Source of the DNA: Candidatus Latescibacterota bacterium
GTDB taxonomy: Bacteria > Latescibacterota > UBA2968
Length of the DNA stretch: 64,000 bases
Direction of reading: 5' to 3'
Assembly (NCBI GenBank): GCA_965222605.1
Contig: OZ244960.1
Coordinates: 128,001 to 192,000 of the forward strand
Under the pieces are notes generated by a model. That model ran no database searches. It was not told where the DNA came from and saw only the letters and a list, made by a program, of their open reading frames with translations. Positions 1 through 64,000 of this stretch are shown piece after piece. The number at the start of each line of letters is the position of its first letter. Positions within the stretch are counted from its first letter, which is position 1. The translations under genes and the position numbers were made by a program.

Positions 1-328
1 AGTACGTAATATCCTGATGCCACGCCACAAATATCTTTGCCTCTGGATCGGGATATTTGCAAAAGAAATGGGTGGATAACAGCATCACATTGTCGCCCAT
101 CACAGCCTGCATCACGTCTAAGATGCGCTTATCCGTTGCCAGTTGCCAGATAAATGCCTCGTCAAAATGCCGCCCCTGCAAACCGATCTGACATTTTTCC
201 TTGCCTTCTCGCGCTTCCAATTCGTTGAATAACGCGCGAAAATGCCCTATCTCGCGTTCTGAGAACACATCGACTTTTGTCAAAAAACCCTGTCTTTTGT
301 ATGTTTTGATCATAGAATCCAAAGGCAT
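1..328 (-). CDS. Phytanoyl-CoA dioxygenase (PhyH) family protein, 5' part (runs off the window)
   Basis: Not in the ORF track. Manual translation from ATG 328 (SD AAAGGA): MPLDSMIKTYKRQGFLTKVDVFS...LLSTHFFCKYP...FVAWHQDITY, containing the PhyH 'F.K.P....WHQD' motif. Confidence 0.85.
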   Translation of the reverse strand, partial: MPLDSMIKTYKRQGFLTKVDVFSEREIGHFRALFNELEAREGKEKCQIGLQGRHFDEAFIWQLATDKRILDVMQAVMGDNVMLLSTHFFCKYPDPEAKIFVAWHQDITY

Positions 329-541
329 GGTGCATTCCTTTCGTGAGCAATGGTGAATTGCATATAAACTATGAGGAATATCCCACACGCGCAACCCGTT
401 TTCCAAACTCGCCTCATCTCTTGCCCCAGCACTTCTACAAAAAAGAACCGGTTCAAAAGCGACGCCACGCGGAATTTAGCCAATATATTACCCACGCAGT
501 ATTCGCATATCAAACCGGCTTTTAACCGTTTTATCACCTGT

Positions 542-1414
542 TCAGACGCCGAGCTCGCGCAAAAAGGATGGACTCAGCGTACCGCGTGCCACCTCCGCCA
601 CAGGTCCTGCCATTGTCAGATTAAACTCTTCATCTACATCGATCATCAACGTCCCTCCTGGTGCTTCTACCGTCACAGGGGATGTGACCAGTCCCAAACG
701 CACCGCAGCACTTGCAGCAGCACATGACGAAGACCCCGACGCCTGCGTTTCACCTGCGCCGCGTTCCCAGATCAGAATGAAAATTTTCTGGTCACCTGTG
801 GGCACGACCAACTGCACATTGGTTCGCCTCGGAAAAATCTCGTGGTTCTCCAACTCGGGTCCCAGACGCAACAAATCATCGCGCGACCATGCCTGCCCCC
901 TGGGCTTAAACACCACACAATGGGGATTGCCCACGCTCACACCTGTAAATACCATATCTTCACCAGCAGCGGTAATCGGCTGTTCGATCAGTTCTTCCAC
1001 CTCGAACGAACAGGGCAATGCCGCTGGCTCAAACGTCGCCTGCCCCATATCCACAGTCGCCGCACTCGCATCGCCCCATTCGTCGATATGCAAATCAATA
1101 TGAACCAGTCCCCCCGGTGTATCGACTGAAAATGACGTTTTTGTCGTTTTTCCAATAGCATACAAATACCGCGCAAAAATCCTCAGCCCATTGCCCGATT
1201 TCTCCGCCTCACTACCATCTGGATTCCATATCCGCAACCCAAAATCCGCGCGGTCAGACGCTTCCAATGTCAATATGCCATCACTCCCCACCCCCCAATT
1301 GCGATCACAAATTTTCTCAATGCGCTCTGGCGTCAATTCAAACGTCAGATCTTTTGGATCCATCACCAGATAATCATTGCCCAACCCATGTCCCTTAAAA
1401 AATCCGTTCTCCAT
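542..1414 (-). CDS. dapF: Diaminopimelate epimerase
   Basis: Motifs FFKGHGLGNDY, G.GSDG, NPDGSEAEKSGNGLR, VSVGNPH, ERGAGETQASGSSSCA. The two usual catalytic Cys positions read Ser here. Confidence 0.9.
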   Translation of the reverse strand: MENGFFKGHGLGNDYLVMDPKDLTFELTPERIEKICDRNWGVGSDGILTLEASDRADFGLRIWNPDGSEAEKSGNGLRIFARYLYAIGKTTKTSFSVDTPGGLVHIDLHIDEWGDASAATVDMGQATFEPAALPCSFEVEELIEQPITAAGEDMVFTGVSVGNPHCVVFKPRGQAWSRDDLLRLGPELENHEIFPRRTNVQLVVPTGDQKIFILIWERGAGETQASGSSSCAAASAAVRLGLVTSPVTVEAPGGTLMIDVDEEFNLTMAGPVAEVARGTLSPSFLRELGV

Positions 1415-1443
1415 AATTGCTCCTGTTTTTTCATCTAAAAATC

Positions 1444-2742
1444 CTAACTAACGATCACCGCGATCCGATGCACCGAATTATTGAGATACCCCTTCGAATT
1501 CCATACAATGGCGTGTGGCTGACTGACGCCTTGCGAATCGGTCGCCCTTGCCCAGATCTCGTAATATCCCGCTTTGGGAAACGCGATCTTCGCCCGCCAG
1601 TTCTGCCATGCATACTCATTCACCGGCTCATCGAGCTTTGTATCAATCCATGTTGCACCAAAGTCGATTGACAGACGAACAGAATCAACCTTCCTATCAT
1701 CTCCCGCCCAGGCATGCCCGCGCACTTCCAGAGTCCTCCCAGCCATCCTGTGACCAGTAGCCGGATTGGTAATTAACGACTTGACTCGCATAGCGTGGAT
1801 GATTTCGAAGTCCTTCTCTTCTACCTTTTCCCCAGGCGCAACCATCCGATTGGGTACTCGATAATCCATTCCCGTCATCTTCGGACCATCGTGAACCTGA
1901 TCTCGGAGCCAGATGCGGGTCAGCCATTTCTGCGAGCATGATCCCGACCAACCGGGAATGATCAGACGCAACGGCGCACCGTTCATGGGATGGATCGGTT
2001 TGCCATTCTGGGCAAAAGCGATGAGGTTATGCTCGTCCATCGCCTTCTCAATCGGCACCCCACGCGAGATGGGAACCCGGTCTTCCTCACCAGAAACATG
2101 GGTATCGACACCCACATGCGCGGTATAGATCACATTGTCTTTCACCCCAGCAGCCTTGAGAACATCTGCTAAGCGAACGCCGGTCCACTCGGAGCACGCC
2201 ACAGCGCCATAGGTCCACTGACTACCGTCCGCAGGAGGATGAAAAAAGGCGCGACCATTGCCGCCACACTCCACTGCCAGTGCCCTATTAACGACTTCAA
2301 ATCGCTGTTTGAGATCGTCAATGCTAAGTGCCATGGGAGTATCCACCAGGCCATCAATCGTCAACATCCAGCCCACAGCATCCGTATTCTCTGGCGGAAT
2401 GCCATTGTTGCGAATAAAATGCCTCTCTGTCGGAGTAATAGCGTCATCGAGCAAGTGAGGTGGCGTTTCGGCATTCAATGGCCGCTCATTGAGCACGGTC
2501 AAGCCATCTTTACCCTGAATAATATCCTCCGCCGCAAGCGCGACAGGGATAAAATGAGCCGGAATATTTCGATGAAACGGGATCGCTGCCCCAACCATTG
2601 CCCCCATCACCGCCAACCCGGCCTTCTTCAAAAATCCCCGCCTGTCGGAATACGTCTCGCGACCAAACAATAAGTAATCAGCCTTATCGGGATCGCTCTG
2701 ATACAGTTCGAACAATCCCCGTTCTGTCGTGTTCTTGTGCAT
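1444..2742 (-). CDS. Sulfite oxidase family molybdopterin oxidoreductase (SoxC/SorA-like), Tat-exported
   Basis: Tat motif DRRGFLKK; motifs PLNAETP, ECGGNGR (Mo-ligand Cys), GAPLRL.IPGW.G..S.KWL; C-terminal dimerisation domain. Confidence 0.9.
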   Translation of the reverse strand: MHKNTTERGLFELYQSDPDKADYLLFGRETYSDRRGFLKKAGLAVMGAMVGAAIPFHRNIPAHFIPVALAAEDIIQGKDGLTVLNERPLNAETPPHLLDDAITPTERHFIRNNGIPPENTDAVGWMLTIDGLVDTPMALSIDDLKQRFEVVNRALAVECGGNGRAFFHPPADGSQWTYGAVACSEWTGVRLADVLKAAGVKDNVIYTAHVGVDTHVSGEEDRVPISRGVPIEKAMDEHNLIAFAQNGKPIHPMNGAPLRLIIPGWSGSCSQKWLTRIWLRDQVHDGPKMTGMDYRVPNRMVAPGEKVEEKDFEIIHAMRVKSLITNPATGHRMAGRTLEVRGHAWAGDDRKVDSVRLSIDFGATWIDTKLDEPVNEYAWQNWRAKIAFPKAGYYEIWARATDSQGVSQPHAIVWNSKGYLNNSVHRIAVIVS

Positions 2743-2808
2743 TTTTTCTACCTATTCATCTATTCATCACGCACGAGAGGTCAATCAACCCATCCTCGCC
2801 GACACCCG

Positions 2809-3021
2809 TCACACCAGCATCAACCGCTCGCCTTTGGGTTCCGGTATTGGATCACCAAACTCTTTTGCGGTATCAATCCAGAGGGCTATCGCTTGATTGA
2901 CGTTCTTGAGAGCGGCTACTTGCGTATCACCATGAGCCATGCATCCGGGAAGCTCGGGTACTTCAGCCACAAAAGCATCATCCGCATTGCTCCAATAGAG
3001 AATAATTTCGTACTTGTACAC
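2809..3021 (-). CDS. hicB: HicB-family antitoxin (no hicA neighbour)
   Basis: YEIILYWS..D.AFVAEVPELPGCMAHG.T...AL...W...A...G.PIPEP, preceded by a GGAGGAGG SD. Confidence 0.85.
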   Translation of the reverse strand: MYKYEIILYWSNADDAFVAEVPELPGCMAHGDTQVAALKNVNQAIALWIDTAKEFGDPIPEPKGERLMLV

Positions 3022-3130
3022 AATTCATCCTCCTCCATTCAGATCACGCGATACACCTGAATCACCCTAATAGAGTTGCGCGTATCCACTATCATTTGCA
3101 TCAATCGAGTTCAATATTCACTACAGCGGT

Positions 3131-3775
3131 TCAATCTTTATTCTCCAACGACTCCAAGCGCGTCACCCATTTGCTAAATCGAGGGCATGCAGCGCGAATT
3201 GTGTCCAAACCTATCTCTATTGCTATAAGGGAACCATTAACGACCTTCTCGTACTGAGGTATAATCTTCACAATCCGTTTGCTCGGCGCCGTTTCACTGT
3301 TATCATTAATATCCTCAGGAGTCGGAAACTTTGCACAGATACTCTGCAATTCTTTAATAGACTTTTTCGACGCATCAATCGCATTTGCAAAAGCATCTAC
3401 ATTCGAGAATAACAGGCCTTCGAACTCATATTGTTGGACATAGGGAAGCACCTTTTCTGGATGCCAACGGGTACCGAGTTTCTTGCGAATTTGTTGAGTC
3501 ATATCTTTTTCTAAATCATTGACCGTCTTATCGCCTTTGCCACTAAACCCGTAGAAATCGACAAGCGACGTCACAGCATCGAAGGAGCGGAGTAAATAGG
3601 CCATTTCTGACACGAGTCGATCCATCGAAACATTTCCGCCGATAGCCCTCCCACGAGCGCGGCCAAGCAGAATTGGTGTCGATACTACTTCACTTTTCCG
3701 CAGATGGTCTGCAAGCACATTTTTGACGAATTCCTCTTCGGTTCGGCCCTCCACTGATATGGCGAGTCGTATCAC
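3131..3775 (-). CDS. DUF4276 family protein (TOPRIM-like partner of ABC ATPases)
   Basis: MIRLAISVEGRTEEEFV, LVDFYG, YEFEGLLFS, PEDIND...APSKRI. GTG start overlaps the ATPase stop (GTGA). Confidence 0.85.
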   Translation of the reverse strand: MIRLAISVEGRTEEEFVKNVLADHLRKSEVVSTPILLGRARGRAIGGNVSMDRLVSEMAYLLRSFDAVTSLVDFYGFSGKGDKTVNDLEKDMTQQIRKKLGTRWHPEKVLPYVQQYEFEGLLFSNVDAFANAIDASKKSIKELQSICAKFPTPEDINDNSETAPSKRIVKIIPQYEKVVNGSLIAIEIGLDTIRAACPRFSKWVTRLESLENKD

Positions 3776-4923
3776 GGGCGTCCTCCGAGCAGGTTCTTCT
3801 GCCAAAGTTCACCTGAGGTGAAGCTTTCGTCGAGCCATACGCGATAGGCCTCCTGTGTCAGTCTTTTGCGAAACTCAGTGCGCCCATCCTCCATATCCAA
3901 CACAAAGATCTCATTAAGATCGAACGCATCAACAAGCAAGGGCGATTGCGTAGCTACAATGACCTGTCTTTCCCTGGCAAGGGCCTTTATCATACCTCCA
4001 ATCAAGGCGATGGCTGCCGGATGCAGGCCCAGTTCTGGCTCATCTAACAGAAGGACATCGGGTAACATCTCCGATGGAAGATTGAGCAGGGTTACCAGAG
4101 CGAAGAACCGCAGCGAACCGTCGGACGTGAGGTGCGCGCCAAAGGTCTTGTCTGTTTTCTCAGACTTCCATCTCAGCAATACTTTTCCATAGTTCTCCTC
4201 AATCACAAAACGATCAAAGCCCGGCAGAATCCGGCTAATGTGCTGACATATCCGATCATATCGCTTGATGTCTTCCCGCTCCAACCGGTGCAGCACGGCC
4301 GCCAGATTGCCCCCGTGGCTGAGGAGATGATTGTTGTCCTCCACATCCCAGCTCGTTTTGAAGTTTGAACCATCGGAAGTATCGTGAAACTGATATACCG
4401 AACAACTCCGCAACAGGCTAACGATGAACTGGGTGGTAAAGCGATAATTCGCCAAAGGCGCGTGGGGTGGTATCTCCTCAACTATCTTTGCTTCTGTGTG
4501 ACCGCTTCCGAGATGTTGCCAGTCTTCGTTCGTGGGGCCACGAAATGCCTCTTCCGTGAATATAAGACGGTCAGGCTGAGCCCAAGCAAGCGAAATCCGA
4601 TAATCGTACCGGACTGATGAGGTTCGCATAGTTATCGGCTCGATAGCTGTGGTTCGCATAGTTACCGTGGCACTCATTTCCGGACTACGCCTTCTGCCAC
4701 CAAACAACTGATCGTCGGCTCCTCCTTGCATCGCGACGAACTCACCGAGTCTGCGAGGCCCAAGCATCCAACTCAGCATTTCGAAAAAGCGAATAAAATT
4801 GGACTTGCCTGAACCATTGGCACCAATTAAGACCGCCGCTTTGGGAATTCCCAAAAGCTCGACATCTGCTAATGACCGGAACCCCTGAATACGGATCTGA
4901 TCTATGAAGGTTGCTTTATTCAT
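3772..4923 (-). CDS. AAA_21/AAA_15-type ABC ATPase
   Basis: Walker A GANGSGKS, signature TSDGSLRF, Walker B LLLDEPELGLHP, ATQSP. Confidence 0.9.
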   Translation of the reverse strand: MNKATFIDQIRIQGFRSLADVELLGIPKAAVLIGANGSGKSNFIRFFEMLSWMLGPRRLGEFVAMQGGADDQLFGGRRRSPEMSATVTMRTTAIEPITMRTSSVRYDYRISLAWAQPDRLIFTEEAFRGPTNEDWQHLGSGHTEAKIVEEIPPHAPLANYRFTTQFIVSLLRSCSVYQFHDTSDGSNFKTSWDVEDNNHLLSHGGNLAAVLHRLEREDIKRYDRICQHISRILPGFDRFVIEENYGKVLLRWKSEKTDKTFGAHLTSDGSLRFFALVTLLNLPSEMLPDVLLLDEPELGLHPAAIALIGGMIKALARERQVIVATQSPLLVDAFDLNEIFVLDMEDGRTEFRKRLTQEAYRVWLDESFTSGELWQKNLLGGRP

Positions 4924-4995
4924 CGCATATTCTCCCTATACGGAAGCTTCCAGTAGCACATCAGTCAAAGAGAAGTCTCATTGCTTATCACATCA

Positions 4996-5292
4996 TCAAA
5001 CCGTCGGCTGTAGCTCATAACGCTTGACCTTAATCTGGTCTTCTCTCTTACGCGCTTGCACCAGATTATAAGCTGTCTGACGACGCAGCCAGAATTCAGC
5101 ATTAGACCATCCGGCCTTCTCAAGCCGAATAGCCATCTCCGGAGAAATAGCCGCATGACCATTCAGTACGCGAGAAAGCGTATGACGGGCTACACCCAAC
5201 ACCTTTGCTGCTTCGGTAATATTCAGACCGAGGGGTTCCAGACAGTTTTCTTTAATACTGAGACCGGGATGAGGTGGATTCTTCAGAGCCAT
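4996..5292 (-). CDS. higA: HigA/VapI family antitoxin (XRE HTH)
   Basis: PPHPG..I....L.PLGL.ITEAA..LGV.R..LSR..NG...ISPEMAIRL...WL..Q..Y.L. Confidence 0.9.
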
Positions 5293-5306
5293 GGCGTCAC
5301 CTCTTA

Positions 5307-5376
5307 TTAGTGATAATCAACCAAATTGACATCGTACACATCTTCTTCAAAGCGAAAGATGATCCGCCAGTTGGCG
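5307..5376 (-). pseudogene. 3' remnant of a HigB/RelE toxin
   Basis: Only [22 protein letters not shown] remains (canonical HigB C-terminus NWR..F.F....DYH), directly upstream of higA. Confidence 0.8.
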
Positions 5377-5523
5377 AAAAACGTACCGTATATCGGTACG
5401 CGTGTCAATAGCGAAATCAATACATGCATACTCCCTACTTCAAGACCTCGCTCACCATTAAAACATATCATATTGGCAAAAATATAATAAATGATTATTT
5501 TTCTAAGTGCCAAAGGAGAAACA

Positions 5524-6657
5524 ATGTCTGGTAAAAATTACATTGCCGCGAATATCGCCCGGCTGCGGCTGGATCGGCAGTTGACCCAAGAGGAACTCGC
5601 CCGAAAGGCGGGCCTCTCGCGGATGGCACTCGGAAATATCGAGCGCGGCACTGTCGTCCCACGCGCCCGGACCCTCACCGCTCTTGGGAAAGCACTACGG
5701 GTTCCGGTCAGCGGTCTCGTGATGCCTGTGCGGCCTCTCGAGACCGTGCGATTTCGATCCCAGGCACGGGTTCATGCTCGGGCACAGATCCTGGCCGAAG
5801 TCGCAAAGTGGCTCGACGCCTACACCCAGATCGAAGCCGACCTCAATGCGTTGTGCCCCTTCCAGTTTGAGACCGTTAGCACTCAGTCCAGAAGCCCGAT
5901 AGAAACCGCACAGGCCGCGCGCAAAGCCATTGGATTCGGCCGAGAAGAGCCAGTGCGCGACATCTGTGGACTGCTTGAAAATAATGGCGTGAAGCTTTTG
6001 CTTCTCGAAAGAAAAAGTGATTCTTTCTTCGGGTTGAGCGTCGGCGGGGGGGATGGCGGCCCCGCCGTAGTGGTCAATACCTGGGATCGCATCTCAGTAG
6101 AGCGCTGGATATTCACCGCAGCACATGAACTCGGGCATCTATTGCTCCACCCCACCCAATATCAGCGCGACGTTACCGAACTCCCCGTGCAGGCAGAGCG
6201 CGAGGCCGATGCCTTTGCGAGTCACTTTCTAATGCCAGAAGCGGGTTTTGCGCCAGAATGGGAAGAAACCCGAGGACACCCGCTCCTCGTCCGCGTCCTC
6301 AAAGTCAAACGCATCTTTCGGGTGAGTTACAAAACCGTGCTCTATCGGCTGGTCGAATCGGGTCGTGAAACCTCAGGCATTTGGCGTACATTCCAGCGCC
6401 AGCATCGCCACTATTTCGGTAAGACCCTGCGAAAAACCGAGGAGCCTATGGCACTCGATAAGAGCGAATTTGCCTGGAACTGGAGCCGCTCTGGTGAGCC
6501 TGAGGGTCTCTCGCGACATGATTTCGTAGAAGATCGCCTCTTGCGGCTCGTGCGACAGGCGCTCGAGCAGGAGCACATCTCACTCGGACGTGCCGCCGAG
6601 ATTCTGGAGCTAAGTCGTGAAGAAATGAGAAGGTATGCGCGCGAGTGGGTGGGGTAA
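5524..6657 (+). CDS. XRE-HTH plus ImmA/IrrE family Zn metallopeptidase
   Basis: N-terminal HTH (LTQEELA..AGLSR..L..IERG), FTAAHELGH, E.EAD.FA..FLMP. SD AAGGAG before ATG 5524. Confidence 0.9.
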   Translation: MSGKNYIAANIARLRLDRQLTQEELARKAGLSRMALGNIERGTVVPRARTLTALGKALRVPVSGLVMPVRPLETVRFRSQARVHARAQILAEVAKWLDAYTQIEADLNALCPFQFETVSTQSRSPIETAQAARKAIGFGREEPVRDICGLLENNGVKLLLLERKSDSFFGLSVGGGDGGPAVVVNTWDRISVERWIFTAAHELGHLLLHPTQYQRDVTELPVQAEREADAFASHFLMPEAGFAPEWEETRGHPLLVRVLKVKRIFRVSYKTVLYRLVESGRETSGIWRTFQRQHRHYFGKTLRKTEEPMALDKSEFAWNWSRSGEPEGLSRHDFVEDRLLRLVRQALEQEHISLGRAAEILELSREEMRRYAREWVG

Positions 6658-6676
6658 ATAGCGATGGTTCAGACCG

Positions 6677-7579
6677 TTATTTCATCACACCAAACAGCGC
6701 GAAGGAGAAATTTGGTGCTGGATCGACCAGGTCGCTTCTGTCCTTTAGATAACGGCGTTTTTGCTCCTCGGACAGAATGGTCTCTATCTCCACAAAGCCA
6801 AATTGCGACATCTCGTCATTCAATTCCTCGGGCGCAAACACAGACAACATCGGCTCCCCGCGACGAGCCACGAATCGGTCCAACTTGTCGGCGAAAGGCA
6901 AGCTCTCTGCGGGAATAAGATGCCTGGCGAGCTTATAATCAAAAACAATGCGACTGCCCGGCGCGGCAACATCTGCAACGCGACCAAGTGTCTCCCGTAT
7001 CGCGTCCTTCGTAAGATAATAAGTCGTTCCCAACCATGAAAAAAAGGCAGGCTTCTGCGGATCGAAACCAGCCAGAATAAGTGCCTCATTTAGCTGGTCG
7101 GTCTCAAAATCAATAGGGACAAATACCAGATTGGGCGGAACATCGCCGTTGACCGCGCGCATCTGTTTCTCTTTCGTCGCCTGGGTCGCGGGGTGATCCA
7201 ACTCGAATATCCGCACGCTATCTGCAAGTTCCTTGTGGCGCATGGAAAACGTATCGAGACCAGCACCGAGGATCACATACTGTCCAACGCCCGCCGATAT
7301 CGCCTCCATGAGACGGTCTTCGGCATATCTGGCTCTCACAATCACCTCGGTGTGTATGGGACGGAACAAGTGGAACACCTTGTGAACAACGAACCAGCCA
7401 AGCAGTCTGTTCTTAGCGATCACACGCCAGACAAACGGCACCATGTCAACCGCATAATCATCGGCAAAAACCGGGGATTTGCTCTGCTGCTGATGATACG
7501 CACGTACAGCAGCCGCGAGAATCGCCGTCTTGCTCGACCTGTGCTTGTGTGCGGATATTCCAGATTGAAGTGAAGACAT
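6677..7579 (-). CDS. SAM-dependent methyltransferase (LCM/TIGR00027-like)
   Basis: TA...AAVRA, QYVILGAGLDTF, FELDHPATQ..K, SWLG..YYL. Confidence 0.9.
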   Translation of the reverse strand: MSSLQSGISAHKHRSSKTAILAAAVRAYHQQQSKSPVFADDYAVDMVPFVWRVIAKNRLLGWFVVHKVFHLFRPIHTEVIVRARYAEDRLMEAISAGVGQYVILGAGLDTFSMRHKELADSVRIFELDHPATQATKEKQMRAVNGDVPPNLVFVPIDFETDQLNEALILAGFDPQKPAFFSWLGTTYYLTKDAIRETLGRVADVAAPGSRIVFDYKLARHLIPAESLPFADKLDRFVARRGEPMLSVFAPEELNDEMSQFGFVEIETILSEEQKRRYLKDRSDLVDPAPNFSFALFGVMK

Positions 7580-7613
7580 GAAATTGGACTCCTTCGTTCA
7601 CTCTCAGCCCTGC

Positions 7614-8006
7614 TCACAGCCGCTCTTCCGCCCAGCGGACGACGGTTTCTGCGATCTCTACTGCGTCCAGGTATTCCCGTTCTTCAACCGGGCTGGACAA
7701 TCCTGGATAGCGTGTATCCACTGCATACGGAGTGAGTCTTGCAGCGCGGCGGACCGGATTCGGAATCGTCTCCCCACCATCTTCAAGTATGGACAATAAC
7801 AGGGCCAAGTTGTGTACATAAGGGAAATCGATGTCACGCGAAATCATCACGGCCTTGATAGCTTTCTCAGCAGCCTGCTGAGCTTCAAAGCACAAATCCT
7901 CCAGGTAGGCATCGGGCACGCGGTTCCTCGCCATAGCGAGATTGCTTCTGGCGCGATTCAACCACTCTCGCGGATCATCGGGTGAAAAACGCTCAGGTGG
8001 CTTCAT
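7614..8006 (-). CDS. HEPN domain protein (HEPN/MNT pair 1)
   Basis: CF.AQQAAEKAIKA, HNL..LL, RYP; overlaps the MNT gene. Confidence 0.9.
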   Translation of the reverse strand: MKPPERFSPDDPREWLNRARSNLAMARNRVPDAYLEDLCFEAQQAAEKAIKAVMISRDIDFPYVHNLALLLSILEDGGETIPNPVRRAARLTPYAVDTRYPGLSSPVEEREYLDAVEIAETVVRWAEERL

Positions 8007-8316
8007 ACACTACCCGTCCTTCCTGCAGGGCAGGCTTGATGACCAAAGCATGGCTATTCTTGTAACGTTCTACATCTGCTGGCGAGACTAAAATCGCATC
8101 AACCGCGACGCGCACGCCATATAGATTTTCATAAATACGGGCCCTGAGATCTGCGTCTCCCCCCTCTTTAACGATAAGTAGATCAACGTCACTGTGCCGC
8201 GTGATTGTACCTCTCGCAGCGGATCCGAAGAGTATAATCCGCTGCGGCTGTGCCACCTCTACGACGCGCTGAATGATGTCGTCCAACGTATTTTGGTCAA
8301 GTCTCTGTTTCTCCAT
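7993..8316 (-). CDS. Minimal nucleotidyltransferase (MNT) antitoxin
   Basis: IILFGSAARG.....SDVDLLIV; likely start MEKQRL at 8316. Confidence 0.9.
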   Translation of the reverse strand: MEKQRLDQNTLDDIIQRVVEVAQPQRIILFGSAARGTITRHSDVDLLIVKEGGDADLRARIYENLYGVRVAVDAILVSPADVERYKNSHALVIKPALQEGRVVYEAT

Positions 8317-8471
8317 GGCGTTTCCTGTCTTATCAAACCAACATTGCCCATTTGCTCCGTTCCTCTGTAGTCCTGCTACGTAGCGATGCAAGCCGGGTCA
8401 GGTACTCGACAAGGCGAATAACTTTGTCTTTGTGGTTATCTTCCAAGGAATCCCCTCCCTGACTGATTACG

Positions 8472-9443
8472 TCAATCCTTCCAGACCATCACCACGGCCA
8501 TTGCCTCATCAAGGCGCGTGTACAACAAATCAAATGCGTCTGCGGCATCCTCAAAATCAAAACGATGCGTCACCATCGCCTCAGTTTGAATTTTATCTTC
8601 CATCAACAATTGAATCGCCATATCCGATCCCTGTGGGCGGCGCGTGCCATCCAGATATCCCCCAATCAGGCGTTTGCCCTGAATTTTTGACGAATCCAGA
8701 GGCAAGGGTTCATCCTCATACAATCCCACAACCTGCAACAATCCACCCCGCCGCACCATATCTTGCGCCTGTGCAAATGCCTGCGCGCCGGCTCGTCCCC
8801 CCACAGCCTCAACCACAACATCTGCGCGCAGACCACCAGTTAACTCCTTCACCGCTGCAATTGGATCTGTCTTACCCGCATTCACCACAGCATCAGCACC
8901 CAACTGTTCAGCCAAATCACAACGCAGGGACAACGCATCAATCGCGATCACGCGACAATTTTGCAAATGCCGCGCGACCTGCATACAGCAACTCCCCACC
9001 AACCCCTGTCCCAAAATTACCATGGTATCGTTTGGCCCAGCCCCAGTTTCTCGCATCCACAGCACCGAACTCGTAGTCAGAGGCCAAAAAGTCGCGGCCT
9101 CGGATGTAACCGCATCGGGCAGCGAAACCACAGACGGTTTGTTGCCCGCATTGACAACCTCAACAGCCACGTACTCGGCATGCGGCGCCAGAGCCGCCAC
9201 CCGTTCCCCCATCGACAAATCATCGACCTGCGCCCCCACCTGCACAATCGTTCCAGCGAGCGAATATCCCATCCTTTGGTGATCAATCGCTTCTTCTCGC
9301 ACATACCGCCGCCATATCTCAGATCCTCTGCTAATCAGCGTGCGTTCCGTTCTGATAAGCACCTCTGTTTGCCGAATCTCTGGCAACGGCACATCTTCAA
9401 TCTCGACATGGTACGCGCCTTCGGGTTTAATCACACGCTTCAT
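8472..9443 (-). CDS. Zinc-binding/MDR family dehydrogenase
   Basis: LIS.GSE, GYS.AG, GQGLVG Rossmann motif, THRF. Confidence 0.85.
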   Translation of the reverse strand: MKRVIKPEGAYHVEIEDVPLPEIRQTEVLIRTERTLISRGSEIWRRYVREEAIDHQRMGYSLAGTIVQVGAQVDDLSMGERVAALAPHAEYVAVEVVNAGNKPSVVSLPDAVTSEAATFWPLTTSSVLWMRETGAGPNDTMVILGQGLVGSCCMQVARHLQNCRVIAIDALSLRCDLAEQLGADAVVNAGKTDPIAAVKELTGGLRADVVVEAVGGRAGAQAFAQAQDMVRRGGLLQVVGLYEDEPLPLDSSKIQGKRLIGGYLDGTRRPQGSDMAIQLLMEDKIQTEAMVTHRFDFEDAADAFDLLYTRLDEAMAVVMVWKD

Positions 9444-9484
9444 GGAACACCTCCCGATGGTAGTGGTTTATAGCAAACTCCTCC

Positions 9485-11395
9485 CTACTCCAGCATCACC
9501 CAATCATACATCGCCCCGGCACGCTCCACAGCGCGATCCACATCCTCGCGCAACATCAATCGCTCCCCCACTAATTTTCGAGCAGCTTGTGCCACACAGT
9601 CCAAATACGCTTCGCGGCTGCCATAGCGCTGAACAATCGATAGTCGAGAATCCCCTTCGCGCTCATCCTCATCGCGTGCAAACGGCACCCACATCCCATC
9701 AAGACCAACAAGCGCATCGGTCGCGCCGTGTTGTCGATACCGCCATCCCGTAAACGTCCCCAAAGGCGCGACCACCTCTGGCATGCGAATACCCGCGACC
9801 TCATTGCCATCTTCATCGACCTGGGGCACGCGCACGCCAAAAGAACGTCCTTTTTCAGGCGGCTCGCAATCGATAATACCCACATCCCATCTACTCCCCC
9901 AGTTCAATCGCAAAGGTCGCCGCATGCGAACAGGACTTCGCAAATCTGGAATAGTGGGAAATTCCAAATCGTCAGCATCGACCAGAGAGCCATCTGAAAC
10001 ACGACCATACCGGCTCTCAGGAGGGGCAACGCCCTCGCGCACCCAACAATCTAACGCAATGAGAAGAGCGCGCTCGGCATAGCGGAAATTCACGGGATTT
10101 GGGGGTATTATTCGACGCGGATTTTTGGGCACATCACCCGGACCGTGTTTTGTACTTGCAAAGTGATAAACGCGAACCGAAGAATGAATCTCGACATCCT
10201 CATGCCCACTCACATCCGTGTGAACCAAAGACGCACTGCGGTTCCAGTATTCGGTTGAAGTATTGGTATAAAAAATGCGAGGGGTCATCCCCGCGGCGTC
10301 ACAGCGATCCAACAACCCACCCTTTTCCTGGGTTTCGGGATCTGTTTGCGGCAAATCTGTAAACGGAAACCACTCCGTGGGATATAACGCATCAAAATGC
10401 GCGCTGGCATGCCGCGAAGGCTGTGCAAACCGATGGTTAAACGATCCCCGTGCGCCGCCTGCAACATTGGCAAACACCCCATCAAAAACCTTTCGACCAG
10501 CCTCATCCCCATTAAAGCCCTCATACAACATGTGTCGCAAAAAACGCCCACTTTGCGACGATCCAAAAGCATAAGCCCGCTCAATCGCATTGCCCAGTGG
10601 ATTGCCATCTGTTCCGTACTTCAAAAACGACACAAAATCCCGGGTTGCGGCAAAACCCGTTCCCATCACAGTTGGATTTTTGCCCGTATAAACCAGATTG
10701 TAAATGCGCCCCGGTTCAAATCCCTGCGAAAAACGGATCGCGGCGCGCCCATCTTCCAACCGATCAAACGCCCATTGATCGCGCCCAATTTCCTCGGCTT
10801 CATCATACGGATACGCCCGCACAGTGAGCACAGCATCGCCCGTTTCCACGGGTTCGTAGGGATCGTGATAGCGACTCCCCAGCGAATGCAAATCCGTCTT
10901 ATCATTCACAATAATCTCACACGACACGGGACCAGTAACATCGACCACTGGCGCGTCCAAAGTCATCAAGTGGCGATCACCCTCCGCCTCAGACGGCACA
11001 TCTGCCTGCCAACCACAGGCGGCAATCGTATAACCTTGCCGCATCAAAAAGCCATCGCCAAAATGTGCGGTAGTCTCTGGCATATTCGATCCCGTTGCCA
11101 GATTAAACATGGGCAAGATATTTTTTCGCCCACGATTGACCACATTGTAAAACACAGTACCATTGCCCCGAGCGACATCAACCGGCTTGAGCACATACAC
11201 ATCGGCTCGAAAAATCACCTGTCCGCTCTCGTCAACGGGCGCGAGATTTAAATCGACAATCGCCGCATTTTGTTTGTGAGTAGGATCAAGCGCGAACCAC
11301 GCACTCCCACACAGCGCTTCATAAGCGCCCACAGCACCGTATAACTTGCCATCCAGTACAGTTTTCCGAGAAGTAATTTCCAATTGCGTGAGCAT
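9485..11395 (-). CDS. Alpha/beta-hydrolase domain protein
   Basis: NRGRK, GWQAD, nucleophile elbow G.SQSGRFLR, TNTSTEYW, VPQVD.DGN...GIR.P. Confidence 0.75.
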   Translation of the reverse strand: MLTQLEITSRKTVLDGKLYGAVGAYEALCGSAWFALDPTHKQNAAIVDLNLAPVDESGQVIFRADVYVLKPVDVARGNGTVFYNVVNRGRKNILPMFNLATGSNMPETTAHFGDGFLMRQGYTIAACGWQADVPSEAEGDRHLMTLDAPVVDVTGPVSCEIIVNDKTDLHSLGSRYHDPYEPVETGDAVLTVRAYPYDEAEEIGRDQWAFDRLEDGRAAIRFSQGFEPGRIYNLVYTGKNPTVMGTGFAATRDFVSFLKYGTDGNPLGNAIERAYAFGSSQSGRFLRHMLYEGFNGDEAGRKVFDGVFANVAGGARGSFNHRFAQPSRHASAHFDALYPTEWFPFTDLPQTDPETQEKGGLLDRCDAAGMTPRIFYTNTSTEYWNRSASLVHTDVSGHEDVEIHSSVRVYHFASTKHGPGDVPKNPRRIIPPNPVNFRYAERALLIALDCWVREGVAPPESRYGRVSDGSLVDADDLEFPTIPDLRSPVRMRRPLRLNWGSRWDVGIIDCEPPEKGRSFGVRVPQVDEDGNEVAGIRMPEVVAPLGTFTGWRYRQHGATDALVGLDGMWVPFARDEDEREGDSRLSIVQRYGSREAYLDCVAQAARKLVGERLMLREDVDRAVERAGAMYDWVMLE

Positions 11396-11451
11396 AACCC
11401 GTCCAATTCTCAAAAGTTCTCTACCAACACGGTCTGATAAACTCCCACTAC

Positions 11452-12387
11452 CTAAAGCGCGGTGAGATCAAAGGGATTCGACCACGCCTTGTCGCCATTT
11501 GGTGCAATAATCTCAAAGCGCACGTGTTTTGAGCCGGGGCGCAGCTTGAAAGTGGCGGTCTCAAACAGCTTGCCGCCCTCGTGGTATTCGGTTCCCCGCG
11601 AATCTAATACCGCAGCAATGCGCTGTGCAGGTGAGCATTTTACCGTGGCCTCAACCGTGCGACCTTCCCCACTATGCAACTGAATGTCAAAAATTTGTGG
11701 ACCCGTTGACGAATAACTCGCGCCAGATTCCAGTGCTTCAACAATGGCTTCGAGCGACCGTTCTTTCACGCGCACCAGAGTCCAGCCTTGATACGTATCG
11801 CGCGCTTCTGAATCAGCCGCGTGAGAATCGTCATTGCCCAGTGCCGGGAGCAATTGTCCGGACAAATCCATCCAATCGTCCCAGTGCACAGAAGATTCAC
11901 CTCGCCCGGCGCAGCGGCAGGTCGTATTAAAAACTTCTATCCCGGCCAAACCCGTCAGCGGCATTGTATCCCGCAAAATATTAATCCCACTCCAGTGCGG
12001 ATGTGCGAGCCAGATCGAGCCGCCCTGTTTTTTTACTGTATCAATCACATGTTGCGGAGGCATAGCCCGCGCATCCATATCCTCTGAAATATTGAGTGCC
12101 ACAAAATGGTGACGGTCGCCACCAAAGGGATTATCGGGATGCAATTCAGCACCCTGAATAAGCGTAAAATCTTCAGGACAGGTCAGTGTTTCAACAAATG
12201 TGATATTGTTGTGATCGGATACACATAAATAATCATAGCCCTGATTGACATATCCATCTACGCGTTCTTGCGGTGAGACCCGCCCATCCGAATTTGTCGA
12301 GTGGCTGTGCAAATTGCCCTTCAGCCACATATAACCATCATCACCAGACAGAACAAACGGATTTACCAACCCATTTTTCTCAAGCAT
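11452..12387 (-). CDS. PHP-domain (CehA/McbA-like) metallohydrolase
   Basis: KGNLHSHSTNSDG, SDHN, AHPHW, GNDDSH, AWSNP. Confidence 0.85.
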   Translation of the reverse strand: MLEKNGLVNPFVLSGDDGYMWLKGNLHSHSTNSDGRVSPQERVDGYVNQGYDYLCVSDHNNITFVETLTCPEDFTLIQGAELHPDNPFGGDRHHFVALNISEDMDARAMPPQHVIDTVKKQGGSIWLAHPHWSGINILRDTMPLTGLAGIEVFNTTCRCAGRGESSVHWDDWMDLSGQLLPALGNDDSHAADSEARDTYQGWTLVRVKERSLEAIVEALESGASYSSTGPQIFDIQLHSGEGRTVEATVKCSPAQRIAAVLDSRGTEYHEGGKLFETATFKLRPGSKHVRFEIIAPNGDKAWSNPFDLTAL

Positions 12388-12411
12388 AACAAACTCCTTT
12401 GAATTAATACC

Positions 12412-13545
12412 TCAATCCCGCCACCAGACCTTCCCATTTCGAACAGACGCGCGGCAAACCAATCGCTGCTCGCCCATCAACACCTGCTGCATCGAATCAG
12501 TCAACTCAAATGTCCCCTTTTCCAATTCAAATACGGCAACATCGCCCGCAGCACCAATACCCAGGTGCCCAAGATCATCCTTTCGATCAATCACCTGTGC
12601 CGGTTCAGTGGTTGCGCGTCGAACCACTTCCTCAAGCGACATGCCCAAATTCAGAAACTTGGACATCGTCGTCGGCAAATCGTAAACGGGACCATCGATA
12701 TTGTACGAATGGATATCGCTACTGATGGTATCGGGCGGAAAACCATCTTCCATAGCCGCGCGCCCCACGTCGTAACTAAAACTGCCCAACCCGTGACCAA
12801 TATCAAAAATCACCCCGCGATCGCGGGCATCCCAGGCTTCAGAAATCACCTTTCCCGAGTTGTCGATAATCGACGCCGGCTGTGTACCGTGAAAACAATG
12901 GGTCACAATATCACCGGGGCGCAAAGGCTGAATCAGGTCACGCAAAGGCACATCGGCATTGCTGATATGAACCATCAGGGGTTTTTCGCACCGATTGGCG
13001 GCCTCCAGGGCAATTTGCAACAAATCGCGCACATCCGCATCGCCGCCCACGCCTTTGTACAAACGCACCTTAACGCCCAGTGCTGTTTTCGGATGACTCA
13101 AAACCGCCTGCGCGCATTCGCTGGCCGACACATAGCCTTCATACACCATCTCACCGCGCCGCCAGGGCAACCCGACACCCGACAGATTGACATAGGCCAA
13201 AATACGCGTTGAAGATGGCTCAATCACATAGCGCTCTAATCCGCGATAATTGATCCATCCCGCCGTCCCTGTATCCACGCTTGTTGTCACGCCTGTGCGC
13301 GGGCATAAGTCATCGGCCTCTATGCCAAAACTCGACACATCTTTATACACATGGGTATGTAAGTCAATTAATCCCGGCGTCACGAGACATCCGCTTGCAT
13401 CAATCACTGAATCGGCTTCACCCAAATCCCGCCCCATAGCTGCTACCACGCCATCCTTTAATGCCACATCCAATGTGCCATGCACGCCATTGGTCGGGTC
13501 TATCACCGTGCCACCTGTTATCAACACATCGTATTGATCAGCCAT
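12412..13545 (-). CDS. Amidohydrolase/deacetylase (dihydroorotase-like)
   Basis: PGLIDLHTH, GVKVR, MVH, THCF, DIGHG.GSF, ISSD.H. Confidence 0.85.
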   Translation of the reverse strand: MADQYDVLITGGTVIDPTNGVHGTLDVALKDGVVAAMGRDLGEADSVIDASGCLVTPGLIDLHTHVYKDVSSFGIEADDLCPRTGVTTSVDTGTAGWINYRGLERYVIEPSSTRILAYVNLSGVGLPWRRGEMVYEGYVSASECAQAVLSHPKTALGVKVRLYKGVGGDADVRDLLQIALEAANRCEKPLMVHISNADVPLRDLIQPLRPGDIVTHCFHGTQPASIIDNSGKVISEAWDARDRGVIFDIGHGLGSFSYDVGRAAMEDGFPPDTISSDIHSYNIDGPVYDLPTTMSKFLNLGMSLEEVVRRATTEPAQVIDRKDDLGHLGIGAAGDVAVFELEKGTFELTDSMQQVLMGEQRLVCRASVRNGKVWWRD

Positions 13546-13553
13546 ATCTATCC

Positions 13554-14552
13554 TCACGATCGCTCTGCAATATAAGCTTCTGCATCGATTTTACCCACGG
13601 CAATCAAGTCGCGGAACAATGCCACAGTTTTAGCCACACCTTCTGCCAGCGGCTTGTGCCCCACTGTGCCAATCGCAGCCTCTAATCCACTCCCATCGAC
13701 CTCCTGGGGGAATGGTAATTGGATATCTTCAAACGTGATCTTATCCGCCGCCTCGGGTGCTGCCCGATCAATCGCATCCTTCACATCCTGCATATCGGGT
13801 GCAAATCCCCCCAAATTAAACGCCCCTGCACCAGCGTAATCGGCCCGTGCAGCCTGAATAAACGCACGTGCCGTATCATCGGCATATTGAAAAACCGTGC
13901 GCCCACCATAAGAAATGTGATAGGGCAAGTTCGCCGCCGCTGCGAGCATAGCCGTCGTTGGCGTTGAAGTAATACCCTGATCGCGCCCCACCCCATAGAC
14001 CACATAGGGCCGAAAACCGATAGAAGACACCCCCTCGTCGAGCCAATATACATGCGCGGTTCCCTCATTCGCCTGTTTGTACACGCCGTAATGCGTATGG
14101 GGCATTAGCGTGGAATCATCTCGCATCACAGCACCCGGCTCGTAATCTTCGGGCGCGCCAAATACAGCGACAGAGCTTGCATAAACCACTTTGTCAATGT
14201 GCCCTTGCCGGCGTTTCACAGCTTCGAAAACATTCGCGGTACCCACCACATTGACGCGCGCGCCGAGCGGTGGGTCGGCCTTGCAAAACGGCACTTGAAG
14301 CCCAGCAAGATGAATGACATGCGTAATCCCGTTCTCGTCCAACGCCCGTTCAAAAGCGGACAAATCCGCAATATCGCCTGCGATAAAATTTACCTGCGCC
14401 AATTCGTCATTTGACAGCAACAATTGCAACCGCCGAGGCTCTGTCGCCAAATCGAATACCGTGACCGGCACCTTTTCGCGTACGAGATTGTGCACAGTCC
14501 ACGCGCCAATACACCCCAATGCACCCGTAATTAAAAAATGCTCGTCAGCCAT
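13554..14552 (-). CDS. NAD-dependent epimerase/dehydratase
   Basis: ITGALGCIG, HLAG, ASS.AV.G, YGVYK. Confidence 0.9.
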   Translation of the reverse strand: MADEHFLITGALGCIGAWTVHNLVREKVPVTVFDLATEPRRLQLLLSNDELAQVNFIAGDIADLSAFERALDENGITHVIHLAGLQVPFCKADPPLGARVNVVGTANVFEAVKRRQGHIDKVVYASSVAVFGAPEDYEPGAVMRDDSTLMPHTHYGVYKQANEGTAHVYWLDEGVSSIGFRPYVVYGVGRDQGITSTPTTAMLAAAANLPYHISYGGRTVFQYADDTARAFIQAARADYAGAGAFNLGGFAPDMQDVKDAIDRAAPEAADKITFEDIQLPFPQEVDGSGLEAAIGTVGHKPLAEGVAKTVALFRDLIAVGKIDAEAYIAERS

Positions 14553-14565
14553 AATTCCCTCTAAA

Positions 14566-14601
14566 AAAATCCGTTGGCATACACAATCACCAACGGATTT
14601 T
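14566..14601 (-). terminator. Rho-independent terminator after the OPT-like gene
   Basis: AAAATCCGTTGG-N12-CCAACGGATTTT hairpin with a T-run on the minus strand. Confidence 0.75.
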
Positions 14602-14626
14602 CGTTATCAAAATAAACCCTTTGCGA

Positions 14627-17071
14627 TTAGAACAACAAGACCGATACCGACTTCTGGATCATAGCAATGGACACAGACGCCATCCCCACGAGGGCCATGC
14701 CCACGGAAAAGCCCACCGCCAGTACTGTTGCGTAAAGGCGCCATTGTTTTTTGCCAAAACGATTCCAGAAATAGTAGCGGGCAATTAACGCGCCAATGAT
14801 CTGGGTAATCATTGTATGTGGAATACTGGTCAAACTTTGCACATAACCAAAGATGAGCAAAATGGGCAACCCAAACACGGACAAAATAAAAAAGAATACA
14901 AGTCCAACGGCAAATCCGGTGGTAATAACCCAGGGTTTCAGAGCCTCAAACAAAATGGGCTGATCATCTGAAGACTGCAAAAATGCCCCGTCAAAAGAAG
15001 GCACCTGATCGATCTCATATTGATAGAACAACTCACGGTCCTGAGAATCCATTGCTCTGGAAATGAGCATTTCTGGATTCGGCGTATTCATGTGCGCGCC
15101 ACTGTCCGCACTGCGGATCTCTGGCGCAGAAGGCAGCCCTTGTGCTAAAGCATCGGAAATATCGGGCGGTGCGCGACTCAGAGTTGCGGGCGGATAGGGC
15201 GGAGGCTGCGACGCATCAAAATTGGTATAAAAATAAGCAGTACTCGACCACGGCCCATACCTGCGCTCTTCAGCGGGCACACCATCTGGATCATCAGGCG
15301 TTGCCCGCACCCGCCAGTACCACCACGAATTATTCGACAAATTGGCCGGCGTCCACGTCACAGTGCTCTCTTGCGAATAGTCAACTTCGCCGCGCATAGT
15401 GCTGGTAATCCACACACACCGCTGAAGGGCGCGCAACGGCCAGAACAATTGCACGTAAGGATACGCATCGGACGGAATGGGCGCGAGTTTCCAAATATAG
15501 GACCAGTACATAAAACTGGTCACAAAAACCAGCGGTACCATAAAAACTTCAGCTCTCAGAACGCTTCTGAAGCTGGTGCCCGTCAACTCAATCTCCCGGA
15601 AGCGCTGCGCCGATGCCCCGTAGTTATCCAGGCCAAAATCCACAAACCAGATATGAATGCCCCTGAAACCACTCAGGAAAATGGTAGCTTCTTTAATATA
15701 CGGAATGCTCACATTTTGCCCTACCATACCATCTAAGCGAGCATTCACAAATGAAATGAGTGGCGTGTACACAAATGCAAAAACAAAGAAAAACACCAAC
15801 AAAGTGGTCGTCACCAACTGCGGAAATAAAATTTTTGACAAAACGATAGTGTACAAACTCGCCAGACAAAATAACACCACGCAGAACCAGATCTTAAAAT
15901 CGCCTCGTCCGGGCGGCGTTTCCCACGATCCCGTCTCGGTCTTTTCAATCCGCGCGGTTCGCACCCCGCGCCACACCTGATAAAACCCGATGACGGTAAT
16001 GGCAAATGTAATACCGATGCCAAAGCTCATCCAGAAATCAATACCTGTCACAAAATGTGTCTGAATGGTGTCCATCCCCATAAACCAGTGGGGCATATAT
16101 CCATACTTGTGTAAAAGTGGGCTTGCAATTGTATGGATAACCACCCCTACAAAGGACCCTATCACTGCCCAGAAGGGAGCGAGAAAACCCGTAAAAATGG
16201 GTCCCAGATGCAGGGTAAAGCCCAGAGGTGTCGCGGGTAAAAAATATCCCGTATATTGCGTGAAATCGACCCAGGGAATTGGAATAAGCTGCACGGGTTG
16301 TTCCATAAACGCACCCGTAATGGCGGGCACAGCTACATAAACCATCCCCCACACCACGCCGATCACCGCGCCAATAGAAAACATGCGCCAGCGCCACGTA
16401 ATATCCCCACTGCTTTCTTCTGCCAATGCCATGGCCCCATGCGCGTTGATGGGTGCAAATGGAAATGGCAGATTCTCGTAATCGGACGTAATGCGGAACA
16501 ACACATAACTGGCGGTAAACCAGGCAATACGCCCCATAATCGTGCCTAAAACCAGAAAAGCAATAGGCCAAAACCAATCGGCGTGTAAAAACGTTCGCTC
16601 AATCAGTGCTTCGGAATTTGCAGGCGGAGCCCACCACCACAGTTCGCTCAATGACTTTTGTATGCCAAATTGCACGGCTGCGGGTGACTGCACAAAGTAT
16701 TGATGCCACAACAGACCTTCAAACGCATTGGACTCCCGATTGACCAGTGAACTCGTCACATAATACAGCAGATAGACTTCCTGTCGCTTGAGTATGGTAA
16801 ACGAACGCTTTGCCAGTTCGATAAACAAAATAATCGTGACCCACTGCGCCGCTGCGCCAATTGATCCGCCAATCATCAGATCCAGATAAATATTGCCGGG
16901 CACCATCACAATCGACACAAATAACGCACCTACAATGGTCTTTGCATTAAAACCATCGACAAATTCGTCAGGCTCGTCGAGCAGATCGCGATACTCTTCA
17001 ATCTCTTCAAACTGCGTATTTTTCTTTTTTGGTTTGTCTTTGTTGCGTCTTAAAAGATTGCCTAAAAGCAT
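14627..17071 (-). CDS. OPT-like polytopic membrane protein with an inserted Ig/Fn3-like soluble domain
   Basis: Many TM segments and an E.LPFPFAP motif; hydrophilic insert at about aa 560-705 (WYWRVRA...GPWS, PSAP, Y.YEID..PSF). Confidence 0.7.
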   Translation of the reverse strand: MLLGNLLRRNKDKPKKKNTQFEEIEEYRDLLDEPDEFVDGFNAKTIVGALFVSIVMVPGNIYLDLMIGGSIGAAAQWVTIILFIELAKRSFTILKRQEVYLLYYVTSSLVNRESNAFEGLLWHQYFVQSPAAVQFGIQKSLSELWWWAPPANSEALIERTFLHADWFWPIAFLVLGTIMGRIAWFTASYVLFRITSDYENLPFPFAPINAHGAMALAEESSGDITWRWRMFSIGAVIGVVWGMVYVAVPAITGAFMEQPVQLIPIPWVDFTQYTGYFLPATPLGFTLHLGPIFTGFLAPFWAVIGSFVGVVIHTIASPLLHKYGYMPHWFMGMDTIQTHFVTGIDFWMSFGIGITFAITVIGFYQVWRGVRTARIEKTETGSWETPPGRGDFKIWFCVVLFCLASLYTIVLSKILFPQLVTTTLLVFFFVFAFVYTPLISFVNARLDGMVGQNVSIPYIKEATIFLSGFRGIHIWFVDFGLDNYGASAQRFREIELTGTSFRSVLRAEVFMVPLVFVTSFMYWSYIWKLAPIPSDAYPYVQLFWPLRALQRCVWITSTMRGEVDYSQESTVTWTPANLSNNSWWYWRVRATPDDPDGVPAEERRYGPWSSTAYFYTNFDASQPPPYPPATLSRAPPDISDALAQGLPSAPEIRSADSGAHMNTPNPEMLISRAMDSQDRELFYQYEIDQVPSFDGAFLQSSDDQPILFEALKPWVITTGFAVGLVFFFILSVFGLPILLIFGYVQSLTSIPHTMITQIIGALIARYYFWNRFGKKQWRLYATVLAVGFSVGMALVGMASVSIAMIQKSVSVLLF

Positions 17072-17095
17072 AGATTGTCCCGTGTCATAATACTA

Positions 17096-20000
17096 CTATG
17101 CGTTAACCACTGCTTTGGGGGCAGAGAGCAATACCCTCCCTTTTTCCGTGTATTGGGCGCGATTGGCTGGGTCAACTGTTCGCCAGATCAAAAACTGTTT
17201 TCGCAACGCGTTCATAAAGCCCTGATTGACCCGCCGCCACGATGCCGCATCACCCGAAAGCCGATCTATCGTCAATGTCATCGAAAAAATATTGTGCTCA
17301 CCCATGGGCACGGCTTCAAAATGCACCTGTTGACTCACACCCAAATCATAAGGTGCCAACCAGATCTTCGTATCAATCGTATAGCCCGCGCCCGTTGCTG
17401 CTTCAACCGAACCAAACCGCGCGCCATCTGTATAAAATGCGCCCATGGACTCTCCCATGTGCGACTCGAAATAATCGACCAGAAACACCGACAAACCAAA
17501 TACATCTTTGCCACCCACAGTAAATGGAAACTCAAAATGCCAGTGATCGCCGTCAGGATCGGGCAATTTCCACCGACGCGTCACATCGGGCACGGCCATA
17601 AGTGACGCCTGGCGCGCGGGATAGAGCGACGACACCAAAACCACTACCATCACCAGCACCGAAGAAATCACCGTTGACAAAGCCGAATAATTCACATTAA
17701 GCCCTTGCAACAACCCCTGCCACAATAAAATTTTGATTACACCCTGACCGAGTAAATACCCCGATACAGTACCCAATACAGCATAAACACACGCCTCGGC
17801 AATAAACAAAAAGGAAATGTGTACAGGCGCCAATCCCACAGCAGAATAAATGCCAATCTCGCGGAAGCGCTCGTACACCGATCCCATCATCGTATTCAGC
17901 ACAATCAACGCAGCCACCAGAATGGGAACGAACAAATTAGCCAGGCCAGGCAATGGTCCCCACCCCATCGAACTGTAAATTGACACCTGGATTTTGCCAT
18001 CTGCCATTGGAATGCCCGCGTACACCACCACCGACAACCGCGATACATATTCTTTGACCTGTTCTTCGACATCTACGCCTTCGTGCAAACGAATCGCCAC
18101 AGATTGCAGCGGACTGCCCACTTCCCGCAATATATTATAGGGAATAATGATAATATCGTCGGGATCTATATGCTCGAATGGCATGTTCTCGAGTTGGGGT
18201 TGTTCCAAACCCTGTTTTTCGCGAGTCTCTTGCTGGGTCAGCCGGGAGACGATCTCATCATCCGTCAGCTTAAAATCCGCCGGACTCAACATCTCGCCAT
18301 CCAGATCCGGGTGATTGCGCATTTTTTCTGCATCGATCACCCCAACGACCTTCAACTGTTTGCCAAATAAGCGCACGCTCTTTTTGCCGACATCCTCGGG
18401 ACCCACCTCGAGCAACCCGGCCATCTTGCCGGGCAAAATACACGCGAGTTCCCCCTCTTCAAACCAGCGCCCATGACTCAACAAGGTATCGATTCTCGTG
18501 ACCGCGGGTTCATTGACCGCCAGTCCCAATATCCCCAACACTTTGGTCCTTTTTTCCGGCGTTTCAATCGGTGTCTTTTTCAAGTCTCGCGTAACATACC
18601 AACTGCGCGGCGCAATCTCACCCTGATCGAAAAAATTGATGCGGGCATAATCATAAGCCGTATCCTCCAGCGGTCCCCAGAACTGGCTGCGGATCAACAG
18701 CCCCGGATACTTACCTCCGGTATCCAGCGGAATTTGATAAAAATCGAGCGTCGTCTTAATCGACGTAAAGGACAATACGGTAAACGTCAACAAGACCAGC
18801 GTGGCAAATGTCAGGCCGGTGCGCATTTTGCGCTTTTTCATGTTCGCAATGCCCAACTGAAATGCCGCCACCGAAGCACTTATCCGCCCCACATCGGTAT
18901 CGTGTAACAACACCTCTTCTGTGCGCAGCTGCCGGATATTGTCGTGAAACCGCCCCGACACAATGGCAATCACAAAAATCGCCAGTGCTAAAATCACAAA
19001 AGCCAGCAAAATCACAAAGGGATTGGAAAGATCAAATGCGGGATGCACCTGCGAAAGCACGATCCAGATCACCATAAAAACCACACCAAAACCGCCGATT
19101 TGCAGGCGGATATCGGAAAAGGTAAAAAGCAATCGCTCGACAAAAAACGCACACGGAATGACCAGTATCATAAAGAAAATCACGCCGCGAATCACATCGT
19201 TTTGCGTTGCTTTCACATCTGGATATGCCCGCGATTCGAGGCCCATGCCCGCGCGCGTGTGTTTGACAAACAAATCCCATTTCTTGTCTTGCATCGACTC
19301 TTCAGCCAGATCCAGATGGTATTTGGCCTGTGCGTGCAAATTGGTCATCCGCTGGTTTTCAATCGAATACTTCGCCAATTCGCGCATTCGCGCCTCATTC
19401 AGCGTCCACATATCTTTTGCAGCCTGGAATGAAGAGTAAATAAAAGACCCGTGTTGCAAAGTCTGAAATCCATCGCCGCGCGCGACTTCCACGCTTTCCG
19501 CGCTTTTTGAGTTCAACAACATATAGCGTACGCCTATATCCAGTGACCTGCCCCCCAACCGCATCACAATTTTGACCCGTTCACCCGGTGTTGTAAAAAT
19601 GGTTCCCACCGGTTCTTCTGGACCAAAGCCAATGGCATAGCCGTATTCCTGCGGTGCTGTATTGCCTGGACCGAGCACGCTGATACTCGACAATTTGGTG
19701 AGATAACGGGGATCGACTGTATCGTAAAAATCCGTTGCAATACACGGGAACAAAATCCTCGTGCGCTTGGATATCCACCAGTCCATGTTAAACTCGCCCC
19801 GATAGATACGCGCCTGGCGACCGTGATTGGGCGCGTATGTAATTTCGCCGCTTTCTGGATCCATATAAAAAGCCTTCACATCCACGCGACGCTCGGCAAT
19901 CCCCGGCATGTAAAATTCGCCATCTTCGTCGGCAATATCGTAGTAGATGCGGCGCACGCCTTTGATCGATTTGTCAACACCCATGCGCAGAGAAGCCACA

Positions 20001-21622
20001 GCGCCGGGACGGGGGCGATCAGGAATAATGCTTCGCCGGGGAAATGTGCGCACAAAACCCTGTAACCCGCGCATGCGATCGTCGGGGTCCAGCTTGTAAT
20101 CGGGCAAAAAATCTTCGGAATGTAACCCGAGGTCAAGCACGCTGGCAAGCATGCGTATCTGCCCGGTGAGATTTTTGAAATTCACATGTTCGGGCTTATC
20201 CAGTGGGGTATCTACTCTGAAACGCGCGTCGTTGACCGTAATGAGCGACAGCGCTGGCGTGCCCGCTTCCAAAACGACCTCGCCGTCTGTTTTCAAGATT
20301 TTCCCCGGAATATACATATCCCAGTTCATGCCGCCTTTTGGATTGATCCCATCGATGAGGGCATCGGCGGGATCCAGGTCAAAACGCTCGGCTATCGCCT
20401 CTGAATAATGCACAAGCGATTTGCCAAATGGCGTGAAGAAACGCTTGTAATAATAATTGCGCGTGCTGTTCCAAACTCCGATTTCATCTGTCTGACTCGT
20501 CAAATCGAGAGAAATCAACAGTGGAAGCTCGAGAGGTTCGGTCATCAGTGCGGCAAAATGCTTTTCCTTGCGCGAATGCCTGCTCAAAAAATCGCAAATG
20601 CCCCTGAAGCCGAGATGGTGCGCGGAAGATGCGAGAAACAAAAGCGTGTGTTTGGGCGGGTACTTGCTAAAATATTCAGCCAACTTCATCATGCCCACAA
20701 TCCCACACGCCATCTCTGCGCCCGGCGCGCGTGCAGGCACTACGGACATCGCATCGTAATACGTATTGATCACCACGGTTTTTTCGCTCAATACGGGATC
20801 GGTTCCGCGAATCCAGCCCAAAATATTCCGCGTCTCTTTCTTTTCCCAATCCATTCGCGCTTTCAACGCAACATTGACCTGATCCTTTTGCGCGAGCAGT
20901 GCTTTGAGTTTTTCGCCGCTTTTCTTATCGATCCAGAAACGCTCAACACTGTTGGGCACCTGCAAAAATTTGGTTTCTGCCTGTGCGGTAAACGTGGAAT
21001 CGGGTTCGATAAACACAATCTGCTGCGCGCCGAGCATGGCGGCATTGAGCCAGTGGTTCCACGAATTAAATTCCATCAACACCACGGCACCATCTAACTC
21101 GCGCCCATTAAACGCCGCGAAATCGCCAGTGCCGCCCCACAAGAGATGCCCCTGTACGCCACCTGTGGGCAAAGTGGTCGTCTTGACCAGATTGGGCCAC
21201 AAGCCGTGAATGGCAAAAATCTCGCCTGTGTCTTCCACCGTCAGGGTTCCACCATAGTCTATGGGCACGGCCACGTCATACGTTTCGGCTTCTACGTCTT
21301 CCATGCCAAAACGCCGAAACTCAGAAATGATAAAATCCGCGGTTTTTTCATGGCCCGCATAACCCACCACGCGCGATTCGTGTTGCGTGAACTGATCCAT
21401 CAACGTGCGAATCCCATCTTCGCGCACAGCATCCAAAACCCGTGTGCCCACTTCTTCTGCACGCGGAACGGGCACGGGAGGAACTGCGCCGGGCATTTCC
21501 AATCCCAACAAAGCAGCTATATGGGGATTTACGCGATAGGGGCCGGCAATCAGGAGTGCCGTAACAAAAATCCCCAAACCGATGAGGCTCCATGCGATGA
21601 GCTTGTAATTTTTATCATCCAT
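17096..21622 (-). CDS. Giant membrane protein: M28-peptidase-like domain + MacB-like periplasmic domain + FtsX permease
   Basis: M28-like N-terminal region (RNILG.I.G.D, YYD.MS.VP..APGA); GIANMKKRKMRT.LT; ER.REIGIYSAVGL.P..I..LF.AEA. Start probably MDDKNY at 21622. Confidence 0.8.
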   Translation of the reverse strand: MDDKNYKLIAWSLIGLGIFVTALLIAGPYRVNPHIAALLGLEMPGAVPPVPVPRAEEVGTRVLDAVREDGIRTLMDQFTQHESRVVGYAGHEKTADFIISEFRRFGMEDVEAETYDVAVPIDYGGTLTVEDTGEIFAIHGLWPNLVKTTTLPTGGVQGHLLWGGTGDFAAFNGRELDGAVVLMEFNSWNHWLNAAMLGAQQIVFIEPDSTFTAQAETKFLQVPNSVERFWIDKKSGEKLKALLAQKDQVNVALKARMDWEKKETRNILGWIRGTDPVLSEKTVVINTYYDAMSVVPARAPGAEMACGIVGMMKLAEYFSKYPPKHTLLFLASSAHHLGFRGICDFLSRHSRKEKHFAALMTEPLELPLLISLDLTSQTDEIGVWNSTRNYYYKRFFTPFGKSLVHYSEAIAERFDLDPADALIDGINPKGGMNWDMYIPGKILKTDGEVVLEAGTPALSLITVNDARFRVDTPLDKPEHVNFKNLTGQIRMLASVLDLGLHSEDFLPDYKLDPDDRMRGLQGFVRTFPRRSIIPDRPRPGAVASLRMGVDKSIKGVRRIYYDIADEDGEFYMPGIAERRVDVKAFYMDPESGEITYAPNHGRQARIYRGEFNMDWWISKRTRILFPCIATDFYDTVDPRYLTKLSSISVLGPGNTAPQEYGYAIGFGPEEPVGTIFTTPGERVKIVMRLGGRSLDIGVRYMLLNSKSAESVEVARGDGFQTLQHGSFIYSSFQAAKDMWTLNEARMRELAKYSIENQRMTNLHAQAKYHLDLAEESMQDKKWDLFVKHTRAGMGLESRAYPDVKATQNDVIRGVIFFMILVIPCAFFVERLLFTFSDIRLQIGGFGVVFMVIWIVLSQVHPAFDLSNPFVILLAFVILALAIFVIAIVSGRFHDNIRQLRTEEVLLHDTDVGRISASVAAFQLGIANMKKRKMRTGLTFATLVLLTFTVLSFTSIKTTLDFYQIPLDTGGKYPGLLIRSQFWGPLEDTAYDYARINFFDQGEIAPRSWYVTRDLKKTPIETPEKRTKVLGILGLAVNEPAVTRIDTLLSHGRWFEEGELACILPGKMAGLLEVGPEDVGKKSVRLFGKQLKVVGVIDAEKMRNHPDLDGEMLSPADFKLTDDEIVSRLTQQETREKQGLEQPQLENMPFEHIDPDDIIIIPYNILREVGSPLQSVAIRLHEGVDVEEQVKEYVSRLSVVVYAGIPMADGKIQVSIYSSMGWGPLPGLANLFVPILVAALIVLNTMMGSVYERFREIGIYSAVGLAPVHISFLFIAEACVYAVLGTVSGYLLGQGVIKILLWQGLLQGLNVNYSALSTVISSVLVMVVVLVSSLYPARQASLMAVPDVTRRWKLPDPDGDHWHFEFPFTVGGKDVFGLSVFLVDYFESHMGESMGAFYTDGARFGSVEAATGAGYTIDTKIWLAPYDLGVSQQVHFEAVPMGEHNIFSMTLTIDRLSGDAASWRRVNQGFMNALRKQFLIWRTVDPANRAQYTEKGRVLLSAPKAVVNA

Positions 21623-23606
21623 AGCGATGTACCCAATGTCCACGTTCTGAGAACCAAATCATGTCAATACCCACTGACAAAGCCACACCGAGAATATATC
21701 CGACCAGCAAACCGATGAACAGGGGCCTGGATTTGCGATAAATCGTTGGGCCCCCCACTTTTATGATGACAAACTTAATCAACCACGCCAGAAAAGTTGT
21801 AAAACTGGTGCGACGGACCAGATAAGAACCCGAAATCGCCAGCCCCACGGGATGCAGAGGCCACCACGCAAAGCGATAGCGCATATAGATCAACCCAGCC
21901 ATCAGCAGACCGCCAATGCCAAAAAATGCCGCTTGTTCGGGATGTTCCTCATAAAATGGTGGCTTGTCGGGGTCTTTAATCACGTTAACCGTCCCCTGGA
22001 AGTGGCGTTCGGCTGCTCGCGTAATCTCCCAACTGTTGAAATTATAAGCCCCCTGATCGTACCCCAACCACACGGTGAACAGCATATTGAACAGCAAACT
22101 GACCATAAACACCAGCCCAATAGCACCCATCAGCCGCCGCCGCTGATTGCCGGGAACGCCCTCGGAGACGCGCCCTGCATGGGCAAGCGCGGGCAAAAAC
22201 AACCCCTTAAAATGCCCGGTAATCAAACCCGAATAGCGGTAAGCGACATGGGTGGCAAGCGGGATATTGCGCCGTCCAAAAAACGGTGCAACCATACTCC
22301 AGGCACCTATGGGCGTATTGGTAAATGGCATGCCAGTATCGGCGAGGATCTTCGCCATACCCGTATAGACAAAAACCACGGAGAGAAGGAGTAAAAATCC
22401 TTGCAATGGATCGAAATTCATCTGCGTCAGCCAGATAAACAAATACGCCATACTGCACAGCAAACCGATGCAAGCAGCGCGATAAGACATCAATTCCTCG
22501 GAGTCATCCACCGTTGGATCTCTTCCAAGTGCCTTCATCAACACATCGCGCAAATGTCTTCTCGCTACCCAGAATGTCGAACCCACAAAAACAATAAATG
22601 CCCCTGCAATCTGCCAGTAATAAACCCCCGTGCGATAATAAGGCGTGGTGGCTCTATAGCCCCACTTGCTGAGCTGACCGCCCTCAAAGATGAACAACAA
22701 ATCAAAAAACCAGATTGAAAACAGAACATCCAGGCTGGCAAAATAAGAAAAAAGAATGGTAAAAATGCCAAAGTATCCCCTGATAGGCGGCATTTGCCAA
22801 TCAATCCAGTACCAGCGCGACCGGTAAATGGGAAAACGCGGAAAGCCCGGCACAAAGTAATTGATACAATTCCAGGCCAGCACACCAAAAGCAATGGCAA
22901 ATCCGATCCAGAATAAGCGATTGCGCGTAAACTCGGGCAACCAACCCTCGCCATCGCCCGGTTCAGAAACAATATCGATCAACGGCGCCATCGCGGGAAA
23001 AACCAGGCGTTCGTTTTGCACCCACTGTTTTCTCAAAACCGTAGCGACACAGGCCAGCATCAAAAAAGCCGCCGCCACAACCGTCGTCCACCAGAACAAG
23101 GGCAATATCCACACGTCCCATGGAATCTCTGCACCGCTCGGCAAGCCTTCGTAAAACCACGCAACGGCATTGCCCTCGTGGCTCGGCAAGAGCCAATTGG
23201 GCAAAAGCGGATGCAAATGCTCAGCCCACTGATTTTCTTCCGTAGCAAAATAATAAGGTGCCGTGATATAGCCGATCAAATAACCCGTCAGTCCAAAACA
23301 CGGCAGTGCCGCGCCCACAAGGCCCATCGCCAGAATCGCATGCCATTCACCTGGTGAGAGCGCCCAGCCGGTCGCCCTGGCAATAATGGCGAGTCCGATC
23401 ATCAAAATCATCAACACGATCAGCATGGCCATTGGGATATGGCTATACGTCATCAGCGGAGCGTGCAAGACGTAGCGCACAAAAATAGCCAGCAGATCGA
23501 GGGCGACGACGAGAAATAGCCCCAATCCCACAGCGCGCAATGTTACCGCGGGTTGTGAACTCGCATCATCTGCTTCTGTCTGAATATTTTGTGTATCAAG
23601 GGCCAT
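21615..23606 (-). CDS. DUF6785/DUF6784-type multi-pass membrane protein
   Basis: LRKQW.Q.ERL.FP, WWPLHP.G, W..K..I.K.GG...YR...P.F.GL. Confidence 0.75.
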   Translation of the reverse strand: MALDTQNIQTEADDASSQPAVTLRAVGLGLFLVVALDLLAIFVRYVLHAPLMTYSHIPMAMLIVLMILMIGLAIIARATGWALSPGEWHAILAMGLVGAALPCFGLTGYLIGYITAPYYFATEENQWAEHLHPLLPNWLLPSHEGNAVAWFYEGLPSGAEIPWDVWILPLFWWTTVVAAAFLMLACVATVLRKQWVQNERLVFPAMAPLIDIVSEPGDGEGWLPEFTRNRLFWIGFAIAFGVLAWNCINYFVPGFPRFPIYRSRWYWIDWQMPPIRGYFGIFTILFSYFASLDVLFSIWFFDLLFIFEGGQLSKWGYRATTPYYRTGVYYWQIAGAFIVFVGSTFWVARRHLRDVLMKALGRDPTVDDSEELMSYRAACIGLLCSMAYLFIWLTQMNFDPLQGFLLLLSVVFVYTGMAKILADTGMPFTNTPIGAWSMVAPFFGRRNIPLATHVAYRYSGLITGHFKGLFLPALAHAGRVSEGVPGNQRRRLMGAIGLVFMVSLLFNMLFTVWLGYDQGAYNFNSWEITRAAERHFQGTVNVIKDPDKPPFYEEHPEQAAFFGIGGLLMAGLIYMRYRFAWWPLHPVGLAISGSYLVRRTSFTTFLAWLIKFVIIKVGGPTIYRKSRPLFIGLLVGYILGVALSVGIDMIWFSERGHWVHRYG

Positions 23607-23731
23607 GGGCGTGATTTTCGTGATACAAGATCAAATCCCTTAGAAAATGTGCGGGAATAATTAACCCTTGCCCTCTGCATTTGTCAAATGGTTTATCTGA
23701 TTCATGGAGGGAAAAAACATGTGCAAGAACC

Positions 23732-23760
23732 TTGACACCAATCATCTGTTTTGTTAGATT
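23732..23760 (+). promoter_or_regulatory. sigma70-type promoter of tRNA-Phe
   Basis: TTGACA-17 bp-TAGATT with an extended TG, 25 bp before the tRNA. Confidence 0.7.
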
Positions 23761-23785
23761 TTCTGACCTTATCGGAAAATATGAT

Positions 23786-23861
<76 letters not shown>

Positions 23862-23915
23862 TTTTTTTCGTTGACCATACACAGACGTAGATTTGCTTGC
23901 AAAGTTCCCAAATAT

Positions 23916-23954
23916 AAAAGAGGGTGTGAACACTGAAAGTTCACGCCCTCTTTG
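23916..23954. terminator. Bidirectional terminator between the tRNA and the FGE gene
   Basis: AAAAGAGGGTGTGAAC-N7-GTTCACGCCCTCTTTT. Confidence 0.8.
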
Positions 23955-23983
23955 TTTTATAGTTATTAAAAAAATCGAAAAAG

Positions 23984-24772
23984 CTATAAACTTTGAGCAA
24001 CCCGAAACCCCACATAAAGGCTCCCGGCAAAGGTCCTGTGTTGGTCGCGAACAGCCGAGCGCTGGAAAAATCCTTCCAGGTACCATGCACCGCCGCGCAC
24101 CACGCGCGCAGTAGAGTCGCCGACCTCCCACGCAGATCCGTCATTGGGTGCGCCCACATATCTATTATTATAGCAATCCTGAGTCCATTCCCACACGTTG
24201 CCGTGCATATCGTAAAGCCCCCAACCATTGGCCTCGAACGATCCCACAGGTGCTGACATCTCATTATCCCACTGACTGCCGCACCCATTGCAATTGGCGC
24301 GGTTGCGACCAAGATTATTTCCCCAGCTATACCTCGTCACTGTTCCCGCGCGCGCCGCATACTCCCACTCTGCCTCGCTCGGCAAACGATAGTTTTTCCC
24401 TGTCTGCTCCGATAGCCATTCCGTGTACGCCACCGCATCATCCCATGTGATATTAATCACGGGACGCCGCCCCCGGCCAAAACCTCTGTCGTCTGCTCGC
24501 TCGCGCCCCGTCGCATCCGTGAAGAGATCGTACTCCTCAAACATCACTTCATATTTCGACAGCGCGAACGACTCAATCGTCACCTCGTGTACTGGTCTCT
24601 CGGCGTTAGTGCAACCTCTCCCCGACACACAGCCCATCTTAAAACGCCCCGCAGGAATCACCACCATCTCTGGCGGCTTAAAAGAAGCCACACTCTCCTG
24701 TGAAACTTGAGCGGATGTACCCGTAAATCCCAATAAGATTACAACGAAAACACTCCTGATAACTCTCCTCAT
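23984..24772 (-). CDS. Secreted FGE-sulfatase (SUMF1/C-type-lectin fold) domain protein
   Basis: Signal peptide; MV.IPAG.F.MG, RLPSEAEWEYAARAG, GLYDMHGNVWEW, RV.RGG.W, GFR. Confidence 0.9.
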   Translation of the reverse strand: MRRVIRSVFVVILLGFTGTSAQVSQESVASFKPPEMVVIPAGRFKMGCVSGRGCTNAERPVHEVTIESFALSKYEVMFEEYDLFTDATGRERADDRGFGRGRRPVINITWDDAVAYTEWLSEQTGKNYRLPSEAEWEYAARAGTVTRYSWGNNLGRNRANCNGCGSQWDNEMSAPVGSFEANGWGLYDMHGNVWEWTQDCYNNRYVGAPNDGSAWEVGDSTARVVRGGAWYLEGFFQRSAVRDQHRTFAGSLYVGFRVAQSL

Positions 24773-24856
24773 GATATATCTCCTGTCATTAAAGGCTCAT
24801 CACAATTAAGACATTAAAAAAATAAGACAACTTCTTATGGATGAGAAACATATTTT

Positions 24857-25585
24857 TCACCTTCCAATGGTCACATTGACCAGGGCACCGGGTCTGACAT
24901 GCTTTCCCGCATTCAAAAAAAGACCTGTTACTTTGCACGTCCCATTTTCTGGATCAATAACAGGACTGATCCCGACAATGCGCCCGGGCAGCGCGCGCTT
25001 TCCGCCGGCGGTTGGCACGGCAGACAGCGGCATATTCTTATGGATCGCGTTCAGCCTGTCCTCGGGCACAAACAGATGCACCTGAAGATTCATGGGGTCG
25101 ATGACCCGCGCGACCGCGGTGTAAGCCAGTACCCAGTCGCCAGGCTTTACATTGACCTCGACCACCATCCCGTCCTGGGGTGCAATGATTGCGGTTCTGT
25201 CCAGTTCCATGCGCGCGGTGACCCAGTTGCAGTGCGCGACCTCGGCATCGAAGCGGACATTTTCAAGCTGCTGGTCACTGATCAGCTTCTTATCGTGCAA
25301 CATTTCCAATCGCGCTTGCAGGGTCTGAGCCTTCTTCAGTGCAATTCGGGCCGCAGCTTCCTTCACACGCAGATCTCGGCGGGTTAATACCATGAGGGTA
25401 TCCCCTTTGACCACCCGGTCTCCCACCTGGAAGTTGACCTGCTGCATCCGCGCGTTCATCCCGGCATAGACAGTCGCCGATCGCGCAGATACTAAAGGTG
25501 CCCTCAATATCAGTTCTTGTGCATTGACCCTTGCGGCAATGAGCATGAAGAACAGACCGCATAGAAACATCGCGTTGTATATCAT
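24857..25585 (-). CDS. RND/HlyD-type membrane fusion (periplasmic adaptor) protein
   Basis: Lipoyl halves VGDRV.KGD.L and I.AP.DG.V....V.PG, alpha-hairpin, ISPVIDP..GT..V, RPG; 4-bp overlap with the upstream gene. Confidence 0.85.
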   Translation of the reverse strand: MIYNAMFLCGLFFMLIAARVNAQELILRAPLVSARSATVYAGMNARMQQVNFQVGDRVVKGDTLMVLTRRDLRVKEAAARIALKKAQTLQARLEMLHDKKLISDQQLENVRFDAEVAHCNWVTARMELDRTAIIAPQDGMVVEVNVKPGDWVLAYTAVARVIDPMNLQVHLFVPEDRLNAIHKNMPLSAVPTAGGKRALPGRIVGISPVIDPENGTCKVTGLFLNAGKHVRPGALVNVTIGR

Positions 25586-26775
25586 AGTTGGTCTCCTATT
25601 AGACGGATACGTAACACACCCCTGAATCGCACGTTTTTGCGTTTCAGGGCCTCGATCTCTTTCTGCTTTTCCGCCAGTTCTCTCTCTATTTGCCTCAGTT
25701 TCAGGTAATGAACGGGCGGATGCGCCATTTTTAAGTCCTCTATTTTTTCATAAAGCCCTTGCTCTACCCCTGATAAATCTTTTATGCGTTGTGAGAGGCC
25801 TCTAAAAATGGGCTGGAACCGCAAAATCTCCTCTTTCTGGGCAAATTTGAATTCAAACGCCCGGGTGGTGAAACTGACAGCACCGCCCTGGCGGTCTTCT
25901 TCCTCAACTTCAAAAGAAGCATCTGCCTCGAGCAGTCCAGATACAAAACTGTTTTTCGGGATCCGCTTTATCAGTTCCCGATAGGTCTCGTCTTTCAACC
26001 GGATCGTCTGTATTCTCACGGGGCGATCAGTTTCCTCCACGCGCACCTTATCCGGCAAAATGGCACCGTGTTCTCCGCAAGTCAGAACCCGCCCATCGAA
26101 AAAGATCCAGAACCAGGCGGGCCTGGCATCGAGGATCAGAGCTTTTCCACGCACCCTTTCGCGCGTGTGTCGCCATTGTCCTTCAAAATTCAAATAGGTT
26201 TCTGTATTGGCTCCCCGATAATCTGAGTATGCGGCCGAAGGCGTAGCCATCAGGTATCTAAATGATCGCCAGATACCGCCCATGTTCGATATGGGCATGA
26301 ACGCCAGGAGCAGTATTACAACCACGGCCAATACAGTACCCTCCCCCATGAGGGATCCGGTTTTGACCCTGTACCTCGCACTGCCGGGGAAAACGCAAAC
26401 CGCGGGATGGGGATAAAACAAGGGCACGCCGCTTTTGGTCGCACAATCGGCGATTAGATGGCTCATATAGCCTAATAGTATGGCTGCATAACACGCAGAT
26501 TGATAGGCGAGTAAAGGCAGAGTGACAACCGATAGGGCGAGCATACAGAGCAGCGAATGGGTAATTGAGCGGTGCCCCCATCGCCGCTCGATCGGGATGG
26601 AAGCAAGGGGCATCATCCGACCAATAGAACTTCTCGGCGAATCCACATCTGGAAGCAGGCTCCCTATGATCGCGCATGCGACCGCGGGAAGATTGCGGTG
26701 AATGGACATGGAAAAGAGCGAGAAGGAACTCGCCACAGTGAGCAGCCCAAATGCAATGTGTGTCGGTGCAGTCAT
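25582..26775 (-). CDS. YdjM-like inner-membrane metal-dependent hydrolase with a soluble C-terminal extension
   Basis: M..PTH, GSLLPD.D...S..G, GHRSITHS, GY.SHL.AD..T.SGV.L.YP; coiled-coil C-terminus; ATGA overlaps on both sides. Confidence 0.85.
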   Translation of the reverse strand: MTAPTHIAFGLLTVASSFSLFSMSIHRNLPAVACAIIGSLLPDVDSPRSSIGRMMPLASIPIERRWGHRSITHSLLCMLALSVVTLPLLAYQSACYAAILLGYMSHLIADCATKSGVPLFYPHPAVCVFPGSARYRVKTGSLMGEGTVLAVVVILLLAFMPISNMGGIWRSFRYLMATPSAAYSDYRGANTETYLNFEGQWRHTRERVRGKALILDARPAWFWIFFDGRVLTCGEHGAILPDKVRVEETDRPVRIQTIRLKDETYRELIKRIPKNSFVSGLLEADASFEVEEEDRQGGAVSFTTRAFEFKFAQKEEILRFQPIFRGLSQRIKDLSGVEQGLYEKIEDLKMAHPPVHYLKLRQIERELAEKQKEIEALKRKNVRFRGVLRIRLIGDQL

Positions 26776-28304
26776 CGTTTGAACCTGTACATAAAGAATC
26801 GAATGCCTACCAGAAGCGCGCTGCCGATACCAGCCAGCACATAGCCTTCCATACTCCCGATGCCGCGCATGAAGAAGCGCGCTGCGACCACGGCCAGCAG
26901 AAGCAGCACCACGGCGAACGTAAGATCGATCTGGTTTCGCGCGCCCGTGTGCAACACATCTCGCACCACGGATCGCGTCACGGCCGGTTCTTTGCGAAGC
27001 CGTTCCACAATCTCAATGATGGCGCGCGGATTCCCAGCACTCTGTTGCAAGATGTTCGTCTCCGTCATTCGGTAGTCTTCTATATTGGCGCCAGTAGTAC
27101 ACTGGCGGATGAGTTTTTTCGCGTCCGCGGTAGATAGGTACTCTATTTCTACGCGGTCGAACTTCCAGAAGTGTTTCTCGTGTGGCTTCCTGACTTCTGG
27201 CAGGGCCGCGATAATGGTAAACTTGCGGTTGAGTTTATCGATCAATCGCCCGACGGAGGCGGTCATATCCGCCAGATCATCAACGATTAACACGAACTCG
27301 TTTTCCTCCACTGAGCCGAGCACCATATCTGTCCAGCCCTGAATGGTCGTGCGGGTGTGTTGCTTTTTGATCCTTTCAAATTTGTCCGGACCAGCCGGAC
27401 ATAGCCTTCCTATTTTATGAAGCTCCTTCGCAATATTTATCAGGGCCTCTTTCGCCGGCGTCAGCGTCTTCACCTTGAGCACATTTTCTGCGTTGAGCAA
27501 CGCGAGCAAATGACTTTTGCCCACGCCGATCGGGCCGATCAATAGTGTGTCAATGCCCTTGCTCAAGTTGTCTTTGAGCTGGCGCAATTCCTCATCGCGG
27601 CCTACGGTCTGCTGCATCCCGATGCGTGTGTGCTTTCTCGGCCACGCGAAGAATCTGTAATTGCGATTCTTCTGGCGCGACCACCACCGCGACCACCGCG
27701 ACCTGCGATCGATGCGATCAACAGAACGCCGCTTTTGCTCGGCACTTACAGAAATGTAGATGGACGACGTCTCAAGGGACGCATGCCCCATCAGGTCTTT
27801 GATGCGCTCGACCGGCACATCCCGATCTGCCAGGTCAGTGCCGAAGGTGTGCCTGAGCATGTGTGGATGGACGTGGCGGATCCCCGCGCGCTGGGCGTAG
27901 GTCTTCATGGACGCCCACACGGTCTTGCGGCTGAGACGCTGCCCATTGCGGAGGTTGCAAAAGACATATTCGGAATCTGAAAAATGACGGGACTCCAGCC
28001 ACTCGCGGAGGACGTCCTGCACCTCGAGGTTCATCGGTACAACCCGCTCTTTGCCGCGCTTATCCGTAAAGCGAAGGCTCGGTGTGCCCGTTGACCAGTC
28101 AATGTTGTCAATCGTGAGCGAACACGCTTCGGATACGCGCAGACCACACATCGAGAGAACGGCAATCAGCGCGCGATCGCGCGGGTTCATGCGTACGGAT
28201 TTGAGCGCTTCAAGCTCGTCTTGCGCGAGAGCTTTAGGGAGCTTCTGTGATGGGACTTTACGGGATGGTACTGCTGGACGGGTTGTGGGTGACTGGTGAA
28301 CCAT
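26772..28304 (-). CDS. Tyrosine recombinase catalytic domain fused to a P-loop ATPase and two C-terminal TM helices
   Basis: Intact R-K-HxxR-H-Y residues (GLRVSE, DKRGK, HMLRH, MGH, SIY); Walker A GPIGVGKS; Walker B LIVDDL; GNPR; hydrophobic tail. Strong SD AGGAGG. Confidence 0.85.
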   Translation of the reverse strand: MVHQSPTTRPAVPSRKVPSQKLPKALAQDELEALKSVRMNPRDRALIAVLSMCGLRVSEACSLTIDNIDWSTGTPSLRFTDKRGKERVVPMNLEVQDVLREWLESRHFSDSEYVFCNLRNGQRLSRKTVWASMKTYAQRAGIRHVHPHMLRHTFGTDLADRDVPVERIKDLMGHASLETSSIYISVSAEQKRRSVDRIDRRSRWSRWWSRQKNRNYRFFAWPRKHTRIGMQQTVGRDEELRQLKDNLSKGIDTLLIGPIGVGKSHLLALLNAENVLKVKTLTPAKEALINIAKELHKIGRLCPAGPDKFERIKKQHTRTTIQGWTDMVLGSVEENEFVLIVDDLADMTASVGRLIDKLNRKFTIIAALPEVRKPHEKHFWKFDRVEIEYLSTADAKKLIRQCTTGANIEDYRMTETNILQQSAGNPRAIIEIVERLRKEPAVTRSVVRDVLHTGARNQIDLTFAVVLLLLAVVAARFFMRGIGSMEGYVLAGIGSALLVGIRFFMYRFKR

Positions 28305-28363
28305 GAGAAACGCCTCCTGTATGGGTTGGAATTGAAAATTTTGATCTCGTGCCCTTCATATAG

Positions 28364-28379
28364 TGCAAGAACCGTGCCA
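28364..28379 (-). promoter_or_regulatory. sigma54 (-24/-12) promoter of the recombinase-ATPase operon
   Basis: Minus strand TGGCACGGTTCTTGCA matches TGGCAC-N5-TTGCA exactly, about 60 bp before the ATG. Confidence 0.85.
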
Positions 28380-28454
28380 AAATTTTCAAAAATGCCGTAA
28401 CTGCTTGCAGGAGAGCGTGTTTTTAAAAAATGCCGGAAAAATGGCCTGTGGGGA

Positions 28455-28537
28455 ACTGTGTCAAATGACACAGTAGGTGTTTCAAATGAAACAGTAAGTG
28501 TGTCATATGACACAGTTGGGACTATAATGAAACAGGG
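28455..28537. promoter_or_regulatory. Tandem palindromic enhancer boxes (bEBP UAS, TGT-N10-ACA), 21-bp period
   Basis: ACTGTGTCAAATGACACAGT, GGTGTTTCAAATGAAACAGT, AGTGTGTCATATGACACAGT plus a half site, about 100-160 bp upstream of the predicted TSS. Confidence 0.7.
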
Positions 28538-28560
28538 GGATTACAGAGGGAAATCACACA

Positions 28561-28590
28561 AAAAATGCCCTGAAGAATACAGGGCATTTT
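28561..28590 (-). terminator. Terminator insulating the sigma54 region
   Basis: AAAATGCCCTG-N7-CAGGGCATTTT; also present in repeat copy B. Confidence 0.7.
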
Positions 28591-28663
28591 GAAAGGTATT
28601 TGGAGCATACCATACAACGGGCTGTCATCATCGGTCCTGCGGACATTGTTTGCGTTTTGCCAT

Positions 28664-31171
28664 TCAATTTCCCCTCCCGATCTGTGCTCTGGTCGCCACG
28701 GCTTTTACGGCTTCTATGCCCAGGCGGTCTTCGAGTTGTTTCAAGTACAAACTGCGCGGAGAGACCTTCAGCCCGTGTGATTCCCAATATCCATCTTCGC
28801 GCCTGTACCAGCCGTCTCGTTTCTCGCCGATGCAGCCAATGGCGTAATTCTGAGATGTTGGGGGTTTTTGCACGATAAAGCTCTCTGCTTCGCAGTTCCA
28901 CAATACTTTTTGCGCGCCCGCCCAACCGTGGCCAGTGCCCGAACCTTGCCGATCCTGAACATTGATGGCATTACCGTTCACGGTCACATTGTCAAATAGG
29001 GTGCAAACAGACCACCGGTGATGGGGGCCTGAATCATTATGCGCGATATCCGCCGTGCAATCCAAAAACACATTTGGCCCCGGTACGCGTGCGTGTAGCA
29101 CATAATCGTGACGCCCTCGCCGGGTATAACACCGTTGCACGAGGGACAATTGCCCGTGGATGGGAAATGAATATCGCCGTCCCCCGGTGATCTCTGATAC
29201 GGGGTCGAGACACTGGCTATCCTGCACGGTCATCCATTTCGCGTAACGGCCAATGGTCACACATGCATATCCAAAGTGTACCGAGGTGATATCGCGCGCC
29301 CACGCATTCTGCACGCGTGAAAATACGACAAAGTTCCAGGCGTGATCTTCATCGATAAACTCATCCTCCCTACTTTCATCTTTTTCGCTGACATCAAACT
29401 CCGATACGCCGTGCAAGTTCTCAATGCCGACCTGTTCAATGCGCCCGAGATATTCGTATTTGTAAACCCACCCACCGCCGTATTCTCGTTCAAATGCATT
29501 GCCCATGGGCGCGTCGATTGTTATTCGATTACCATCTATGGCAGTTATGGTGCGGTCAAAGCGAAAGTCGTAAGTGCCCGGTTCCCACTGCCGAACGTCG
29601 GGATGTGACATCTCAATGCGATCCATCCCTATTGCCGCAATCCACTGTGCCGTACTGGGTCGATGCACGATGATGTCATCGCCAACTGCAAAACCCGAAG
29701 CATCTGCGATGGCGAATGTTCTTGTGCCTACGGGGACATAATCATCTACAATGGCCTGTCGCGTTCCCCCTACCTCTCGGGGGCTATCTTCGCCTTCAAA
29801 CTCAATTAATGTGCGCTGTTCTGTTCCCGTTGCAATCAATACCGTGCCGTTTTCACCTTCGCCTTCACCGCGCAGTACAACGCCACTTGCCCGAATCTGC
29901 AGGGTTCCGCCAATGCGATATTTTCCGCGCTTGAGTAACAAGGTCCCCCGAAATCCATTGGCGTCCAGTGCGCGTGCAGATACGTCGTCGATTGCCGCTT
30001 GTAATCGCGCTGTGTCGTCTCCTTCGGCCTGTGGCTGTACCGTCATTGCCACTGGCACATCTGGCAGAGCCACACCACCACCCATATAGCCACAGTGTGA
30101 AAAGTCTGGAATGATATTGCCCTTTTCGTCTGGTACATAGACCAGTCGCCCGTCAGGTCCCGGATATACCAGTTTACTGTTCTGAGGTACGTAAGATATC
30201 GAACTGCTCCGCGTTTGGATAAAATCTGCAACTTGCGCCCAAATTGGGATGGGATATATGGAGGGGTCGCGTGAGGCGATAATATCCCGAGGAATTGGCA
30301 CGCGAATCCGGGTTGTTCCCGCCTCAATCGTCTGTGTCAATAAAATCTGCGTTTCGGTTCCCACCACAATGTTTAATGGTTGTGTGGTGGCGTTTTCCAA
30401 TGTGATGGGTATGTACCACTGCGTGCCGCCAGATCCGAATCCAGCAGCGAAGGTGAGAAAATCACCAAAACCGATTTGTCCGTCAGAATCGAGGTCGCAG
30501 AGGGGATCATATCCCGCATCGGCCTGTGTTGCACCGAATTTCTGAACAAAGAGGATAAAATCACTAAAACCAACGGCTCCGTTGCCATCAAAATCGAGAT
30601 GGTCAATGGAATTTATTTCCTGTACTGGCGCGTCAACTTGCCAGAAAAAGGTCTGATCGACGGTTGCGATATGATCGATGAACAGGCGCGCGTTTGAATT
30701 TTGACTGGTTTCTGTTCTAAATGTGATGTATCGCCTGTTGTAATCGGGTTCTCTGCCCCAGATATCGTGGGGTTTTGCCAGTTCTACAACGGCAAGTTGC
30801 CAGCCCTGAGGCGGTGTTTGTCCCTCCCAGATTGTATATATGGCTTCCCTACCACCGCCCAGAGGGTGGTTGCGAACCTTGATTTTGAGGTCCCTCAGGC
30901 CATTGCCCTCTACTTTCCACCAGAAGCTCAAGCTGTGTCTTTGGGAGATGTCCTGCCCCGTGCTGAAAAAATCGTAGGTAAAGAATCCCGTTTGACCTGC
31001 TGGCAGAGAAGCCGCGATGGCAAAGCGACCCTCCTGGGCATCTTTGGATAACTGGACATTGTTGGACCAACCGGAGAGATTATCGCAATAGGTCAGCGTT
31101 TGCACCGGATCGCTAGCAGAGCAAGGACAGGCCCACAAAAATAGAATTGTGCAGGTGATAATTGGTCGCAT
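28664..31171 (-). CDS. Secreted modular protein: N-terminal beta-sandwich, dockerin/EF-hand-like pair, C-terminal pectin-lyase-like beta-helix
   Basis: Signal peptide MRPIITCTILFLWACPCSA; DFDGNGAVGFSDF...DLDSDGQIGFGDF; IPDFS..GY.GG, DDT..LQAAID, SGVVLRG.G, DSGPHHRWS, GHGWAGA. Confidence 0.75.
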   Translation of the reverse strand: MRPIITCTILFLWACPCSASDPVQTLTYCDNLSGWSNNVQLSKDAQEGRFAIAASLPAGQTGFFTYDFFSTGQDISQRHSLSFWWKVEGNGLRDLKIKVRNHPLGGGREAIYTIWEGQTPPQGWQLAVVELAKPHDIWGREPDYNRRYITFRTETSQNSNARLFIDHIATVDQTFFWQVDAPVQEINSIDHLDFDGNGAVGFSDFILFVQKFGATQADAGYDPLCDLDSDGQIGFGDFLTFAAGFGSGGTQWYIPITLENATTQPLNIVVGTETQILLTQTIEAGTTRIRVPIPRDIIASRDPSIYPIPIWAQVADFIQTRSSSISYVPQNSKLVYPGPDGRLVYVPDEKGNIIPDFSHCGYMGGGVALPDVPVAMTVQPQAEGDDTARLQAAIDDVSARALDANGFRGTLLLKRGKYRIGGTLQIRASGVVLRGEGEGENGTVLIATGTEQRTLIEFEGEDSPREVGGTRQAIVDDYVPVGTRTFAIADASGFAVGDDIIVHRPSTAQWIAAIGMDRIEMSHPDVRQWEPGTYDFRFDRTITAIDGNRITIDAPMGNAFEREYGGGWVYKYEYLGRIEQVGIENLHGVSEFDVSEKDESREDEFIDEDHAWNFVVFSRVQNAWARDITSVHFGYACVTIGRYAKWMTVQDSQCLDPVSEITGGRRYSFPIHGQLSLVQRCYTRRGRHDYVLHARVPGPNVFLDCTADIAHNDSGPHHRWSVCTLFDNVTVNGNAINVQDRQGSGTGHGWAGAQKVLWNCEAESFIVQKPPTSQNYAIGCIGEKRDGWYRREDGYWESHGLKVSPRSLYLKQLEDRLGIEAVKAVATRAQIGRGN

Positions 31172-31209
31172 TGTAATTTTTCCTGACCGCTGACCGCTTG
31201 TTTCTATTC

Positions 31210-32763
31210 TCACGCACAGACAACCTCAAAGGCCGTTATATTGCGGGTATCCTTGCTGAACTCTACCCCGATCAAATATATCGGCTGATCCAGACCCCGA
31301 TATTTGTCCGCGTATCCCTTTTCCTGCAACTGCGCCATCGCCGCGCCTTCAGACGCCAGTTCCACCACCTTGAACTCGAACAGGTAGATGTTATCGTTGA
31401 AGTACACAGCCATATCCACACGCCCATGGCTGCTGTCCTCTACGGTGATGTCAAGCCCCAGTGCTGCGAAATAGGAATAGAACACACTGGCATAGTAGCC
31501 TTCAAAACTGGCGATGTCGTTGTTGGTGTACCATTCGTAGGGGATACTGGCAAAAAAGGCGTGGAATAAGGTCTCGAGACCGGCAAAGTCATTGGCTTTT
31601 AGCAGGCGGTAGAGTTGGAGGCTGTTCGCTATCTGGCCGGACGGGTCTTTCACTAGGTAGCGCAATAGGCTCTCGTTGAGACTTTGACGCACTTCCCGAT
31701 TGGGATAACTTAGACGGTACAGGGACTTGCCGCCGAGGTTCTCCTCACCGGTAATGGTCAGATACCCGGTTTGAAACAACAGAGCCTCGGTCGCAATTTC
31801 ATCCACATCGAAAGTCGATAGCAAATCGCTACTGCCGATCATCTCATCGAGTTTCAAGGAACTGACACGGCGTTGAAACAGGGTCTCAATGAGGAAGGTG
31901 GGGGTACCCGTCTCGAACCAATAGGCTTCGAAGCTATGCCTTCGGAACAGCAGGAGGATATCGAAGGGGTTATAGACCTTCTCCTCGCCCCGCCAGCTAT
32001 AGCCGTTGTACCAGTCGCGGACCTCATCCCGATCCAGGCCGGGCAGTTCAGGCGCAAATACCGTGTCGAGGTCCTCCTCGGTGTAGCCGCAGATGGCGGA
32101 ATATTGTGGATCAATGGTGATGTCTGTAAGATTGTTGAGGCCAGAGAAGAGGCGGACTTTGGAGAACTTGCTGACGCCAGTGAGGAATGTGAATTTGATA
32201 TGGGCATCACTGGACTTGATCGTCGAATACAGACCGCGCAGAAAGTCGCGGTTGGCACGGGCGACTTCAGGCTCATCCAGCACATCTAAGATCGGCTTGT
32301 CGTATTCATCAACAAGAACGACAACGCGCTGTCCCGCCTGGCTATGCAACATCTGGATGATATGGCGAAAGCGTGCTGAAGCAGTATCGTAGTGGCTTTC
32401 TACGCCTGTTTCTTTTTCCACAGCGTCCAGTTGTGCCATAACCTCTTTGTGCAAGATCTCCGGCTCATTAAAATTGCCGCTGCCAAAGTCGAGTCGCAGG
32501 ACGGGATAGCGCACTTGCCAGTCCCAGTGGTCGTGGATATACAACCCCTCAAAGAGCGGCTCATTGCCCTCAAACAGTTCCTTCAGCGTGTCCAGAAACA
32601 GGCTTTTGCCAAAGCGACGCGGACGCGATAAAAAAAAGTGCGTGCCATCGTCGAGCAACTCCCGGATATAGGCTGTCTTATCGACATAGTAGCAGTTCTC
32701 CTCCCGAATTTTGCAGAAGGTCTGAATACCGATGGGCAGTCTGCGTTTGGTCATATTATGCAC
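31210..32763 (-). CDS. AAA-ATPase-like + PD-(D/E)xK nuclease (PDDEXK_9/DUF1703) protein, copy 1
   Basis: LPIGIQTF, YVDKT, SRPRRFGKS, LVDEYDKP, GRVD....FEFK....Q...Y. Confidence 0.9.
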   Translation of the reverse strand: MHNMTKRRLPIGIQTFCKIREENCYYVDKTAYIRELLDDGTHFFLSRPRRFGKSLFLDTLKELFEGNEPLFEGLYIHDHWDWQVRYPVLRLDFGSGNFNEPEILHKEVMAQLDAVEKETGVESHYDTASARFRHIIQMLHSQAGQRVVVLVDEYDKPILDVLDEPEVARANRDFLRGLYSTIKSSDAHIKFTFLTGVSKFSKVRLFSGLNNLTDITIDPQYSAICGYTEEDLDTVFAPELPGLDRDEVRDWYNGYSWRGEEKVYNPFDILLLFRRHSFEAYWFETGTPTFLIETLFQRRVSSLKLDEMIGSSDLLSTFDVDEIATEALLFQTGYLTITGEENLGGKSLYRLSYPNREVRQSLNESLLRYLVKDPSGQIANSLQLYRLLKANDFAGLETLFHAFFASIPYEWYTNNDIASFEGYYASVFYSYFAALGLDITVEDSSHGRVDMAVYFNDNIYLFEFKVVELASEGAAMAQLQEKGYADKYRGLDQPIYLIGVEFSKDTRNITAFEVVCA

Positions 32764-32816
32764 CTTTGTCTTTCCATCTCATCCAAAAGCGATTCTGTGT
32801 TTTTTACCCTCATCGA

Positions 32817-33392
32817 TCACCGTGTCCGCGTTTTTCTCCGCGCGAAGGCATCCAGTTCATGCCGGACGGTCTCACCGGACAGTTCGGCATAGCGCTGGGT
32901 GGTCTGCAAGTTGCGATGACCGAGCAGCCAGCGCACTGTGCCAACACCCACGCCACTGTTCACCAACTCCGTCGCAGCCGTGTGCCGAAGCTGGTGGATC
33001 TCGCATTTGACCTCTGCCTGCTCACACAGCTTCGTCCATTGATAGAGCGCGGTTCTATAACTCATGCGCCGATCTTTGTATTTTCCCGTCCTGAAAAGCG
33101 GCCCCGCGGTTAAATCTTCGGCGCGAAGATACGCCCGCAACAGTTTCAGGCTTTCAAACTCAAAGGGCAACGGGATCTCGCGCTCGTATTCTCCTTTGCC
33201 TCTGAACCGAATGCCCTCCTGCCCAGCACTCAGGATAATGTCCTCAACGTAAATGCTCAGTGCCTCATTGATCCGGATCCCGGTTTCGGCCAGCAGTGTG
33301 AAGAGCAGGCGCTCCCGCGGTTTTGACTTCCGAATCGCCTGCATCAACCGCTCCAGGTTTTTTCTATGGATCGGCCGCGGCAATCCATGCAT
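32817..33392 (-). CDS. Small tyrosine recombinase (catalytic domain only, possibly 5'-truncated)
   Basis: GIRINE, GKG, HQLRH, LGH, TTQRY; no core-binding domain; abuts a YhcG fragment. Confidence 0.8.
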   Translation of the reverse strand: MHGLPRPIHRKNLERLMQAIRKSKPRERLLFTLLAETGIRINEALSIYVEDIILSAGQEGIRFRGKGEYEREIPLPFEFESLKLLRAYLRAEDLTAGPLFRTGKYKDRRMSYRTALYQWTKLCEQAEVKCEIHQLRHTAATELVNSGVGVGTVRWLLGHRNLQTTQRYAELSGETVRHELDAFARRKTRTR

Positions 33393-33409
33393 CTCCCGTG
33401 TTTAACCTG

Positions 33410-33582
33410 ATCGGTTTCGGAGTATTCGTCCTTTAGATCGAGAAATTCGAGCACAAAGGGGTCTTTGATTTCCTCTTCGGAGAGAACGCGGTCTTCAGGC
33501 TGCACCTTCTGGCCTTTGGTTAGCATGGCGGCTTTGTTCTTTGAAAGTGCTGTGCGCTCGTAGAATTGAGAGTTTATCTGCC
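33410..33582 (-). pseudogene. Internal fragment of a YhcG/DUF1016 PD-(D/E)xK protein
   Basis: QINSQFYERTALSKNK...IKDPFVLEFLDL....SE.D. Confidence 0.85.
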
Positions 33583-33619
33583 AGCCGATAGCGGCGCATC
33601 AGGGAAGTACTTTTTTGAG

Positions 33620-33862
33620 CTATTTGTTGAGTACCAAAACAATTGTGATGGCTGTCCCGATATTGGCAAGCAACACAGTGATCAACAAACCAACAATCCA
33701 CTTGAAATTGCTGTCGATTCGATTGGACAACTCACTCCGGCCTTGTTCGATTCGATTGGACAACTCATGCTGGCCTTGCTCAATGTTGCCCAAACGTTCA
33801 TTGATTTGCGCCTGGACGGCTTCGAGAGAAGCAACGCGACTTTCAAGGCTTGGCATCTGCAT
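33620..33862 (-). CDS. Small coiled-coil + single-TM protein (Bdr/DUF1640/XhlA-like architecture)
   Basis: 11-aa repeat (ELSNRIEQG..., 33-bp tandem), then FKWIVGLLITVLL; paralog at 41313-41519. Confidence 0.7.
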   Translation of the reverse strand: MQMPSLESRVASLEAVQAQINERLGNIEQGQHELSNRIEQGRSELSNRIDSNFKWIVGLLITVLLANIGTAITIVLVLNK

Positions 33863-34121
33863 GGTAAAACTCTCTTTGTGTTGAGTTTTTACTGTGTCTA
33901 ATCATAAAATACCTTTGTCATTATGGATATGAAAGTGCTTTTCCGCATGTGCAGATGAAGTGCTGGCGAATTGTACACCTATCAAAGTTGGAGCATCTAA
34001 AGAAAGATAGCCTGAAGTCGTCAAGGCACAAATAGAACGCGTCGAATTTCTTATCAACAGTCGGTCCGATCCAACACCCAACCCAAAATCTTTACGCACT
34101 TCCATCCGCATTTCTCACCTC

Positions 34122-35678
34122 TCACGCACCTGCCACCTCAAAGGCCGTTATATTGCGGGTGTTCTTACTGAACTCTACTCCGATCAGGTGAATGGGCTGA
34201 TCCAGACCCCGATATTTGTCCGCATATCCCTTTGCTTGCAATTGCGCCATCGCCGCACCATCGGACGCTAATTCCACCACCTTGAACTCAAATAGGTAGA
34301 TGTTATCGTTGAAGTGTACAGCCATATCGACACGCCCATGGCTGCTGCTATCCTCTACCGTGATATTGAGACCCAGGCCCGCGAAATAGGAATAGAACAC
34401 GCTGGCATAGTAGCCCTCAAAATTGGCGATGTCGTTGTTGGTGTACCATTCGTAGGGAATGCTGGCGAAGAATGCGTGGAATAAGGTCTCGAGACCGGCA
34501 AAGTCATTGGCTTCCAGCAGGCGGTAAAGTTGGACGCTGTTCGCCATCTGGCCGGACGGGTCTTTCACCAGGTAGCGCAATAGGCTCTCGTTGAGGCTTT
34601 GACGCACTTCCCGATTGGGATAACTTAGATGGTACAGGGACTTACCGCCGAGGTTCTCCTCACTGGTAATGGTCAGGTACCCAGTCTGAAACAACAGGGC
34701 CTCGGTCGCGATTTCATCCACATCGAAGGTCGATAGCAAGTCACTGCTGCCCATCATCTCGTCGAGTTTCAGGGAACTGACACGGCGTTTGAATAGGGTT
34801 TCGATGAGGAAGGTGGGCGTGCCGGTCTCGAACCAATAGGCTTCGAAGCTGTGCCTTCGGAACAGCAGGAGGATGTCGAAGGGGTTATAGACCTTCTCCT
34901 CGCCCCGCCAGCTATAGCCGTTGTACCAGTCGCGGATCTCATCCCGATCCAGACCCGGCAGTTCTGGCGCAAATACCGTGTCGAGGTCCGTTTCTGTGTA
35001 GCCGCAGATGGCGGAATATCGCGGATCAATGGTAATATCTGTGAGGTTGTTGAGGCCAGAGAACAGATGTACCTTGGAGAACTTGCTGACGCCAGTGAGG
35101 AATGTGAACTTGATATGGGCATCATTGGACTTGATTGTCGAATACAGACCGCGCAGAAAGTCGCGGTTGGCGCGCGCAATCTCCGGTACTTCCAAAGCAT
35201 CGAGTATCGGCTTGTCGTATTCATCAACAAGAACGACAACGCGCTGCCCGGCACGCTCGTGAAGGATTTCCAAAATAGACGCGAAGCGTCCGGGGGCTGT
35301 GGTGTACTCGGAAACGATCTCCGCTCGACGTTCTATGGCCGCGAGTTGTTCCATGAGATTTGCCTGCAGATAGCCCACCTCTTTGAAATTGCCGCTGCCA
35401 AAGTCGAGCCGCAGGACGGGATAGCGCACTTGCCAATCCCAGTGGTCGTGGATATACAACCCCTCAAAGAGCGGCTCATTGCCCTCAAACAGTTCCTTCA
35501 GCGTGTCCAGAAACAGGCTTTTGCCAAAGCGACGTGGACGCGATAAAAAAAAGTGCGTGCCATCGTCAAGCAGCTCCCGGATATAGGCTGTCTTATCGAC
35601 ATAGTAGCAGTTCTCCTCCCGAATTTTGCGGAAGGTCTGAATACCAATGGGCAGTCTGCGTTTGGTCATATTATGCAC
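34122..35678 (-). CDS. AAA-ATPase-like + PD-(D/E)xK nuclease protein, copy 2
   Basis: Near-identical to 31210-32763, including about 40 bp upstream. Confidence 0.9.
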   Translation of the reverse strand: MHNMTKRRLPIGIQTFRKIREENCYYVDKTAYIRELLDDGTHFFLSRPRRFGKSLFLDTLKELFEGNEPLFEGLYIHDHWDWQVRYPVLRLDFGSGNFKEVGYLQANLMEQLAAIERRAEIVSEYTTAPGRFASILEILHERAGQRVVVLVDEYDKPILDALEVPEIARANRDFLRGLYSTIKSNDAHIKFTFLTGVSKFSKVHLFSGLNNLTDITIDPRYSAICGYTETDLDTVFAPELPGLDRDEIRDWYNGYSWRGEEKVYNPFDILLLFRRHSFEAYWFETGTPTFLIETLFKRRVSSLKLDEMMGSSDLLSTFDVDEIATEALLFQTGYLTITSEENLGGKSLYHLSYPNREVRQSLNESLLRYLVKDPSGQMANSVQLYRLLEANDFAGLETLFHAFFASIPYEWYTNNDIANFEGYYASVFYSYFAGLGLNITVEDSSSHGRVDMAVHFNDNIYLFEFKVVELASDGAAMAQLQAKGYADKYRGLDQPIHLIGVEFSKNTRNITAFEVAGA

Positions 35679-35799
35679 CTTTGTCTTTCGATCTCATCCA
35701 AAAGCGGTTCTGTTATTTTTTGTTCTTTCGCATTCATACACTAAGCATTTCCTACTTTTGGCTAAAGATTTCGCCTCCACCGCGCGTTCAGCCGGCACC

Positions 35800-35856
35800 A
35801 CAGTGCTCGAAGACGATCCCAAACGGGCTGAATCGCGTCGAGAATGCCGCGCTCTT
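35800..35856 (-). pseudogene. C-terminal relic of a DUF3368 PIN toxin
   Basis: Right after the UPF0175 stop, one frame reads KERGILDAIQPVWDRLRAL, resembling the DUF3368 tail 'AK.RG.I..V.P.LD.L'. Confidence 0.55.
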
Positions 35857-36125
35857 TAGTTCGCAAGACGACGGGCACTGTCTAAGTCCTGTTGGAGGTC
35901 GTCCTCAGTCAGTTGGAAGGTATCAACGCCGTATTCGGCGAGCTTTGTCAGAAATAAGGGCTTGGGAATGCCAGCCAGCTTGGCTGCCCCCCCCGAGGAT
36001 AAACGGCCCAACTCATAGAGCTTGACGGCGATAAGTAGCTTGGCCTCTTCGCTGAACTGCCTGGGTGTATATCCGAGGGCCAGCAGGACTTCGTCACCGT
36101 AGTCAATGGTCAATGTTCTCTTCAT
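35856..36125 (-). CDS. UPF0175 family antitoxin
   Basis: A.KLYE.GRLSSG.AAKLAGI....FL..L..YGV. Confidence 0.85.
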   Translation of the reverse strand: MKRTLTIDYGDEVLLALGYTPRQFSEEAKLLIAVKLYELGRLSSGGAAKLAGIPKPLFLTKLAEYGVDTFQLTEDDLQQDLDSARRLAN

Positions 36126-36278
36126 TGCGTCGTGTCTCCATAAACGCGCTGTCAAACCGGGCGAATCGCCCCCCTATGCTTTTTGAATATAATGATAAAT
36201 GTCTATTTGCAATTTACGCGAAAAAACAGGGGTTTGCAATGGCATTTTGGCGTATAATGTAGGCGTTTTGGGAAGTGT

Positions 36279-36306
36279 TCCTGACATAATTCGTATTATG
36301 TCTATA
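36279..36306. other. dif-like tyrosine recombinase core site (11-6-11)
   Basis: TCCTGACATAA-TTCGTA-TTATGTCTATA; the inner GACATAA/TTATGTC arms are perfectly inverted, and the CATAA-N6-TTATG core matches dif. Confidence 0.7.
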
Positions 36307-36343
36307 TCTTTTTCTGCCTGGAATCTCGATAAACCGGATATCT

Positions 36344-36982
36344 TCACGGCCCTTGTATCCCCAGGCGGATGAGGATCACGGCGACCGTCAGCGCAATGCC
36401 GTTGACACCTGCGTGAATCGCCGCGGTTGTCCAATACGCGCGCTTACGGCCAAACTGACGCGCGTGCAGAAATGCAACGGCCAGGAAAAATCCAGCACCA
36501 ATGGTCGCCACAAACCCGTACACCCCGGCGTGCAGATGAAAGACGCCAAAGAGCACGGTCGAAAACCAGACCGCAACAACAGGCCTGTGTGTCACCTTCA
36601 TAGCAAGCCAGATCGGGAACCACTGGTTCATCAGCGTCTCGAGAAGCGGTGCCAGGAAGATCGCCGCGATGAACGTTATCCAAAACCCGTTGTCGGCAAT
36701 CATTGCCCTCGGGTCGATGGCTTTAGCAGCGGGATCGTTGGCAATCGAATAAAACGGCATGGCTTCGAGCATGAATCCCAGTGCCATATCCACGAGCGTC
36801 GCATAGACCGCGAAAACGGCAATCATCGCCGGCGCTGAAAGACTCAGAACGCGCTGAAAGTGCTCTCGAATCACATTGTCTTTGGATCCGAAGACATTGA
36901 GGACGTCGGGTTTAGGATGGGTTTCTGGCGGGACTGTACGGGATGGTACTGCGGGACGAGTTACGAGTGACTGGTGAACCAT
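36344..36982 (-). CDS. CPBP (CAAX/Abi) intramembrane metalloprotease, in frame with the recombinase-type N-terminus
   Basis: AP..E...., LFG..H, IH...N; the first ~25 aa are homologous to the N-terminus of the 26772-28304 protein. Confidence 0.75.
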   Translation of the reverse strand: MVHQSLVTRPAVPSRTVPPETHPKPDVLNVFGSKDNVIREHFQRVLSLSAPAMIAVFAVYATLVDMALGFMLEAMPFYSIANDPAAKAIDPRAMIADNGFWITFIAAIFLAPLLETLMNQWFPIWLAMKVTHRPVVAVWFSTVLFGVFHLHAGVYGFVATIGAGFFLAVAFLHARQFGRKRAYWTTAAIHAGVNGIALTVAVILIRLGIQGP

Positions 36983-37257
36983 GGAAATGCCCTCCTGTAT
37001 GGGTTGGAACTGAAAATTTTGATCTCGTGCCCTTCATATAGGGCAAAAACCGTGCCAAACAAGCCAAAAACCCGTAACTGATTGCAGGAGAGCGTGTTTT
37101 TAAAAAATGTCGCTGAGAGAACCTGTGGGGAACTGTTTCATATGAAACACTTACTGTGTCATATGACACAGTTGGGATAAGAATGAAACAGGGGGATTAT
37201 CGGGGGATGAAACACAAAAAATGCCCTGAAGAACACAGGGTATTTTGAAAGGTATTT
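36930..37257. repeat. Direct repeat copy B (sigma54 promoter 37042-37057, UAS palindromes 37132-37172, terminator)
   Basis: Minus strand TGGCACGGTTTTTGCC; boxes ACTGTTTCATATGAAACACT and the perfect palindrome ACTGTGTCATATGACACAGT. Confidence 0.9.
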
Positions 37258-37326
37258 ATAGCGATGGTGCTCGGATGAACACCATTCTGGAAATGTCGCG
37301 GTCATCTAAGACAATCAGTATATATC

Positions 37327-37424
37327 GCATTCGCCTATCACGCGCCGATGACCTATGAAAAGCTGCATCAAGCACAGGCTTGAAACACAAGCCCTAAACT
37401 CTCCACCCAAACGGGGCAGCTTCA
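37327..37424 (+). mobile_element. IS3-family right-end remnant
   Basis: OrfB-like tail AYHAPMTYEKLHQAQA* followed by CTCCACCCAAACGGGGCAGCTTCA; homologous to 39298-39349. Confidence 0.65.
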
Positions 37425-37431
37425 ATCTCGT

Positions 37432-39054
37432 TTAACGCGATTCACCAAAATGGGAAACAAAAATGAGAAAATCCCGAAAATCAACAGGTCCATCCCCGTT
37501 GAAATCCAATTTTGAATCATAATTATTATCCGTGTGCAAGTGCTTAAAACCATCCGCAAAACGCAGAAAATCGGAAAATGCAACGCGCCCATCGCCATCG
37601 ACATCGCATACGAGATCCGTCGCCATACTTCCGCCGGTTGACAGCGTGTAATTCACGCGCCGCCTTTCACCTGAAAGCGATGTTTCCATCACAATAAATA
37701 CAATCTCTTCAAAACGATTGGCTCTTGGAATCACCACCGTTGTCCCGCGCGGGTACAATAGCTCAACCCCAGACGGAGAGATCAGCATAACCAGCAACTT
37801 CCACTGCCCCCGATCATCCAGTGCAAACGTCCCCCGAAGCCCACCTGCGATATTCGAAGTTGCCACGCGCAAATATGTAGTCCCCAAATGATCAACCGTT
37901 TCAGACCCTTCAAAAGAGCCACCTGTACCGAGAAAAATATCGGCATGCTTTATCGAGGGCAAATCGCGCGCCTCAACATAATACTCGGGACGTGTACGCA
38001 CATCAGTTAAATAATTCCACGCGGCAAACCGCGGCATCACCTGGGCAAATCCGCCCAGAGGCATCCCATCATCAATAAGCGACAAATTATATTTGCTCGA
38101 GTCGCGTCTTTTGAGCAATTCCCAAACACTTTTGATCACATCGACACCGTAAACCTGCTCAATGTGGTGAGCAAAAATAGCAGCACCCAAAGCATGAACA
38201 ACACTAGAAAACTCGTCCAATGAGGCTTCGGGATCGTCGTAAATACACGAATGATAGCTCGGGCAATTTATGATGTACTGATAAAAATCATTCACATCGG
38301 GATAAGCCACATCCTCCATCCAGGTCGCCGTGAGTTCCTGCCACCACGCAGCACCATAGTCGGCATAATACCCAAATTGAATCGCGTGAAAAAACTCGTG
38401 TGCAGCCGTCACGCGCAAACCATTGAGTCCGCGAGCATGTCGGTAAGTATTATCCGTAAAATTATTGTCAATTTCTATATAACTCGGTGTCGTCAATTCT
38501 GATACAATCGGCCAAGCATAGCCATAAGCGGACTGAAGGGCGAGATTTTTAATATACACATCGTAAATACCATCGCCATCGGATGGAGGGGGATTGTAGC
38601 CCAATTGATTGATCTCCAAATCCCAAACCGCCTCAAAAACGCGCGCGGCTTCATCGACATAATCGGGCACACCATTGGCATTCGCGTCTGTTGGATCAAC
38701 GGCGTGTATTCCCGCCGTATTGTAGTGAATCTTAAAATGCCCTCTCGAAGACAGAATTGAATGACTCAGGATGGGACGTTGCTGGAGAAATGCAAATGCC
38801 TCCTTTGCCGCGGGGGGCAAACGATCCCAATTTGCGGTCAACCCCCTTATTGCCGATGTCCCACAAATAGCTCTATCCAACCGAAACTCGCTATCAGCGG
38901 GCAGAACCTCGGGGAAAAAATGGGCACATGCACGACAGTAAATATCGTGCAATTCAGTCCCGGGCGTAAAAATGGGCGGAACTTGTGCATGCACAGATCC
39001 GCCCGACAACAAAACAATCGCCAACAAAAGGACAACCCTACTCATATCAGCCAT
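37432..39054 (-). CDS. Secreted zinc metalloprotease (MXAN_6640-like) with a C-terminal dockerin/EF-hand-like pair
   Basis: Signal peptide; HF.IHY, NGVPDYV, TAAHEFFHAIQ, E.TATWMED; DVDGDGRVAFSDF...DFNGDGPVDFRDF. Confidence 0.8.
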   Translation of the reverse strand: MADMSRVVLLLAIVLLSGGSVHAQVPPIFTPGTELHDIYCRACAHFFPEVLPADSEFRLDRAICGTSAIRGLTANWDRLPPAAKEAFAFLQQRPILSHSILSSRGHFKIHYNTAGIHAVDPTDANANGVPDYVDEAARVFEAVWDLEINQLGYNPPPSDGDGIYDVYIKNLALQSAYGYAWPIVSELTTPSYIEIDNNFTDNTYRHARGLNGLRVTAAHEFFHAIQFGYYADYGAAWWQELTATWMEDVAYPDVNDFYQYIINCPSYHSCIYDDPEASLDEFSSVVHALGAAIFAHHIEQVYGVDVIKSVWELLKRRDSSKYNLSLIDDGMPLGGFAQVMPRFAAWNYLTDVRTRPEYYVEARDLPSIKHADIFLGTGGSFEGSETVDHLGTTYLRVATSNIAGGLRGTFALDDRGQWKLLVMLISPSGVELLYPRGTTVVIPRANRFEEIVFIVMETSLSGERRRVNYTLSTGGSMATDLVCDVDGDGRVAFSDFLRFADGFKHLHTDNNYDSKLDFNGDGPVDFRDFLIFVSHFGESR

Positions 39055-39139
39055 CTTCTCCCAATGATGAAACATAAATATGTGCAGCTACTTCAAGCCC
39101 GAGCGAATACGCGGCCTCGCCATTGACCACAATTTCCAG

Positions 39140-39349
39140 TGGAGTTACCCCGTTATGCGGGGCCAGTCCAGTTGCGACGCTGGAAAGGCAAACGAACCAT
39201 AGGAACAGGACTATAGCTGGCTTCCAACATGTGGAATCTCTGTGTTCGAATGAAGGAATTCTGCCCAGAGGCTGCGAAAGGCAGAGCGAGCAGCAAACAC
39301 AGGCTTGAAACCCAAGCCCTAAATACTCCACCAAAGCGGGGTAACTCCA
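39140..39349 (+). mobile_element. 210-bp internally deleted IS3-family element (MITE-like)
   Basis: Terminal inverted repeats TGGAGTTACCCCG / CGGGGTAACTCCA (TG...CA ends), similar to the IS3 left end at 42830; no target-site duplication visible. Confidence 0.65.
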
Positions 39350-39505
39350 GTTTTGAACGATCTCAAAACAGCATCCATTGATCACATTGTGTGCCTGGGT
39401 GATACTGCCTCTGGCGGTCCCCAACCATGTGAGGTTATTGCTCAGTTGAAATCTCTGAATGATTCTGTCGTCATGGGCAACATGGATATGTGGTGTCTTG
39501 ATCCA
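39350..39505 (+). pseudogene. Metallophosphoesterase fragment
   Basis: IDHIVCLGD...GPQP.EV......VMGN.D; truncated at both ends. Confidence 0.7.
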
Positions 39506-39508
39506 CTA

Positions 39509-40852
39509 TTATCTCGGGTCCATTACTCGCCCGACAAACAGGGTGGTATTGGTCGCTATGTCTCGAATGAGGAAGATAAATGGCCGATCGACCGCGACCA
39601 CAATCGGAGGTGGGGGAACGGATATTATCCCTACGACTCCGGCAGTGGCTGCAGCGGCTTCTGTGCCCTTCTCATCTACGAGAACGAATGCCTTGTGAAA
39701 CGCATCTGAAATGAACAGTTCTTTTGTTCCATCCATGCCCGAGAAGTCTGCTAATTGCGGGTCAAAGGCGTCTGTCATTCCTATCTTTTGGAGCGTTGCG
39801 GCCAGCTTGAATTGGGCTTCAAACTCGAATGAAGGCATTGTGAGTTCTACGTGCTCGTGGCTCAGGTCTTCCGAAATCTGACTGACGAGTTCGGCGTTTA
39901 GCGTATTTTCGAACGGTTCAAAATTGCCTTTGTCGGGAAGCAGGATGACCATGGATATTTCACTGCCGTCGTAGAGCAATTCCACGGCTTGATATCCTGT
40001 GCCCTTCGCATAGCCGAATGACTCGGCCTGTCGCATCATCGGTACTTTTATGCTGCTGCCATTTAGCAAATGGTAGTCGCCTTCAGCAGTGGCTTTTTCG
40101 TCGAAGGGGTAGAGCCAGGCCGCGTTGAAGTAGATGGCATTGGTGAGGACTAAGCGGGTGTAGTTGTCGATAGCGCCGGAAGGTATCAGGTCTTTGATTT
40201 TGTCTTCTGTCTGATGGGCGACCCAGTCGTTGATCGCGAATCGCGAGTTTTCTGGTGCCTCATTGAAATTTGCGATTTTCATTCCAGCACCGTAATTCTC
40301 AGCCAGTTTGTCCAGAAAGTCCTGCAGGAAGTCATAGCCCTGTTGTCCCCAGATCGCATTGGCGATGTTCAATCGAAATCCCTTGCCATCTTTGCCACTG
40401 CTCCCTTCGCCGCGAGAGGCGAGTTGGAGATCGAGGGCGTTGAACGCAGGATGCAACTTGTCCTGGGACAAGATGAAGTGTAGTGTGTTCGAAATCTGGC
40501 GTTCGGTTTCGCCTCTGGCACCGGCATAGGTCATGGCAAGTGCCAGCGAGATGCTGTAGGGCGAATAAAAAAGGTTCCCATCTTCCTCGCGCAATTCTTG
40601 ATACAGGCCGAAAGCCAAGGCGTTGTTTCCATGTGCCAGGTCTGTTAGCTCTGAATCTGTCGCCAGGTGTACGGTTACTCGCGTCTTTTCTGATCGTACT
40701 TCTTCCGTCGCAGACGGTGTCTCGGCTGGAGGTGGTGCCGTGGGCGAGGAGATCTCCGGTAATTTGCCGCATCCAATTAGTATTATAGCAGGTAGCAAAC
40801 AGTTGGTAAGGTGGGAAAGCCCCATTCTATATGGCGTTTGGGTCATTTTCAT
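39509..40852 (-). CDS. Serpin (serine protease inhibitor), probable lipoprotein
   Basis: NLFYSPYSIS.ALAM...GA.G.T, LTNAIYF...W, hinge EKGTEAAAAT, DRPF.F.IRD, LF.GRV.DP; lipobox LIGC; SD AAGGAGG. Confidence 0.93.
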   Translation of the reverse strand: MKMTQTPYRMGLSHLTNCLLPAIILIGCGKLPEISSPTAPPPAETPSATEEVRSEKTRVTVHLATDSELTDLAHGNNALAFGLYQELREEDGNLFYSPYSISLALAMTYAGARGETERQISNTLHFILSQDKLHPAFNALDLQLASRGEGSSGKDGKGFRLNIANAIWGQQGYDFLQDFLDKLAENYGAGMKIANFNEAPENSRFAINDWVAHQTEDKIKDLIPSGAIDNYTRLVLTNAIYFNAAWLYPFDEKATAEGDYHLLNGSSIKVPMMRQAESFGYAKGTGYQAVELLYDGSEISMVILLPDKGNFEPFENTLNAELVSQISEDLSHEHVELTMPSFEFEAQFKLAATLQKIGMTDAFDPQLADFSGMDGTKELFISDAFHKAFVLVDEKGTEAAAATAGVVGIISVPPPPIVVAVDRPFIFLIRDIATNTTLFVGRVMDPR

Positions 40853-40921
40853 TTTAGCCTCCTTGAATTGTTCGTGGTGAGGATTCCCCGGCGGAAAACG
40901 AGATATCATATTTTGTTAATC

Positions 40922-40951
40922 TGGACGCTCTTGGACGCTCTTGGACGCTCT
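40922..40951. repeat. Tandem 10-bp repeat (TGGACGCTCT)x3 upstream of the serpin
   Basis: Read directly from the sequence. Confidence 0.85.
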
Positions 40952-41312
40952 CGTTTAAAAAAGGTTCCGCCTTTCTCGCGCAGTTCTTGATACAGGCTGA
41001 AAGCGAAGGCGTTTTTGAGTATAAAGGTAATTATACGCAAAATTTAAGACCAATCAGTATCAATGATGCTGATTGGTCTTTGGACAAAAAGATGTGGCCC
41101 GAAATAAATGCTGAAGCCCGCAGGATCAGACCTGCGGGCTTCCTTGTATTTAGTTTGCAAATCCGCTATATTGTGTTTGATGGTTCGCGGCGGTCACGCG
41201 CGTTTGTGTCTAACTCGCCAATATATACAAACCCCTGATCGTAGCCCGACATACAGCTATACTTAGACACAGTAACCACCACACCACACGCGAAGGGAGA
41301 TTCATCATACAA

Positions 41313-41519
41313 ATGCCAACCATTGAAACCCGCGTTGCTTCTCTTGAAGCTGTCCAGGCGCAAATCAATGAGCGGCTCGGCAACATCGAACAAGAATTGC
41401 GCGATATTCGGGTCGATGCACGGCAAAACACACGATGGCTGTTTGGTTTGCTGGTCACGGTGTTGCTTGCCAACATTGGCACGGCAATTTCAATCATCGT
41501 TTCCTTGTCACGGCAATAA
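41313..41519 (+). CDS. Small coiled-coil + single-TM protein (paralog of 33620-33862)
   Basis: Shares RVASLEAVQAQINERLGNIEQ and LL.TVLLANIGTAI; shared upstream -10 box + TAGACACAGTAA. Confidence 0.75.
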   Translation: MPTIETRVASLEAVQAQINERLGNIEQELRDIRVDARQNTRWLFGLLVTVLLANIGTAISIIVSLSRQ

Positions 41520-41529
41520 ACACAAAAGG

Positions 41530-42259
41530 GCTTCCCGAATGCCGCATCATCACCAGCTTCCGCAGCGTTCAAATAAGCTGTCATAGGTGTTTTCGCATCC
41601 ACCGGCAGCTCTCCCCCACTAGGCAAATATACAACCATATCCGGACGGCCACTGTCACCTGACACCTGTTCCTCAAAAGCCATATACTGCTCCATGCCCA
41701 CCAATTCCACCACACGACGCAACTGCACCTCGCCCCATTGCCCACGCACAGAAGACGATTTAAGAGCCTCAGACAATGTGACGGTCGTGGTCTGAAGTTT
41801 GTGCTGCACATCCACGAGTTCCTTCAATTGCTGACCGAGTGCCCGATACGCGCCTTCTCGTTTTTCCTCCAGCGACCGCACATGCCCATCCAGCTTGTCC
41901 AAATTCTCTCGCACCGGCGTCATTAAGTTTTGCATTTCCGATTTCTGAGTCTTCCAATCGCCGCGCACCTCATTCAGCACGTTGGTCATCTGCGTGTGCG
42001 CCTGTTTCAAAAAAGCATCCGCATTGTGACGCAATGACTTGCCCGCCAGTGAGTCAAAAGCCTCGCGCAATTTTTCTTCCGCATTTTTGATCCACTCCTC
42101 TTTGTCAGCCTGGGCTTCCTTCTCGCTCTGCAACTTCGCCAACTCAATTCGCAAAGCCTCATCCCCACCCTGCGAATTGGCTCTGCGCCACAGCTCCATA
42201 ATCGCGCCCCCAACCACGCCCCCAATTACAAATGCGATCAATAGATACAGCATTTCCAT
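41530..42259 (-). pseudogene. rmuC: 3'-truncated RmuC
   Basis: TM + coiled coil, RG.WGE.QL, RPD.V..LP, VDAK.P; breaks off at the convergent small gene. Confidence 0.8.
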
Positions 42260-42370
42260 GTAGAAACTCCTTTTGTGGTTACACCGGTGTCAAATCACTT
42301 AACGAGATTTGACTGAGGTTTTGTGTCACCTGCCGTAACCTAACTCGTAAAACGTCAAGGAACGCTTTTA

Positions 42371-42592
42371 GTGATGAATCATTTTATTCCGCGCACCCTC
42401 AATCATCTTGAAGAGCGTTTGGACAAACGCATATTTTTTCGCGTCAATCGCCAACAAATTGTCAATTTACAATACATCGAAAAAATTGAGCCCTATTTTC
42501 AAGGCAGCCTAAAAGTGTTGTTGAAAGGGGGCTATGAAATTGAAATTTCCCGACGTCAGGCACAAAAATTCCGAGAACGCCTGAGTCTTTAA
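42371..42592 (+). pseudogene. C-terminal LytTR DNA-binding fragment of a response regulator
   Basis: TL..LEERLD...FFRVNRQ.IVNL..I..IEP, ISRR; no receiver domain. Confidence 0.75.
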
Positions 42593-42631
42593 TCTGCGCA
42601 AATGTACCAACTGGAAGGAGGTGACGTTATT

Positions 42632-42826
42632 ATGGCAGATTTCGCTGTAGGTTTCGGTCCAGGTATCGCTGTAGGTATCGCTATAGGAGCAGGTACTGGG
42701 AAACGAAGCGCGCGCAATAAACTTGAGAATCAGCTACGCAAAGCGATCTCCGACAACGAGCTTTCTATTCGCGATAAGAATGAGGAAACGTTGACAGTCA
42801 ATGAACTTTTTGAGTTTCTCGACTAA
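42632..42826 (+). CDS. Small hypothetical membrane-anchored protein
   Basis: SD AAGGAGGTG, Gly-rich hydrophobic N-terminus; ends 3 bp before the IS3 left end. Confidence 0.5.
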   Translation: MADFAVGFGPGIAVGIAIGAGTGKRSARNKLENQLRKAISDNELSIRDKNEETLTVNELFEFLD

Positions 42827-42829
42827 AAC

Positions 42830-43305
42830 TGGACTTGACCCGTTTCGGTGGGTACCTTATGAGTAGTTAGAAAGGAGACCCACTATGCCACCAACACGTC
42901 CACCTTATCCATCCGAGTTGAAGCGCCAGATCGTCGAGCTTGTGCGCGCTGGTCGCAGTCCTTCTGAATTGGCCAGAGAGTTTGAGCCGACCGCTCAGAC
43001 GATCCAAAACTGGATACGCCAAGCTGATCGGGACCAGGGACTTCGAGAAGATGGCCTGACCAGTGATGAGCGAGAAGAGTTGCGTCGTCTTCGACGCGAG
43101 AATAAGCAGTTGCGCATCGAGCGCGAGATACTGTCAAAAGCAGCGGCCTAATTCGCAGAGGAGACCGATGCGAACCCCAACAAATCTTCGCGTTAGTCAA
43201 AGCACTCCAGGCTTTTTGGCCAATCACCACGCAATGCCGAGTACTGGGTGTCTCCCTCAGTGGGTATTATGCTTGGACGACACGTACACTATCCAAACGA
43301 GCAAA
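42830..43305 (+). mobile_element. Degenerate IS3-family element (left end, orfA 42885-43151 with premature stop, start of orfB)
   Basis: Left end TGGACTTGACCCG; orfA YP.E.K.Q.VEL...EEL.RLRREN..LR.ER.IL.KAAA; orfB-like CRVLGVS.SGYYAW. Confidence 0.85.
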
Positions 43306-43469
43306 GAGAGTTCAGTATGGAAAATCAGAACATGGAAACACAGCTTGCAGAAATTAACGCCCGCCTCGAGTACGCACAAACGGCCTTGAGTGATCAAAAA
43401 CTCAAGGCCGTTTTTTGTCAAAATTAACGCAATCTAATATTAAACTAATACACCGTATGAAAGATAATC

Positions 43470-43700
43470 TTAAGAAGACTTCTCTGTCGAAGACTTTTCT
43501 GGCCGACTTGGCGACAAGTCTGCTCCATCATCTTTTTTCGGAGGCTTGGCTCCTTGGGGCATAGGGAGACCTACGTCGAACGAAGGTATATTCCTATCTT
43601 CCTGGAACACATGGCGGGTTTCTCGCTTGGCGGGCGCAGTTGGGGACTGCCTTTCCTTTGATGGTACTTCTTTTTTTGTGGACTTCATTTTTTTAGCCAT
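43470..43700 (-). CDS. Hypothetical low-complexity protein
   Basis: ORF with a GGAGAG SD directly after the upstream stop. Confidence 0.4.
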   Translation of the reverse strand: MAKKMKSTKKEVPSKERQSPTAPAKRETRHVFQEDRNIPSFDVGLPMPQGAKPPKKDDGADLSPSRPEKSSTEKSS

Positions 43701-43701
43701 T

Positions 43702-44109
43702 TTAACTCTCTCCTGTTGTAGAGGCCCTGATATAGGGCTGCAAATAGGCCCTTGTTCGTTCCTCTGATTCGGTGATGTACTTTGATTTTATCGGTAGAGC
43801 TTGATCTTTGAAGTGTTTGTGGGATGCCTCCAGTTTTTGCTGCTTTAGTTTGGTGACGAGGTTGAAAATATCCTCGTCGGTAAGTTTGCCTTCAAATACT
43901 GAAAACCACTGGCTTTCTGCATCCAAGGCCAGCTTTTCCACTTCTGTATTAAGGCTCCCGATCTGCTTAGCTCGTTTCTGAAATGGAAAAAATCCCTTGA
44001 TGGCATTGATCACTTGTGAGACGGCAATTACGCACCCCCAAATTATGCCATATTCATTCCAAATAACCCATCCACCAATGCTCGAACTGGAGGTGATAGC
44101 CAAGGTCAA
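43702..44109 (-). pseudogene. 5'-truncated two-TM protein, SLATT-like
   Basis: Hydrophobic segments followed by a helical tail; no proper start or SD. Confidence 0.45.
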
Positions 44110-44160
44110 GTCCGAAAAGTTCTGTAAAAAGGTAGCCCCGTGATATAGGGGTCAGAGATT

Positions 44161-44883
44161 TTATTTTAAGTACGTCATGTCCAGATAGCGTCTGATTTCG
44201 GCAATGATCTCGTCGTCTATCTTGTTGACATGTTCTTGCTGATCAATTCGGACTGCTTCGTATCCTGCATCTTCGATTCCGAGTTTAATGCCTTCTTCCC
44301 ACGCTTTTTGGGTAGAGTCGTCAAACCACATGGCCACAAAACCGCGTGACGATTCGGCATTCGCTGTCTCAAGTTCTTCAAGTCGAGCGTATCCCTCGGC
44401 CGTTAGGGTATTATGTGTATTCTCTGCACTGCTTTTTATCCAATCCTGCTCATCCAAATACTCTAATAGATACCACATCTCCTGTTCGCCAACGGATTCC
44501 GACCATGCTGCTGTTGCTGTGTTGGGTATATCATAAGGGAAAAATTCAAAATACTTGCCGATTTCTCCAATTTGATCTCCAATGTACTGGAGAAGCCGGT
44601 CCGCGCGGTCGTGGACGGACAAATCCTTTTTTTCCTCCGCCATCGTGATTGTGTTACTGTCTATTTCCGGACATTCGTTACCCAATCGGCGTTGATCGAC
44701 CAACCATGTGGTCAAGCGTGCCTTAACGCGGTCATCAATTTGCGGCAAGAGTGTAATAGCTTCCAGAGTAATGAGGTACCTTCCGCCCGCACGAGGCGAA
44801 TCTATCTTTTTTCCATATTTCTTAAAAAGATCGTGCCCGGAGGCTGGTGTATTCCAGATTGGACATTCTGATATTTCGTTCAC
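44161..44883 (-). pseudogene. wHTH + nucleoside 2-deoxyribosyltransferase-like protein, 3'-truncated
   Basis: LT..G..RL.EL, then FVAMWFD....GI...I..AGY...RID..EH.NKIDDEIIAEIRR, then an abrupt end; the usual 'S.F.VADFT...GVY.EAG' half is missing. Confidence 0.7.
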
Positions 44884-45006
44884 GCTTTCGTCTCCTTTTT
44901 TCTTTCTACTTCTAATGACAGAACTCTTTCCTTGAGTCATCGCAAAGGGTTTTACCTTTGTAAGACTTTTGTTCTTTGCCCGGTTGATGTACCTGTAGCG
45001 AGGAAC

Positions 45007-48000
45007 TCAACCTTCGGGTTCAATACCCATCCAGCAGAGAAGTTCTATTTCGTCCTGATCGATCGGGGGCAAAGGCGGAGGCGATTCAATCGGCTCGAGG
45101 CCGGTCTCGAGGATTTGCTCAATGAGAAAACCTGCGAGTGCTGTGCCCTGGTATTCGTCCGACTCGAACCAGCCGCGCAGCATGATCTCTTCGCGCCGCG
45201 GCCAGGGCGATTCCAAGATTTCGAGTGCTCGATGCACGCGGTCATCGGACATATCTAATGGGGGATTGCCGCGGATGAACTCAGCCACGCGATGGTTAAG
45301 CGGGCGCACCTGTGGCTGTAAGTTCGCGGGATCGGTTTCGCGCGTCCAGGCGATCCAGATATCGTCTCGCGCGACTTCCCAAAAATCATAGACGCTTTCT
45401 CTTAAGCCTTCTGGGTACCATAGCAGCGTGTGTTCCTCGCACTCGATGAAGCGAAGGCATGTTCCAAGTTCGCGCTCGATCGCGTCGTTATCGGCCTCGG
45501 GCTGCCAATTATCATCGGCTGGAACGAAGCGCAGATACGTGCGCTCAAAATCAGTGTCCGAACCTACCACCGCGCAGAAGAACACACCGCGACGCGTGCC
45601 TTTGATCATGCCTGATCCGATTTTCCAGGGCAGCCGCGAGATGCGCTTCTCATTTTCCTCAAGTGCCTTGCGCAACGTCTGGCGATACTCCTCACCTGTC
45701 TGAGCCGCGCCAGCGGTTCCTCCCCGCTCGTAGAGCGAGGCGTCTTCTTTCATCAATTTTTCGATCTCTTCGCGCGCTTCTGTGAATACCTGCGCGCCAT
45801 GCGCTGCGCCTTCGATCGGGGCCGCAACGCCGATGCTTGCCGCGGCCTGTGCCAGCTTACCCAGGATGCGCTGTTCCAGACTCAGAAGCTCGTCAAGGCG
45901 ATCAACCGGGAAGATCGTACGCAAGAACACGCGGTCATGAGGGCTACCGATTCGGTCAATACGCCCGTGTCGCTGCACCAACCGCATGGGATTCCAGGGC
46001 ATGTCGAAGTTGATAATATGGCGGCACTGCTGAAGATTCACCCCTTCGGCCAACACATCGGTGGCGATCATCAGGTCGTAAAGGTCGTCATCCTGTCCCA
46101 CCGGCGCCTCCATTGAAACTGGGGCAAAGCCCTGCACCGCGCGCTGGCGCGACACCTCTTCCAGATCGCCCGAACCGCTTACAACAACCATGCGATTTCG
46201 GTAAGGTGCGAGTTCTGGTCGCCTGGTAACTTCAAGCTCGAGAAAATCCCGGATCCATTCCACGGTATCCTCGAAGAACGAGAACACCAGCACTTTGCGT
46301 TTCTGCGACTCGTCGGTAGCGTCGGTCGCTTCGTATTCCGCTTGCTCAGCGATCTCAGCCAGCGCGTCTGACAATGCTTTCAGCTTGGCATCGCGTTCAG
46401 GCGTAATCAACCGGACCTCATCGGCGAGGCTTCGCAGGAGATCTCGGTCATGCACTACGACCGCGCGTAGCTGATCGGCGTCGTAAAACGATGCATCCAT
46501 GCGATGTTCTGTTTCGTCCAACAAGTCCTCGAATACTGTTTCATCGTCTGCGGAGACTTCCTTCATAAAGGCTGTAGTAACGATATAACCGGAATCCAGA
46601 GCTTCGAGAAATACGTCATGCTCTCGCGCCATTTTATCGACGGTCTTGTAGAAAGCAAAAGCCGAGGACTCGAACCGCTTCAGAAGACCTGAGCGCAACA
46701 ACCCGAGCATGGCGCTGGCGTGGGCATCCTCTTCATCTTCCCCAACGTTTTGAAGATAGGTAGCCGGTGTATAACGCGCGAACGTGATGGCATTGTCTCC
46801 ATCGGAATCGAGAGCCTCTTCCAGGCGGTCGAAGAAACCCGGTAACCGATCTTCAAGCTCGTACCGGAGACTGATTGCCTGTGGTTTCGGAAACACAATG
46901 GGTTGTGGCCTCCCGTCGGGACCGGGGATGGTGTCACCAGCGTAATGCTTCTTCACGAACTGGCGGGTCCGTTTCACCGTTGTTGCATCGATGATCGGAT
47001 AGAGCACGTCCGGACTCAGGCTGGATGGATCTTCACGCATGGCCTCTTCAAAGCGTTCTCGGATCGAAAGAATACCGCGATCGGCGAGATGGGCGTCTTG
47101 ACGAAGGAAGAAGCGCAGCAGGTGATAGAGGTCCCACAGCGAATTGTTGACAGGCGTTGCCGTCAGCAAGAGAAGATCTCGCCTTTGGCCAAAGAGAAGC
47201 CGCCGTAGTGCGGCCGCCCGGGTCGGTGCATCTGGGTTGCGATAATTGTGAGCCTCATCCACAATGACGAGCTGGTATTCGTCCAGCTCGCGTTTCAGGT
47301 GCTCTTGATCGGCATTTGGACGCTGCTTATCCCGTAGCTGAATATCGTTCGCCAATTGCTCGAAGGACAGACATTCGACGGAGAGCCAATAGTTAGACAG
47401 AAACTTTCTCCAGGTGCTGTCGCGGAGAGCCGCCGGACAGATCAGCAACGCGCGCTGGCGCCGTTCCTGGTAGATCTGGAGGATCTCCCCGGCGATAAAA
47501 GTCTTACCAAGCCCCACTTCGTCGGCAACGATAACGCCGCCAGTATCGCGGATCAGCCGCAACGCACGGGCAACGCCGTGTTTCTGAAAGCTCGTCAGCG
47601 GTAGTTTGTCATCGACCAGGGCATCCTCTTCGACTTCATCACCGTAAAGCTGCCACAACACGCGGATAAAAATATCCCAGGGCGACCGCGGTTCGAACAC
47701 AACCTCGAAGAGTTCGGCGAGATCGTAGGGCGCACTTTCTTCCCAGAGATCATCGAACCACTGCCTGGCTTCCTGGATGATAGGCCCATCGAAACGGCCG
47801 AGATTTAGTTCCAGATTGTGGGTAAGACCAGCACCAGTCAGATTCGACGAACCGACAATAATGCCTTGCGGTTTCCTATGGATGACATCCAGAGATGTGA
47901 AGATATAAGCCTTGGCGTGGAGAAATGCTTTTTCGTAACGCCGCACCTCCATGTTGCCCGCGCGAAGTGCAGCAATCAGCTTGGCCAGTGCCGCGCCATT

Positions 48001-48357
48001 GGTACGGTTGAACGGCAAATGATCGCGCTCCCGCTCGAGGCCATTCGTCAGACTCTGTAACCCTGCCTCAATGCGCCGGCGCTCGAAACTCGCAAGCGTT
48101 TCATCGAGACGTTTGCGGTTTTTCGGTGCTCCTGCAGCTAAATCTGCCCCCAGCAACAGGCGCACTTCCGGAACCTGAGACAGATGATCGGCGATGTGGG
48201 CAAATCCCGTCGGGCTGAAGAACGCGGTGGCAATCCGCACTTGATCGGGACTCTCACTTGGCTCCCCTGCCTGTAGTTCGGGCACACCCAGCACTGCACC
48301 CAACGCCCGCGCAAGTGTATTGCCGTTGCGATTATCGATAAAAGAGGGACGGTTCAT
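45007..48357 (-). CDS. PLD nuclease + SNF2-family helicase
   Basis: IATAFF, HAKAY...GSSNLT..GL..NLELN (PLD); ADEVGLGKT, DEAH, LTATP.NN, TDVLAEGVNLQ, QR.GRIDR. Start MNRPSFIDN next to the methylase stop. Confidence 0.9.
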   Translation of the reverse strand: MNRPSFIDNRNGNTLARALGAVLGVPELQAGEPSESPDQVRIATAFFSPTGFAHIADHLSQVPEVRLLLGADLAAGAPKNRKRLDETLASFERRRIEAGLQSLTNGLERERDHLPFNRTNGAALAKLIAALRAGNMEVRRYEKAFLHAKAYIFTSLDVIHRKPQGIIVGSSNLTGAGLTHNLELNLGRFDGPIIQEARQWFDDLWEESAPYDLAELFEVVFEPRSPWDIFIRVLWQLYGDEVEEDALVDDKLPLTSFQKHGVARALRLIRDTGGVIVADEVGLGKTFIAGEILQIYQERRQRALLICPAALRDSTWRKFLSNYWLSVECLSFEQLANDIQLRDKQRPNADQEHLKRELDEYQLVIVDEAHNYRNPDAPTRAAALRRLLFGQRRDLLLLTATPVNNSLWDLYHLLRFFLRQDAHLADRGILSIRERFEEAMREDPSSLSPDVLYPIIDATTVKRTRQFVKKHYAGDTIPGPDGRPQPIVFPKPQAISLRYELEDRLPGFFDRLEEALDSDGDNAITFARYTPATYLQNVGEDEEDAHASAMLGLLRSGLLKRFESSAFAFYKTVDKMAREHDVFLEALDSGYIVTTAFMKEVSADDETVFEDLLDETEHRMDASFYDADQLRAVVVHDRDLLRSLADEVRLITPERDAKLKALSDALAEIAEQAEYEATDATDESQKRKVLVFSFFEDTVEWIRDFLELEVTRRPELAPYRNRMVVVSGSGDLEEVSRQRAVQGFAPVSMEAPVGQDDDLYDLMIATDVLAEGVNLQQCRHIINFDMPWNPMRLVQRHGRIDRIGSPHDRVFLRTIFPVDRLDELLSLEQRILGKLAQAAASIGVAAPIEGAAHGAQVFTEAREEIEKLMKEDASLYERGGTAGAAQTGEEYRQTLRKALEENEKRISRLPWKIGSGMIKGTRRGVFFCAVVGSDTDFERTYLRFVPADDNWQPEADNDAIERELGTCLRFIECEEHTLLWYPEGLRESVYDFWEVARDDIWIAWTRETDPANLQPQVRPLNHRVAEFIRGNPPLDMSDDRVHRALEILESPWPRREEIMLRGWFESDEYQGTALAGFLIEQILETGLEPIESPPPLPPIDQDEIELLCWMGIEPEG

Positions 48358-48358
48358 A

Positions 48359-51300
48359 TCACTCTCTTCCCCTCCTGGCGTGGAAGTGCCGCAGCACGCC
48401 ATCAAGCCGCACCTGGTAGTCCCAGCCCTCGTGAAAGGTCTCGTATATATGGACAAGCTGCGACTCACTGAGCCCGTAAAGGCGGGCAACCACGGCATCC
48501 AACTCGTGAATCATATCCTCCTTCTCATCATCCATAAGGGATCCATACTCTACACCGACTGCATCTGCCCAGGTGGAAAAACGATCGTCAGGGCATGCGA
48601 GACGCCCCGCGAGTTGTACGACACGCTGCCATAGCACACTGTCGCGGTCAGGGCGTGGGATTGGAAAAGGGTTAAAGACGAAAAAATTGACATGTGTCTC
48701 CACGAACCGTCTTGCGTACCAATCGAGAGGGATGGACGATAAAGTACCGAGCAAGAATGCCTGATCCTTCTCATCGCCGCGCGGCCAAAGCAGATACGGT
48801 GCCTGATTGGCAATGAACACCTCGGGTGGTACGAGCGCAATTCGTACTGTCCGCGAATCTGTAGCTCTTGAGACATCTCGAAAGGCTATCCTCGGCGCGA
48901 AGCACGGTAGGGTCTTTGTATCTCGCAAATGATGGGGCGAGAATTCCCCATGAGCACTGCGTGTGCTATTACCACCTCTCAATCGCTTACGTTGAATCCT
49001 CTGGCACACCGGTCCCGGATCGGCCCAGGCATAATAGGTGTCGGTATCGGGAGTCCACAGATCGAAGGACTCTCCTTTGTAAACCGGCCAAAAACCGTCG
49101 GGACATTCTTTGCTCTCAACATCCATAAGATGCTTGTCATTAGTGGCGTCGAGTTCCCGATCTGGCCGCGCTCGCCATTGACCTGCTACGTTTAAATCGA
49201 AACGAGGTGCCTTCCGGAGTTGTGCAAATACATCAACCGATTCTTCCGTTGGTAGCAATGGTAGCGAGGCACTGTCGTTCCAGTCGAGCACATCACGGTT
49301 GTAGAACGCAGCCGGTTCCTTTACAACGCCTCCAAAGAACTTAGCCTCCGTCGCGTAAGGACCTTGTAAATAGATTGATTCTTTTTGGGGTGCACCGTGT
49401 TTTACACATACAAGTCCAATCGAGTATTGCGGATGCACCTCTGGAAATACCCAGTTCCGATTGTTCACCAACATTGTCACATCCACCCACGCGGTCTTGT
49501 CGAACATCGTTTGCCGGAATTTCTCCGAGCCTTTAGCGGCGAGCGCGCTACGCGGCAACACAACACCGATGTGTCCTCCATCTGCCGCGGTCAAATGCCA
49601 GAATCGCCAGCAGAATGCCTTGTAGAGATCGGGATCCCCTGTTCCCATACCAGGAAAGGCTCCGCCCACCAGAACCTTGCGTATCCGCTCGGTCTCCTTC
49701 AACTCATCCTCGTAAAGCACGAGAAGATCGGACCGCTCTTCTCGCAGCCGAATTTTTTCCGCTTCCATCAGACGTTGCGAAAGAGAGCGCAGACCTGGAA
49801 AATGGCGTGCCCAAAAAGCGTGTTCCTCTATGGTCGCCTCTTGCCATGGTGGATTACCGAGAATCACATCAAAACCTGGCCGCTTGCGAAGGAAAACTTC
49901 CGGAAAGGCTACTGGAAAGTGAAGGACATCGAGGTCATCCAGATCTTGCCTTGCGATCTGTACCGCCTCCAATGCATCTGCATCATTCCCAAGATTCTCC
50001 CAGTTTTCGAAGGGAAAAAGGACCACCTTCGGGTCTTCGGAAATGGGCTGTGCTGCTATCAGATCGCAAAGTGCTTCTGTGCTGCGGATCGCCTCGCGGG
50101 CTTCTTCCAATGCCTCTCGAGCATCTGCGATGTCCTGCAAAGACGCATCGTTGATATTGGCAAGCCGCCTCAGCAGTCCCGCTGCCCTGCCCAGTAAGCT
50201 CTGTGCATCAACTGGAAACATTGGCAAAGAGAGTGCCTCGAATTTTTCCCTGATCTCGTCGAGAGTGCCGACACCGACCAGTGCATTGCCATGCACCAGA
50301 TTGTGATCCAGAAATGAGAGTGGTAGCCCGGGTACAAAGGTATGGATCCAGACTGCCAAACGCGCGAGCTGCACCGCAAGACCGTTGAGATCAACGCCGT
50401 AAATACAGCGCCGGGCAATCATGCGCCGCAACAACTGGCCGTCCTCTATTGTCGTGCTTTTATCAAGCTCCCCTAATTCGCCAAGGGCAACCGTGCGAAG
50501 CTTCTCAAGCTCCCTGCGAACGCCCGGCAGATTCCGCCCTGCGAGAAAATCTGCCAGGCGCTTCTCGATCCGATCAATGGCCCCAATCAGAAAGTGGCCC
50601 GAACCCATCGCAATATCGGCTACCCGGAAATCGAAGAATGCCTCGGCTGCATCCGTATCATCCAGGCTGTTAAGGCGGGCAAAATGATCAGTCAATGCTG
50701 GTTCCAGTGCACCGTTCAGTAAATGTTCGACAGCAAACGGCTTGGTGTAGTAGCTTCCCGACGACTTGCGCGCGCCGGATCGGTTGTGCAGATAGACCTC
50801 GCCCGTCAATACGTCTGGTGTCTCCCCCTCGCGTGCTGGGACGTAAATGGACTCTGTTTGCTGCTTTTTCTTTTGCTCTTTGAGGACAAGTTTGGTTTCC
50901 GCAACTGCCAGCTCGGATTCCAATAAGCCTTCATAGATCGTCCCGAACTCGCGCACGCCCAGTGAACGAAAATCAACCGGCCCGGGCACGCCTTCCGGGG
51001 TCTCGATAACCAAGAGGTGGCGAAGTGCTGTCTCAAAGCTCTCGTTTGGCAGCGTGATGGCGGCCAATTCTGCGCCTGTTTTCGAAACCTCTTCTTCGCT
51101 TGCGAATAGTCCACCGTCGTAGGCGGGTACGCTCCATTCGGTATTGCCCTCAGCCACAGCCTGCCAAAGCAAAGCGGTCTCTTGCCAATGGGAATCTCCT
51201 GTAGCAATCGGTTTGTCCTTGGCAACGAAGTCTGCCAGTTCTTGTGCTTTCTGTTTGAGTGATCGGCTCCGGTAAGCGTCGTTAAAACGATATGGCAGAA

Positions 51301-52408
51301 GATCGCGGTCTTCCGCGTAGGCGATAAACAAAAGCCGAAACAAAACAGTCAGTGCCATTTCGTAGGTAAGACTAATATCTTCCGGACTCGGTTTATCAAT
51401 GCCACGGGCTGCGGCAATACCCTGTGCAAGTTTAGGCACCACGTAGTTGTAAATGCGTTCGCGCAAACGCTCGGCGAGCTTGCCTGCGAAGCGCTGTGAT
51501 GCCTCCAATATCTCGTCCAAGCTACCTTTCGGTGTCAGGGCCTCGGCTGAATAGATCAGCCAGAGATACGGCAGATGCCCATCTGCCAGCAATGAAGGCT
51601 GGCATTCGACGTATGTCTCGGTACGACCGCGGCGGCCAACGCCTGCATCGACATTGGTCGCGTAGAGCCGAAGCCGGTTTCCTTGCGTCAGAACTACCCA
51701 GGGAAGGTTTTCGTCGTCTGCCTTTTTCAGCGCATAGCTGATCGGCGACAAACTATTGAACCGAGCAGATCCTGCCTCTGCCGACTCACTTTCTCGCAAC
51801 ATAACTGCAAGTGCAGTACGTTGGTCTCCGCTACGCAAAAGACTGGTCAGATTATCCAGAGGCTCAACTCGAAAACCCAGCGCGTCCAACAGGTCGCGAT
51901 CACGCTTGTTTAACGCAGCGTGCGCCTTGCGTTTGGCATCGGCCCAGTCCGGACGTTTCGGTACGCCATGCTCTAATTCGTGGAGGGCGAGCAAGCCTTC
52001 GTTGGTTAGACCTGGTAGGGCTGTTTCCAGGGATGGCAGAGCCTGAGACAACAAACGAAGTGCAGCGTGTCGGTCGGGTTGGCCGAGTGCCTCGCGGCAC
52101 AGGCGTTCGACCTGTCCCACATCCATATCTTTATAGACTGGCGGTATTTCGCCTGTTGCTCCGGTGATCAATGCACCACCCGGGTGTAGAACGATCAGGA
52201 GTAACGGTGCCGCGCGCCGTCCTTTACGGGCTTTCCATGTCATTGTCAAAGTCGCTGGGGAAGGCTGGTTGGCTGCTCGTGCTACGGCAACCTCAAGTCC
52301 ATTCGTACCTTGACCGATAAACAGGCCCACTGACTGTAGGCCAGACTTTCCATCCGGCGACCACGGTCGAGATAAAATATCTGAAAGAAACTCTACTTCG
52401 TCCGACAT
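48359..52408 (-). CDS. Large N6-adenine DNA methyltransferase (Eco57I/type IIG- or DrmMI-like)
   Basis: RKSSGSYYT, D.AMGSGHFL, YGVD.N, GFDVILGNPPW, DLYKAF, C-terminal target recognition domain. Confidence 0.9.
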   Translation of the reverse strand: MSDEVEFLSDILSRPWSPDGKSGLQSVGLFIGQGTNGLEVAVARAANQPSPATLTMTWKARKGRRAAPLLLIVLHPGGALITGATGEIPPVYKDMDVGQVERLCREALGQPDRHAALRLLSQALPSLETALPGLTNEGLLALHELEHGVPKRPDWADAKRKAHAALNKRDRDLLDALGFRVEPLDNLTSLLRSGDQRTALAVMLRESESAEAGSARFNSLSPISYALKKADDENLPWVVLTQGNRLRLYATNVDAGVGRRGRTETYVECQPSLLADGHLPYLWLIYSAEALTPKGSLDEILEASQRFAGKLAERLRERIYNYVVPKLAQGIAAARGIDKPSPEDISLTYEMALTVLFRLLFIAYAEDRDLLPYRFNDAYRSRSLKQKAQELADFVAKDKPIATGDSHWQETALLWQAVAEGNTEWSVPAYDGGLFASEEEVSKTGAELAAITLPNESFETALRHLLVIETPEGVPGPVDFRSLGVREFGTIYEGLLESELAVAETKLVLKEQKKKQQTESIYVPAREGETPDVLTGEVYLHNRSGARKSSGSYYTKPFAVEHLLNGALEPALTDHFARLNSLDDTDAAEAFFDFRVADIAMGSGHFLIGAIDRIEKRLADFLAGRNLPGVRRELEKLRTVALGELGELDKSTTIEDGQLLRRMIARRCIYGVDLNGLAVQLARLAVWIHTFVPGLPLSFLDHNLVHGNALVGVGTLDEIREKFEALSLPMFPVDAQSLLGRAAGLLRRLANINDASLQDIADAREALEEAREAIRSTEALCDLIAAQPISEDPKVVLFPFENWENLGNDADALEAVQIARQDLDDLDVLHFPVAFPEVFLRKRPGFDVILGNPPWQEATIEEHAFWARHFPGLRSLSQRLMEAEKIRLREERSDLLVLYEDELKETERIRKVLVGGAFPGMGTGDPDLYKAFCWRFWHLTAADGGHIGVVLPRSALAAKGSEKFRQTMFDKTAWVDVTMLVNNRNWVFPEVHPQYSIGLVCVKHGAPQKESIYLQGPYATEAKFFGGVVKEPAAFYNRDVLDWNDSASLPLLPTEESVDVFAQLRKAPRFDLNVAGQWRARPDRELDATNDKHLMDVESKECPDGFWPVYKGESFDLWTPDTDTYYAWADPGPVCQRIQRKRLRGGNSTRSAHGEFSPHHLRDTKTLPCFAPRIAFRDVSRATDSRTVRIALVPPEVFIANQAPYLLWPRGDEKDQAFLLGTLSSIPLDWYARRFVETHVNFFVFNPFPIPRPDRDSVLWQRVVQLAGRLACPDDRFSTWADAVGVEYGSLMDDEKEDMIHELDAVVARLYGLSESQLVHIYETFHEGWDYQVRLDGVLRHFHARRGRE

Positions 52409-52423
52409 ATTACTCCTCTTTTG

Positions 52424-53906
52424 TTATGCCCCTGCATATACAAACTCTTTGTTTTCGAAAATCCTTTTCTCGTCATTCCATACCAAAGGCAATTCATCTG
52501 TACAGGCTCGAGAAAGAAAAATCTCGAGATCTTGGCTTTTATCCAAAGAGTCACTTAGATTATTAGGCTTGCCATTGTGGCCATAGACAATGCAGATTTC
52601 ACGGTTCGCCAAAATACTACGGATTCTCTTTTTTAAGCACGCCATTGTCATAGGATGGAGGGAAAGCCCCAAACTTAAAAAGAAAGATTCGTAATATGTC
52701 GTAGAATGGAAATCATCGATTTTACTATGAAAAACCATAGACTGATAATACCAGTCCCGAAACTCTCTATCAGAAATCATTGAATCCTTCGTCAACCTAT
52801 CTCGCACAGTTTTAAGACTCTGGCGGATATCGACCAACAACGGCTTATAATCTTCACACTGGGGTAAAGAAAGCCTGTGAGTTACGTGTTCAATTTTATC
52901 AATAATTTTACATATTTTCTCACGCTCATCAGCACTGCGTTCTCTGTTTTTTTCGTAGTCTAAATCATCATTAATATCGTCTCCAACATCGCCTTTATCA
53001 TTACATATCAACTCACCTTTTCTATCTCTCTCCATTCCATCTAATAAAAATTCTCCCAAAAGTTCAAGGTATGCAACGAGCATCCGCCAGTCATTATCAT
53101 AGCGGGCAAGGTGGGAAAAAGCGTTTAGATAATTTCCATACCTGCCGCCCCAAGCACACATGTCTTTACGTATCCTTTGATCCAGTTTTTCGGCTTTCTG
53201 ATCATTAGCATCATAGCCCCAGAATGATCGGGTGATACCGGATATTTTATTCCATAGCCTGTCCTCTATTTTCGGTCTAACTTGGCCGGGGCCCACTGTC
53301 TCCCGCATCAGAATATCAATAGCAGCAGAGACTATCTCAATCATAGCATATACACTTACTTTTCCTTTGACCCCCTCACTCCCTTCGTTAGGGATATACC
53401 TCCATGAGGTGTAGTCCGATCCCATTTGTTCCAGGAACTCATCTACACTATCCACAGGTGTTTCGGTGTTTTTATTCTTTCCATCAATCTGTTTATATTT
53501 CCATTTATATTTTATGTGGAGATCGAACTCGTAATCTCCCATAGCTTCGCCTATCGTGCTCGGAGATTTGTCAGGAATGGCGATGTAGTTGTGAAGGGAT
53601 TGAAATTCTTTATACCTCTCCCGTATAAAATCCTTGTCACCTGATTTCAGTAAGCAAAAAAGATATGACAGATTATGCTGATATTGGGGCGGAATATCGG
53701 CACTATTTCCCCTGAGATCTTTAAGCACTTTAAAACTTTGCTCTATTATAAGGGTACAAGCAAGTTACTGGCATCCAGGCATTTAAATTTTCATACTCTG
53801 CATACATATTCTGGCGCAGCGGATTTTTGCCCAGGTAGTCGCGTACTATATCTAAACACTGGTCAAGATTGCGTGCAGCACGTAGGGGGGCGATAATTTT
53901 TTTCAT
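52424..53906 (-). pseudogene. Low-GC HEPN-domain protein with a +1 frameshift
   Basis: ATG 53906 (MKKIIAPL...VTCLY) joins LIIEQSFKVL...HNLSYLF...SWRY if one G of GGG at 53752-53754 is removed; E..FK, H.L..LF and RY are HEPN-like motifs. Confidence 0.65.
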
Positions 53907-54090
53907 TTTATCCTATCTTCTATTACAAAAAAAGCGGGAGAAACCTGAACCTTGTGCTTCCCTCGCGTATGGTGTCACTTGCATTTCAAATCAAGGCTGG
54001 GACGATTTCCAAAAGAGATATTGTCAAATGCCGTGAATGGAATTGGCACATCCTCTGAGAAGCTGGTTCTGGGATCAAGGTGATTTACCC

Positions 54091-54333
54091 AACTCCTTCC
54101 ACAGCCGCACGGTGAACCGGTTTTCTTCCTCGACAAAGTCAGGCTCGGTGTTATTGTGGGCACGCATACCCGGAATAATTTTGTTCCGTACGCCCATGCC
54201 TCGAGCGTCAACATAACCGTAGTCGCGCATGATATTGACCAATGTCTGATTGCGAGCGTATCGCATGCCGGACTTCATCCCGTCTATTGTCACAGTATTG
54301 GGCAATCTGCCGGGACTCTGAATCTCAAGGCGG
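54091..54333 (-). repeat. 243-bp duplicate of the 3' end of the AlbA/HATPase gene (56667-56909)
   Basis: RLEIQSPGRLPNTV...RFTVRLWKEL nearly identical in both copies. Confidence 0.92.
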
Positions 54334-54449
54334 GTTGTGGCATTACTATTTCCTATCTTTTCAATGACTGGTGGTTTTGGCAATCGAATAACAACAGCAG
54401 AGCGCAGGGCTCGAGTATAGTCGAGTAAACTCTTTTTGACTTACAATCG

Positions 54450-55841
54450 TTAGTCGCTGGCTTCCAGGCGCGGTGTTCGCTGAAGTTCGGGGGCAGCGAG
54501 CGTTTCGGGATGTACAGCGAGTTCATCGATTTGAGGAATGTCTTTGCCCTTGGTGATACCGCGGTCTTCAAGTTTACGGGTATGTGGAAATACAGTGCGG
54601 TTGAGGGAACGAATGCTTTTGTTGTGGGCATCAACAGCCTTATCGAGATTCACACCAACCCTATTGACATGTTCAAGATAGATGCGAAAACGGTCATAGA
54701 GTTCGGCGGCAGTATCAGAAATGTTGCGTGCATCGGTTTGGAGGCGTTGTTCACGCCAGGCGAGGGCGACCGTGCGAAGAAAGGCAATCAGATTCAATGG
54801 CGTAGCCATAAGGACTTTATGCTGTTGCCATGCTTCCTCCCACAATGCAGGTCGTGTATTGAGGGCAGCGTCCAAAATACCGTCGGCACCGATGAACATG
54901 ACAACGAAATCGGGTGAGCCTTCAACCCAATGGGAGTAGTCACGGCGTTTGAGTTCGCGAGCATGTCCCATGAGTGCGCTGGCATGGCGATCGAGCAACT
55001 TCCGCTGAGTATCGGGATCTGTTGTGTTGCGTGCTTCAAAGTAGGATTCGAAAGGGGTTTTGGAATCAACCACCACCCGTACACCGCCAGGGATGTTGAC
55101 GATTAGATCTGGGCGGATGTCGCTTGCTTCGTCAAGCGTAGTGGTAGTTTCCTGAGTAACGAAGCTGACGTGTTCGGTCATGCCTGCAAACTCAATAATG
55201 TTGCGTAGTTCCTGCTCACCCCAGTAACCGCGGACATTGGAGGAGCGCAGTGCCTCGCGCAGGTTACCCGTTTCACTACTAAGCTGGCCTATTTGCTGTT
55301 GAATGTTCGTGATGCTTTCATGAACCTGGGCGTACGCGCCTTCGCGGGCTTTTTCGATCTCACCGACGCGCTGCTGCAATTTCTCAAGCGATTCGCCAAC
55401 GGGCTTGACGAGGCTGTCAACTGCCACTTGACGTTTTTCAAGGTCGGTGACGGCGAGTTCTCGTTGCTGCAGGAAGTTCTCCTGGGCCTGTTTGCGAAAC
55501 TCCTCGCTGTTGGACTTGAAGATATCTGCGGCCAGTCCCTTGAAGCGTTCATCAAGTTCTTGTAACCGTTGTTCGTGATTTTTCCGTTCGGTATCTCGTT
55601 CAGCAACTGCTGCTTTGAATTGTGCTTCGCTCTCACTCAGTTTCGCTTGGAGGCCGTCGCGCTGGGCCTCAATGCGCGTGCGTTCTCCGACCTCGCTATC
55701 AACGGAGTTAGCGTGTACGTCGCGTTCAGCCTCAGCTCGTGCAAGTGCTTCACGGGCGTTAGTCACTTGGGTTTTGGCGCGAGACCATGCGATCAATGCG
55801 CCAAGGGCGAGTAACGCGAGGATAATTAAGGTTATTTCCAT
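54450..55841 (-). CDS. rmuC: DNA recombination protein RmuC
   Basis: N-terminal TM, coiled coil, RG.WGE..L, RPD.I...PG, VDSK.P, SPDFVVMF, ATP. Confidence 0.9.
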   Translation of the reverse strand: MEITLIILALLALGALIAWSRAKTQVTNAREALARAEAERDVHANSVDSEVGERTRIEAQRDGLQAKLSESEAQFKAAVAERDTERKNHEQRLQELDERFKGLAADIFKSNSEEFRKQAQENFLQQRELAVTDLEKRQVAVDSLVKPVGESLEKLQQRVGEIEKAREGAYAQVHESITNIQQQIGQLSSETGNLREALRSSNVRGYWGEQELRNIIEFAGMTEHVSFVTQETTTTLDEASDIRPDLIVNIPGGVRVVVDSKTPFESYFEARNTTDPDTQRKLLDRHASALMGHARELKRRDYSHWVEGSPDFVVMFIGADGILDAALNTRPALWEEAWQQHKVLMATPLNLIAFLRTVALAWREQRLQTDARNISDTAAELYDRFRIYLEHVNRVGVNLDKAVDAHNKSIRSLNRTVFPHTRKLEDRGITKGKDIPQIDELAVHPETLAAPELQRTPRLEASD

Positions 55842-55882
55842 TGTGATTCCTTTTATTTAACTGCGGCGGTGTGGAACGGGAA

Positions 55883-56258
55883 TCATATCTGCTCCTCAGC
55901 CCATTGGACGACGGCTTCGGCAATCACTATCGCTTCCCGATACTCGGCTTCGGAAACGGGCCTGATTTCGCCAGGATAGCGCGTGATGGTGGCGTATTTG
56001 GTCAATAGACTGGCTCGACTGATCGTCGCTGGTATGGACTCTCCCCCTTCTTTGAGCAGTGATAACAGGCGGGCCAAGTCATGCACGTAAGGAAACTCGA
56101 TATTGCACGCGATCATCACGCCCTTGATAGCCTTTTCGGCTGCCTGCTGTGCGTTGAAGCATAAATTTTCGAGATAGACGCCGGGCACCTGGCTCTTTGC
56201 TTGAGTTAGGTCGCTTCGGGCGCGGATCATCAGGCGGAAAGCGTTCAGGGAGATTCAT
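55883..56258 (-). pseudogene. HEPN protein of HEPN/MNT pair 2, with a frameshifting deletion near the start
   Basis: MNLPERFPPDDPR (ATG 56258) is out of frame with RARSDL...; compared with the paralog at 7614-8006, about 17 nt (EWLN) are missing at a CGCG microhomology. An internal ATG at 56230 could restart translation. Confidence 0.7.
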
Positions 56259-56559
56259 AGACCACCTTTCCTTCCTGCAGCGCTGGCTTGATGATCAGCG
56301 CGTGACTGTTCTTGTAGCGCTCGACGGCTTGGGGCGTGACCACGAAGGCATCAACGGCCGCACCTACTCCGTGCAGATTCTGGTAAATCTGTCCCATGAG
56401 ATCAAGTGGATCCACACCCTCCTTGACGATGAGCAGATCAACATCGCTATGGCGGTTCATGTCGCCTCGGGCGGCAGACCCAAAAAGGATAATCCGCTCG
56501 GGATCAGCCACTTCCACAATTCGACTGATGATGTTGTCCAAAATCGTTTGATCTAGCAT
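56245..56559 (-). CDS. MNT nucleotidyltransferase antitoxin (pair 2)
   Basis: IILFGSAARG..NRHSDVDLLIV; paralog of 7993-8316. Confidence 0.9.
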   Translation of the reverse strand: MLDQTILDNIISRIVEVADPERIILFGSAARGDMNRHSDVDLLIVKEGVDPLDLMGQIYQNLHGVGAAVDAFVVTPQAVERYKNSHALIIKPALQEGKVVYESP

Positions 56560-56626
56560 CGCGCTGTCCTTTGTAAAAAATCAAATCTTTTGCTCCGAAA
56601 CTTCAGAATATGTCTTCAAATCCTAG

Positions 56627-57883
56627 TTACCGTCCGTCAAAGTGACTGATACCTGGCGTGTCCTCTAACTCCTTCCAAAGCCGCACGGTGAACCGGTTTT
56701 CTTCCTCGATAAAGTCAGGCTCGGTGTTATTGTGAGCACGCATACCTAAAATAATTTTGTTCCGCACGCCCATGCCTCGAGCGTCAACGTAGCCGTAGTC
56801 GCGCATGATATTGACCAGCGTCTGATTGCGCGCGTAGCGCATGCCCGACTTCATCCCGTCTATTGTCACAGTATTGGGCAATCTGCCAGGACTCTGAATC
56901 TCAAGGCGGTCAGAATAGATAGCCAACATGATGTCCGTGCCCGAAATGCTGTAATCGCGGTGAACGAGCGCGTTCACCACGGCTTCTCGAATCACAATTT
57001 CCGGATATTCCCAGCGGTCAATCCTCCGACCACCCTCGATACGGGCCGTTGGCGTCGTGTTGCGACGTACAAAGTCCCATGCCTGCTCGACAAGGCCAGC
57101 TTCGACTATACTCTCGTTGGCACCTTTCAGCGGAACCATCGGGCCGCGCAGATCCTCATCGGTGCGGGTTGCGTAATCGGGGTCAGGCCCCGGATAACAG
57201 ATCGCGCGGATCCCCGATTGGGGCACGTACCTGTTCGGATTTTTTCCAAAGAGAAGCAACCCATCAATGGTCGCAACGTGCTGGGCGCCGGACACGGTCA
57301 TCAGTTCAATATTTCGCAACAGCGTTTCCCAACCATCGAAATCTTCTGTTGCTGGGGCTGGCCCGCCGATAACCTGAATCAGGTAATCGCGCAGACGGCG
57401 AAGGTCCAAAGCGTCGAGACTTGCGCCTGGCACGGGCTTCGAACCATATCGCAAGTGGCCCGACTTCTGGTATATCCGCTCGAGCTCCTCTCGGCACTCT
57501 TCTCGGGAGGTTTTACCAATACGGATGTAATAGGTTCTGCGACCGCCGTGGACGCATGCATACGGCTTATCTGGACCACGCGCGATAGAAACAGCGAGAA
57601 CATCCCGGTTTGGCTCGGCATTTTTCACCCACAAGAGAATCGGGACGGTCGGCGGGTTGATCTTGACGCGGCAAAGTTCGCTCACCCACTCCTCAAGACG
57701 CTCCCGGGTCGTACCGGAAATACGCCCATCGTCTTCGACGCCGAGCAGAACAGTACCCCCTTCCAGATTGAGGAAAGCCACCAGTTCCTTAGCCAGAGCG
57801 TGATTCTGGATATCGTCCCGTTTGAACTCCAGGATAGAATTCTCCCCATTGTGGATCAGGTCAATCAACTCGGTGCGGTTCAT
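56627..57883 (-). CDS. AlbA_2 (Schlafen-like) + HATPase_c_4 (RecG C-terminal-like) protein
   Basis: GE....EFK, AFLN.EGG..LLGVEDDG, REAVVNALVHRDY, SPG.LP, RN, G.G. Confidence 0.85.
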   Translation of the reverse strand: MNRTELIDLIHNGENSILEFKRDDIQNHALAKELVAFLNLEGGTVLLGVEDDGRISGTTRERLEEWVSELCRVKINPPTVPILLWVKNAEPNRDVLAVSIARGPDKPYACVHGGRRTYYIRIGKTSREECREELERIYQKSGHLRYGSKPVPGASLDALDLRRLRDYLIQVIGGPAPATEDFDGWETLLRNIELMTVSGAQHVATIDGLLLFGKNPNRYVPQSGIRAICYPGPDPDYATRTDEDLRGPMVPLKGANESIVEAGLVEQAWDFVRRNTTPTARIEGGRRIDRWEYPEIVIREAVVNALVHRDYSISGTDIMLAIYSDRLEIQSPGRLPNTVTIDGMKSGMRYARNQTLVNIMRDYGYVDARGMGVRNKIILGMRAHNNTEPDFIEEENRFTVRLWKELEDTPGISHFDGR

Positions 57884-57976
57884 GCTATCTCCTCTGCTGC
57901 AGCTCAAAGGCATTTATGCCTCCTTCGAGAAGATCCTCCACCATCTCCCCCACAGGTTGCGCGTCGATTGACCCCA

Positions 57977-58105
57977 TCATGATGATAGCACATGGGTTTC
58001 GATAACGATTGATCGATCAGATAGGCCGACGGTCTCGAGTTCTGATGTCAATAGTCCAATGTAGTTTTCTTCGAGCCAATCGGCGACCATCTGATCTGGG
58101 GCGTC
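57977..58105 (-). pseudogene. DnaA N-terminal-domain-like fragment
   Basis: Manual translation DAPDQMVADWLEENYIGLLTSELE...* resembles DnaA_N 'P..F..DWL...Y..LI'. Confidence 0.45.
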
Positions 58106-58128
58106 AATATAGGCGTTGTTGGAGGTAT

Positions 58129-58220
58129 TCCTGACAAAACATGGAAATTGTCCCTATTGAGATAGACAATTGTGAGAATGTGTCCCTATTAAGATAGACA
58201 ATTGTAGGATTATGTCTATA
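58129..58220. repeat. Array of three dif-like 11-6-11 core sites with an exact 32-bp period
   Basis: TCCTGACAAAA-CATGGA-AATTGTCCCTA ttga GATAGACAATT-GTGAGA-ATGTGTCCCTA ttaa GATAGACAATT-GTAGGA-TTATGTCTATA. Confidence 0.8.
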
Positions 58221-58347
58221 ACTGCGGAGGCATCTGTGAAGTAACATTACCAAATTAAATAGGGCAGACCTTTTGTGGCCTGCCCTACTGTTGGGATTAT
58301 TTTGCTTGAGGCGAACCCGTGAACGCCTTAAAGCTATGTAAAACAAG

Positions 58348-59127
58348 TTACTCAGCGGTTGGATCAAAGCCTTCAATACGCCCTTCTTGAATCTCAATCT
58401 CATCGCGACGTCTCACCCGCTCAACTTGCCCATCGCGCAAATCGACCACGCGATCAGACACGCCGAGCATCTTGTGGTCGTGGGTGTTGGTCACAATGGT
58501 CACACCGCTTTCGCCCTGCATCTTGAGCAACAACTCGATAATTTCCTGCCCGGTCTTCAAATCGAGATTTCCAGTCGGCTCATCGGCCAAAATCAAATCG
58601 GGGTCATTGGCCATGGCTCTGGCAATTGCCACGCGCTGCTGCTGCCCACCCGATAATTCATAGGGTTTGTGATGCAGGCGGTCGGTAAGCCCCACCAGCG
58701 ACAATTTGTGTGCGGCCTTTTCTTCGTAATCACTGCGCGACATGCCCGAAAACACCATGGGCAAAGACACATTTTCAAGTGCCGACATAACGGGAATCAG
58801 ATTAAACGACTGGAAAATATACCCCACACTGTGGCAGCGCAAATAGGCAATTTGCCCCTGGCTCATATCGGCCATATTGGAACCGTTGACCAATACGGTT
58901 CCCTTAGTGGGCGTATCTAATGCCCCAACCATGTTAAACATCGTGGTTTTACCCGATCCCGAAGGCCCCATAATTGACAAATATTCACCCCGAATCACAT
59001 CGAGATACACCCCGTGCAGGGCATGCACTTCCTGGTCGCCCATCCGATAGGTCTTCCAGACCCCCTGAACTTTAATAATATAATCTTCAGTATCAACCTG
59101 TTGTTCAGCAGCCGATTCCTGAGCCAT
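58348..59127 (-). CDS. ABC transporter ATP-binding protein (LolD/MacB type)
   Basis: GPSGSGKT, GYIFQSFNL, LSGGQQQRVAIARA, ADEPTGNLD, THD. Confidence 0.93.
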   Translation of the reverse strand: MAQESAAEQQVDTEDYIIKVQGVWKTYRMGDQEVHALHGVYLDVIRGEYLSIMGPSGSGKTTMFNMVGALDTPTKGTVLVNGSNMADMSQGQIAYLRCHSVGYIFQSFNLIPVMSALENVSLPMVFSGMSRSDYEEKAAHKLSLVGLTDRLHHKPYELSGGQQQRVAIARAMANDPDLILADEPTGNLDLKTGQEIIELLLKMQGESGVTIVTNTHDHKMLGVSDRVVDLRDGQVERVRRRDEIEIQEGRIEGFDPTAE

Positions 59128-59317
59128 TGTGTTCTCCTCTTAAACAGTAATTCTACCATTGAACTCCCGTATGGTAGGGAAAACCCATGAGCATGTCAAG
59201 CCATTTTAATCCCAATAAAATTCTGCGTGATTCCACAAGCATCTTCCACTATATTCTAAGCCGCGTTGTGCTACAGACCTGTAGCGCCTCCAAAACCATG
59301 ACAGAAAGGACCGCATC

Positions 59318-60142
59318 ATGAAACTCGCAGTATGCAATGAATTTTTTGAAGACTGGAAAATCGAGGATGTCTTTAACTATGCAGCGGAAATTGGCTGCGA
59401 CGGCGTTGAACTCGCACCTTTTACACTCGCGGAAAGCGTCACGCAAATCTCTGCAAAACAGCGCAGCGACATTCGCAAAGCCGCGGAAAAAGCCGGTGTC
59501 GAAATCGTTGGCCTGCACTGGCTACTCGCCAGCCCACCGGGGCTTTATCTCACACATCCCGACAAAGCCATCCGCGACAAAACTGAAGACTATATGAAAG
59601 CATTGATCAATTTCTGCGGCGACCTGGGTGGGCGGATTATGATCCACGGCTCACCGGCACAGCGCAACATCCAAAAAGGCTGGGACCGAGAGGAATGCTG
59701 GAAATACGCTGTCGATATCTTTTCGAACTGCACCTCAGAAATGGAACAAAACGGCGTCACATATTGCATCGAAGCACTCACGGGCAAAGAAACCAATATT
59801 CTGAACGCCATCTCTGAAGCCCTCAAAATGGTCGCCGATGTCGGTCACCCAAATTTCCAGACCATGGTCGATACCAAAGCCGCCGCCGCCGAAAACAAAC
59901 CCCATGTGGATGTGATCGCCGAAGCTGGCAAAGCCCTGCGCCATGTCCATGTCAACGACCCCAATTTGCGCGGTCCGGGATTTGGCGATTTACAATTTGC
60001 ATCCATCCTCCGCGCCCTCAAAGACCGCCACTACAATGGTTATGTATCCGTAGAAGTCTTTGACTTCAAACCCGACCCACAAACCATTGCCGCGCGCAGC
60101 ATCGGCTATCTCAGGGGTATTTTGGAAGGGTTGGAAGGGTGA
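59318..60142 (+). CDS. Sugar phosphate isomerase/epimerase (xylose isomerase-like TIM barrel)
   Basis: GVELAPF, GLHW, GSP.QR, IEAL, HVH.ND.N.RGPGFG, SVEVF. Confidence 0.85.
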   Translation: MKLAVCNEFFEDWKIEDVFNYAAEIGCDGVELAPFTLAESVTQISAKQRSDIRKAAEKAGVEIVGLHWLLASPPGLYLTHPDKAIRDKTEDYMKALINFCGDLGGRIMIHGSPAQRNIQKGWDREECWKYAVDIFSNCTSEMEQNGVTYCIEALTGKETNILNAISEALKMVADVGHPNFQTMVDTKAAAAENKPHVDVIAEAGKALRHVHVNDPNLRGPGFGDLQFASILRALKDRHYNGYVSVEVFDFKPDPQTIAARSIGYLRGILEGLEG

Positions 60143-60409
60143 TCGCGTCATCATCAAAATCTCGTCAAAATCGGGACTCTCTTTGCGATCACAGGCAGGA
60201 GGCGGTGGATAAATGACACGCCATTGCCCCACCATGCGCGCACCGATCTTCTCAAACCACGGCCATACACCCGCTCGGCTAATTTCGTAAAACGTCTGGT
60301 GTTCGCCTTTTTTCAGCTTTTGGTGGCGCAAAACCAATACCTCCTCACCCGCTTGCGCGACCTGATTTCTCACCGGACGGGGTATCTGTTGTTTGGCTTT
60401 ATCGATCAT
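59990..60409 (-). CDS. NIPSNAP-like hypothetical protein, probably truncated
   Basis: KLKKG....FY..S..GVWP.FEK.GAR.VG.W; the C-terminus runs antisense into the convergent gene. Confidence 0.45.
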   Translation of the reverse strand: MIDKAKQQIPRPVRNQVAQAGEEVLVLRHQKLKKGEHQTFYEISRAGVWPWFEKIGARMVGQWRVIYPPPPACDRKESPDFDEILMMTRSPFQPFQNTPEIADAARGNGLWVGFEVKDFYGYITIVVAVFEGAEDGCKL

Positions 60410-61248
60410 TGAGAACCTCCGCGTTGTGGCAACCGCTCCGCCACAAATCCCAATTCTTCTTTTATCCGACTCACATCGTAAACACTGTCGTATTCATGCC
60501 CGCGCTGTTCAAAATGCGACAGATCCACCTCGTCGCCCCACCAGGCGCGCAAAATCTCCGCTACGGGGACGGCAACCCACGCCTTTGGACCTGCGGCATT
60601 CATGATGCGAACCCCGGGTTTGTGCGGTGATTGTGCAGATAGCGCGAATACCCGTACCGCGTCTGGCAAATCCATAATGGTCAAGCTACCCAAACCCCAC
60701 TGTCGCGTTGGAGAAATATCTCGCAAAGGTGGCAATCCAGCGTGCGGCACCGAAGACAGCCGCAAATTAATCACATCGATATCGCCATTTTGTCGCGCAT
60801 AGTATTTTGTGATCTCCTCCATCAAATATTTCGAAAGACCATACCCATTGCGATCCAGACATGGGTGTTCATCGGGAATCGGCAATGCCTGCGGACGAAA
60901 GGCCGGGTTCTGCATCCCAACCGCCGCGATCGAACTCGCCATCACAAATTTGCGGCATCCGCGATCCATCAAATAGCGCATCAAACACCGCGTGCCCTCC
61001 ACATTGACGATCAGCGCGTCGCGCTCCGAACAACCGCCGGTCACAGCCGCAAGGTGAATCACCACATCAATCGCCTCATTATTGAGCTGTTGCAAATCTT
61101 CAAAAGAGCCAAACTCGCCGTGCACCCAGGGCAAATCCAATTCTGGATTTTTTCGGCTCATACAAATCACCTTGTGCTCTTCCGCCATCGAGACCGATAG
61201 TACCCGACCGATAAAACCACTCGCCCCAGTAATCAGTACTGTACTCAC
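60406..61248 (-). CDS. NAD-dependent epimerase/dehydratase
   Basis: ITGASGFIG, HLAA, ASSIAA, YGLSK. Confidence 0.9.
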   Translation of the reverse strand: MSTVLITGASGFIGRVLSVSMAEEHKVICMSRKNPELDLPWVHGEFGSFEDLQQLNNEAIDVVIHLAAVTGGCSERDALIVNVEGTRCLMRYLMDRGCRKFVMASSIAAVGMQNPAFRPQALPIPDEHPCLDRNGYGLSKYLMEEITKYYARQNGDIDVINLRLSSVPHAGLPPLRDISPTRQWGLGSLTIMDLPDAVRVFALSAQSPHKPGVRIMNAAGPKAWVAVPVAEILRAWWGDEVDLSHFEQRGHEYDSVYDVSRIKEELGFVAERLPQRGGSQ

Positions 61249-61261
61249 AATTCCTCCTCAT

Positions 61262-62494
61262 TTAATCGCTAAAAACATCACTCGCCTCACTTAAAACATC
61301 TGCGATGACCTCCCCCTCTTTCATCACCATCTTCACCTGCCGCAAGCATGCGATATCTTCAAGCGGATTGCCCGATAGTGCAATCACATCTGCAAACATC
61401 CCAACGCCAAGATGTCCAACGCAATCCGCCATACCCAACATTTTAGCTGTATTCGTCGTTACCGCCTTCAACGCATCCATTTCTGACACCCCCAGCCCAA
61501 CGAGCTCTTTTGCCTCGCGCCAGAGCGTTGCATGCGTGCTATCGGTTCCCAAACACACTTTCACACCCGCCCGCACTGCTTCGGGAATATATTTTGCCGT
61601 CAATTCGCGTGCGCGTTCAACCCGCTCGCGCCACCAATCCCACGCCCACGTATCAAAAGACGCAAAACCAACTTCATCGTCGAAAAACAGTTGTAAATTT
61701 GGATCGCTCAAATACGCGCCCGATTTCACAAACAAAGCCACATCTTCTTCGGTCAACAAATTGGCGTGTTCAACACTATCGATCCCCGCTTCCATCGCCC
61801 AGCGCATTGCCGGACCACCAATCGCGTGTGCGGCCACGGGCAGTCCCAAATCGTGTGAAATAGCAATCGCCGCATCGATTTCCCGCCTCGAATACGCCGC
61901 CACATCTGTCAGGTCGCCTCGAATATAGTCTTGATATGAATCGCCCTGCCGCACATTGGTAATAAACAACTTGGTCCAGTCTGCCCCCTGAGAAAAATTC
62001 TCCCGGATTTTTAATGCCAGTTCTTCTTCCCCATCCGCGGGGAAACACAAAAAAGGCGCTGTCCCATGACTCGGTCTCAATGCCCGCACACACACCTTCA
62101 ACCTCGGTCCCACGGATTCGCCGCGATCAATCGCACCTTGAAAAGCCTTCTCAATACCCGGTCGATCCCCCAGGGTACGCACGGTCGTAACGCCCGTGCT
62201 CAGATCACTTCGCAAATTCATCGCACCGCGCAATACAGCCGTTGTCGCATCTACGTCGAAATGCGCGCTCAACGGTAACAGAAACCGGTTGTTAATCGTA
62301 ATATGCACATGGGAATCAATCAAAGCCGGCATCACAGTATATGCCGAACAATCCACCACATCGGCGTCTAAAGGCACATCTACTTCAGCCCCAACACCAA
62401 CTACGCGCCCCTCGTTTACAACGACCATCCCCTGCGGAATGGGTGCTTGATCGGGATGAACAATTAACAATTTGGATTTAATCACTTTTGACAT
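61262..62494 (-). CDS. Amidohydrolase family protein
   Basis: MPALIDSHVH, GVTTVR.LG, VAAHA.G, SVEH, GTD, ADVI...GNPL.D. Confidence 0.88.
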   Translation of the reverse strand: MSKVIKSKLLIVHPDQAPIPQGMVVVNEGRVVGVGAEVDVPLDADVVDCSAYTVMPALIDSHVHITINNRFLLPLSAHFDVDATTAVLRGAMNLRSDLSTGVTTVRTLGDRPGIEKAFQGAIDRGESVGPRLKVCVRALRPSHGTAPFLCFPADGEEELALKIRENFSQGADWTKLFITNVRQGDSYQDYIRGDLTDVAAYSRREIDAAIAISHDLGLPVAAHAIGGPAMRWAMEAGIDSVEHANLLTEEDVALFVKSGAYLSDPNLQLFFDDEVGFASFDTWAWDWWRERVERARELTAKYIPEAVRAGVKVCLGTDSTHATLWREAKELVGLGVSEMDALKAVTTNTAKMLGMADCVGHLGVGMFADVIALSGNPLEDIACLRQVKMVMKEGEVIADVLSEASDVFSD

Positions 62495-62561
62495 GATTAT
62501 TTTGTTTGTATAATTAGGTGGAACAACAGAACACCGTCATTTTGATCACCGGAGATATATT

Positions 62562-63809
62562 ATGCAATTTGGCATCTTTTACGAACACCAGATTCCCCGC
62601 CCCTGGGTAGAAGGCGAAGAACACCAGCTTTTCAAAGACGCGCTCGAGCAAGTCGAGGTCGCCGATCGCATTGGCATTGAATATGTTTGGGAAGTTGAAC
62701 ACCACTTTTTGGAAGAATATTCCCACTCCTCAGCACCCGAAGTCTTTCTCGCGGCCTGTAGCCAACGGTCCAAAAATATCCGCCTGGGACACGGCATTGT
62801 ACTCATGCCACCCAATTACAACCATCCGGCTCGCGTTGCCGAGCGCATCGCAACCCTCGACCTGATCAGCGATGGGCGCGTCGAATGGGGCACGGGTGAA
62901 TCGGCTTCTCGCGCAGAGCTCGAGGGATTCAACGTGCCGCCCGGTGAAAAAAAAGCAATGTGGGCAGAAACCGTCCGAGAAACCGCCAAAATGCTCGCGT
63001 CTGACCCGTATCCCGGATATCGTGGCGAATTTTTCTCAATGCCCGAACGCAATATCGTGCCCAAGCCCCTGCAAAAACCCCACCCACCGCTGTGGGTCGC
63101 CTGTTCCAACCGCGAGAGCATTCGCTGGGCCGGAAAACACGGCATTGGCGCACTCACCTTTGCCTTTATCGAACCCGAAGAAGCCAAATACTGGGTTGAC
63201 GAATACTACACCGCATTTGAGAATGAATGCGAACCTCTCGGCCAAGCCGTCAATCCCACGATCGCTATGGTCGCCGGGTTCATGTGTCACGAAAACGGGG
63301 AAACGGCGAGGGCACAGGGTCTCGAAGGATTCCAATTTTTCGGCTATGCACTTTCCCATTATTATCGCCACGGCACTCATGTCCCCGGCGAATTTGACAT
63401 CTGGGCAGACTTCCAAAAAAACAAACCCGAACGGAAAAAAGGTTCGGGATCAGGCTGCATTGGCACCCCGGATGAAATACGCGCCCACCTTGAAACAATG
63501 GAAGAGATCGGCGTTGATCAGGTCGTCTTCCTGCAGCAAGCGGGCAACAACAAACACGATCATATATGCAAATCGCTCGAATGTTTCGCACAAAATGTAT
63601 TGCCCGACTTCAAAGCGCGACACGAAATATACGCCGCACAAAAAGCAGAACGACTCGGCCCTGCCATCGAAAAAGCACGCTCTAAAATTTCACCGATTGA
63701 CAAACCCAAATCCACACCAGTAGAAGCCTATCCACTCTTAAAATCATCCGAAGAAAAGCAAGAAGACCTCGAAATTGTCAAATCTATTGCGGGGGAAAAG
63801 TCCTCATAA
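62562..63809 (+). CDS. LLM-class flavin-dependent oxidoreductase
   Basis: WEVEHHF..EYSHS.APE, HP.RVAE.IATLD..S.GRV..G.G, PKP.QKPHPPLW.A. Confidence 0.9.
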   Translation: MQFGIFYEHQIPRPWVEGEEHQLFKDALEQVEVADRIGIEYVWEVEHHFLEEYSHSSAPEVFLAACSQRSKNIRLGHGIVLMPPNYNHPARVAERIATLDLISDGRVEWGTGESASRAELEGFNVPPGEKKAMWAETVRETAKMLASDPYPGYRGEFFSMPERNIVPKPLQKPHPPLWVACSNRESIRWAGKHGIGALTFAFIEPEEAKYWVDEYYTAFENECEPLGQAVNPTIAMVAGFMCHENGETARAQGLEGFQFFGYALSHYYRHGTHVPGEFDIWADFQKNKPERKKGSGSGCIGTPDEIRAHLETMEEIGVDQVVFLQQAGNNKHDHICKSLECFAQNVLPDFKARHEIYAAQKAERLGPAIEKARSKISPIDKPKSTPVEAYPLLKSSEEKQEDLEIVKSIAGEKSS

Positions 63810-63829
63810 TATGGCAGAAGCAGCCGATA

Positions 63830-64000
63830 TTAATTCAAGTCCCCAATCGCCTCGCGCACCGCTTCTATTGTATCTTCAATATCCGCCTCAGTATGTGCCA
63901 GAGAGAGAAACATCGGATGCCTGGGATGTAAGTAATATCCCTGTGCAAGACATCTCCGCAACACCGCCATGCAGCGATCGCGGTCAGAATCGTCTATCAC
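63830..64000 (-). CDS. 3' end of a class-III aminotransferase (GSA-aminomutase-like)
   Basis: Manual translation ...RCLAQGYYLHPRHPMFLSLAHTEADIEDTIEAVREA...*. Confidence 0.7.
   Translation of the reverse strand: MIDDSDRDRCMAVLRRCLAQGYYLHPRHPMFLSLAHTEADIEDTIEAVREAIGDLN

Follow-up and report, generated by a model that had tools for sequence, protein, structure and literature searches.

We identified a three-gene module in a 64,000-nucleotide stretch of a contig from a Candidatus Latescibacterota bacterium (the window; Table 1). A single ORF joins an intact tyrosine recombinase catalytic domain to a P-loop ATPase and two transmembrane helices, as an earlier sequence-only reading had proposed, and is followed by genes for a YdjM-like hydrolase and a periplasmic adaptor. 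The ATGA coupling that had been read between these genes is found at both junctions (fusion gene to hydrolase and hydrolase to adaptor), and the tRNA-Phe gene placed about 1 kb away is separated from the adaptor gene's end by 996 bp. The closeness of this tRNA reflects a variable region rather than a demonstrated integration. Copies of the module occur in differing flanking contexts, and genome G090 has an empty site. The adjacent genes encode no RND, ABC or TolC partner, also in agreement with the first reading. The nearest transporter-like gene (17096-21643), whose product of 1515 aa contains an FtsX permease domain, is ~3.2 kb from the module with two other genes and the tRNA between. The gene for a 663-aa protein, located between the FtsX gene and the module, is missing at module copies L009 and L010.

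Table 1. Features of the module, its leader and their surroundings (positions in the window)
Feature	Position	Strand	Remarks
Fusion gene, 510 aa	26772-28304	minus	Recombinase catalytic domain, basic linker, STAND-like ATPase and two-helix membrane anchor
Tyrosine recombinase catalytic domain, residues 26-188	27741-28229	minus	Xer-like; R56, K85, H148, R151, H174, Y183
Conserved basic linker, residues 189-232	27609-27740	minus	Consensus IDRRSRLxRWxSRQRNRxYRF
STAND-like/AAA+ P-loop NTPase, residues 233-450	26955-27608	minus	With helical lid and small C-terminal helical domain
C-terminal membrane hairpin, residues 455-506	26787-26942	minus	Ends RFKR; hydropathy and AlphaFold
YdjM/DUF457-type membrane metal-dependent hydrolase, 397 aa	25582-26775	minus	PF04307
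Hydrolase part of the YdjM protein, residues 1-165	26281-26775	minus	
HlyD/membrane-fusion-type periplasmic adaptor, 242 aa, short	24857-25585	minus	TIGR01730, HlyD_3, HlyD_D23
tRNA-Phe (GAA)	23786-23861	plus	Marker of strain-variable region
Terminator-like palindromic hairpin	28562-28590	minus	11-nt arms, 7-nt centre, then T run; 5' edge of leader
Three 16-bp TGT-N10-ACA palindromes	28457-28472, 28478-28493, 28499-28514	minus	Starts exactly 21 bp apart
Sigma-54-type promoter TGGCACGGTTCTTGCA	28364-28379	minus	-24 GG, -12 GC; motif match
Ribosome-binding site AGGAGG	28313-28318	minus	8 nt ahead of ATG at 28304; conserved in leaders
Second leader copy	36911-37262	minus	81-86% identical, two palindromes
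CPBP (Rce1-like) intramembrane protease gene behind second leader	36344-36982	minus	PF02517, E = 3.2e-8

The recombinase domain matches the Phage_integrase profile (PF00589) over residues 26-188 (E = 1.5e-40; 139 bits against a cut-off of 27.1), and Xer proteins lead both its profile and its fold matches. The NCBIfam XerA, XerC and XerD models match by their C-terminal halves only (E = 7e-46 to 2e-38; XerD, for example, over positions 97-280 of 290), and Foldseek returns XerH and XerA (E = 5e-9 to 1e-7). Too little sequence lies ahead of residue 26 for a core-binding domain, and at most 31 residues precede the catalytic domain in any of the 72 homologues of at least 480 aa; the recombinase consists of the catalytic domain alone, as first read. 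Its catalytic residues proved to be conserved as well, with R56, R151 and Y183 present in 73 of 73 sequences, H148 in 72 and H174 in 71. The domain thus has the full R-K-H-R-H-Y set, as do the Xer recombinases (XerA, XerC, XerD and XerH) and FimB/FimE. However, no named Xer is its orthologue, since scores are far under the equivalog cut-offs (157 against 220 for XerA). It differs further from Xer and FimB/FimE in being joined to an ATPase and a membrane anchor, in having no demonstrated recombination site, and in the repeated loss of the recombinase domain from modules that otherwise persist. The basic linker that follows contains two helices in the AlphaFold model (residues 188-198 and 203-213).

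The ATPase carries a VGRxxE motif (G235, R236) ahead of Walker A (GVGKS, K263) and Walker B (D342, D343), and the Walker residues are near invariant. This motif order, together with its P-loop core, its lid and its small helical domain, makes it resemble the STAND NTPases (AAA_16, NB-ARC). However, it remains under the Pfam cut-offs (AAA_16 matches residues 234-349 with 25 bits against 32.6), and clamp-loader AAA+ folds match equally well: the Foldseek matches include the RFC small subunit, NB-ARC proteins, CED-4 and MuB (E = 1e-6 to 2e-5). Plasmid homologues match AAA_16, nSTAND1/5/6 and NB-ARC weakly. The C-terminal repeat or sensor domain of STAND proteins is replaced by the two-helix hairpin, which has hydrophobic segments at residues 455-485 and 487-506 by hydropathy and helices at 462-482 and 485-509 in the AlphaFold model. 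This anchor, which ties the small ATPase to the inner membrane, is kept in length across 73 sequences, and its topology would leave the ATPase in the cytoplasm. With an N-terminal enzymatic domain ahead of the NTPase, the fusion protein has the layout of the bacterial Avs-type immune sensors. The physical coupling of a Xer-like catalytic domain to a membrane-anchored ATPase also recalls XerD, which is activated by the membrane DNA translocase FtsK, by analogy. However, the ATPase described here is of the STAND/AAA+ type rather than an FtsK/HerA-type motor, recombinase and ATPase are in one chain, and there is no link to division or dif.

The hydrolase belongs with YdjM/YbcI (DUF457), as its residues 1-161 match PF04307 above the family cut-off (E = 4.2e-27) and the His and Asp ligands H6, D43, D45, H68, H73, H106 and D110 do not vary across 25 sequences. 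E. coli ydjM is regulated by LexA. The module protein differs in being always paired with the anchored ATPase and in having ~235 more residues (residues 166-397), a beta-rich domain with a coiled-coil hairpin (AlphaFold mean pLDDT 87.3). There is no PDB fold match at E ≤ 0.001 for the protein, and no significant one for the extra domain.

The adaptor passes the subfamily cut-off of TIGR01730 (RND_mfp; 126 bits against 94.9) and has the lipoyl and beta-barrel parts of HlyD/RND membrane-fusion proteins, with a signal-like hydrophobic segment at residues 1-20 by hydropathy. It matches model positions 17-244 of 322 and is therefore a short adaptor. Unlike its relatives, it belongs to a module with no RND, ABC or MFS pump or full TolC, and within the module family it is optional: it is found downstream of the hydrolase gene at nine of the 11 distant loci fetched (not at L150 or L151, the latter of which ends with its contig), is lacking in the genus's second paralogue (L016, L018-L023), and has no annotated counterpart near the ATPase/hydrolase pair on the nine plasmids inspected. 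A Thermus plasmid has a 'TolC family protein' as partner of the pair, and a Flavobacterium plasmid a weak OEP-like one (20.3 bits against a cut-off of 22). HlyD-like, TolC family and OEP-like partners point to transport across the envelope, which speaks against defence.

A fusion of this kind might arise by read-through, misassembly or a chimeric contig, an explanation that found no support and that we regard as excluded for practical purposes. The search for the integrase, ATPase and transmembrane architecture recovered 72 full-length homologues across many assemblies of several origins, conserved and syntenic, which keep the recombinase and Walker residues. The same fusion occurs in complete-chromosome assemblies and on isolate plasmids in RefSeq. 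The recombinase/ATPase junction (~27600-27720) is crossed without differences by contigs in four of four runs from three studies, although one run (X1) may be the window's own sample. The fusion is thus neither unique to this assembly nor stripped of its catalytic residues or synteny, the outcomes that would have undone the sequence-only reading. Residues 1-19 of the fusion protein are a relic of a CPBP protease N-terminus, and a CPBP gene occupies that position in relatives. These chimeric first codons record a natural deletion common to relatives rather than an artefact.

The module is present in 22 of 168 genomes of the phylum and in 15 of the 20 other genomes of the genus; it is missing from the other five although these are 97–99% complete. 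Genomes G150 and G152 have five and six matches, respectively. The ATPase-anchor and YdjM-like genes are adjacent and in that order at all 17 close loci and at nine of 11 distant Latescibacterota loci (tblastn); L150 and L151 give no YdjM match by tblastn, and L151 stops at a contig end. In PLSDB, 12 plasmid records match the ATPase part, among them three from Nitrosococcus and two from Haliscomenobacter, and a 'metal-dependent hydrolase' lies next to the ATPase gene on nine of nine plasmids inspected. The conserved core is the ATPase-anchor/YdjM pair, and the module is an accessory, horizontally moving membrane module found on plasmids and in variable genome regions. The pair also exists unfused, a possibility that the first reading had raised: Bacteroidota plasmids carry it with the recombinase domain, Gammaproteobacteria and Thermus plasmids without it, and an unfused version occurs in the same genus. 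A tree built from the ATPase part requires 11 switches between the fused and unfused states, at least nine of them forced by well-supported branches, and the switches apparently run by loss. In close relatives (L014 and L015) residues 25-228 are deleted in frame at the same chromosomal locus. Since the recombinase is repeatedly lost or absent, the conserved core cannot depend on it and recombination is an add-on. The architecture proposed in the sequence-only reading is thus supported, whereas its self-contained recombination or DNA-transfer device, which makes the dispensable recombinase the centre, is not supported in that form.

Given its carriage by plasmids, the pair might anchor or segregate a plasmid or island at the membrane, with the recombinase resolving multimers or integrating the element and the chromosomal copies being integrated-plasmid remnants. 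The module lies beside replication and ParA genes on small plasmids; at L146 a winged-helix protein and an IstB/DnaC-like ATPase come after it, there is a further integrase gene at L151, and the copy in the window is in a variable region adjoining a tRNA. However, the plasmids carry a ParA of their own, unfused plasmid versions have no recombinase domain at all, and neither partition nor resolution offers an evident task for a membrane hydrolase whose metal ligands are invariant. The chromosomal copies are intact, have conserved regulation, are kept as diverged paralogues and do not look like decaying remnants. We consider maintenance of a mobile element improbable.

In this genus the module is preceded by a leader that is 74–88% identical across paralogues. 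The hairpin at its 5' edge is kept in 16 of 17 aligned leaders (L020 differs), and a genome-wide search allowing two mismatches gave four matches, namely three leader copies and one unrelated site. The TGT-N10-ACA palindromes number six in the whole genome, all within the three leader copies, and leaders in the genus carry one to three. They occur in 16 of 21 genus genomes, exactly the carriers of the ATPase module, and are absent from the other five; a reversed control pattern had no matches in the genus genomes. With the palindromes confined to leaders, no LexA-type regulon was seen in the whole-genome search. The -24/-12 element, named by the sigma-54 consensus, is ~86 bp downstream of the nearest palindrome centre and ~60 bp upstream of the ATG, and its GG and GC columns show no variation among the 17 aligned leaders. 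A sigma-54 motif is also found within ~80-250 bp at each of 15 palindrome-bearing loci from other genomes. The genome encodes rpoN and 18 Sigma54_activat genes. We read the palindromes as putative upstream activator sites for a sigma-54 enhancer-binding protein. Activator genes lie within ~2.5 kb upstream of the module at L146 and L148, and Reg_prop + Y_Y_Y sensor activators, or a hybrid kinase with these domains, are upstream at L146, L148 and L145. The elements first described as dif-like sites are better read as the terminator-like hairpin and activator palindromes of this promoter.

The same leader appears to drive CPBP protease genes. The CPBP protein encoded behind the second leader copy has its first ~17 residues in common with the fusion protein, and at L009 the operon itself contains a full CPBP gene, placed between leader and fusion gene. 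Such an arrangement would suit a module for envelope maintenance, stress or export with no role in genetic conflict. A signal sensed by a dedicated enhancer-binding protein would induce a membrane complex of the ATPase, hydrolase, adaptor and CPBP protease, which would remodel or repair membrane lipids or proteins, or export or process a peptide; the recombinase domain would be a co-opted DNA-binding or regulatory appendage. Envelope-stress and metabolic operons are more typically under sigma-54 and a dedicated activator than defence systems are, and the phased activator sites, the sensor-type activators upstream and the association with CPBP genes all fit. By hydropathy, all products are membrane-bound or periplasmic, and the adaptor and TolC-like partners are parts of export systems. 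However, a housekeeping or stress role is unlikely to be so patchily distributed, carriage on 14-28 kb plasmids in other phyla is not expected, a purely structural appendage would not hold the full catalytic set invariant, and no transporter partner is conserved. On balance we doubt this explanation.

The device of the sequence-only reading can be made concrete as an envelope DNA-processing machine in which the tethered recombinase acts site-specifically. It might recombine the 11-7-11 hairpins of the leaders, so that the gene sets behind these are excised, shuffled or integrated. Alternatively, it might be a recombinase-type relaxase that nicks an oriT-like site and has its own membrane 'coupling' ATPase in the same chain, with the conduit made up of YdjM, HlyD or TolC-like parts. 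The catalytic residues are all kept wherever the domain is present, the hairpin is built arm-spacer-arm like Xer and Cre-type sites, and the three leader copies front different genes. Homology breaks off sharply at ~28601 and 24867, positions that are also loose contig ends in independent samples, and envelope-spanning partner types recur. However, leader and hairpin are equally conserved ahead of modules without a recombinase, and the leader is kept in genomes whose only ATPase copy is unfused (e.g., L016). The hairpin, with its T run and its position upstream of the promoter, resembles an insulating terminator, and the palindromes, phased at 21 bp and 86-128 bp upstream of the sigma-54 element, resemble activator sites. 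The leader copies are only 81–88% identical, no excision or circle junction was seen in contigs, and the domain, with its repeated changes of state, is absent from the gammaproteobacterial and Thermus pairs. In favour of a relaxase, all 12 homologue-bearing plasmid records are typed as non-mobilizable, that is, without a known relaxase, although the records are not independent, given the Nitrosococcus and Haliscomenobacter groups among them. The plasmid typing database is biased against the taxa of these plasmids. Catalytic-domain-only recombinase relatives can also be atypical relaxases: MpsA (SGI1) and TcpM (pCW3) are reported to be recombinase-family proteins that serve DNA transfer rather than recombination, and MpsA works with a separate small protein resembling a core-binding domain (PMC6414798, which cites TcpM). 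The module has no MpsB-like partner, conjugation genes or identified oriT. We judge site-specific DNA processing to be an unlikely function.

A PADLOC scan of ten neighbouring or nearby proteins matched models for five. At L145, NsnA/PD-T4-2_A (E = 2e-64) lies directly downstream of the module; on a Nitrosococcus plasmid, AbiD (E = 3e-61) and a weak PDC-S57 match are next to the pair; and a 14-kb Flavobacterium plasmid carries PDC-S19 (E = 1e-167) and PD-Lambda-4_B. These three contexts are anecdotes rather than a statistical enrichment. Toxin-antitoxin genes are annotated within or adjoining the pair. The five proteins without a PADLOC match include the window's stand-alone recombinase and the CPBP protease, and the window's AAA-ATPase_like/PDDEXK_9 gene and 849-aa protein likewise gave none. 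Two observations speak against defence: a search for phage-borne homologues of the ATPase part found none, and the three module proteins have no PADLOC match other than mad8, by its P-loop only (E = 0.0011).

We tentatively favour an inducible, envelope-based module in conflict with invading DNA of phages or plasmids, i.e., one of defence or exclusion. Transcription would start at the sigma-54-type element and need a dedicated enhancer-binding protein, and the module would therefore be switched on by a signal. The three proteins would form a single envelope complex in which the ATPase, through oligomerisation or a nucleotide-dependent switch, governs two effectors. One would be the YdjM hydrolase, active at the membrane. 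The other, where present, would be the tethered recombinase domain, which may nick or covalently capture DNA arriving at the membrane. A point against this reading is that the repeated loss of this domain shows the core to do its work without DNA cleavage. Such a module would resemble SNIPE and Zorya in logic and not in ancestry. Both are established as membrane-localised, DNA-targeting defence systems (10.1101/2025.11.03.685801; PMC11946911) in which an inner-membrane site is combined with a DNA-acting enzyme, so that position in the envelope selects incoming DNA. However, no components homologous to theirs were detected in the module, which has no PADLOC match of its own.

The architecture had not been recognised from any described system, and our literature search likewise found no published description of the module and no described system that matches it. 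The module is a real, conserved and previously undescribed gene set.

The module in the window is an operon of three genes encoding the fusion protein, a YdjM-type hydrolase and an RND-adaptor-like protein. Every structural point of the sequence-only reading of this region is borne out, namely the open reading frames and their ATGA overlaps, the domains, the membrane anchor and the nearby tRNA-Phe. A scan of positions 23000-38000 against Rfam found tRNA as the sole family.

Table. Positions of the module, its leader and associated features (window positions unless a locus is named)
Feature	Position	Strand	Remark
Fusion gene, 510 aa	26772-28304	minus	ORF; ATGA overlap (4 nt) with next ORF
YdjM-type hydrolase gene, 397 aa	25582-26775	minus	ORF; 4-nt ATGA overlaps on both junctions
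RND-adaptor-like gene, 242 aa	24857-25585	minus	ORF; ATGA overlap with YdjM gene
tRNA-Phe	996 bp beyond operon	opposite to operon	
Sigma-54-type -24 GG / -12 GC element TGGCACGGTTCTTGCA	28379-28364		canonical spacing
Leader copy and CPBP gene	36344-37262		
Leader copy and CPBP gene	L030 (G000:C1:5470187-5470497 and downstream)		5.47 Mb
In-frame deletion allele	L014 6001-6918		window 27621-28232 missing
In-frame deletion allele	L015 5143-6045		window 27621-28232 missing
849-aa gene	28664-31213		
AAA-ATPase_like + PDDEXK_9 gene	31210-32763		first direct copy
AAA-ATPase_like + PDDEXK_9 gene	34122-35678		second direct copy
Stand-alone recombinase gene, 191 aa	32817-33392		
Membrane protein gene, 663 aa	21615-23606		
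Sigma54_activat ORF, 1669 aa	L156 (G000:C1:3972000-3986000) 2402-7411		
Cys-rich ORF, 499 aa	L156 7650-9632		
Empty site	L162 (G090:C2:2848000-2862100) ~12190-13526		
ATPase, TolC family and hydrolase genes	L190 3995-8177		plasmid pTCCB09
181-aa gene	L167 8675-9220		plasmid
YdjM-adaptor ORF	L154 2123-4033		
Genes following the module in genus g28	L146 8216-9681; L148 5335-6576; L154 4030-4866		

The N-terminal part of the fusion protein is a tyrosine recombinase catalytic domain (PF00589, residues 26-188, E 1.5e-40, 139.3 bits against a cut-off of 27.1). R56, K85, H148, R151, H174 and Y183 are all present, residues that we take to be the catalytic Arg, Lys, His-x-x-Arg, His/Trp and the Tyr nucleophile. 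Because Xer profiles align to the protein solely by their C-terminal halves, from model position ~90-106 onward, it has no core-binding (SAM-like) N-terminal domain; 25 residues precede the catalytic domain. Its scores lie below the equivalog cut-offs for XerA (156.9 against 220), XerC (135.8 against 335) and XerD (132.3 against 330). Two longer recombinase-like matches elsewhere in the same genome, in open frames of 308-313 aa, may be the chromosomal Xer genes. In an AlphaFold model of the whole protein (mean pLDDT 79.8) the fold of the N-terminal domain matches XerH and XerA.

A conserved basic linker joins the recombinase domain to a P-loop NTPase. This part carries a VGRxxE motif together with Walker A and Walker B motifs, and in the alignment of the family G235 and R236 do not vary and E239 hardly does. 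A GR-x-x-E motif N-terminal to the P-loop is a mark of STAND NTPases. The fusion protein scores below the AAA_16 cut-off (25 bits against 32.6), and the plasmid homologues of the ATPase reach 32.5 against the same cut-off, with weak nSTAND and NB-ARC matches. The fold matches of the NTPase are divided between NB-ARC and clamp-loader AAA+ proteins, consisting of RFC small subunits, plant NB-ARC proteins, CED-4 and MuB. The model and hydropathy place ~50 residues of small helices after the NTPase and a two-helix membrane hairpin at the extreme C-terminus; a C-terminal sensor or repeat domain typical of STAND NTPases was not found in the fusion protein.

The second protein matches PF04307 over residues 1-161 (95.2 bits against a cut-off of 29). 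Residues H6, D43, D45, H68, H73, H106 and D110 are invariant in 25 sequences and, judging from the annotation of the family, probably bind metal. C-terminal to the family domain, AlphaFold confidently models a beta-rich domain and a coiled-coil hairpin (mean pLDDT 87.3), and a fold search of the PDB with the whole model returned nothing at E <= 0.001. The adaptor is short and passes the TIGR01730 subfamily model (126 bits against a cut-off of 94.9). No cognate RND, ABC or MFS pump and no outer-membrane factor is encoded within the operon, and tblastn searches with the neighbouring proteins of the window revealed no further gene common to module copies at other sites. The only transporter-like gene near the module encodes an FtsX-domain protein and is 3.2 kb off in the window.

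The fusion is genuine and under selection. We identified 234 relatives in a clustered protein collection, and the aligned family reaches down to 26-31% identity with the query. Residues were counted in the 72 sequences of at least 480 aa among the best 113 of these relatives, plus the query. All 73 sequences have R56, R151, Y183 and K263, whereas H148, D342 and D343 are found in 72 and H174 in 71; position 85 is lysine in 56 and arginine in 13. The residues ahead of the catalytic domain (query residue 20) number at most 31 in all 73. The recombinase-ATPase junction is spanned by contigs of four runs from three studies, one run being possibly the source sample. As a lead only, the ESM Atlas holds four clusters of ~500-aa proteins with PF00589 and AAA families, 62-73 members each, commonest in Bacteroidota and Margulisiibacteriota; the window's own fusion protein is not in the Atlas. 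A metagenome scan with generic recombinase motif patterns returned ordinary integrases at 79 of the 80 loci kept, and the remaining locus, L035, is the only family member.

The conserved core is the ATPase-anchor and YdjM pair, not the recombinase. The YdjM gene directly follows the ATPase gene in 17 of 17 close Latescibacterota loci. Seven of the loci (L008-L013 and L007) carry the fused recombinase in the three-gene module, L007 having just the tail of the adaptor gene. In L014 and L015, which represent the same chromosomal locus, residues 25-228 (the recombinase domain and linker) are deleted in frame, leaving a 306-aa protein, and such deletion proteins are reported in several assemblies (P0059, P0066, P0067, P0069 and P0070). 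The pair also exists unfused as a second paralogue in eight loci (L016-L023), where identity is 72-80% for the ATPase and 64-68% for YdjM; it has no recombinase domain and, in all but L017, no adaptor. In distant genera the order ATPase, YdjM, adaptor is kept in 9 of 11 fetched loci, whether or not the recombinase domain is there, and at identities of 30-60%. On a tree of the ATPase-anchor part (115 of 124 rows, nine with fewer than 200 aligned residues having been left out; quick method, midpoint root) the fused or unfused label changes 11 times, at least nine of the changes being forced by well-supported branches; some 'unfused' rows are possibly truncated gene calls, and the L014 and L015 deletions are seen in the DNA itself.

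The pair is also plasmid-borne. Searches by tblastn with the ATPase-anchor part identified 12 plasmid records, and with the ATPase part no homologue in the phage collection. A 'metal-dependent hydrolase' adjoins the ATPase in all nine plasmid records inspected, and it has PF04307 wherever scanned. The recombinase fusion is found on plasmids of Flavobacterium, Spirosoma, Flammeovirga and Haliscomenobacter, and the ATPase without the recombinase on plasmids of Allochromatium, Methylobacter, Nitrosococcus (two) and Thermus. On the Allochromatium plasmid the ATPase is preceded by a gene that is unrelated to the fusion-protein family in a profile comparison (probability 0.2%). A function of the module in maintaining the plasmids themselves seems to us quite improbable.

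On the Thermus plasmid (L190) the annotation places a 'TolC family protein' of 225 aa between the ATPase and a metal-dependent hydrolase of 550 aa. A gene of 181 aa just upstream of the fusion gene on a Flavobacterium plasmid (L167) gives a weak OEP match (20.3 bits, cut-off 22). On these plasmids, partners resembling outer-membrane factors may stand in place of the HlyD-like adaptor. In one distant Latescibacterota locus (L154) the YdjM-like protein and the adaptor form a single continuous in-frame ORF that keeps a hydrophobic segment between them, and the long YdjM-adaptor frames of another such locus (L146) and of homologue P0142 look like frameshift products. The YdjM-adaptor fusions were rejected as a guide to topology, as the YdjM helix count points to the opposite side of the membrane.

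The ATPase part occurs in 22 of the 168 genomes of the phylum and in 15 of the 20 other genomes of the genus, with five matches in G150 and six in G152, both of genus g28. The flanks of the module vary between strains. At the empty site of genome G090 the module and the 849-aa gene are missing, and an internally deleted AAA-ATPase_like/PDDEXK_9 gene abuts a sulfatase-modifying-enzyme gene, followed by tRNA-Phe. Contigs of independent samples have loose ends at the module edges (24867 and 28591-28601).

Several other genes surround the module copies. The window holds two direct copies of an AAA-ATPase_like and PDDEXK_9 gene, with repeat families D1-D3 that are 84-92% identical. Between them is a stand-alone, catalytic-domain-only tyrosine recombinase (PF00589 at residues 9-171) that is ~30% identical to the fused recombinase domain. 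In L015, L019, L021 and L022 the leader has a complete or partial PDDEXK_9 gene directly upstream. The 849-aa gene encodes a secreted-looking protein with a weak EF-hand match only; it is directly upstream of the leader in the window, L172, L173, L175 and L183, upstream with intervening sequence in L012 and L015, and downstream of the CPBP gene in L178. A 663-aa membrane protein with DUF6785 and DUF6784 belongs to a hugely expanded family with 24-35 matches per genome in five genus genomes. In genus g28 a winged-helix protein with weak TrmB and Replic_Relax matches follows the module. At L146 an IstB/DnaC-like ATPase comes after the winged-helix gene, and HigB/HigA-like ORFs (assigned by eye) and a STAS-domain protein lie ahead of the module. 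The module contigs of G150 and G152 are short (5-10 kb), as is common for repeated elements.

A stretch of ~370 bp ahead of the fusion gene is 74-88% conserved in every module copy of the genus, other chromosomal sites included. This leader consists, in order, of a hairpin with 11-nt arms and a 7-nt centre followed by a T run, one to three palindromes, an A/T-rich stretch, the element TGGCACGGTTCTTGCA and a strong ribosome-binding site. The palindromes are 16 bp long (TGT-N10-ACA), with starts exactly 21 bp apart, and lie 86-128 bp upstream of the -24 element. TGGCACGGTTCTTGCA fits the sigma-54 -24/-12 consensus, and its GG and GC columns are invariant across 17 aligned leaders. The -24/-12 pattern has 47 matches genome-wide; base composition predicts 12, the reversed control gives 5, and patterns with other spacings give 12-31. 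The genome encodes rpoN (E 7e-59) and 18 Sigma54_activat genes.

The palindrome is present in 16 of 21 genus genomes, exactly those with the ATPase module, and the other five are without it; a control pattern gave 0 matches. A -24/-12 match is found within about 80-250 bp in 15 of 15 palindrome loci fetched from other genomes. Two distant genomes have an activator gene with Reg_prop, Y_Y_Y, Sigma54_activat and HTH_8 domains upstream of the module, and a third has a hybrid kinase with the same Reg_prop/Y_Y_Y sensor domains in this position. Because ydjM is an SOS gene in E. coli, we considered an SOS/LexA reading of the palindromes. This reading was rejected, as the window's own genome has six palindrome sites, all within the three leader copies and none near repair genes. 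The hairpin was likewise rejected as a dispersed repeat or REP element, being confined to leaders (a genome search allowing two mismatches found the three leader copies and one unrelated site).

The sequence-only reading had proposed dif-like sites for the recombinase. We read these instead as a predicted terminator and activator-binding sites because the leader carries a conserved sigma-54 element and phased palindromes and co-occurs with the module. The 11-7-11 hairpin in each leader copy is formally a candidate recombination site. However, a terminator explains the hairpin equally well, and no recombination junctions were seen in contigs of the samples. Site-specific recombination or DNA transfer is an unlikely role for the module; tyrosine-recombinase-type relaxases such as MpsA (PMC6414798) are a precedent for it.

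Over 28337-28467 the summed contig depth reaches 2-4 times the value of the flanking operon in each of the four runs, which fits a leader present as a multi-copy (repeated) element in these communities. At L156, another locus of the same genome, a sigma-54 promoter with 91% identity to the leader promoter over 33 nt comes after a 1669-aa ORF with a Sigma54_activat domain, and a short ORF and then a Cys-rich ORF lie downstream of it. By eye, this looks like a peptide-modification locus.

The leader is not restricted to the module. The two other copies in the window's own genome each precede a gene for an Rce1-like (CPBP) intramembrane protease, and the copy at 5.47 Mb is itself preceded by a recombinase fragment resembling the stand-alone recombinase. 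In L009, a locus of a close relative, a complete CPBP gene is found between the leader and the fusion gene, and residues 1-19 of the window's fusion protein correspond to the CPBP N-terminus. These residues are what a deletion left behind when this lineage lost CPBP from its operon. In other genomes the leader precedes the adaptor alone, or the adaptor followed by the ATPase and YdjM.

No PADLOC, NCBIfam or Pfam system corresponds to the architecture, and no description of it was found in the literature searched. Among the three module proteins, PADLOC-DB 2.0 gave only a P-loop-local mad8 match (E 0.0011), and none for the hydrolase or the adaptor. PHROGs returned generic integrase and hydrolase families only, and the database names of the proteins are only 'tyrosine-type recombinase/integrase' and 'metal-dependent hydrolase'. 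A literature search by plasmid name found no paper, a further one returned nothing beyond general papers on sponge symbionts, and an apparent DUF457 paper was discarded as the term had matched DUF4579 in a paper on Cap1. Each domain comes from a known superfamily; it is the combination, the obligatory ATPase-YdjM pairing and the membrane-tethered recombinase for which these sources gave no counterpart. We rate the module as an accessory one of the STAND type, unusual in its effector and its anchoring.

The core would act as a membrane-anchored switch that depends on nucleotide and is coupled to a hydrolase embedded in the membrane. An enzyme tethered to the membrane and able to cut DNA, or to capture it covalently, would be in a good position to act on incoming DNA, and a role in genetic conflict is plausible, though at somewhat less than an even chance. 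This role is suggested by the patchy, plasmid-borne, multi-copy and modular distribution, by the STAND-like NTPase and by defence-like neighbours. The latter include NsnA/PD-T4-2_A right after the module at L145, a distant Latescibacterota locus, AbiD beside the Nitrosococcus pair and PDC-S19 on a 14-kb Flavobacterium plasmid; PADLOC models are matched by 5 of 10 neighbouring or nearby proteins scanned, a count to be read as anecdotal. Genes for toxins and antitoxins are also annotated inside or next to the ATPase-YdjM pair. However, no component matches a known defence family and sigma-54 control is unusual for defence. Additionally, the adaptor and the TolC-like and OEP-like partners suggest a conduit across the envelope. 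We regard an envelope-stress or export function for the module as doubtful. Membrane-sited action on incoming DNA is established as a principle by SNIPE (10.1101/2025.11.03.685801) and Zorya (PMC11946911).

We can only tentatively propose, with the chances well against it, that the anchored STAND-like ATPase and YdjM pair is the core of an unrecognised class of envelope-spanning machine. The fused recombinase would then work tethered to the membrane, either as an effector that captures and cleaves DNA entering the cell or as a recombinase-type relaxase fused to its own coupling ATPase. Such machines would be carried by plasmids and genomic islands in at least five phyla (Latescibacterota, Bacteroidota, Pseudomonadota, Deinococcota and Margulisiibacteriota, the last as a lead from the Atlas that concerns just the fused recombinase-ATPase protein). 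In the relaxase case the module would be a minimal non-type-IV device for DNA export or mobilisation on plasmids typed as non-mobilizable.

Tyrosine recombinases are soluble enzymes in textbooks, and in the literature searched we found no description of a conserved family that builds an intact recombinase into a membrane-anchored ATP switch. The same two-gene core occurs on small plasmids of unrelated phyla, hidden under the names 'integrase' and 'metal-dependent hydrolase'. The question of its function is directly testable because natural alleles with and without the recombinase domain exist, as do plasmids of cultured isolates with homologues. Should the module serve in defence or exclusion, it would bring bacterial immunity a new type of effector, namely a recombinase that attaches itself covalently to DNA, and a new way of sensing at the membrane. 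If it moves DNA, the judgement of 'non-mobilizable' plasmids would change. We know of no function for the YdjM/DUF457 family, which would gain its first functional context.

Follow-up and report, generated by a model that had tools for sequence, protein, structure and literature searches.

Does a pair of similar sites lying about 22 kb apart in a Candidatus Latescibacterota genome bracket a mobile block, and are these sites substrates of a dedicated recombinase? The window analysed here is the whole 64,000-nt stretch at positions 128,001 to 192,000 of contig OZ244960.1. The first site, TCCTGACATAA-TTCGTA-TTATGTCTATA, occupies positions 36279-36306 on the + strand and reads as an 11-6-11 palindrome; it is directly preceded by AATGTAGGCGTTTTGGGAAGTGT at 36256-36278. 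The second site is preceded by the flank AATATAGGCGTTGTTGGAGGTAT at 58106-58128, which shares 18 of 23 positions with AATGTAGGCGTTTTGGGAAGTGT. This flank is followed by TCCTGACAAAA at 58129-58139 (10/11 against TCCTGACATAA) and, at 58210-58220, by TTATGTCTATA (11/11). The second site spans 58129-58220; its arms are 70 nt apart, and the interval is filled by two tandem 32-nt units. These units are marked by ATAGACAATTG, found at both 58162 and 58194. The two copies, referred to as A and C, are homologous, lie on the + strand and are directly oriented. Copy C adjoins the terminator of a conserved ABC-ATPase gene at the right edge of the island. The first-pass annotation, which described dif-like sites at 36279 and 58106, was correct in coordinates, homology, direct orientation and right-edge position; the second copy, however, is not an 11-6-11 site.

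With up to three mismatches allowed, the full 28-mer occurs once in the window. An exact second copy, missed by the earlier note, lies on the − strand at G000:5471117, G000 being the genome that contains the window. The inner motif CATAA-N6-TTATG is unremarkable by itself, with nine sites in this 6.34-Mb genome against five to six expected. Present-day homology between A and C amounts to only 34 nt (with six mismatches) plus 11 nt. Their likeness exceeds chance: both are members of a single family that is represented by many homologues across the genus, in which 15 of 21 genomes match the 126-nt element (E ≤ 0.01).

Comparison of these matches indicates that both sites represent a modular intergenic repeat, low in copy number and specific to this lineage, in a Latescibacterota genus. 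A genome contains two to four copies, and relatives have one to four matches each. Each element consists of a leader (approximately GTAGGCGTTGTTGGAGGTGTTCCTGACAAAA), zero to about 3.5 units with a period of 32 nt, and a tail, GGATTATGTCTATAAC, which is itself a truncated unit. The unit, with an approximate consensus of GGAAATTGTCyCTATTGAGATAGACAATTGyr, is a 32-nt quasi-palindrome. Its 3′ half, (A)TAGACAATTG, is kept in all units and its 5′ half is variable; GACAATTG reappears at 32-bp intervals, accompanied by TTGTC-N12-GACAA quasi-palindromes. Copy A (36256..36306, + strand) is a zero-unit form, with the leader at 36256-36289 (including TCCTGACATAA at 36279-36289), TTCGTA, and the tail arm TTATGTCTATA at 36296-36306. 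Copy C (58106..58222, + strand) is a two-unit form, with the leader at 58106-58139, unit 1 at 58143-58174, unit 2 at 58175-58206, and the tail GGATTATGTCTATAAC at 58207-58222. G000 harbours four copies (A, B, C and D), of which only C and D contain units. Across 25 copies, seven have no unit, one has a partial unit, four have one, ten have two, and three have at least three or are truncated; additional zero-unit copies beyond these 25 are found in G017 and G002.

The ends of the element are sharp and recur across copies, and leader and tail form an imperfect inverted repeat with 18 predicted pairs, some of them G-T. Neither a target-site duplication consistent across the element ends (copies aligned, inspected by eye) nor a clean empty site was found that would show mobility. 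In G007, about 70 nt of the 3′ end of a DUF3368 gene are repeated on both sides of one copy. At the ABC locus, the element is conserved at 83-91%, about equal to the adjacent coding sequence.

The dif-like appearance of copy A can be traced within this family. The zero-unit form brings GACAAAA and TTATGTC together, and the usual zero-unit core in the genus is GACAAAATACGAATTATGTC; other zero-unit copies read GACAAAA-TACGAA/TACGGA/CACGGA-TTATGTC. Among nine zero-unit sites in 8 of the 21 genomes, the CATAA-N6-TTATG form is confined to G000 (two copies) and G017. The core of copy A differs from the common core at three positions, and from its reverse complement at only one. In G000 and G017, a core that equals the reverse complement of the common one apart from a single change produces the CATAA-N6-TTATG look; the palindrome is a derived variant and an accidental dif look-alike. 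Within copy A, a 20-nt near-perfect palindrome at 36283-36302 is predicted to fold into an 8-bp hairpin (z −4.4).

Gap sizes between conserved flanks delimit a variable hotspot that extends, irrespective of strand, from HlyD/YdjM to the ABC gene (25720..58105). In the five genomes measured, the gap between the left flank and the ABC gene is 2.9 kb (G009), 5.6 kb (G014), 22.7 kb (G002), 40 kb (G007) and 51 kb (G017). The right hotspot anchor is a LolD/MacB-type ABC ATPase gene (58348..59127, − strand), matched in 41/41 related genomes. Its hairpin terminator (58265..58295, − strand), where the conserved core right of the hotspot begins, is kept in all ABC-locus alignments, including those of genomes without the element. 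Copy C, fixed beside this terminator, marks the conserved right border of the hotspot. Orthologous ABC-side copies have two units in G002, G012, G006, G007, G017 and G011, one in G009 and none in G005. A check for breakpoints at these sites in relatives did find them: orthology with seven other genomes begins at 58106-58119, the left breakpoints being spread over about 13 nt, and in six relatives a single element joins an A-type left flank to a C-type right flank. Since these flanks meet across one element, the bracketing is real. What stands of the original proposal of a bracketed block of about 22 kb is therefore that the copies sit at genuine module joints; the block itself is a mosaic specific to G000 and not a coherent mobile element.

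The hotspot of G000 holds int-AAA, an 849-aa gene, two PDDEXK_9 genes, a gene for a 191-aa Xer-like protein, a toxin-antitoxin pair and a CAAX gene, as well as genes for a dockerin protein, a serpin, two RmuC proteins, type IIG restriction-modification, HKD-Snf2, HEPN/MNT and a Schlafen-like protein. For the dockerin and serpin genes of the block, 88-89% paralogues exist at other places in G000, and relatives contain scattered homologues; the restriction-modification and helicase part is missing in 5/5 relatives searched. No recombinase gene was found inside the block between A and C (36.3-58.1 kb). On these grounds (genes scattered or absent in 5/5 relatives, no recombinase inside), the block was rejected as one integrative element with its own integrase. 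The proposal that the sites serve the island's own recombinases is not supported either: no such gene lies between A and C, and the block is not coherent in relatives.

The flanks of the element are themselves modular. To the left of copy A lies a portable promoter cassette (cassette i; 36142..36257, − strand), common to locus B, four other G000 loci and the ABC-locus left flank in six relatives. By eye, its putative promoter comprises TTGCAA (36239-36234), a 17-nt spacer and TAAATT (36216-36211), and is directed leftward into a UPF0175 gene; a consensus promoter scan did not flag the cassette (8/12 matches). The order in G009 is HlyD, P2, an 835-aa gene, cassette, one-unit element and ABC, with the cassette directly before the start of the 835-aa gene. 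On the other side, a CAAX/Rce1-like protease gene (36344..36982, − strand; Pfam PF02517) has its 3′ end toward the tail of copy A, and a CAAX gene or its 3′ remnant adjoins the tail in loci B, D, L026, L027, L040, L030 and L130. Other element copies adjoin CAAX genes and toxin-antitoxin modules. Six copies combine the promoter-cassette left flank with the ABC right flank and five combine it with that of CAAX; a DUF3368 left flank is paired with two right-flank types. The flanks thus recombine in various combinations around the element. Some breakpoints lie at microhomologies or hairpins: cassette and leader have been lost between two CCTGAC repeats in G015, one copy in G017 is broken just past the palindrome centre, and a 722-nt deletion has left int-AAA of G000 with the first 17 codons of CAAX.

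The account that we favour, with moderate confidence, is that of a modular repeat at joints, with units varying by slippage, a single core flip, and a passive, recombination-prone role. In this scheme, unit number would change through replication slippage, and the core flip would be a single quasi-palindrome template-switch event. The element itself would be passive, offering short portable homology and a hairpin-prone fragile point. Island modules would be joined or lost at the element by homologous or microhomology-mediated recombination, with no dedicated Xer-type reaction, and the 22-kb block would have come between two copies by such joining. This view is complicated by several points. 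The passive role is a default assumption, and the homology that A and C now share is too short for efficient RecA recombination. The sharp, recurrent boundaries and the leader/tail inverted repeat would also fit mobility or recognition by a protein, and the conservation at the ABC locus is above what a purely neutral spacer might show. Furthermore, one G017 copy, some 50 nt from an Xer-like gene, resembles an int-attL...attR arrangement.

This last point leads to a possibility that we consider unlikely: the element would be an att-like target of one of the tyrosine recombinases encoded in the hotspot, which would then be a landing pad served by an integrase, with cargo gained and lost between direct copies. 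There are two candidate enzymes. At the left hotspot border lies int-AAA (26772..28304, − strand), in which an Xer-like tyrosine-recombinase catalytic domain is joined to an AAA_16 ATPase; the 191-aa Xer-like protein (32817..33392, − strand) consists of a catalytic domain only, according to Pfam and NCBIfam matches. The two proteins are 29% identical and score best against XerA/XerC/XerD catalytic domains; by eye, the alignment retains the catalytic R, K, HxxR, H and Y in both. As in attL/attR pairs of integrase islands, direct repeats surround variable DNA, relatives show the single-copy state, and an Xer-like gene stands at one border: int-AAA and the ABC-side element share a contig in G000, G002, G007, G017, G006 and G011, as do the AAA part and the element in G012. 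Both int-AAA copies in G017 have a zero-unit element about 50 nt upstream of their start; the order there runs from int-AAA through the site and about 50 kb of cargo to the element and ABC, with the two element copies in direct orientation. A recombinase gene right beside its site is also known for xerS, which adjoins difSL (PMC5357621). Unlike those systems, neither protein here has an N-terminal core-binding domain (none was found upstream of the 191-aa protein gene either), int-AAA is fused to an ATPase, and most of the gene copies have no adjacent site: none was seen near int-AAA in G000 or in five of six upstream regions from other genomes. Around 12 other element copies (about 1.5 kb on each side), 0/39 ORFs encode a recombinase. 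The left breakpoints are scattered across about 13 nt, each species has its own cargo, mosaic in the case of G000, and the co-occurrence of int-AAA and element tracks phylogeny. A more specific version is quite improbable: a new kind of recombinase fixed at the left border, int-AAA, with its Xer-like catalytic domain lacking a core-binding domain and fused to a membrane-anchored AAA ATPase, would serve a landing pad in which the element is the attachment site, the 32-nt units are accessory sites, and defence and toxin-antitoxin cargo is captured and lost between copies.

It is likewise doubtful that a DNA-binding protein recognises the units as an operator- or iteron-like array regulating the leftward cassette about 40 nt away or insulating it from an upstream convergent gene. 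A kept 3′ half and a variable 5′ half suit protein sites better than hairpins, and RNA covariation is absent. In 11 copies the array lies just upstream of the promoter-like cassette, and in the same genomes a further promoter region, P2, contains tandem palindromes in variable number. On the other hand, ten copies have no leftward promoter, since a toxin-antitoxin operon or another gene ends at their leader; zero-unit and leader-only copies persist, and no cognate regulator gene is consistently adjacent.

Type III antitoxin arrays have a tandem repeat architecture, which the tandem, hairpin-capable units of about 32 nt resemble. An action of the element as RNA (as a small RNA, as a stabiliser or attenuator in the 3′ UTR of CAAX or toxin-antitoxin mRNAs, or as a repeat RNA of the type III antitoxin kind) is nevertheless very unlikely. 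The hairpin of copy A is significant, and BOX elements are predicted to fold if transcribed (PMC3049150). Against this, there is no Rfam match at E ≤ 1, the RNAalifold covariation term is +0.77 with 1/33 pairs compensatory, copy C folds with z-scores of −1.6 and −1.2, and a downstream toxin gene is not consistently present.

The Xer reading has to be judged against the chromosomal dif. GC skew reaches its maximum near 45 kb of the genome and its minimum at 3.035 Mb, where dnaA is found; a canonical-looking dif is located at G000:52019-52046, at this maximum and opposite dnaA. It is single-copy in 19/21 genus genomes, with conserved arms and a variable centre. There is no GC-skew flip within the window, and the initial view that the region is not the chromosomal terminus is borne out. 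Copies A and C are 112 and 134 kb away from this dif, and dif-to-ABC distances are likewise 99-142 kb in G002, G007, G009, G014 and G017. Like dif, copy A consists of 11-bp arms on either side of 6 bp and shows partial dyad symmetry; it matches the host site at only 13/28 positions (XerC-side arm 5/11, centre 1/6, XerD-side arm 7/11), or 14/28 in the other orientation (centre 2/6). Copy A was rejected as the chromosomal dif because of its second exact copy at 5.47 Mb, an 11-6-11 form that is not conserved, and the better site at 52 kb. Modules of the pdif type are flanked by oppositely oriented XerC/D and XerD/C sites, whereas A and C are direct. For IMEX (CTX, VGJ and TLC phages, the gonococcal genetic island), direct dif-like repeats around acquired DNA are the expected footprint; as outlined in PMC5357621, these elements insert at the host dif, whose XerC arm and centre are retained in their sites. 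Neither applies to the present sites. It is thus extremely improbable that the sites are IMEX- or pdif-like substrates at which host XerCD would integrate or excise the block, even though copy A is formally 11-6-11 with CATAA-N6-TTATG, the host has two full-length Xer-like genes (313 and 308 codons) and the broken G017 copy ends two bases past the central 6 bp, for copy C lacks the 11-6-11 form, and the palindrome, seen in G000 and G017 only, is a rare derivative.

Among known repeats, the closest parallel to the passive joint repeat favoured here is BOX of Streptococcus pneumoniae, a composite of boxA, boxB(n) and boxC whose length differs by strain and locus (PMC3049150). Fixed end modules, variable tandem internal modules, hairpin-forming capacity and a location near promoters or gene ends are common to both. 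In contrast to BOX, the Latescibacterota element occurs in another phylum without sequence relation and at only two to four copies per genome; the target-site duplication and clean empty site of MITE-like repeats were not found in the copies compared, and its leader/tail inverted repeat is weak. It may be described as a BOX-like modular junction repeat with a putative role only.

A perfect CATAA-N6-TTATG palindrome inside an island is insufficient to call an Xer site; here, it stems from a repeat whose internal units were lost and whose core was flipped. The analysis also locates the genuine dif of an uncultured, sponge-associated Latescibacterota lineage, and outlines a conserved hotspot whose borders are fixed and whose variable cargo, 2.9-51 kb long, is made up of defence, toxin-antitoxin and paralogue genes. 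If the Xer-like AAA fusion did act on the element, islands would be assembled by a new route; on present evidence, the element is an ordinary lineage-specific repeat at recombination-prone joints.

Two dif-like recombination sites had been reported in the first-pass annotation as bracketing a 22-kb block; both are copies of a single element, here termed A (36256–36306) and C (58106–58222). The first site is exactly as described, with TCCTGACATAA-TTCGTA-TTATGTCTATA at 36279–36306 and AATGTAGGCGTTTTGGGAAGTGT directly before it. At the second, the shared flank stands (58106–58128, 18 of 23 positions identical) but the 11-6-11 layout does not, as the arms lie 70 nt apart. The left arm of C, TCCTGACAAAA (58129–58139), agrees with that of A at 10 of 11 positions and the right arm, TTATGTCTATA (58210–58220), at 11 of 11; the intervening 70 nt consist of a tandem pair of 32-nt units in which ATAGACAATTG recurs, at 58162 and 58194. 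Both copies are on the + strand, and hence in direct orientation as proposed. The inner motif CATAA-N6-TTATG is not rare: the source genome (G000) has 9 such sites versus 5–6 expected. The 28-mer of A recurs without mismatch at G000 position 5471117 on the − strand (locus B), within a 1.2-kb repeat containing a CAAX-protease gene, and a further locus, D (G000 1093961–1094036), combines this leader and these arms with one intervening unit.

Of 21 genus genomes, several of them drafts, 15 gave matches with the 126-nt C element as BLAST query. This query overlooks copies devoid of units; a pattern search for such copies, tolerating up to 3 mismatches, gave 9 sites in 8 of the 21 genomes. All 25 aligned copies have in common a leader, about (T)GTAGGCGTTGTTGGAGGTGTTCCTGACAAAA. 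It is followed by a variable number of tandem units (approximate consensus GGAAATTGTCyCTATTGAGATAGACAATTGyr) and by a tail, GGATTATGTCTATAAC, that is itself the start of a further unit. Seven copies have no units, one has a partial unit, four have one, ten have two, and three have three or more or are truncated. A copy with about 3.5 units (locus L032, G007:C1 about 5515900–5516300) is flanked on either side by a direct repeat of roughly 70 nt from the 3′ end of a DUF3368 toxin gene; G015 has a similar arrangement.

The dif-like form is the exception among zero-unit copies. Six of the nine read GACAAAA, then TACGAA, TACGGA or CACGGA, then TTATGTC, while CATAA-TTCGTA-TTATG is restricted to G017 and to copies A and B of G000. 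In its 20-nt core, A has three differences from the common core versus one from the reverse complement of that core. The core of A is thus close to a flipped common core, and the dif-like look is derived, with all units lost and the centre flipped. Template switching at quasi-palindromes is a known mechanism, and a single such event would be a simpler origin for the core of A than three substitutions.

Across the aligned copies, the 3′ half of the unit, (A)TAGACAATTG, is retained everywhere and the 5′ half is variable, a pattern that fits better with a DNA motif directly repeated at 32-bp intervals than with a conserved hairpin. Leader and tail show imperfect complementarity (18 predicted pairs). 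An Rfam scan of 35500–59000 gave no match at E≤1, and RNAalifold detected no covariation among ten two-unit copies (term +0.77, one compensatory pair in 33). Single-strand folds of C are no better than those of shuffled sequences (z −1.6 and −1.2); the hairpin of A does beat shuffles (z −4.4), a trivial outcome for a palindrome. Promoter and terminator scans around A and C yielded nothing useful, and the former also overlooked a leftward promoter that can be read by eye (see below). All 24 listed sequencing runs consist of contigs, and four of the runs were aligned to 39500–59400. None of the listed contigs from RNA runs spans 58100–58250, which proves nothing; their coverage of the neighbouring ABC gene sets in at 58257 and 58284. 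As hints only, one contig from a DNA run links 56590 to 58119, with just 30 nt on one side, and another has 24 nt in place of 58024–58110.

Comparison with relatives places the element at the edge of a hotspot. The left flank (through HlyD, or YdjM and int-AAA, a fusion of a Xer-like catalytic domain and an AAA ATPase) and the LolD/MacB-type ABC ATPase gene on the right are conserved, and the gap between them measures 2.9 kb (G009), 5.6 kb (G014), 22.7 kb (G002), 40 kb (G007) or 51 kb (G017). In seven genomes, right-side orthology starts at the left end of the element: at 58106 (G012, G002, G007, G009), 58111 (G011, G006) or 58119 (G017), so that relatives do have breakpoints at copy C. Elsewhere it starts at 58142 (G015), at about 58208 (G005, G020) or only at the terminator, 58252 (G014, G004, G019, G008). 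Copy C is accordingly old and has been kept vertically, and it marks the right border of the hotspot. No inverted copy of the units was found at the left border in G000.

To the left of A lies a promoter-like cassette of roughly 115 nt (36142–36257), read by eye as a leftward TTGCAA, 17-nt spacer and TAAATT. It recurs at four G000 loci besides locus B, and is found directly left of the ABC-locus element in G002, G012, G006, G007, G009 and G005. An invertible promoter was considered and rejected: conservation of the short inverted repeat flanking the cassette does not extend to locus B or to relatives. G009 has the order HlyD, P2 (the promoter region found upstream of int-AAA and CAAX in G000), an 835-aa gene orthologous to the window's 849-aa gene, cassette, one-unit element and ABC terminator; in G003, the 849-aa gene, cassette and a zero-unit element precede CAAX. 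Judged against the G009 layout, G000 has two extra segments, namely 31.2–36.1 kb and the stretch from the tail of A to the leader of C. The left flank of A and the right flank of C are contiguous across a single element in six relatives. A and C therefore do enclose a block that was gained here (or lost elsewhere), but this block is not one element. Its dockerin and serpin genes have paralogues at other G000 loci (88–89%), with homologues scattered among relatives, and its restriction-modification and helicase part is absent from all five relatives searched. The block is further subdivided by several other short repeat families and contains no recombinase gene.

The element's flanks have been reassorted as well. 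Leader-side flanks are of at least five kinds, including the promoter cassette and the ends of UPF0175-DUF3368 and Gp49/HTH_3 operons; tail-side flanks are of three (the ABC terminator and CAAX 3′ ends in two diverged versions), and the two sides occur in several combinations. G015 has lost cassette and leader between two CCTGAC repeats, G012:C42 and G013 keep the leader alone, fused to the terminator, and one G017 copy is cut two bases past the central 6 bp. A further breakpoint is the 722-nt deletion behind the CAAX-derived start of int-AAA in G000 (see below). From such breakpoints and the changes in unit number, we infer slippage as well as rearrangement associated with microhomology or hairpins.

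The island as a whole spans about 25.7–58.1 kb. It begins with int-AAA (26772–28304, −), the 849-aa gene and two AAA-ATPase_like/PDDEXK_9 genes (31210–32763 and 34122–35678, −) on either side of a 191-aa gene that has the Xer-like catalytic domain alone; a UPF0175 antitoxin gene precedes copy A. After A come the CAAX protease, dockerin protein and serpin. Two RmuC-family genes, one N-terminal-only (349 aa, 41210–42259, −) and one full length (463 aa, 54450–55841, −), flank a segment (45007–52408, −) with a type IIG restriction-methyltransferase (1349 aa, PADLOC E 1e-291), an HKD+Snf2 helicase (1163 aa) and a 434-aa gene. A HEPN/MNT pair and a Schlafen/AlbA_2 protein precede copy C, which is followed by the terminator and gene of the ABC ATPase. 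PADLOC gave no match for the two recombinases or the PDDEXK_9 genes. The latter belong to a nine-member G000 paralogue family (73–93% DNA identity, seven loci beyond the window's two), and Xer-like catalytic-domain fragments lie beside such copies at loci B and D. A hairpin-bearing repeat of 60–95 nt (core CAGGCTTGAAACNCAAGCCCTAAA) flanks the dockerin gene in direct orientation (37331–37424 and 39290–39349) and has about a dozen further G000 loci. A 243-nt direct repeat (54091–54333 and 56667–56909, 94% identity), whose left copy is a piece of the Schlafen-like gene's 3′ end, encloses full-length rmuC together with the HEPN/MNT pair. P2 (28457–28514, 37134–37170 and G000:5470272) carries 1–3 tandem 16-bp palindromes (TGTKTCAWWTGAMACA) at 21-bp spacing; its copies precede int-AAA and the CAAX gene and, in G009, HlyD. 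The palindrome has six matches in the G000 genome, all in P2 copies and none near the lexA-like genes (4.47 and 3.56 Mb), and SOS boxes were rejected as an explanation.

It is in principle conceivable, though unlikely, that the element is a dedicated site for the island's own Xer-like recombinases. The best-scoring profiles for both are XerA/XerC/XerD catalytic domains (about positions 90–260 of the profile), and by eye both retain the catalytic residues, but both are without a core-binding domain, and the sequence upstream of the 191-aa gene yielded no integrase N-terminal domain. In G017, a zero-unit site precedes the start of both int-AAA copies by about 50 nt, oriented as the ABC-side element, so that the hotspot of about 50 kb reads int-AAA, site, cargo, element, ABC. 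Five of six int-AAA upstream regions from other genomes have no such site, however, and neither does that of G000, where int-AAA opens with the first 17 CAAX codons following a 722-nt deletion; the site lost with it is still present in G017. The fusion itself is confined to the genus: among 53 genomes of the order, 18 have any match, and the N-terminal part occurs in this genus only. It is intact in seven other genomes (87–89% identity, no stops) and has a C-terminal hydrophobic stretch after the AAA_16 ATPase; the AAA part alone (about 296 aa) has a paralogue adjoining a YdjM paralogue. The first-pass proposal holds in part, in observation and interpretation alike: the joints are real, while their identity as Xer sites is unsupported.

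Among known Xer substrates, none fits the element. For pdif modules, orientation is a criterion, and that of A and C is wrong for them. IMEX sites, as outlined in PMC5357621, integrate at the host dif, of which they retain the centre and the XerC arm; judged by that outline, the element has neither the arm and centre nor the location. Nor is it the chromosomal dif. The window occupies G000:128001–192000, on a single 6.34-Mb contig. Cumulative GC skew in G000 bottoms out at 3.04 Mb, the position of dnaA (3035134), and peaks near 45 kb, which puts the terminus 85–150 kb left of the window. Skew within the window is negative throughout and merely flat over the island, with no flip, in keeping with the earlier view that this is not the terminus. 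A scan around the terminus located a candidate chromosomal dif, ATACGGTATAA-GATACA-TTATGTAAACT, at G000:C1:52019–52046, 76 kb before the window begins, at the skew maximum and opposite dnaA. Its 24-nt core has exactly one copy in 19 of 21 genus genomes (≤3 mismatches; the two genomes lacking a match are 91% and 97% complete), and a backwards control gave 0 matches. Across the genus the arms are conserved and changes fall mostly in the centre. The distance from this site to the ABC gene is 134 kb in G000 and 99–142 kb in G002, G007, G009, G014 and G017. G000 has two full-length Xer-like genes (313 and 308 codons), in the regions of 2655688–2656191 and 1883135–1883650. A shares 13 of 28 positions with the candidate dif (5/11, 1/6 and 7/11).

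A closer parallel is offered by BOX elements, which, as outlined in PMC3049150, have end modules and a variable tandem middle and differ in length by locus and strain. Compared with that outline, the architecture of fixed end modules around a variable tandem middle is the same, but copy number is far lower here and no target duplication was found. The element is a lineage-specific modular interspersed repeat; the class is known and this repeat is new, and the true dif of the chromosome lies elsewhere.
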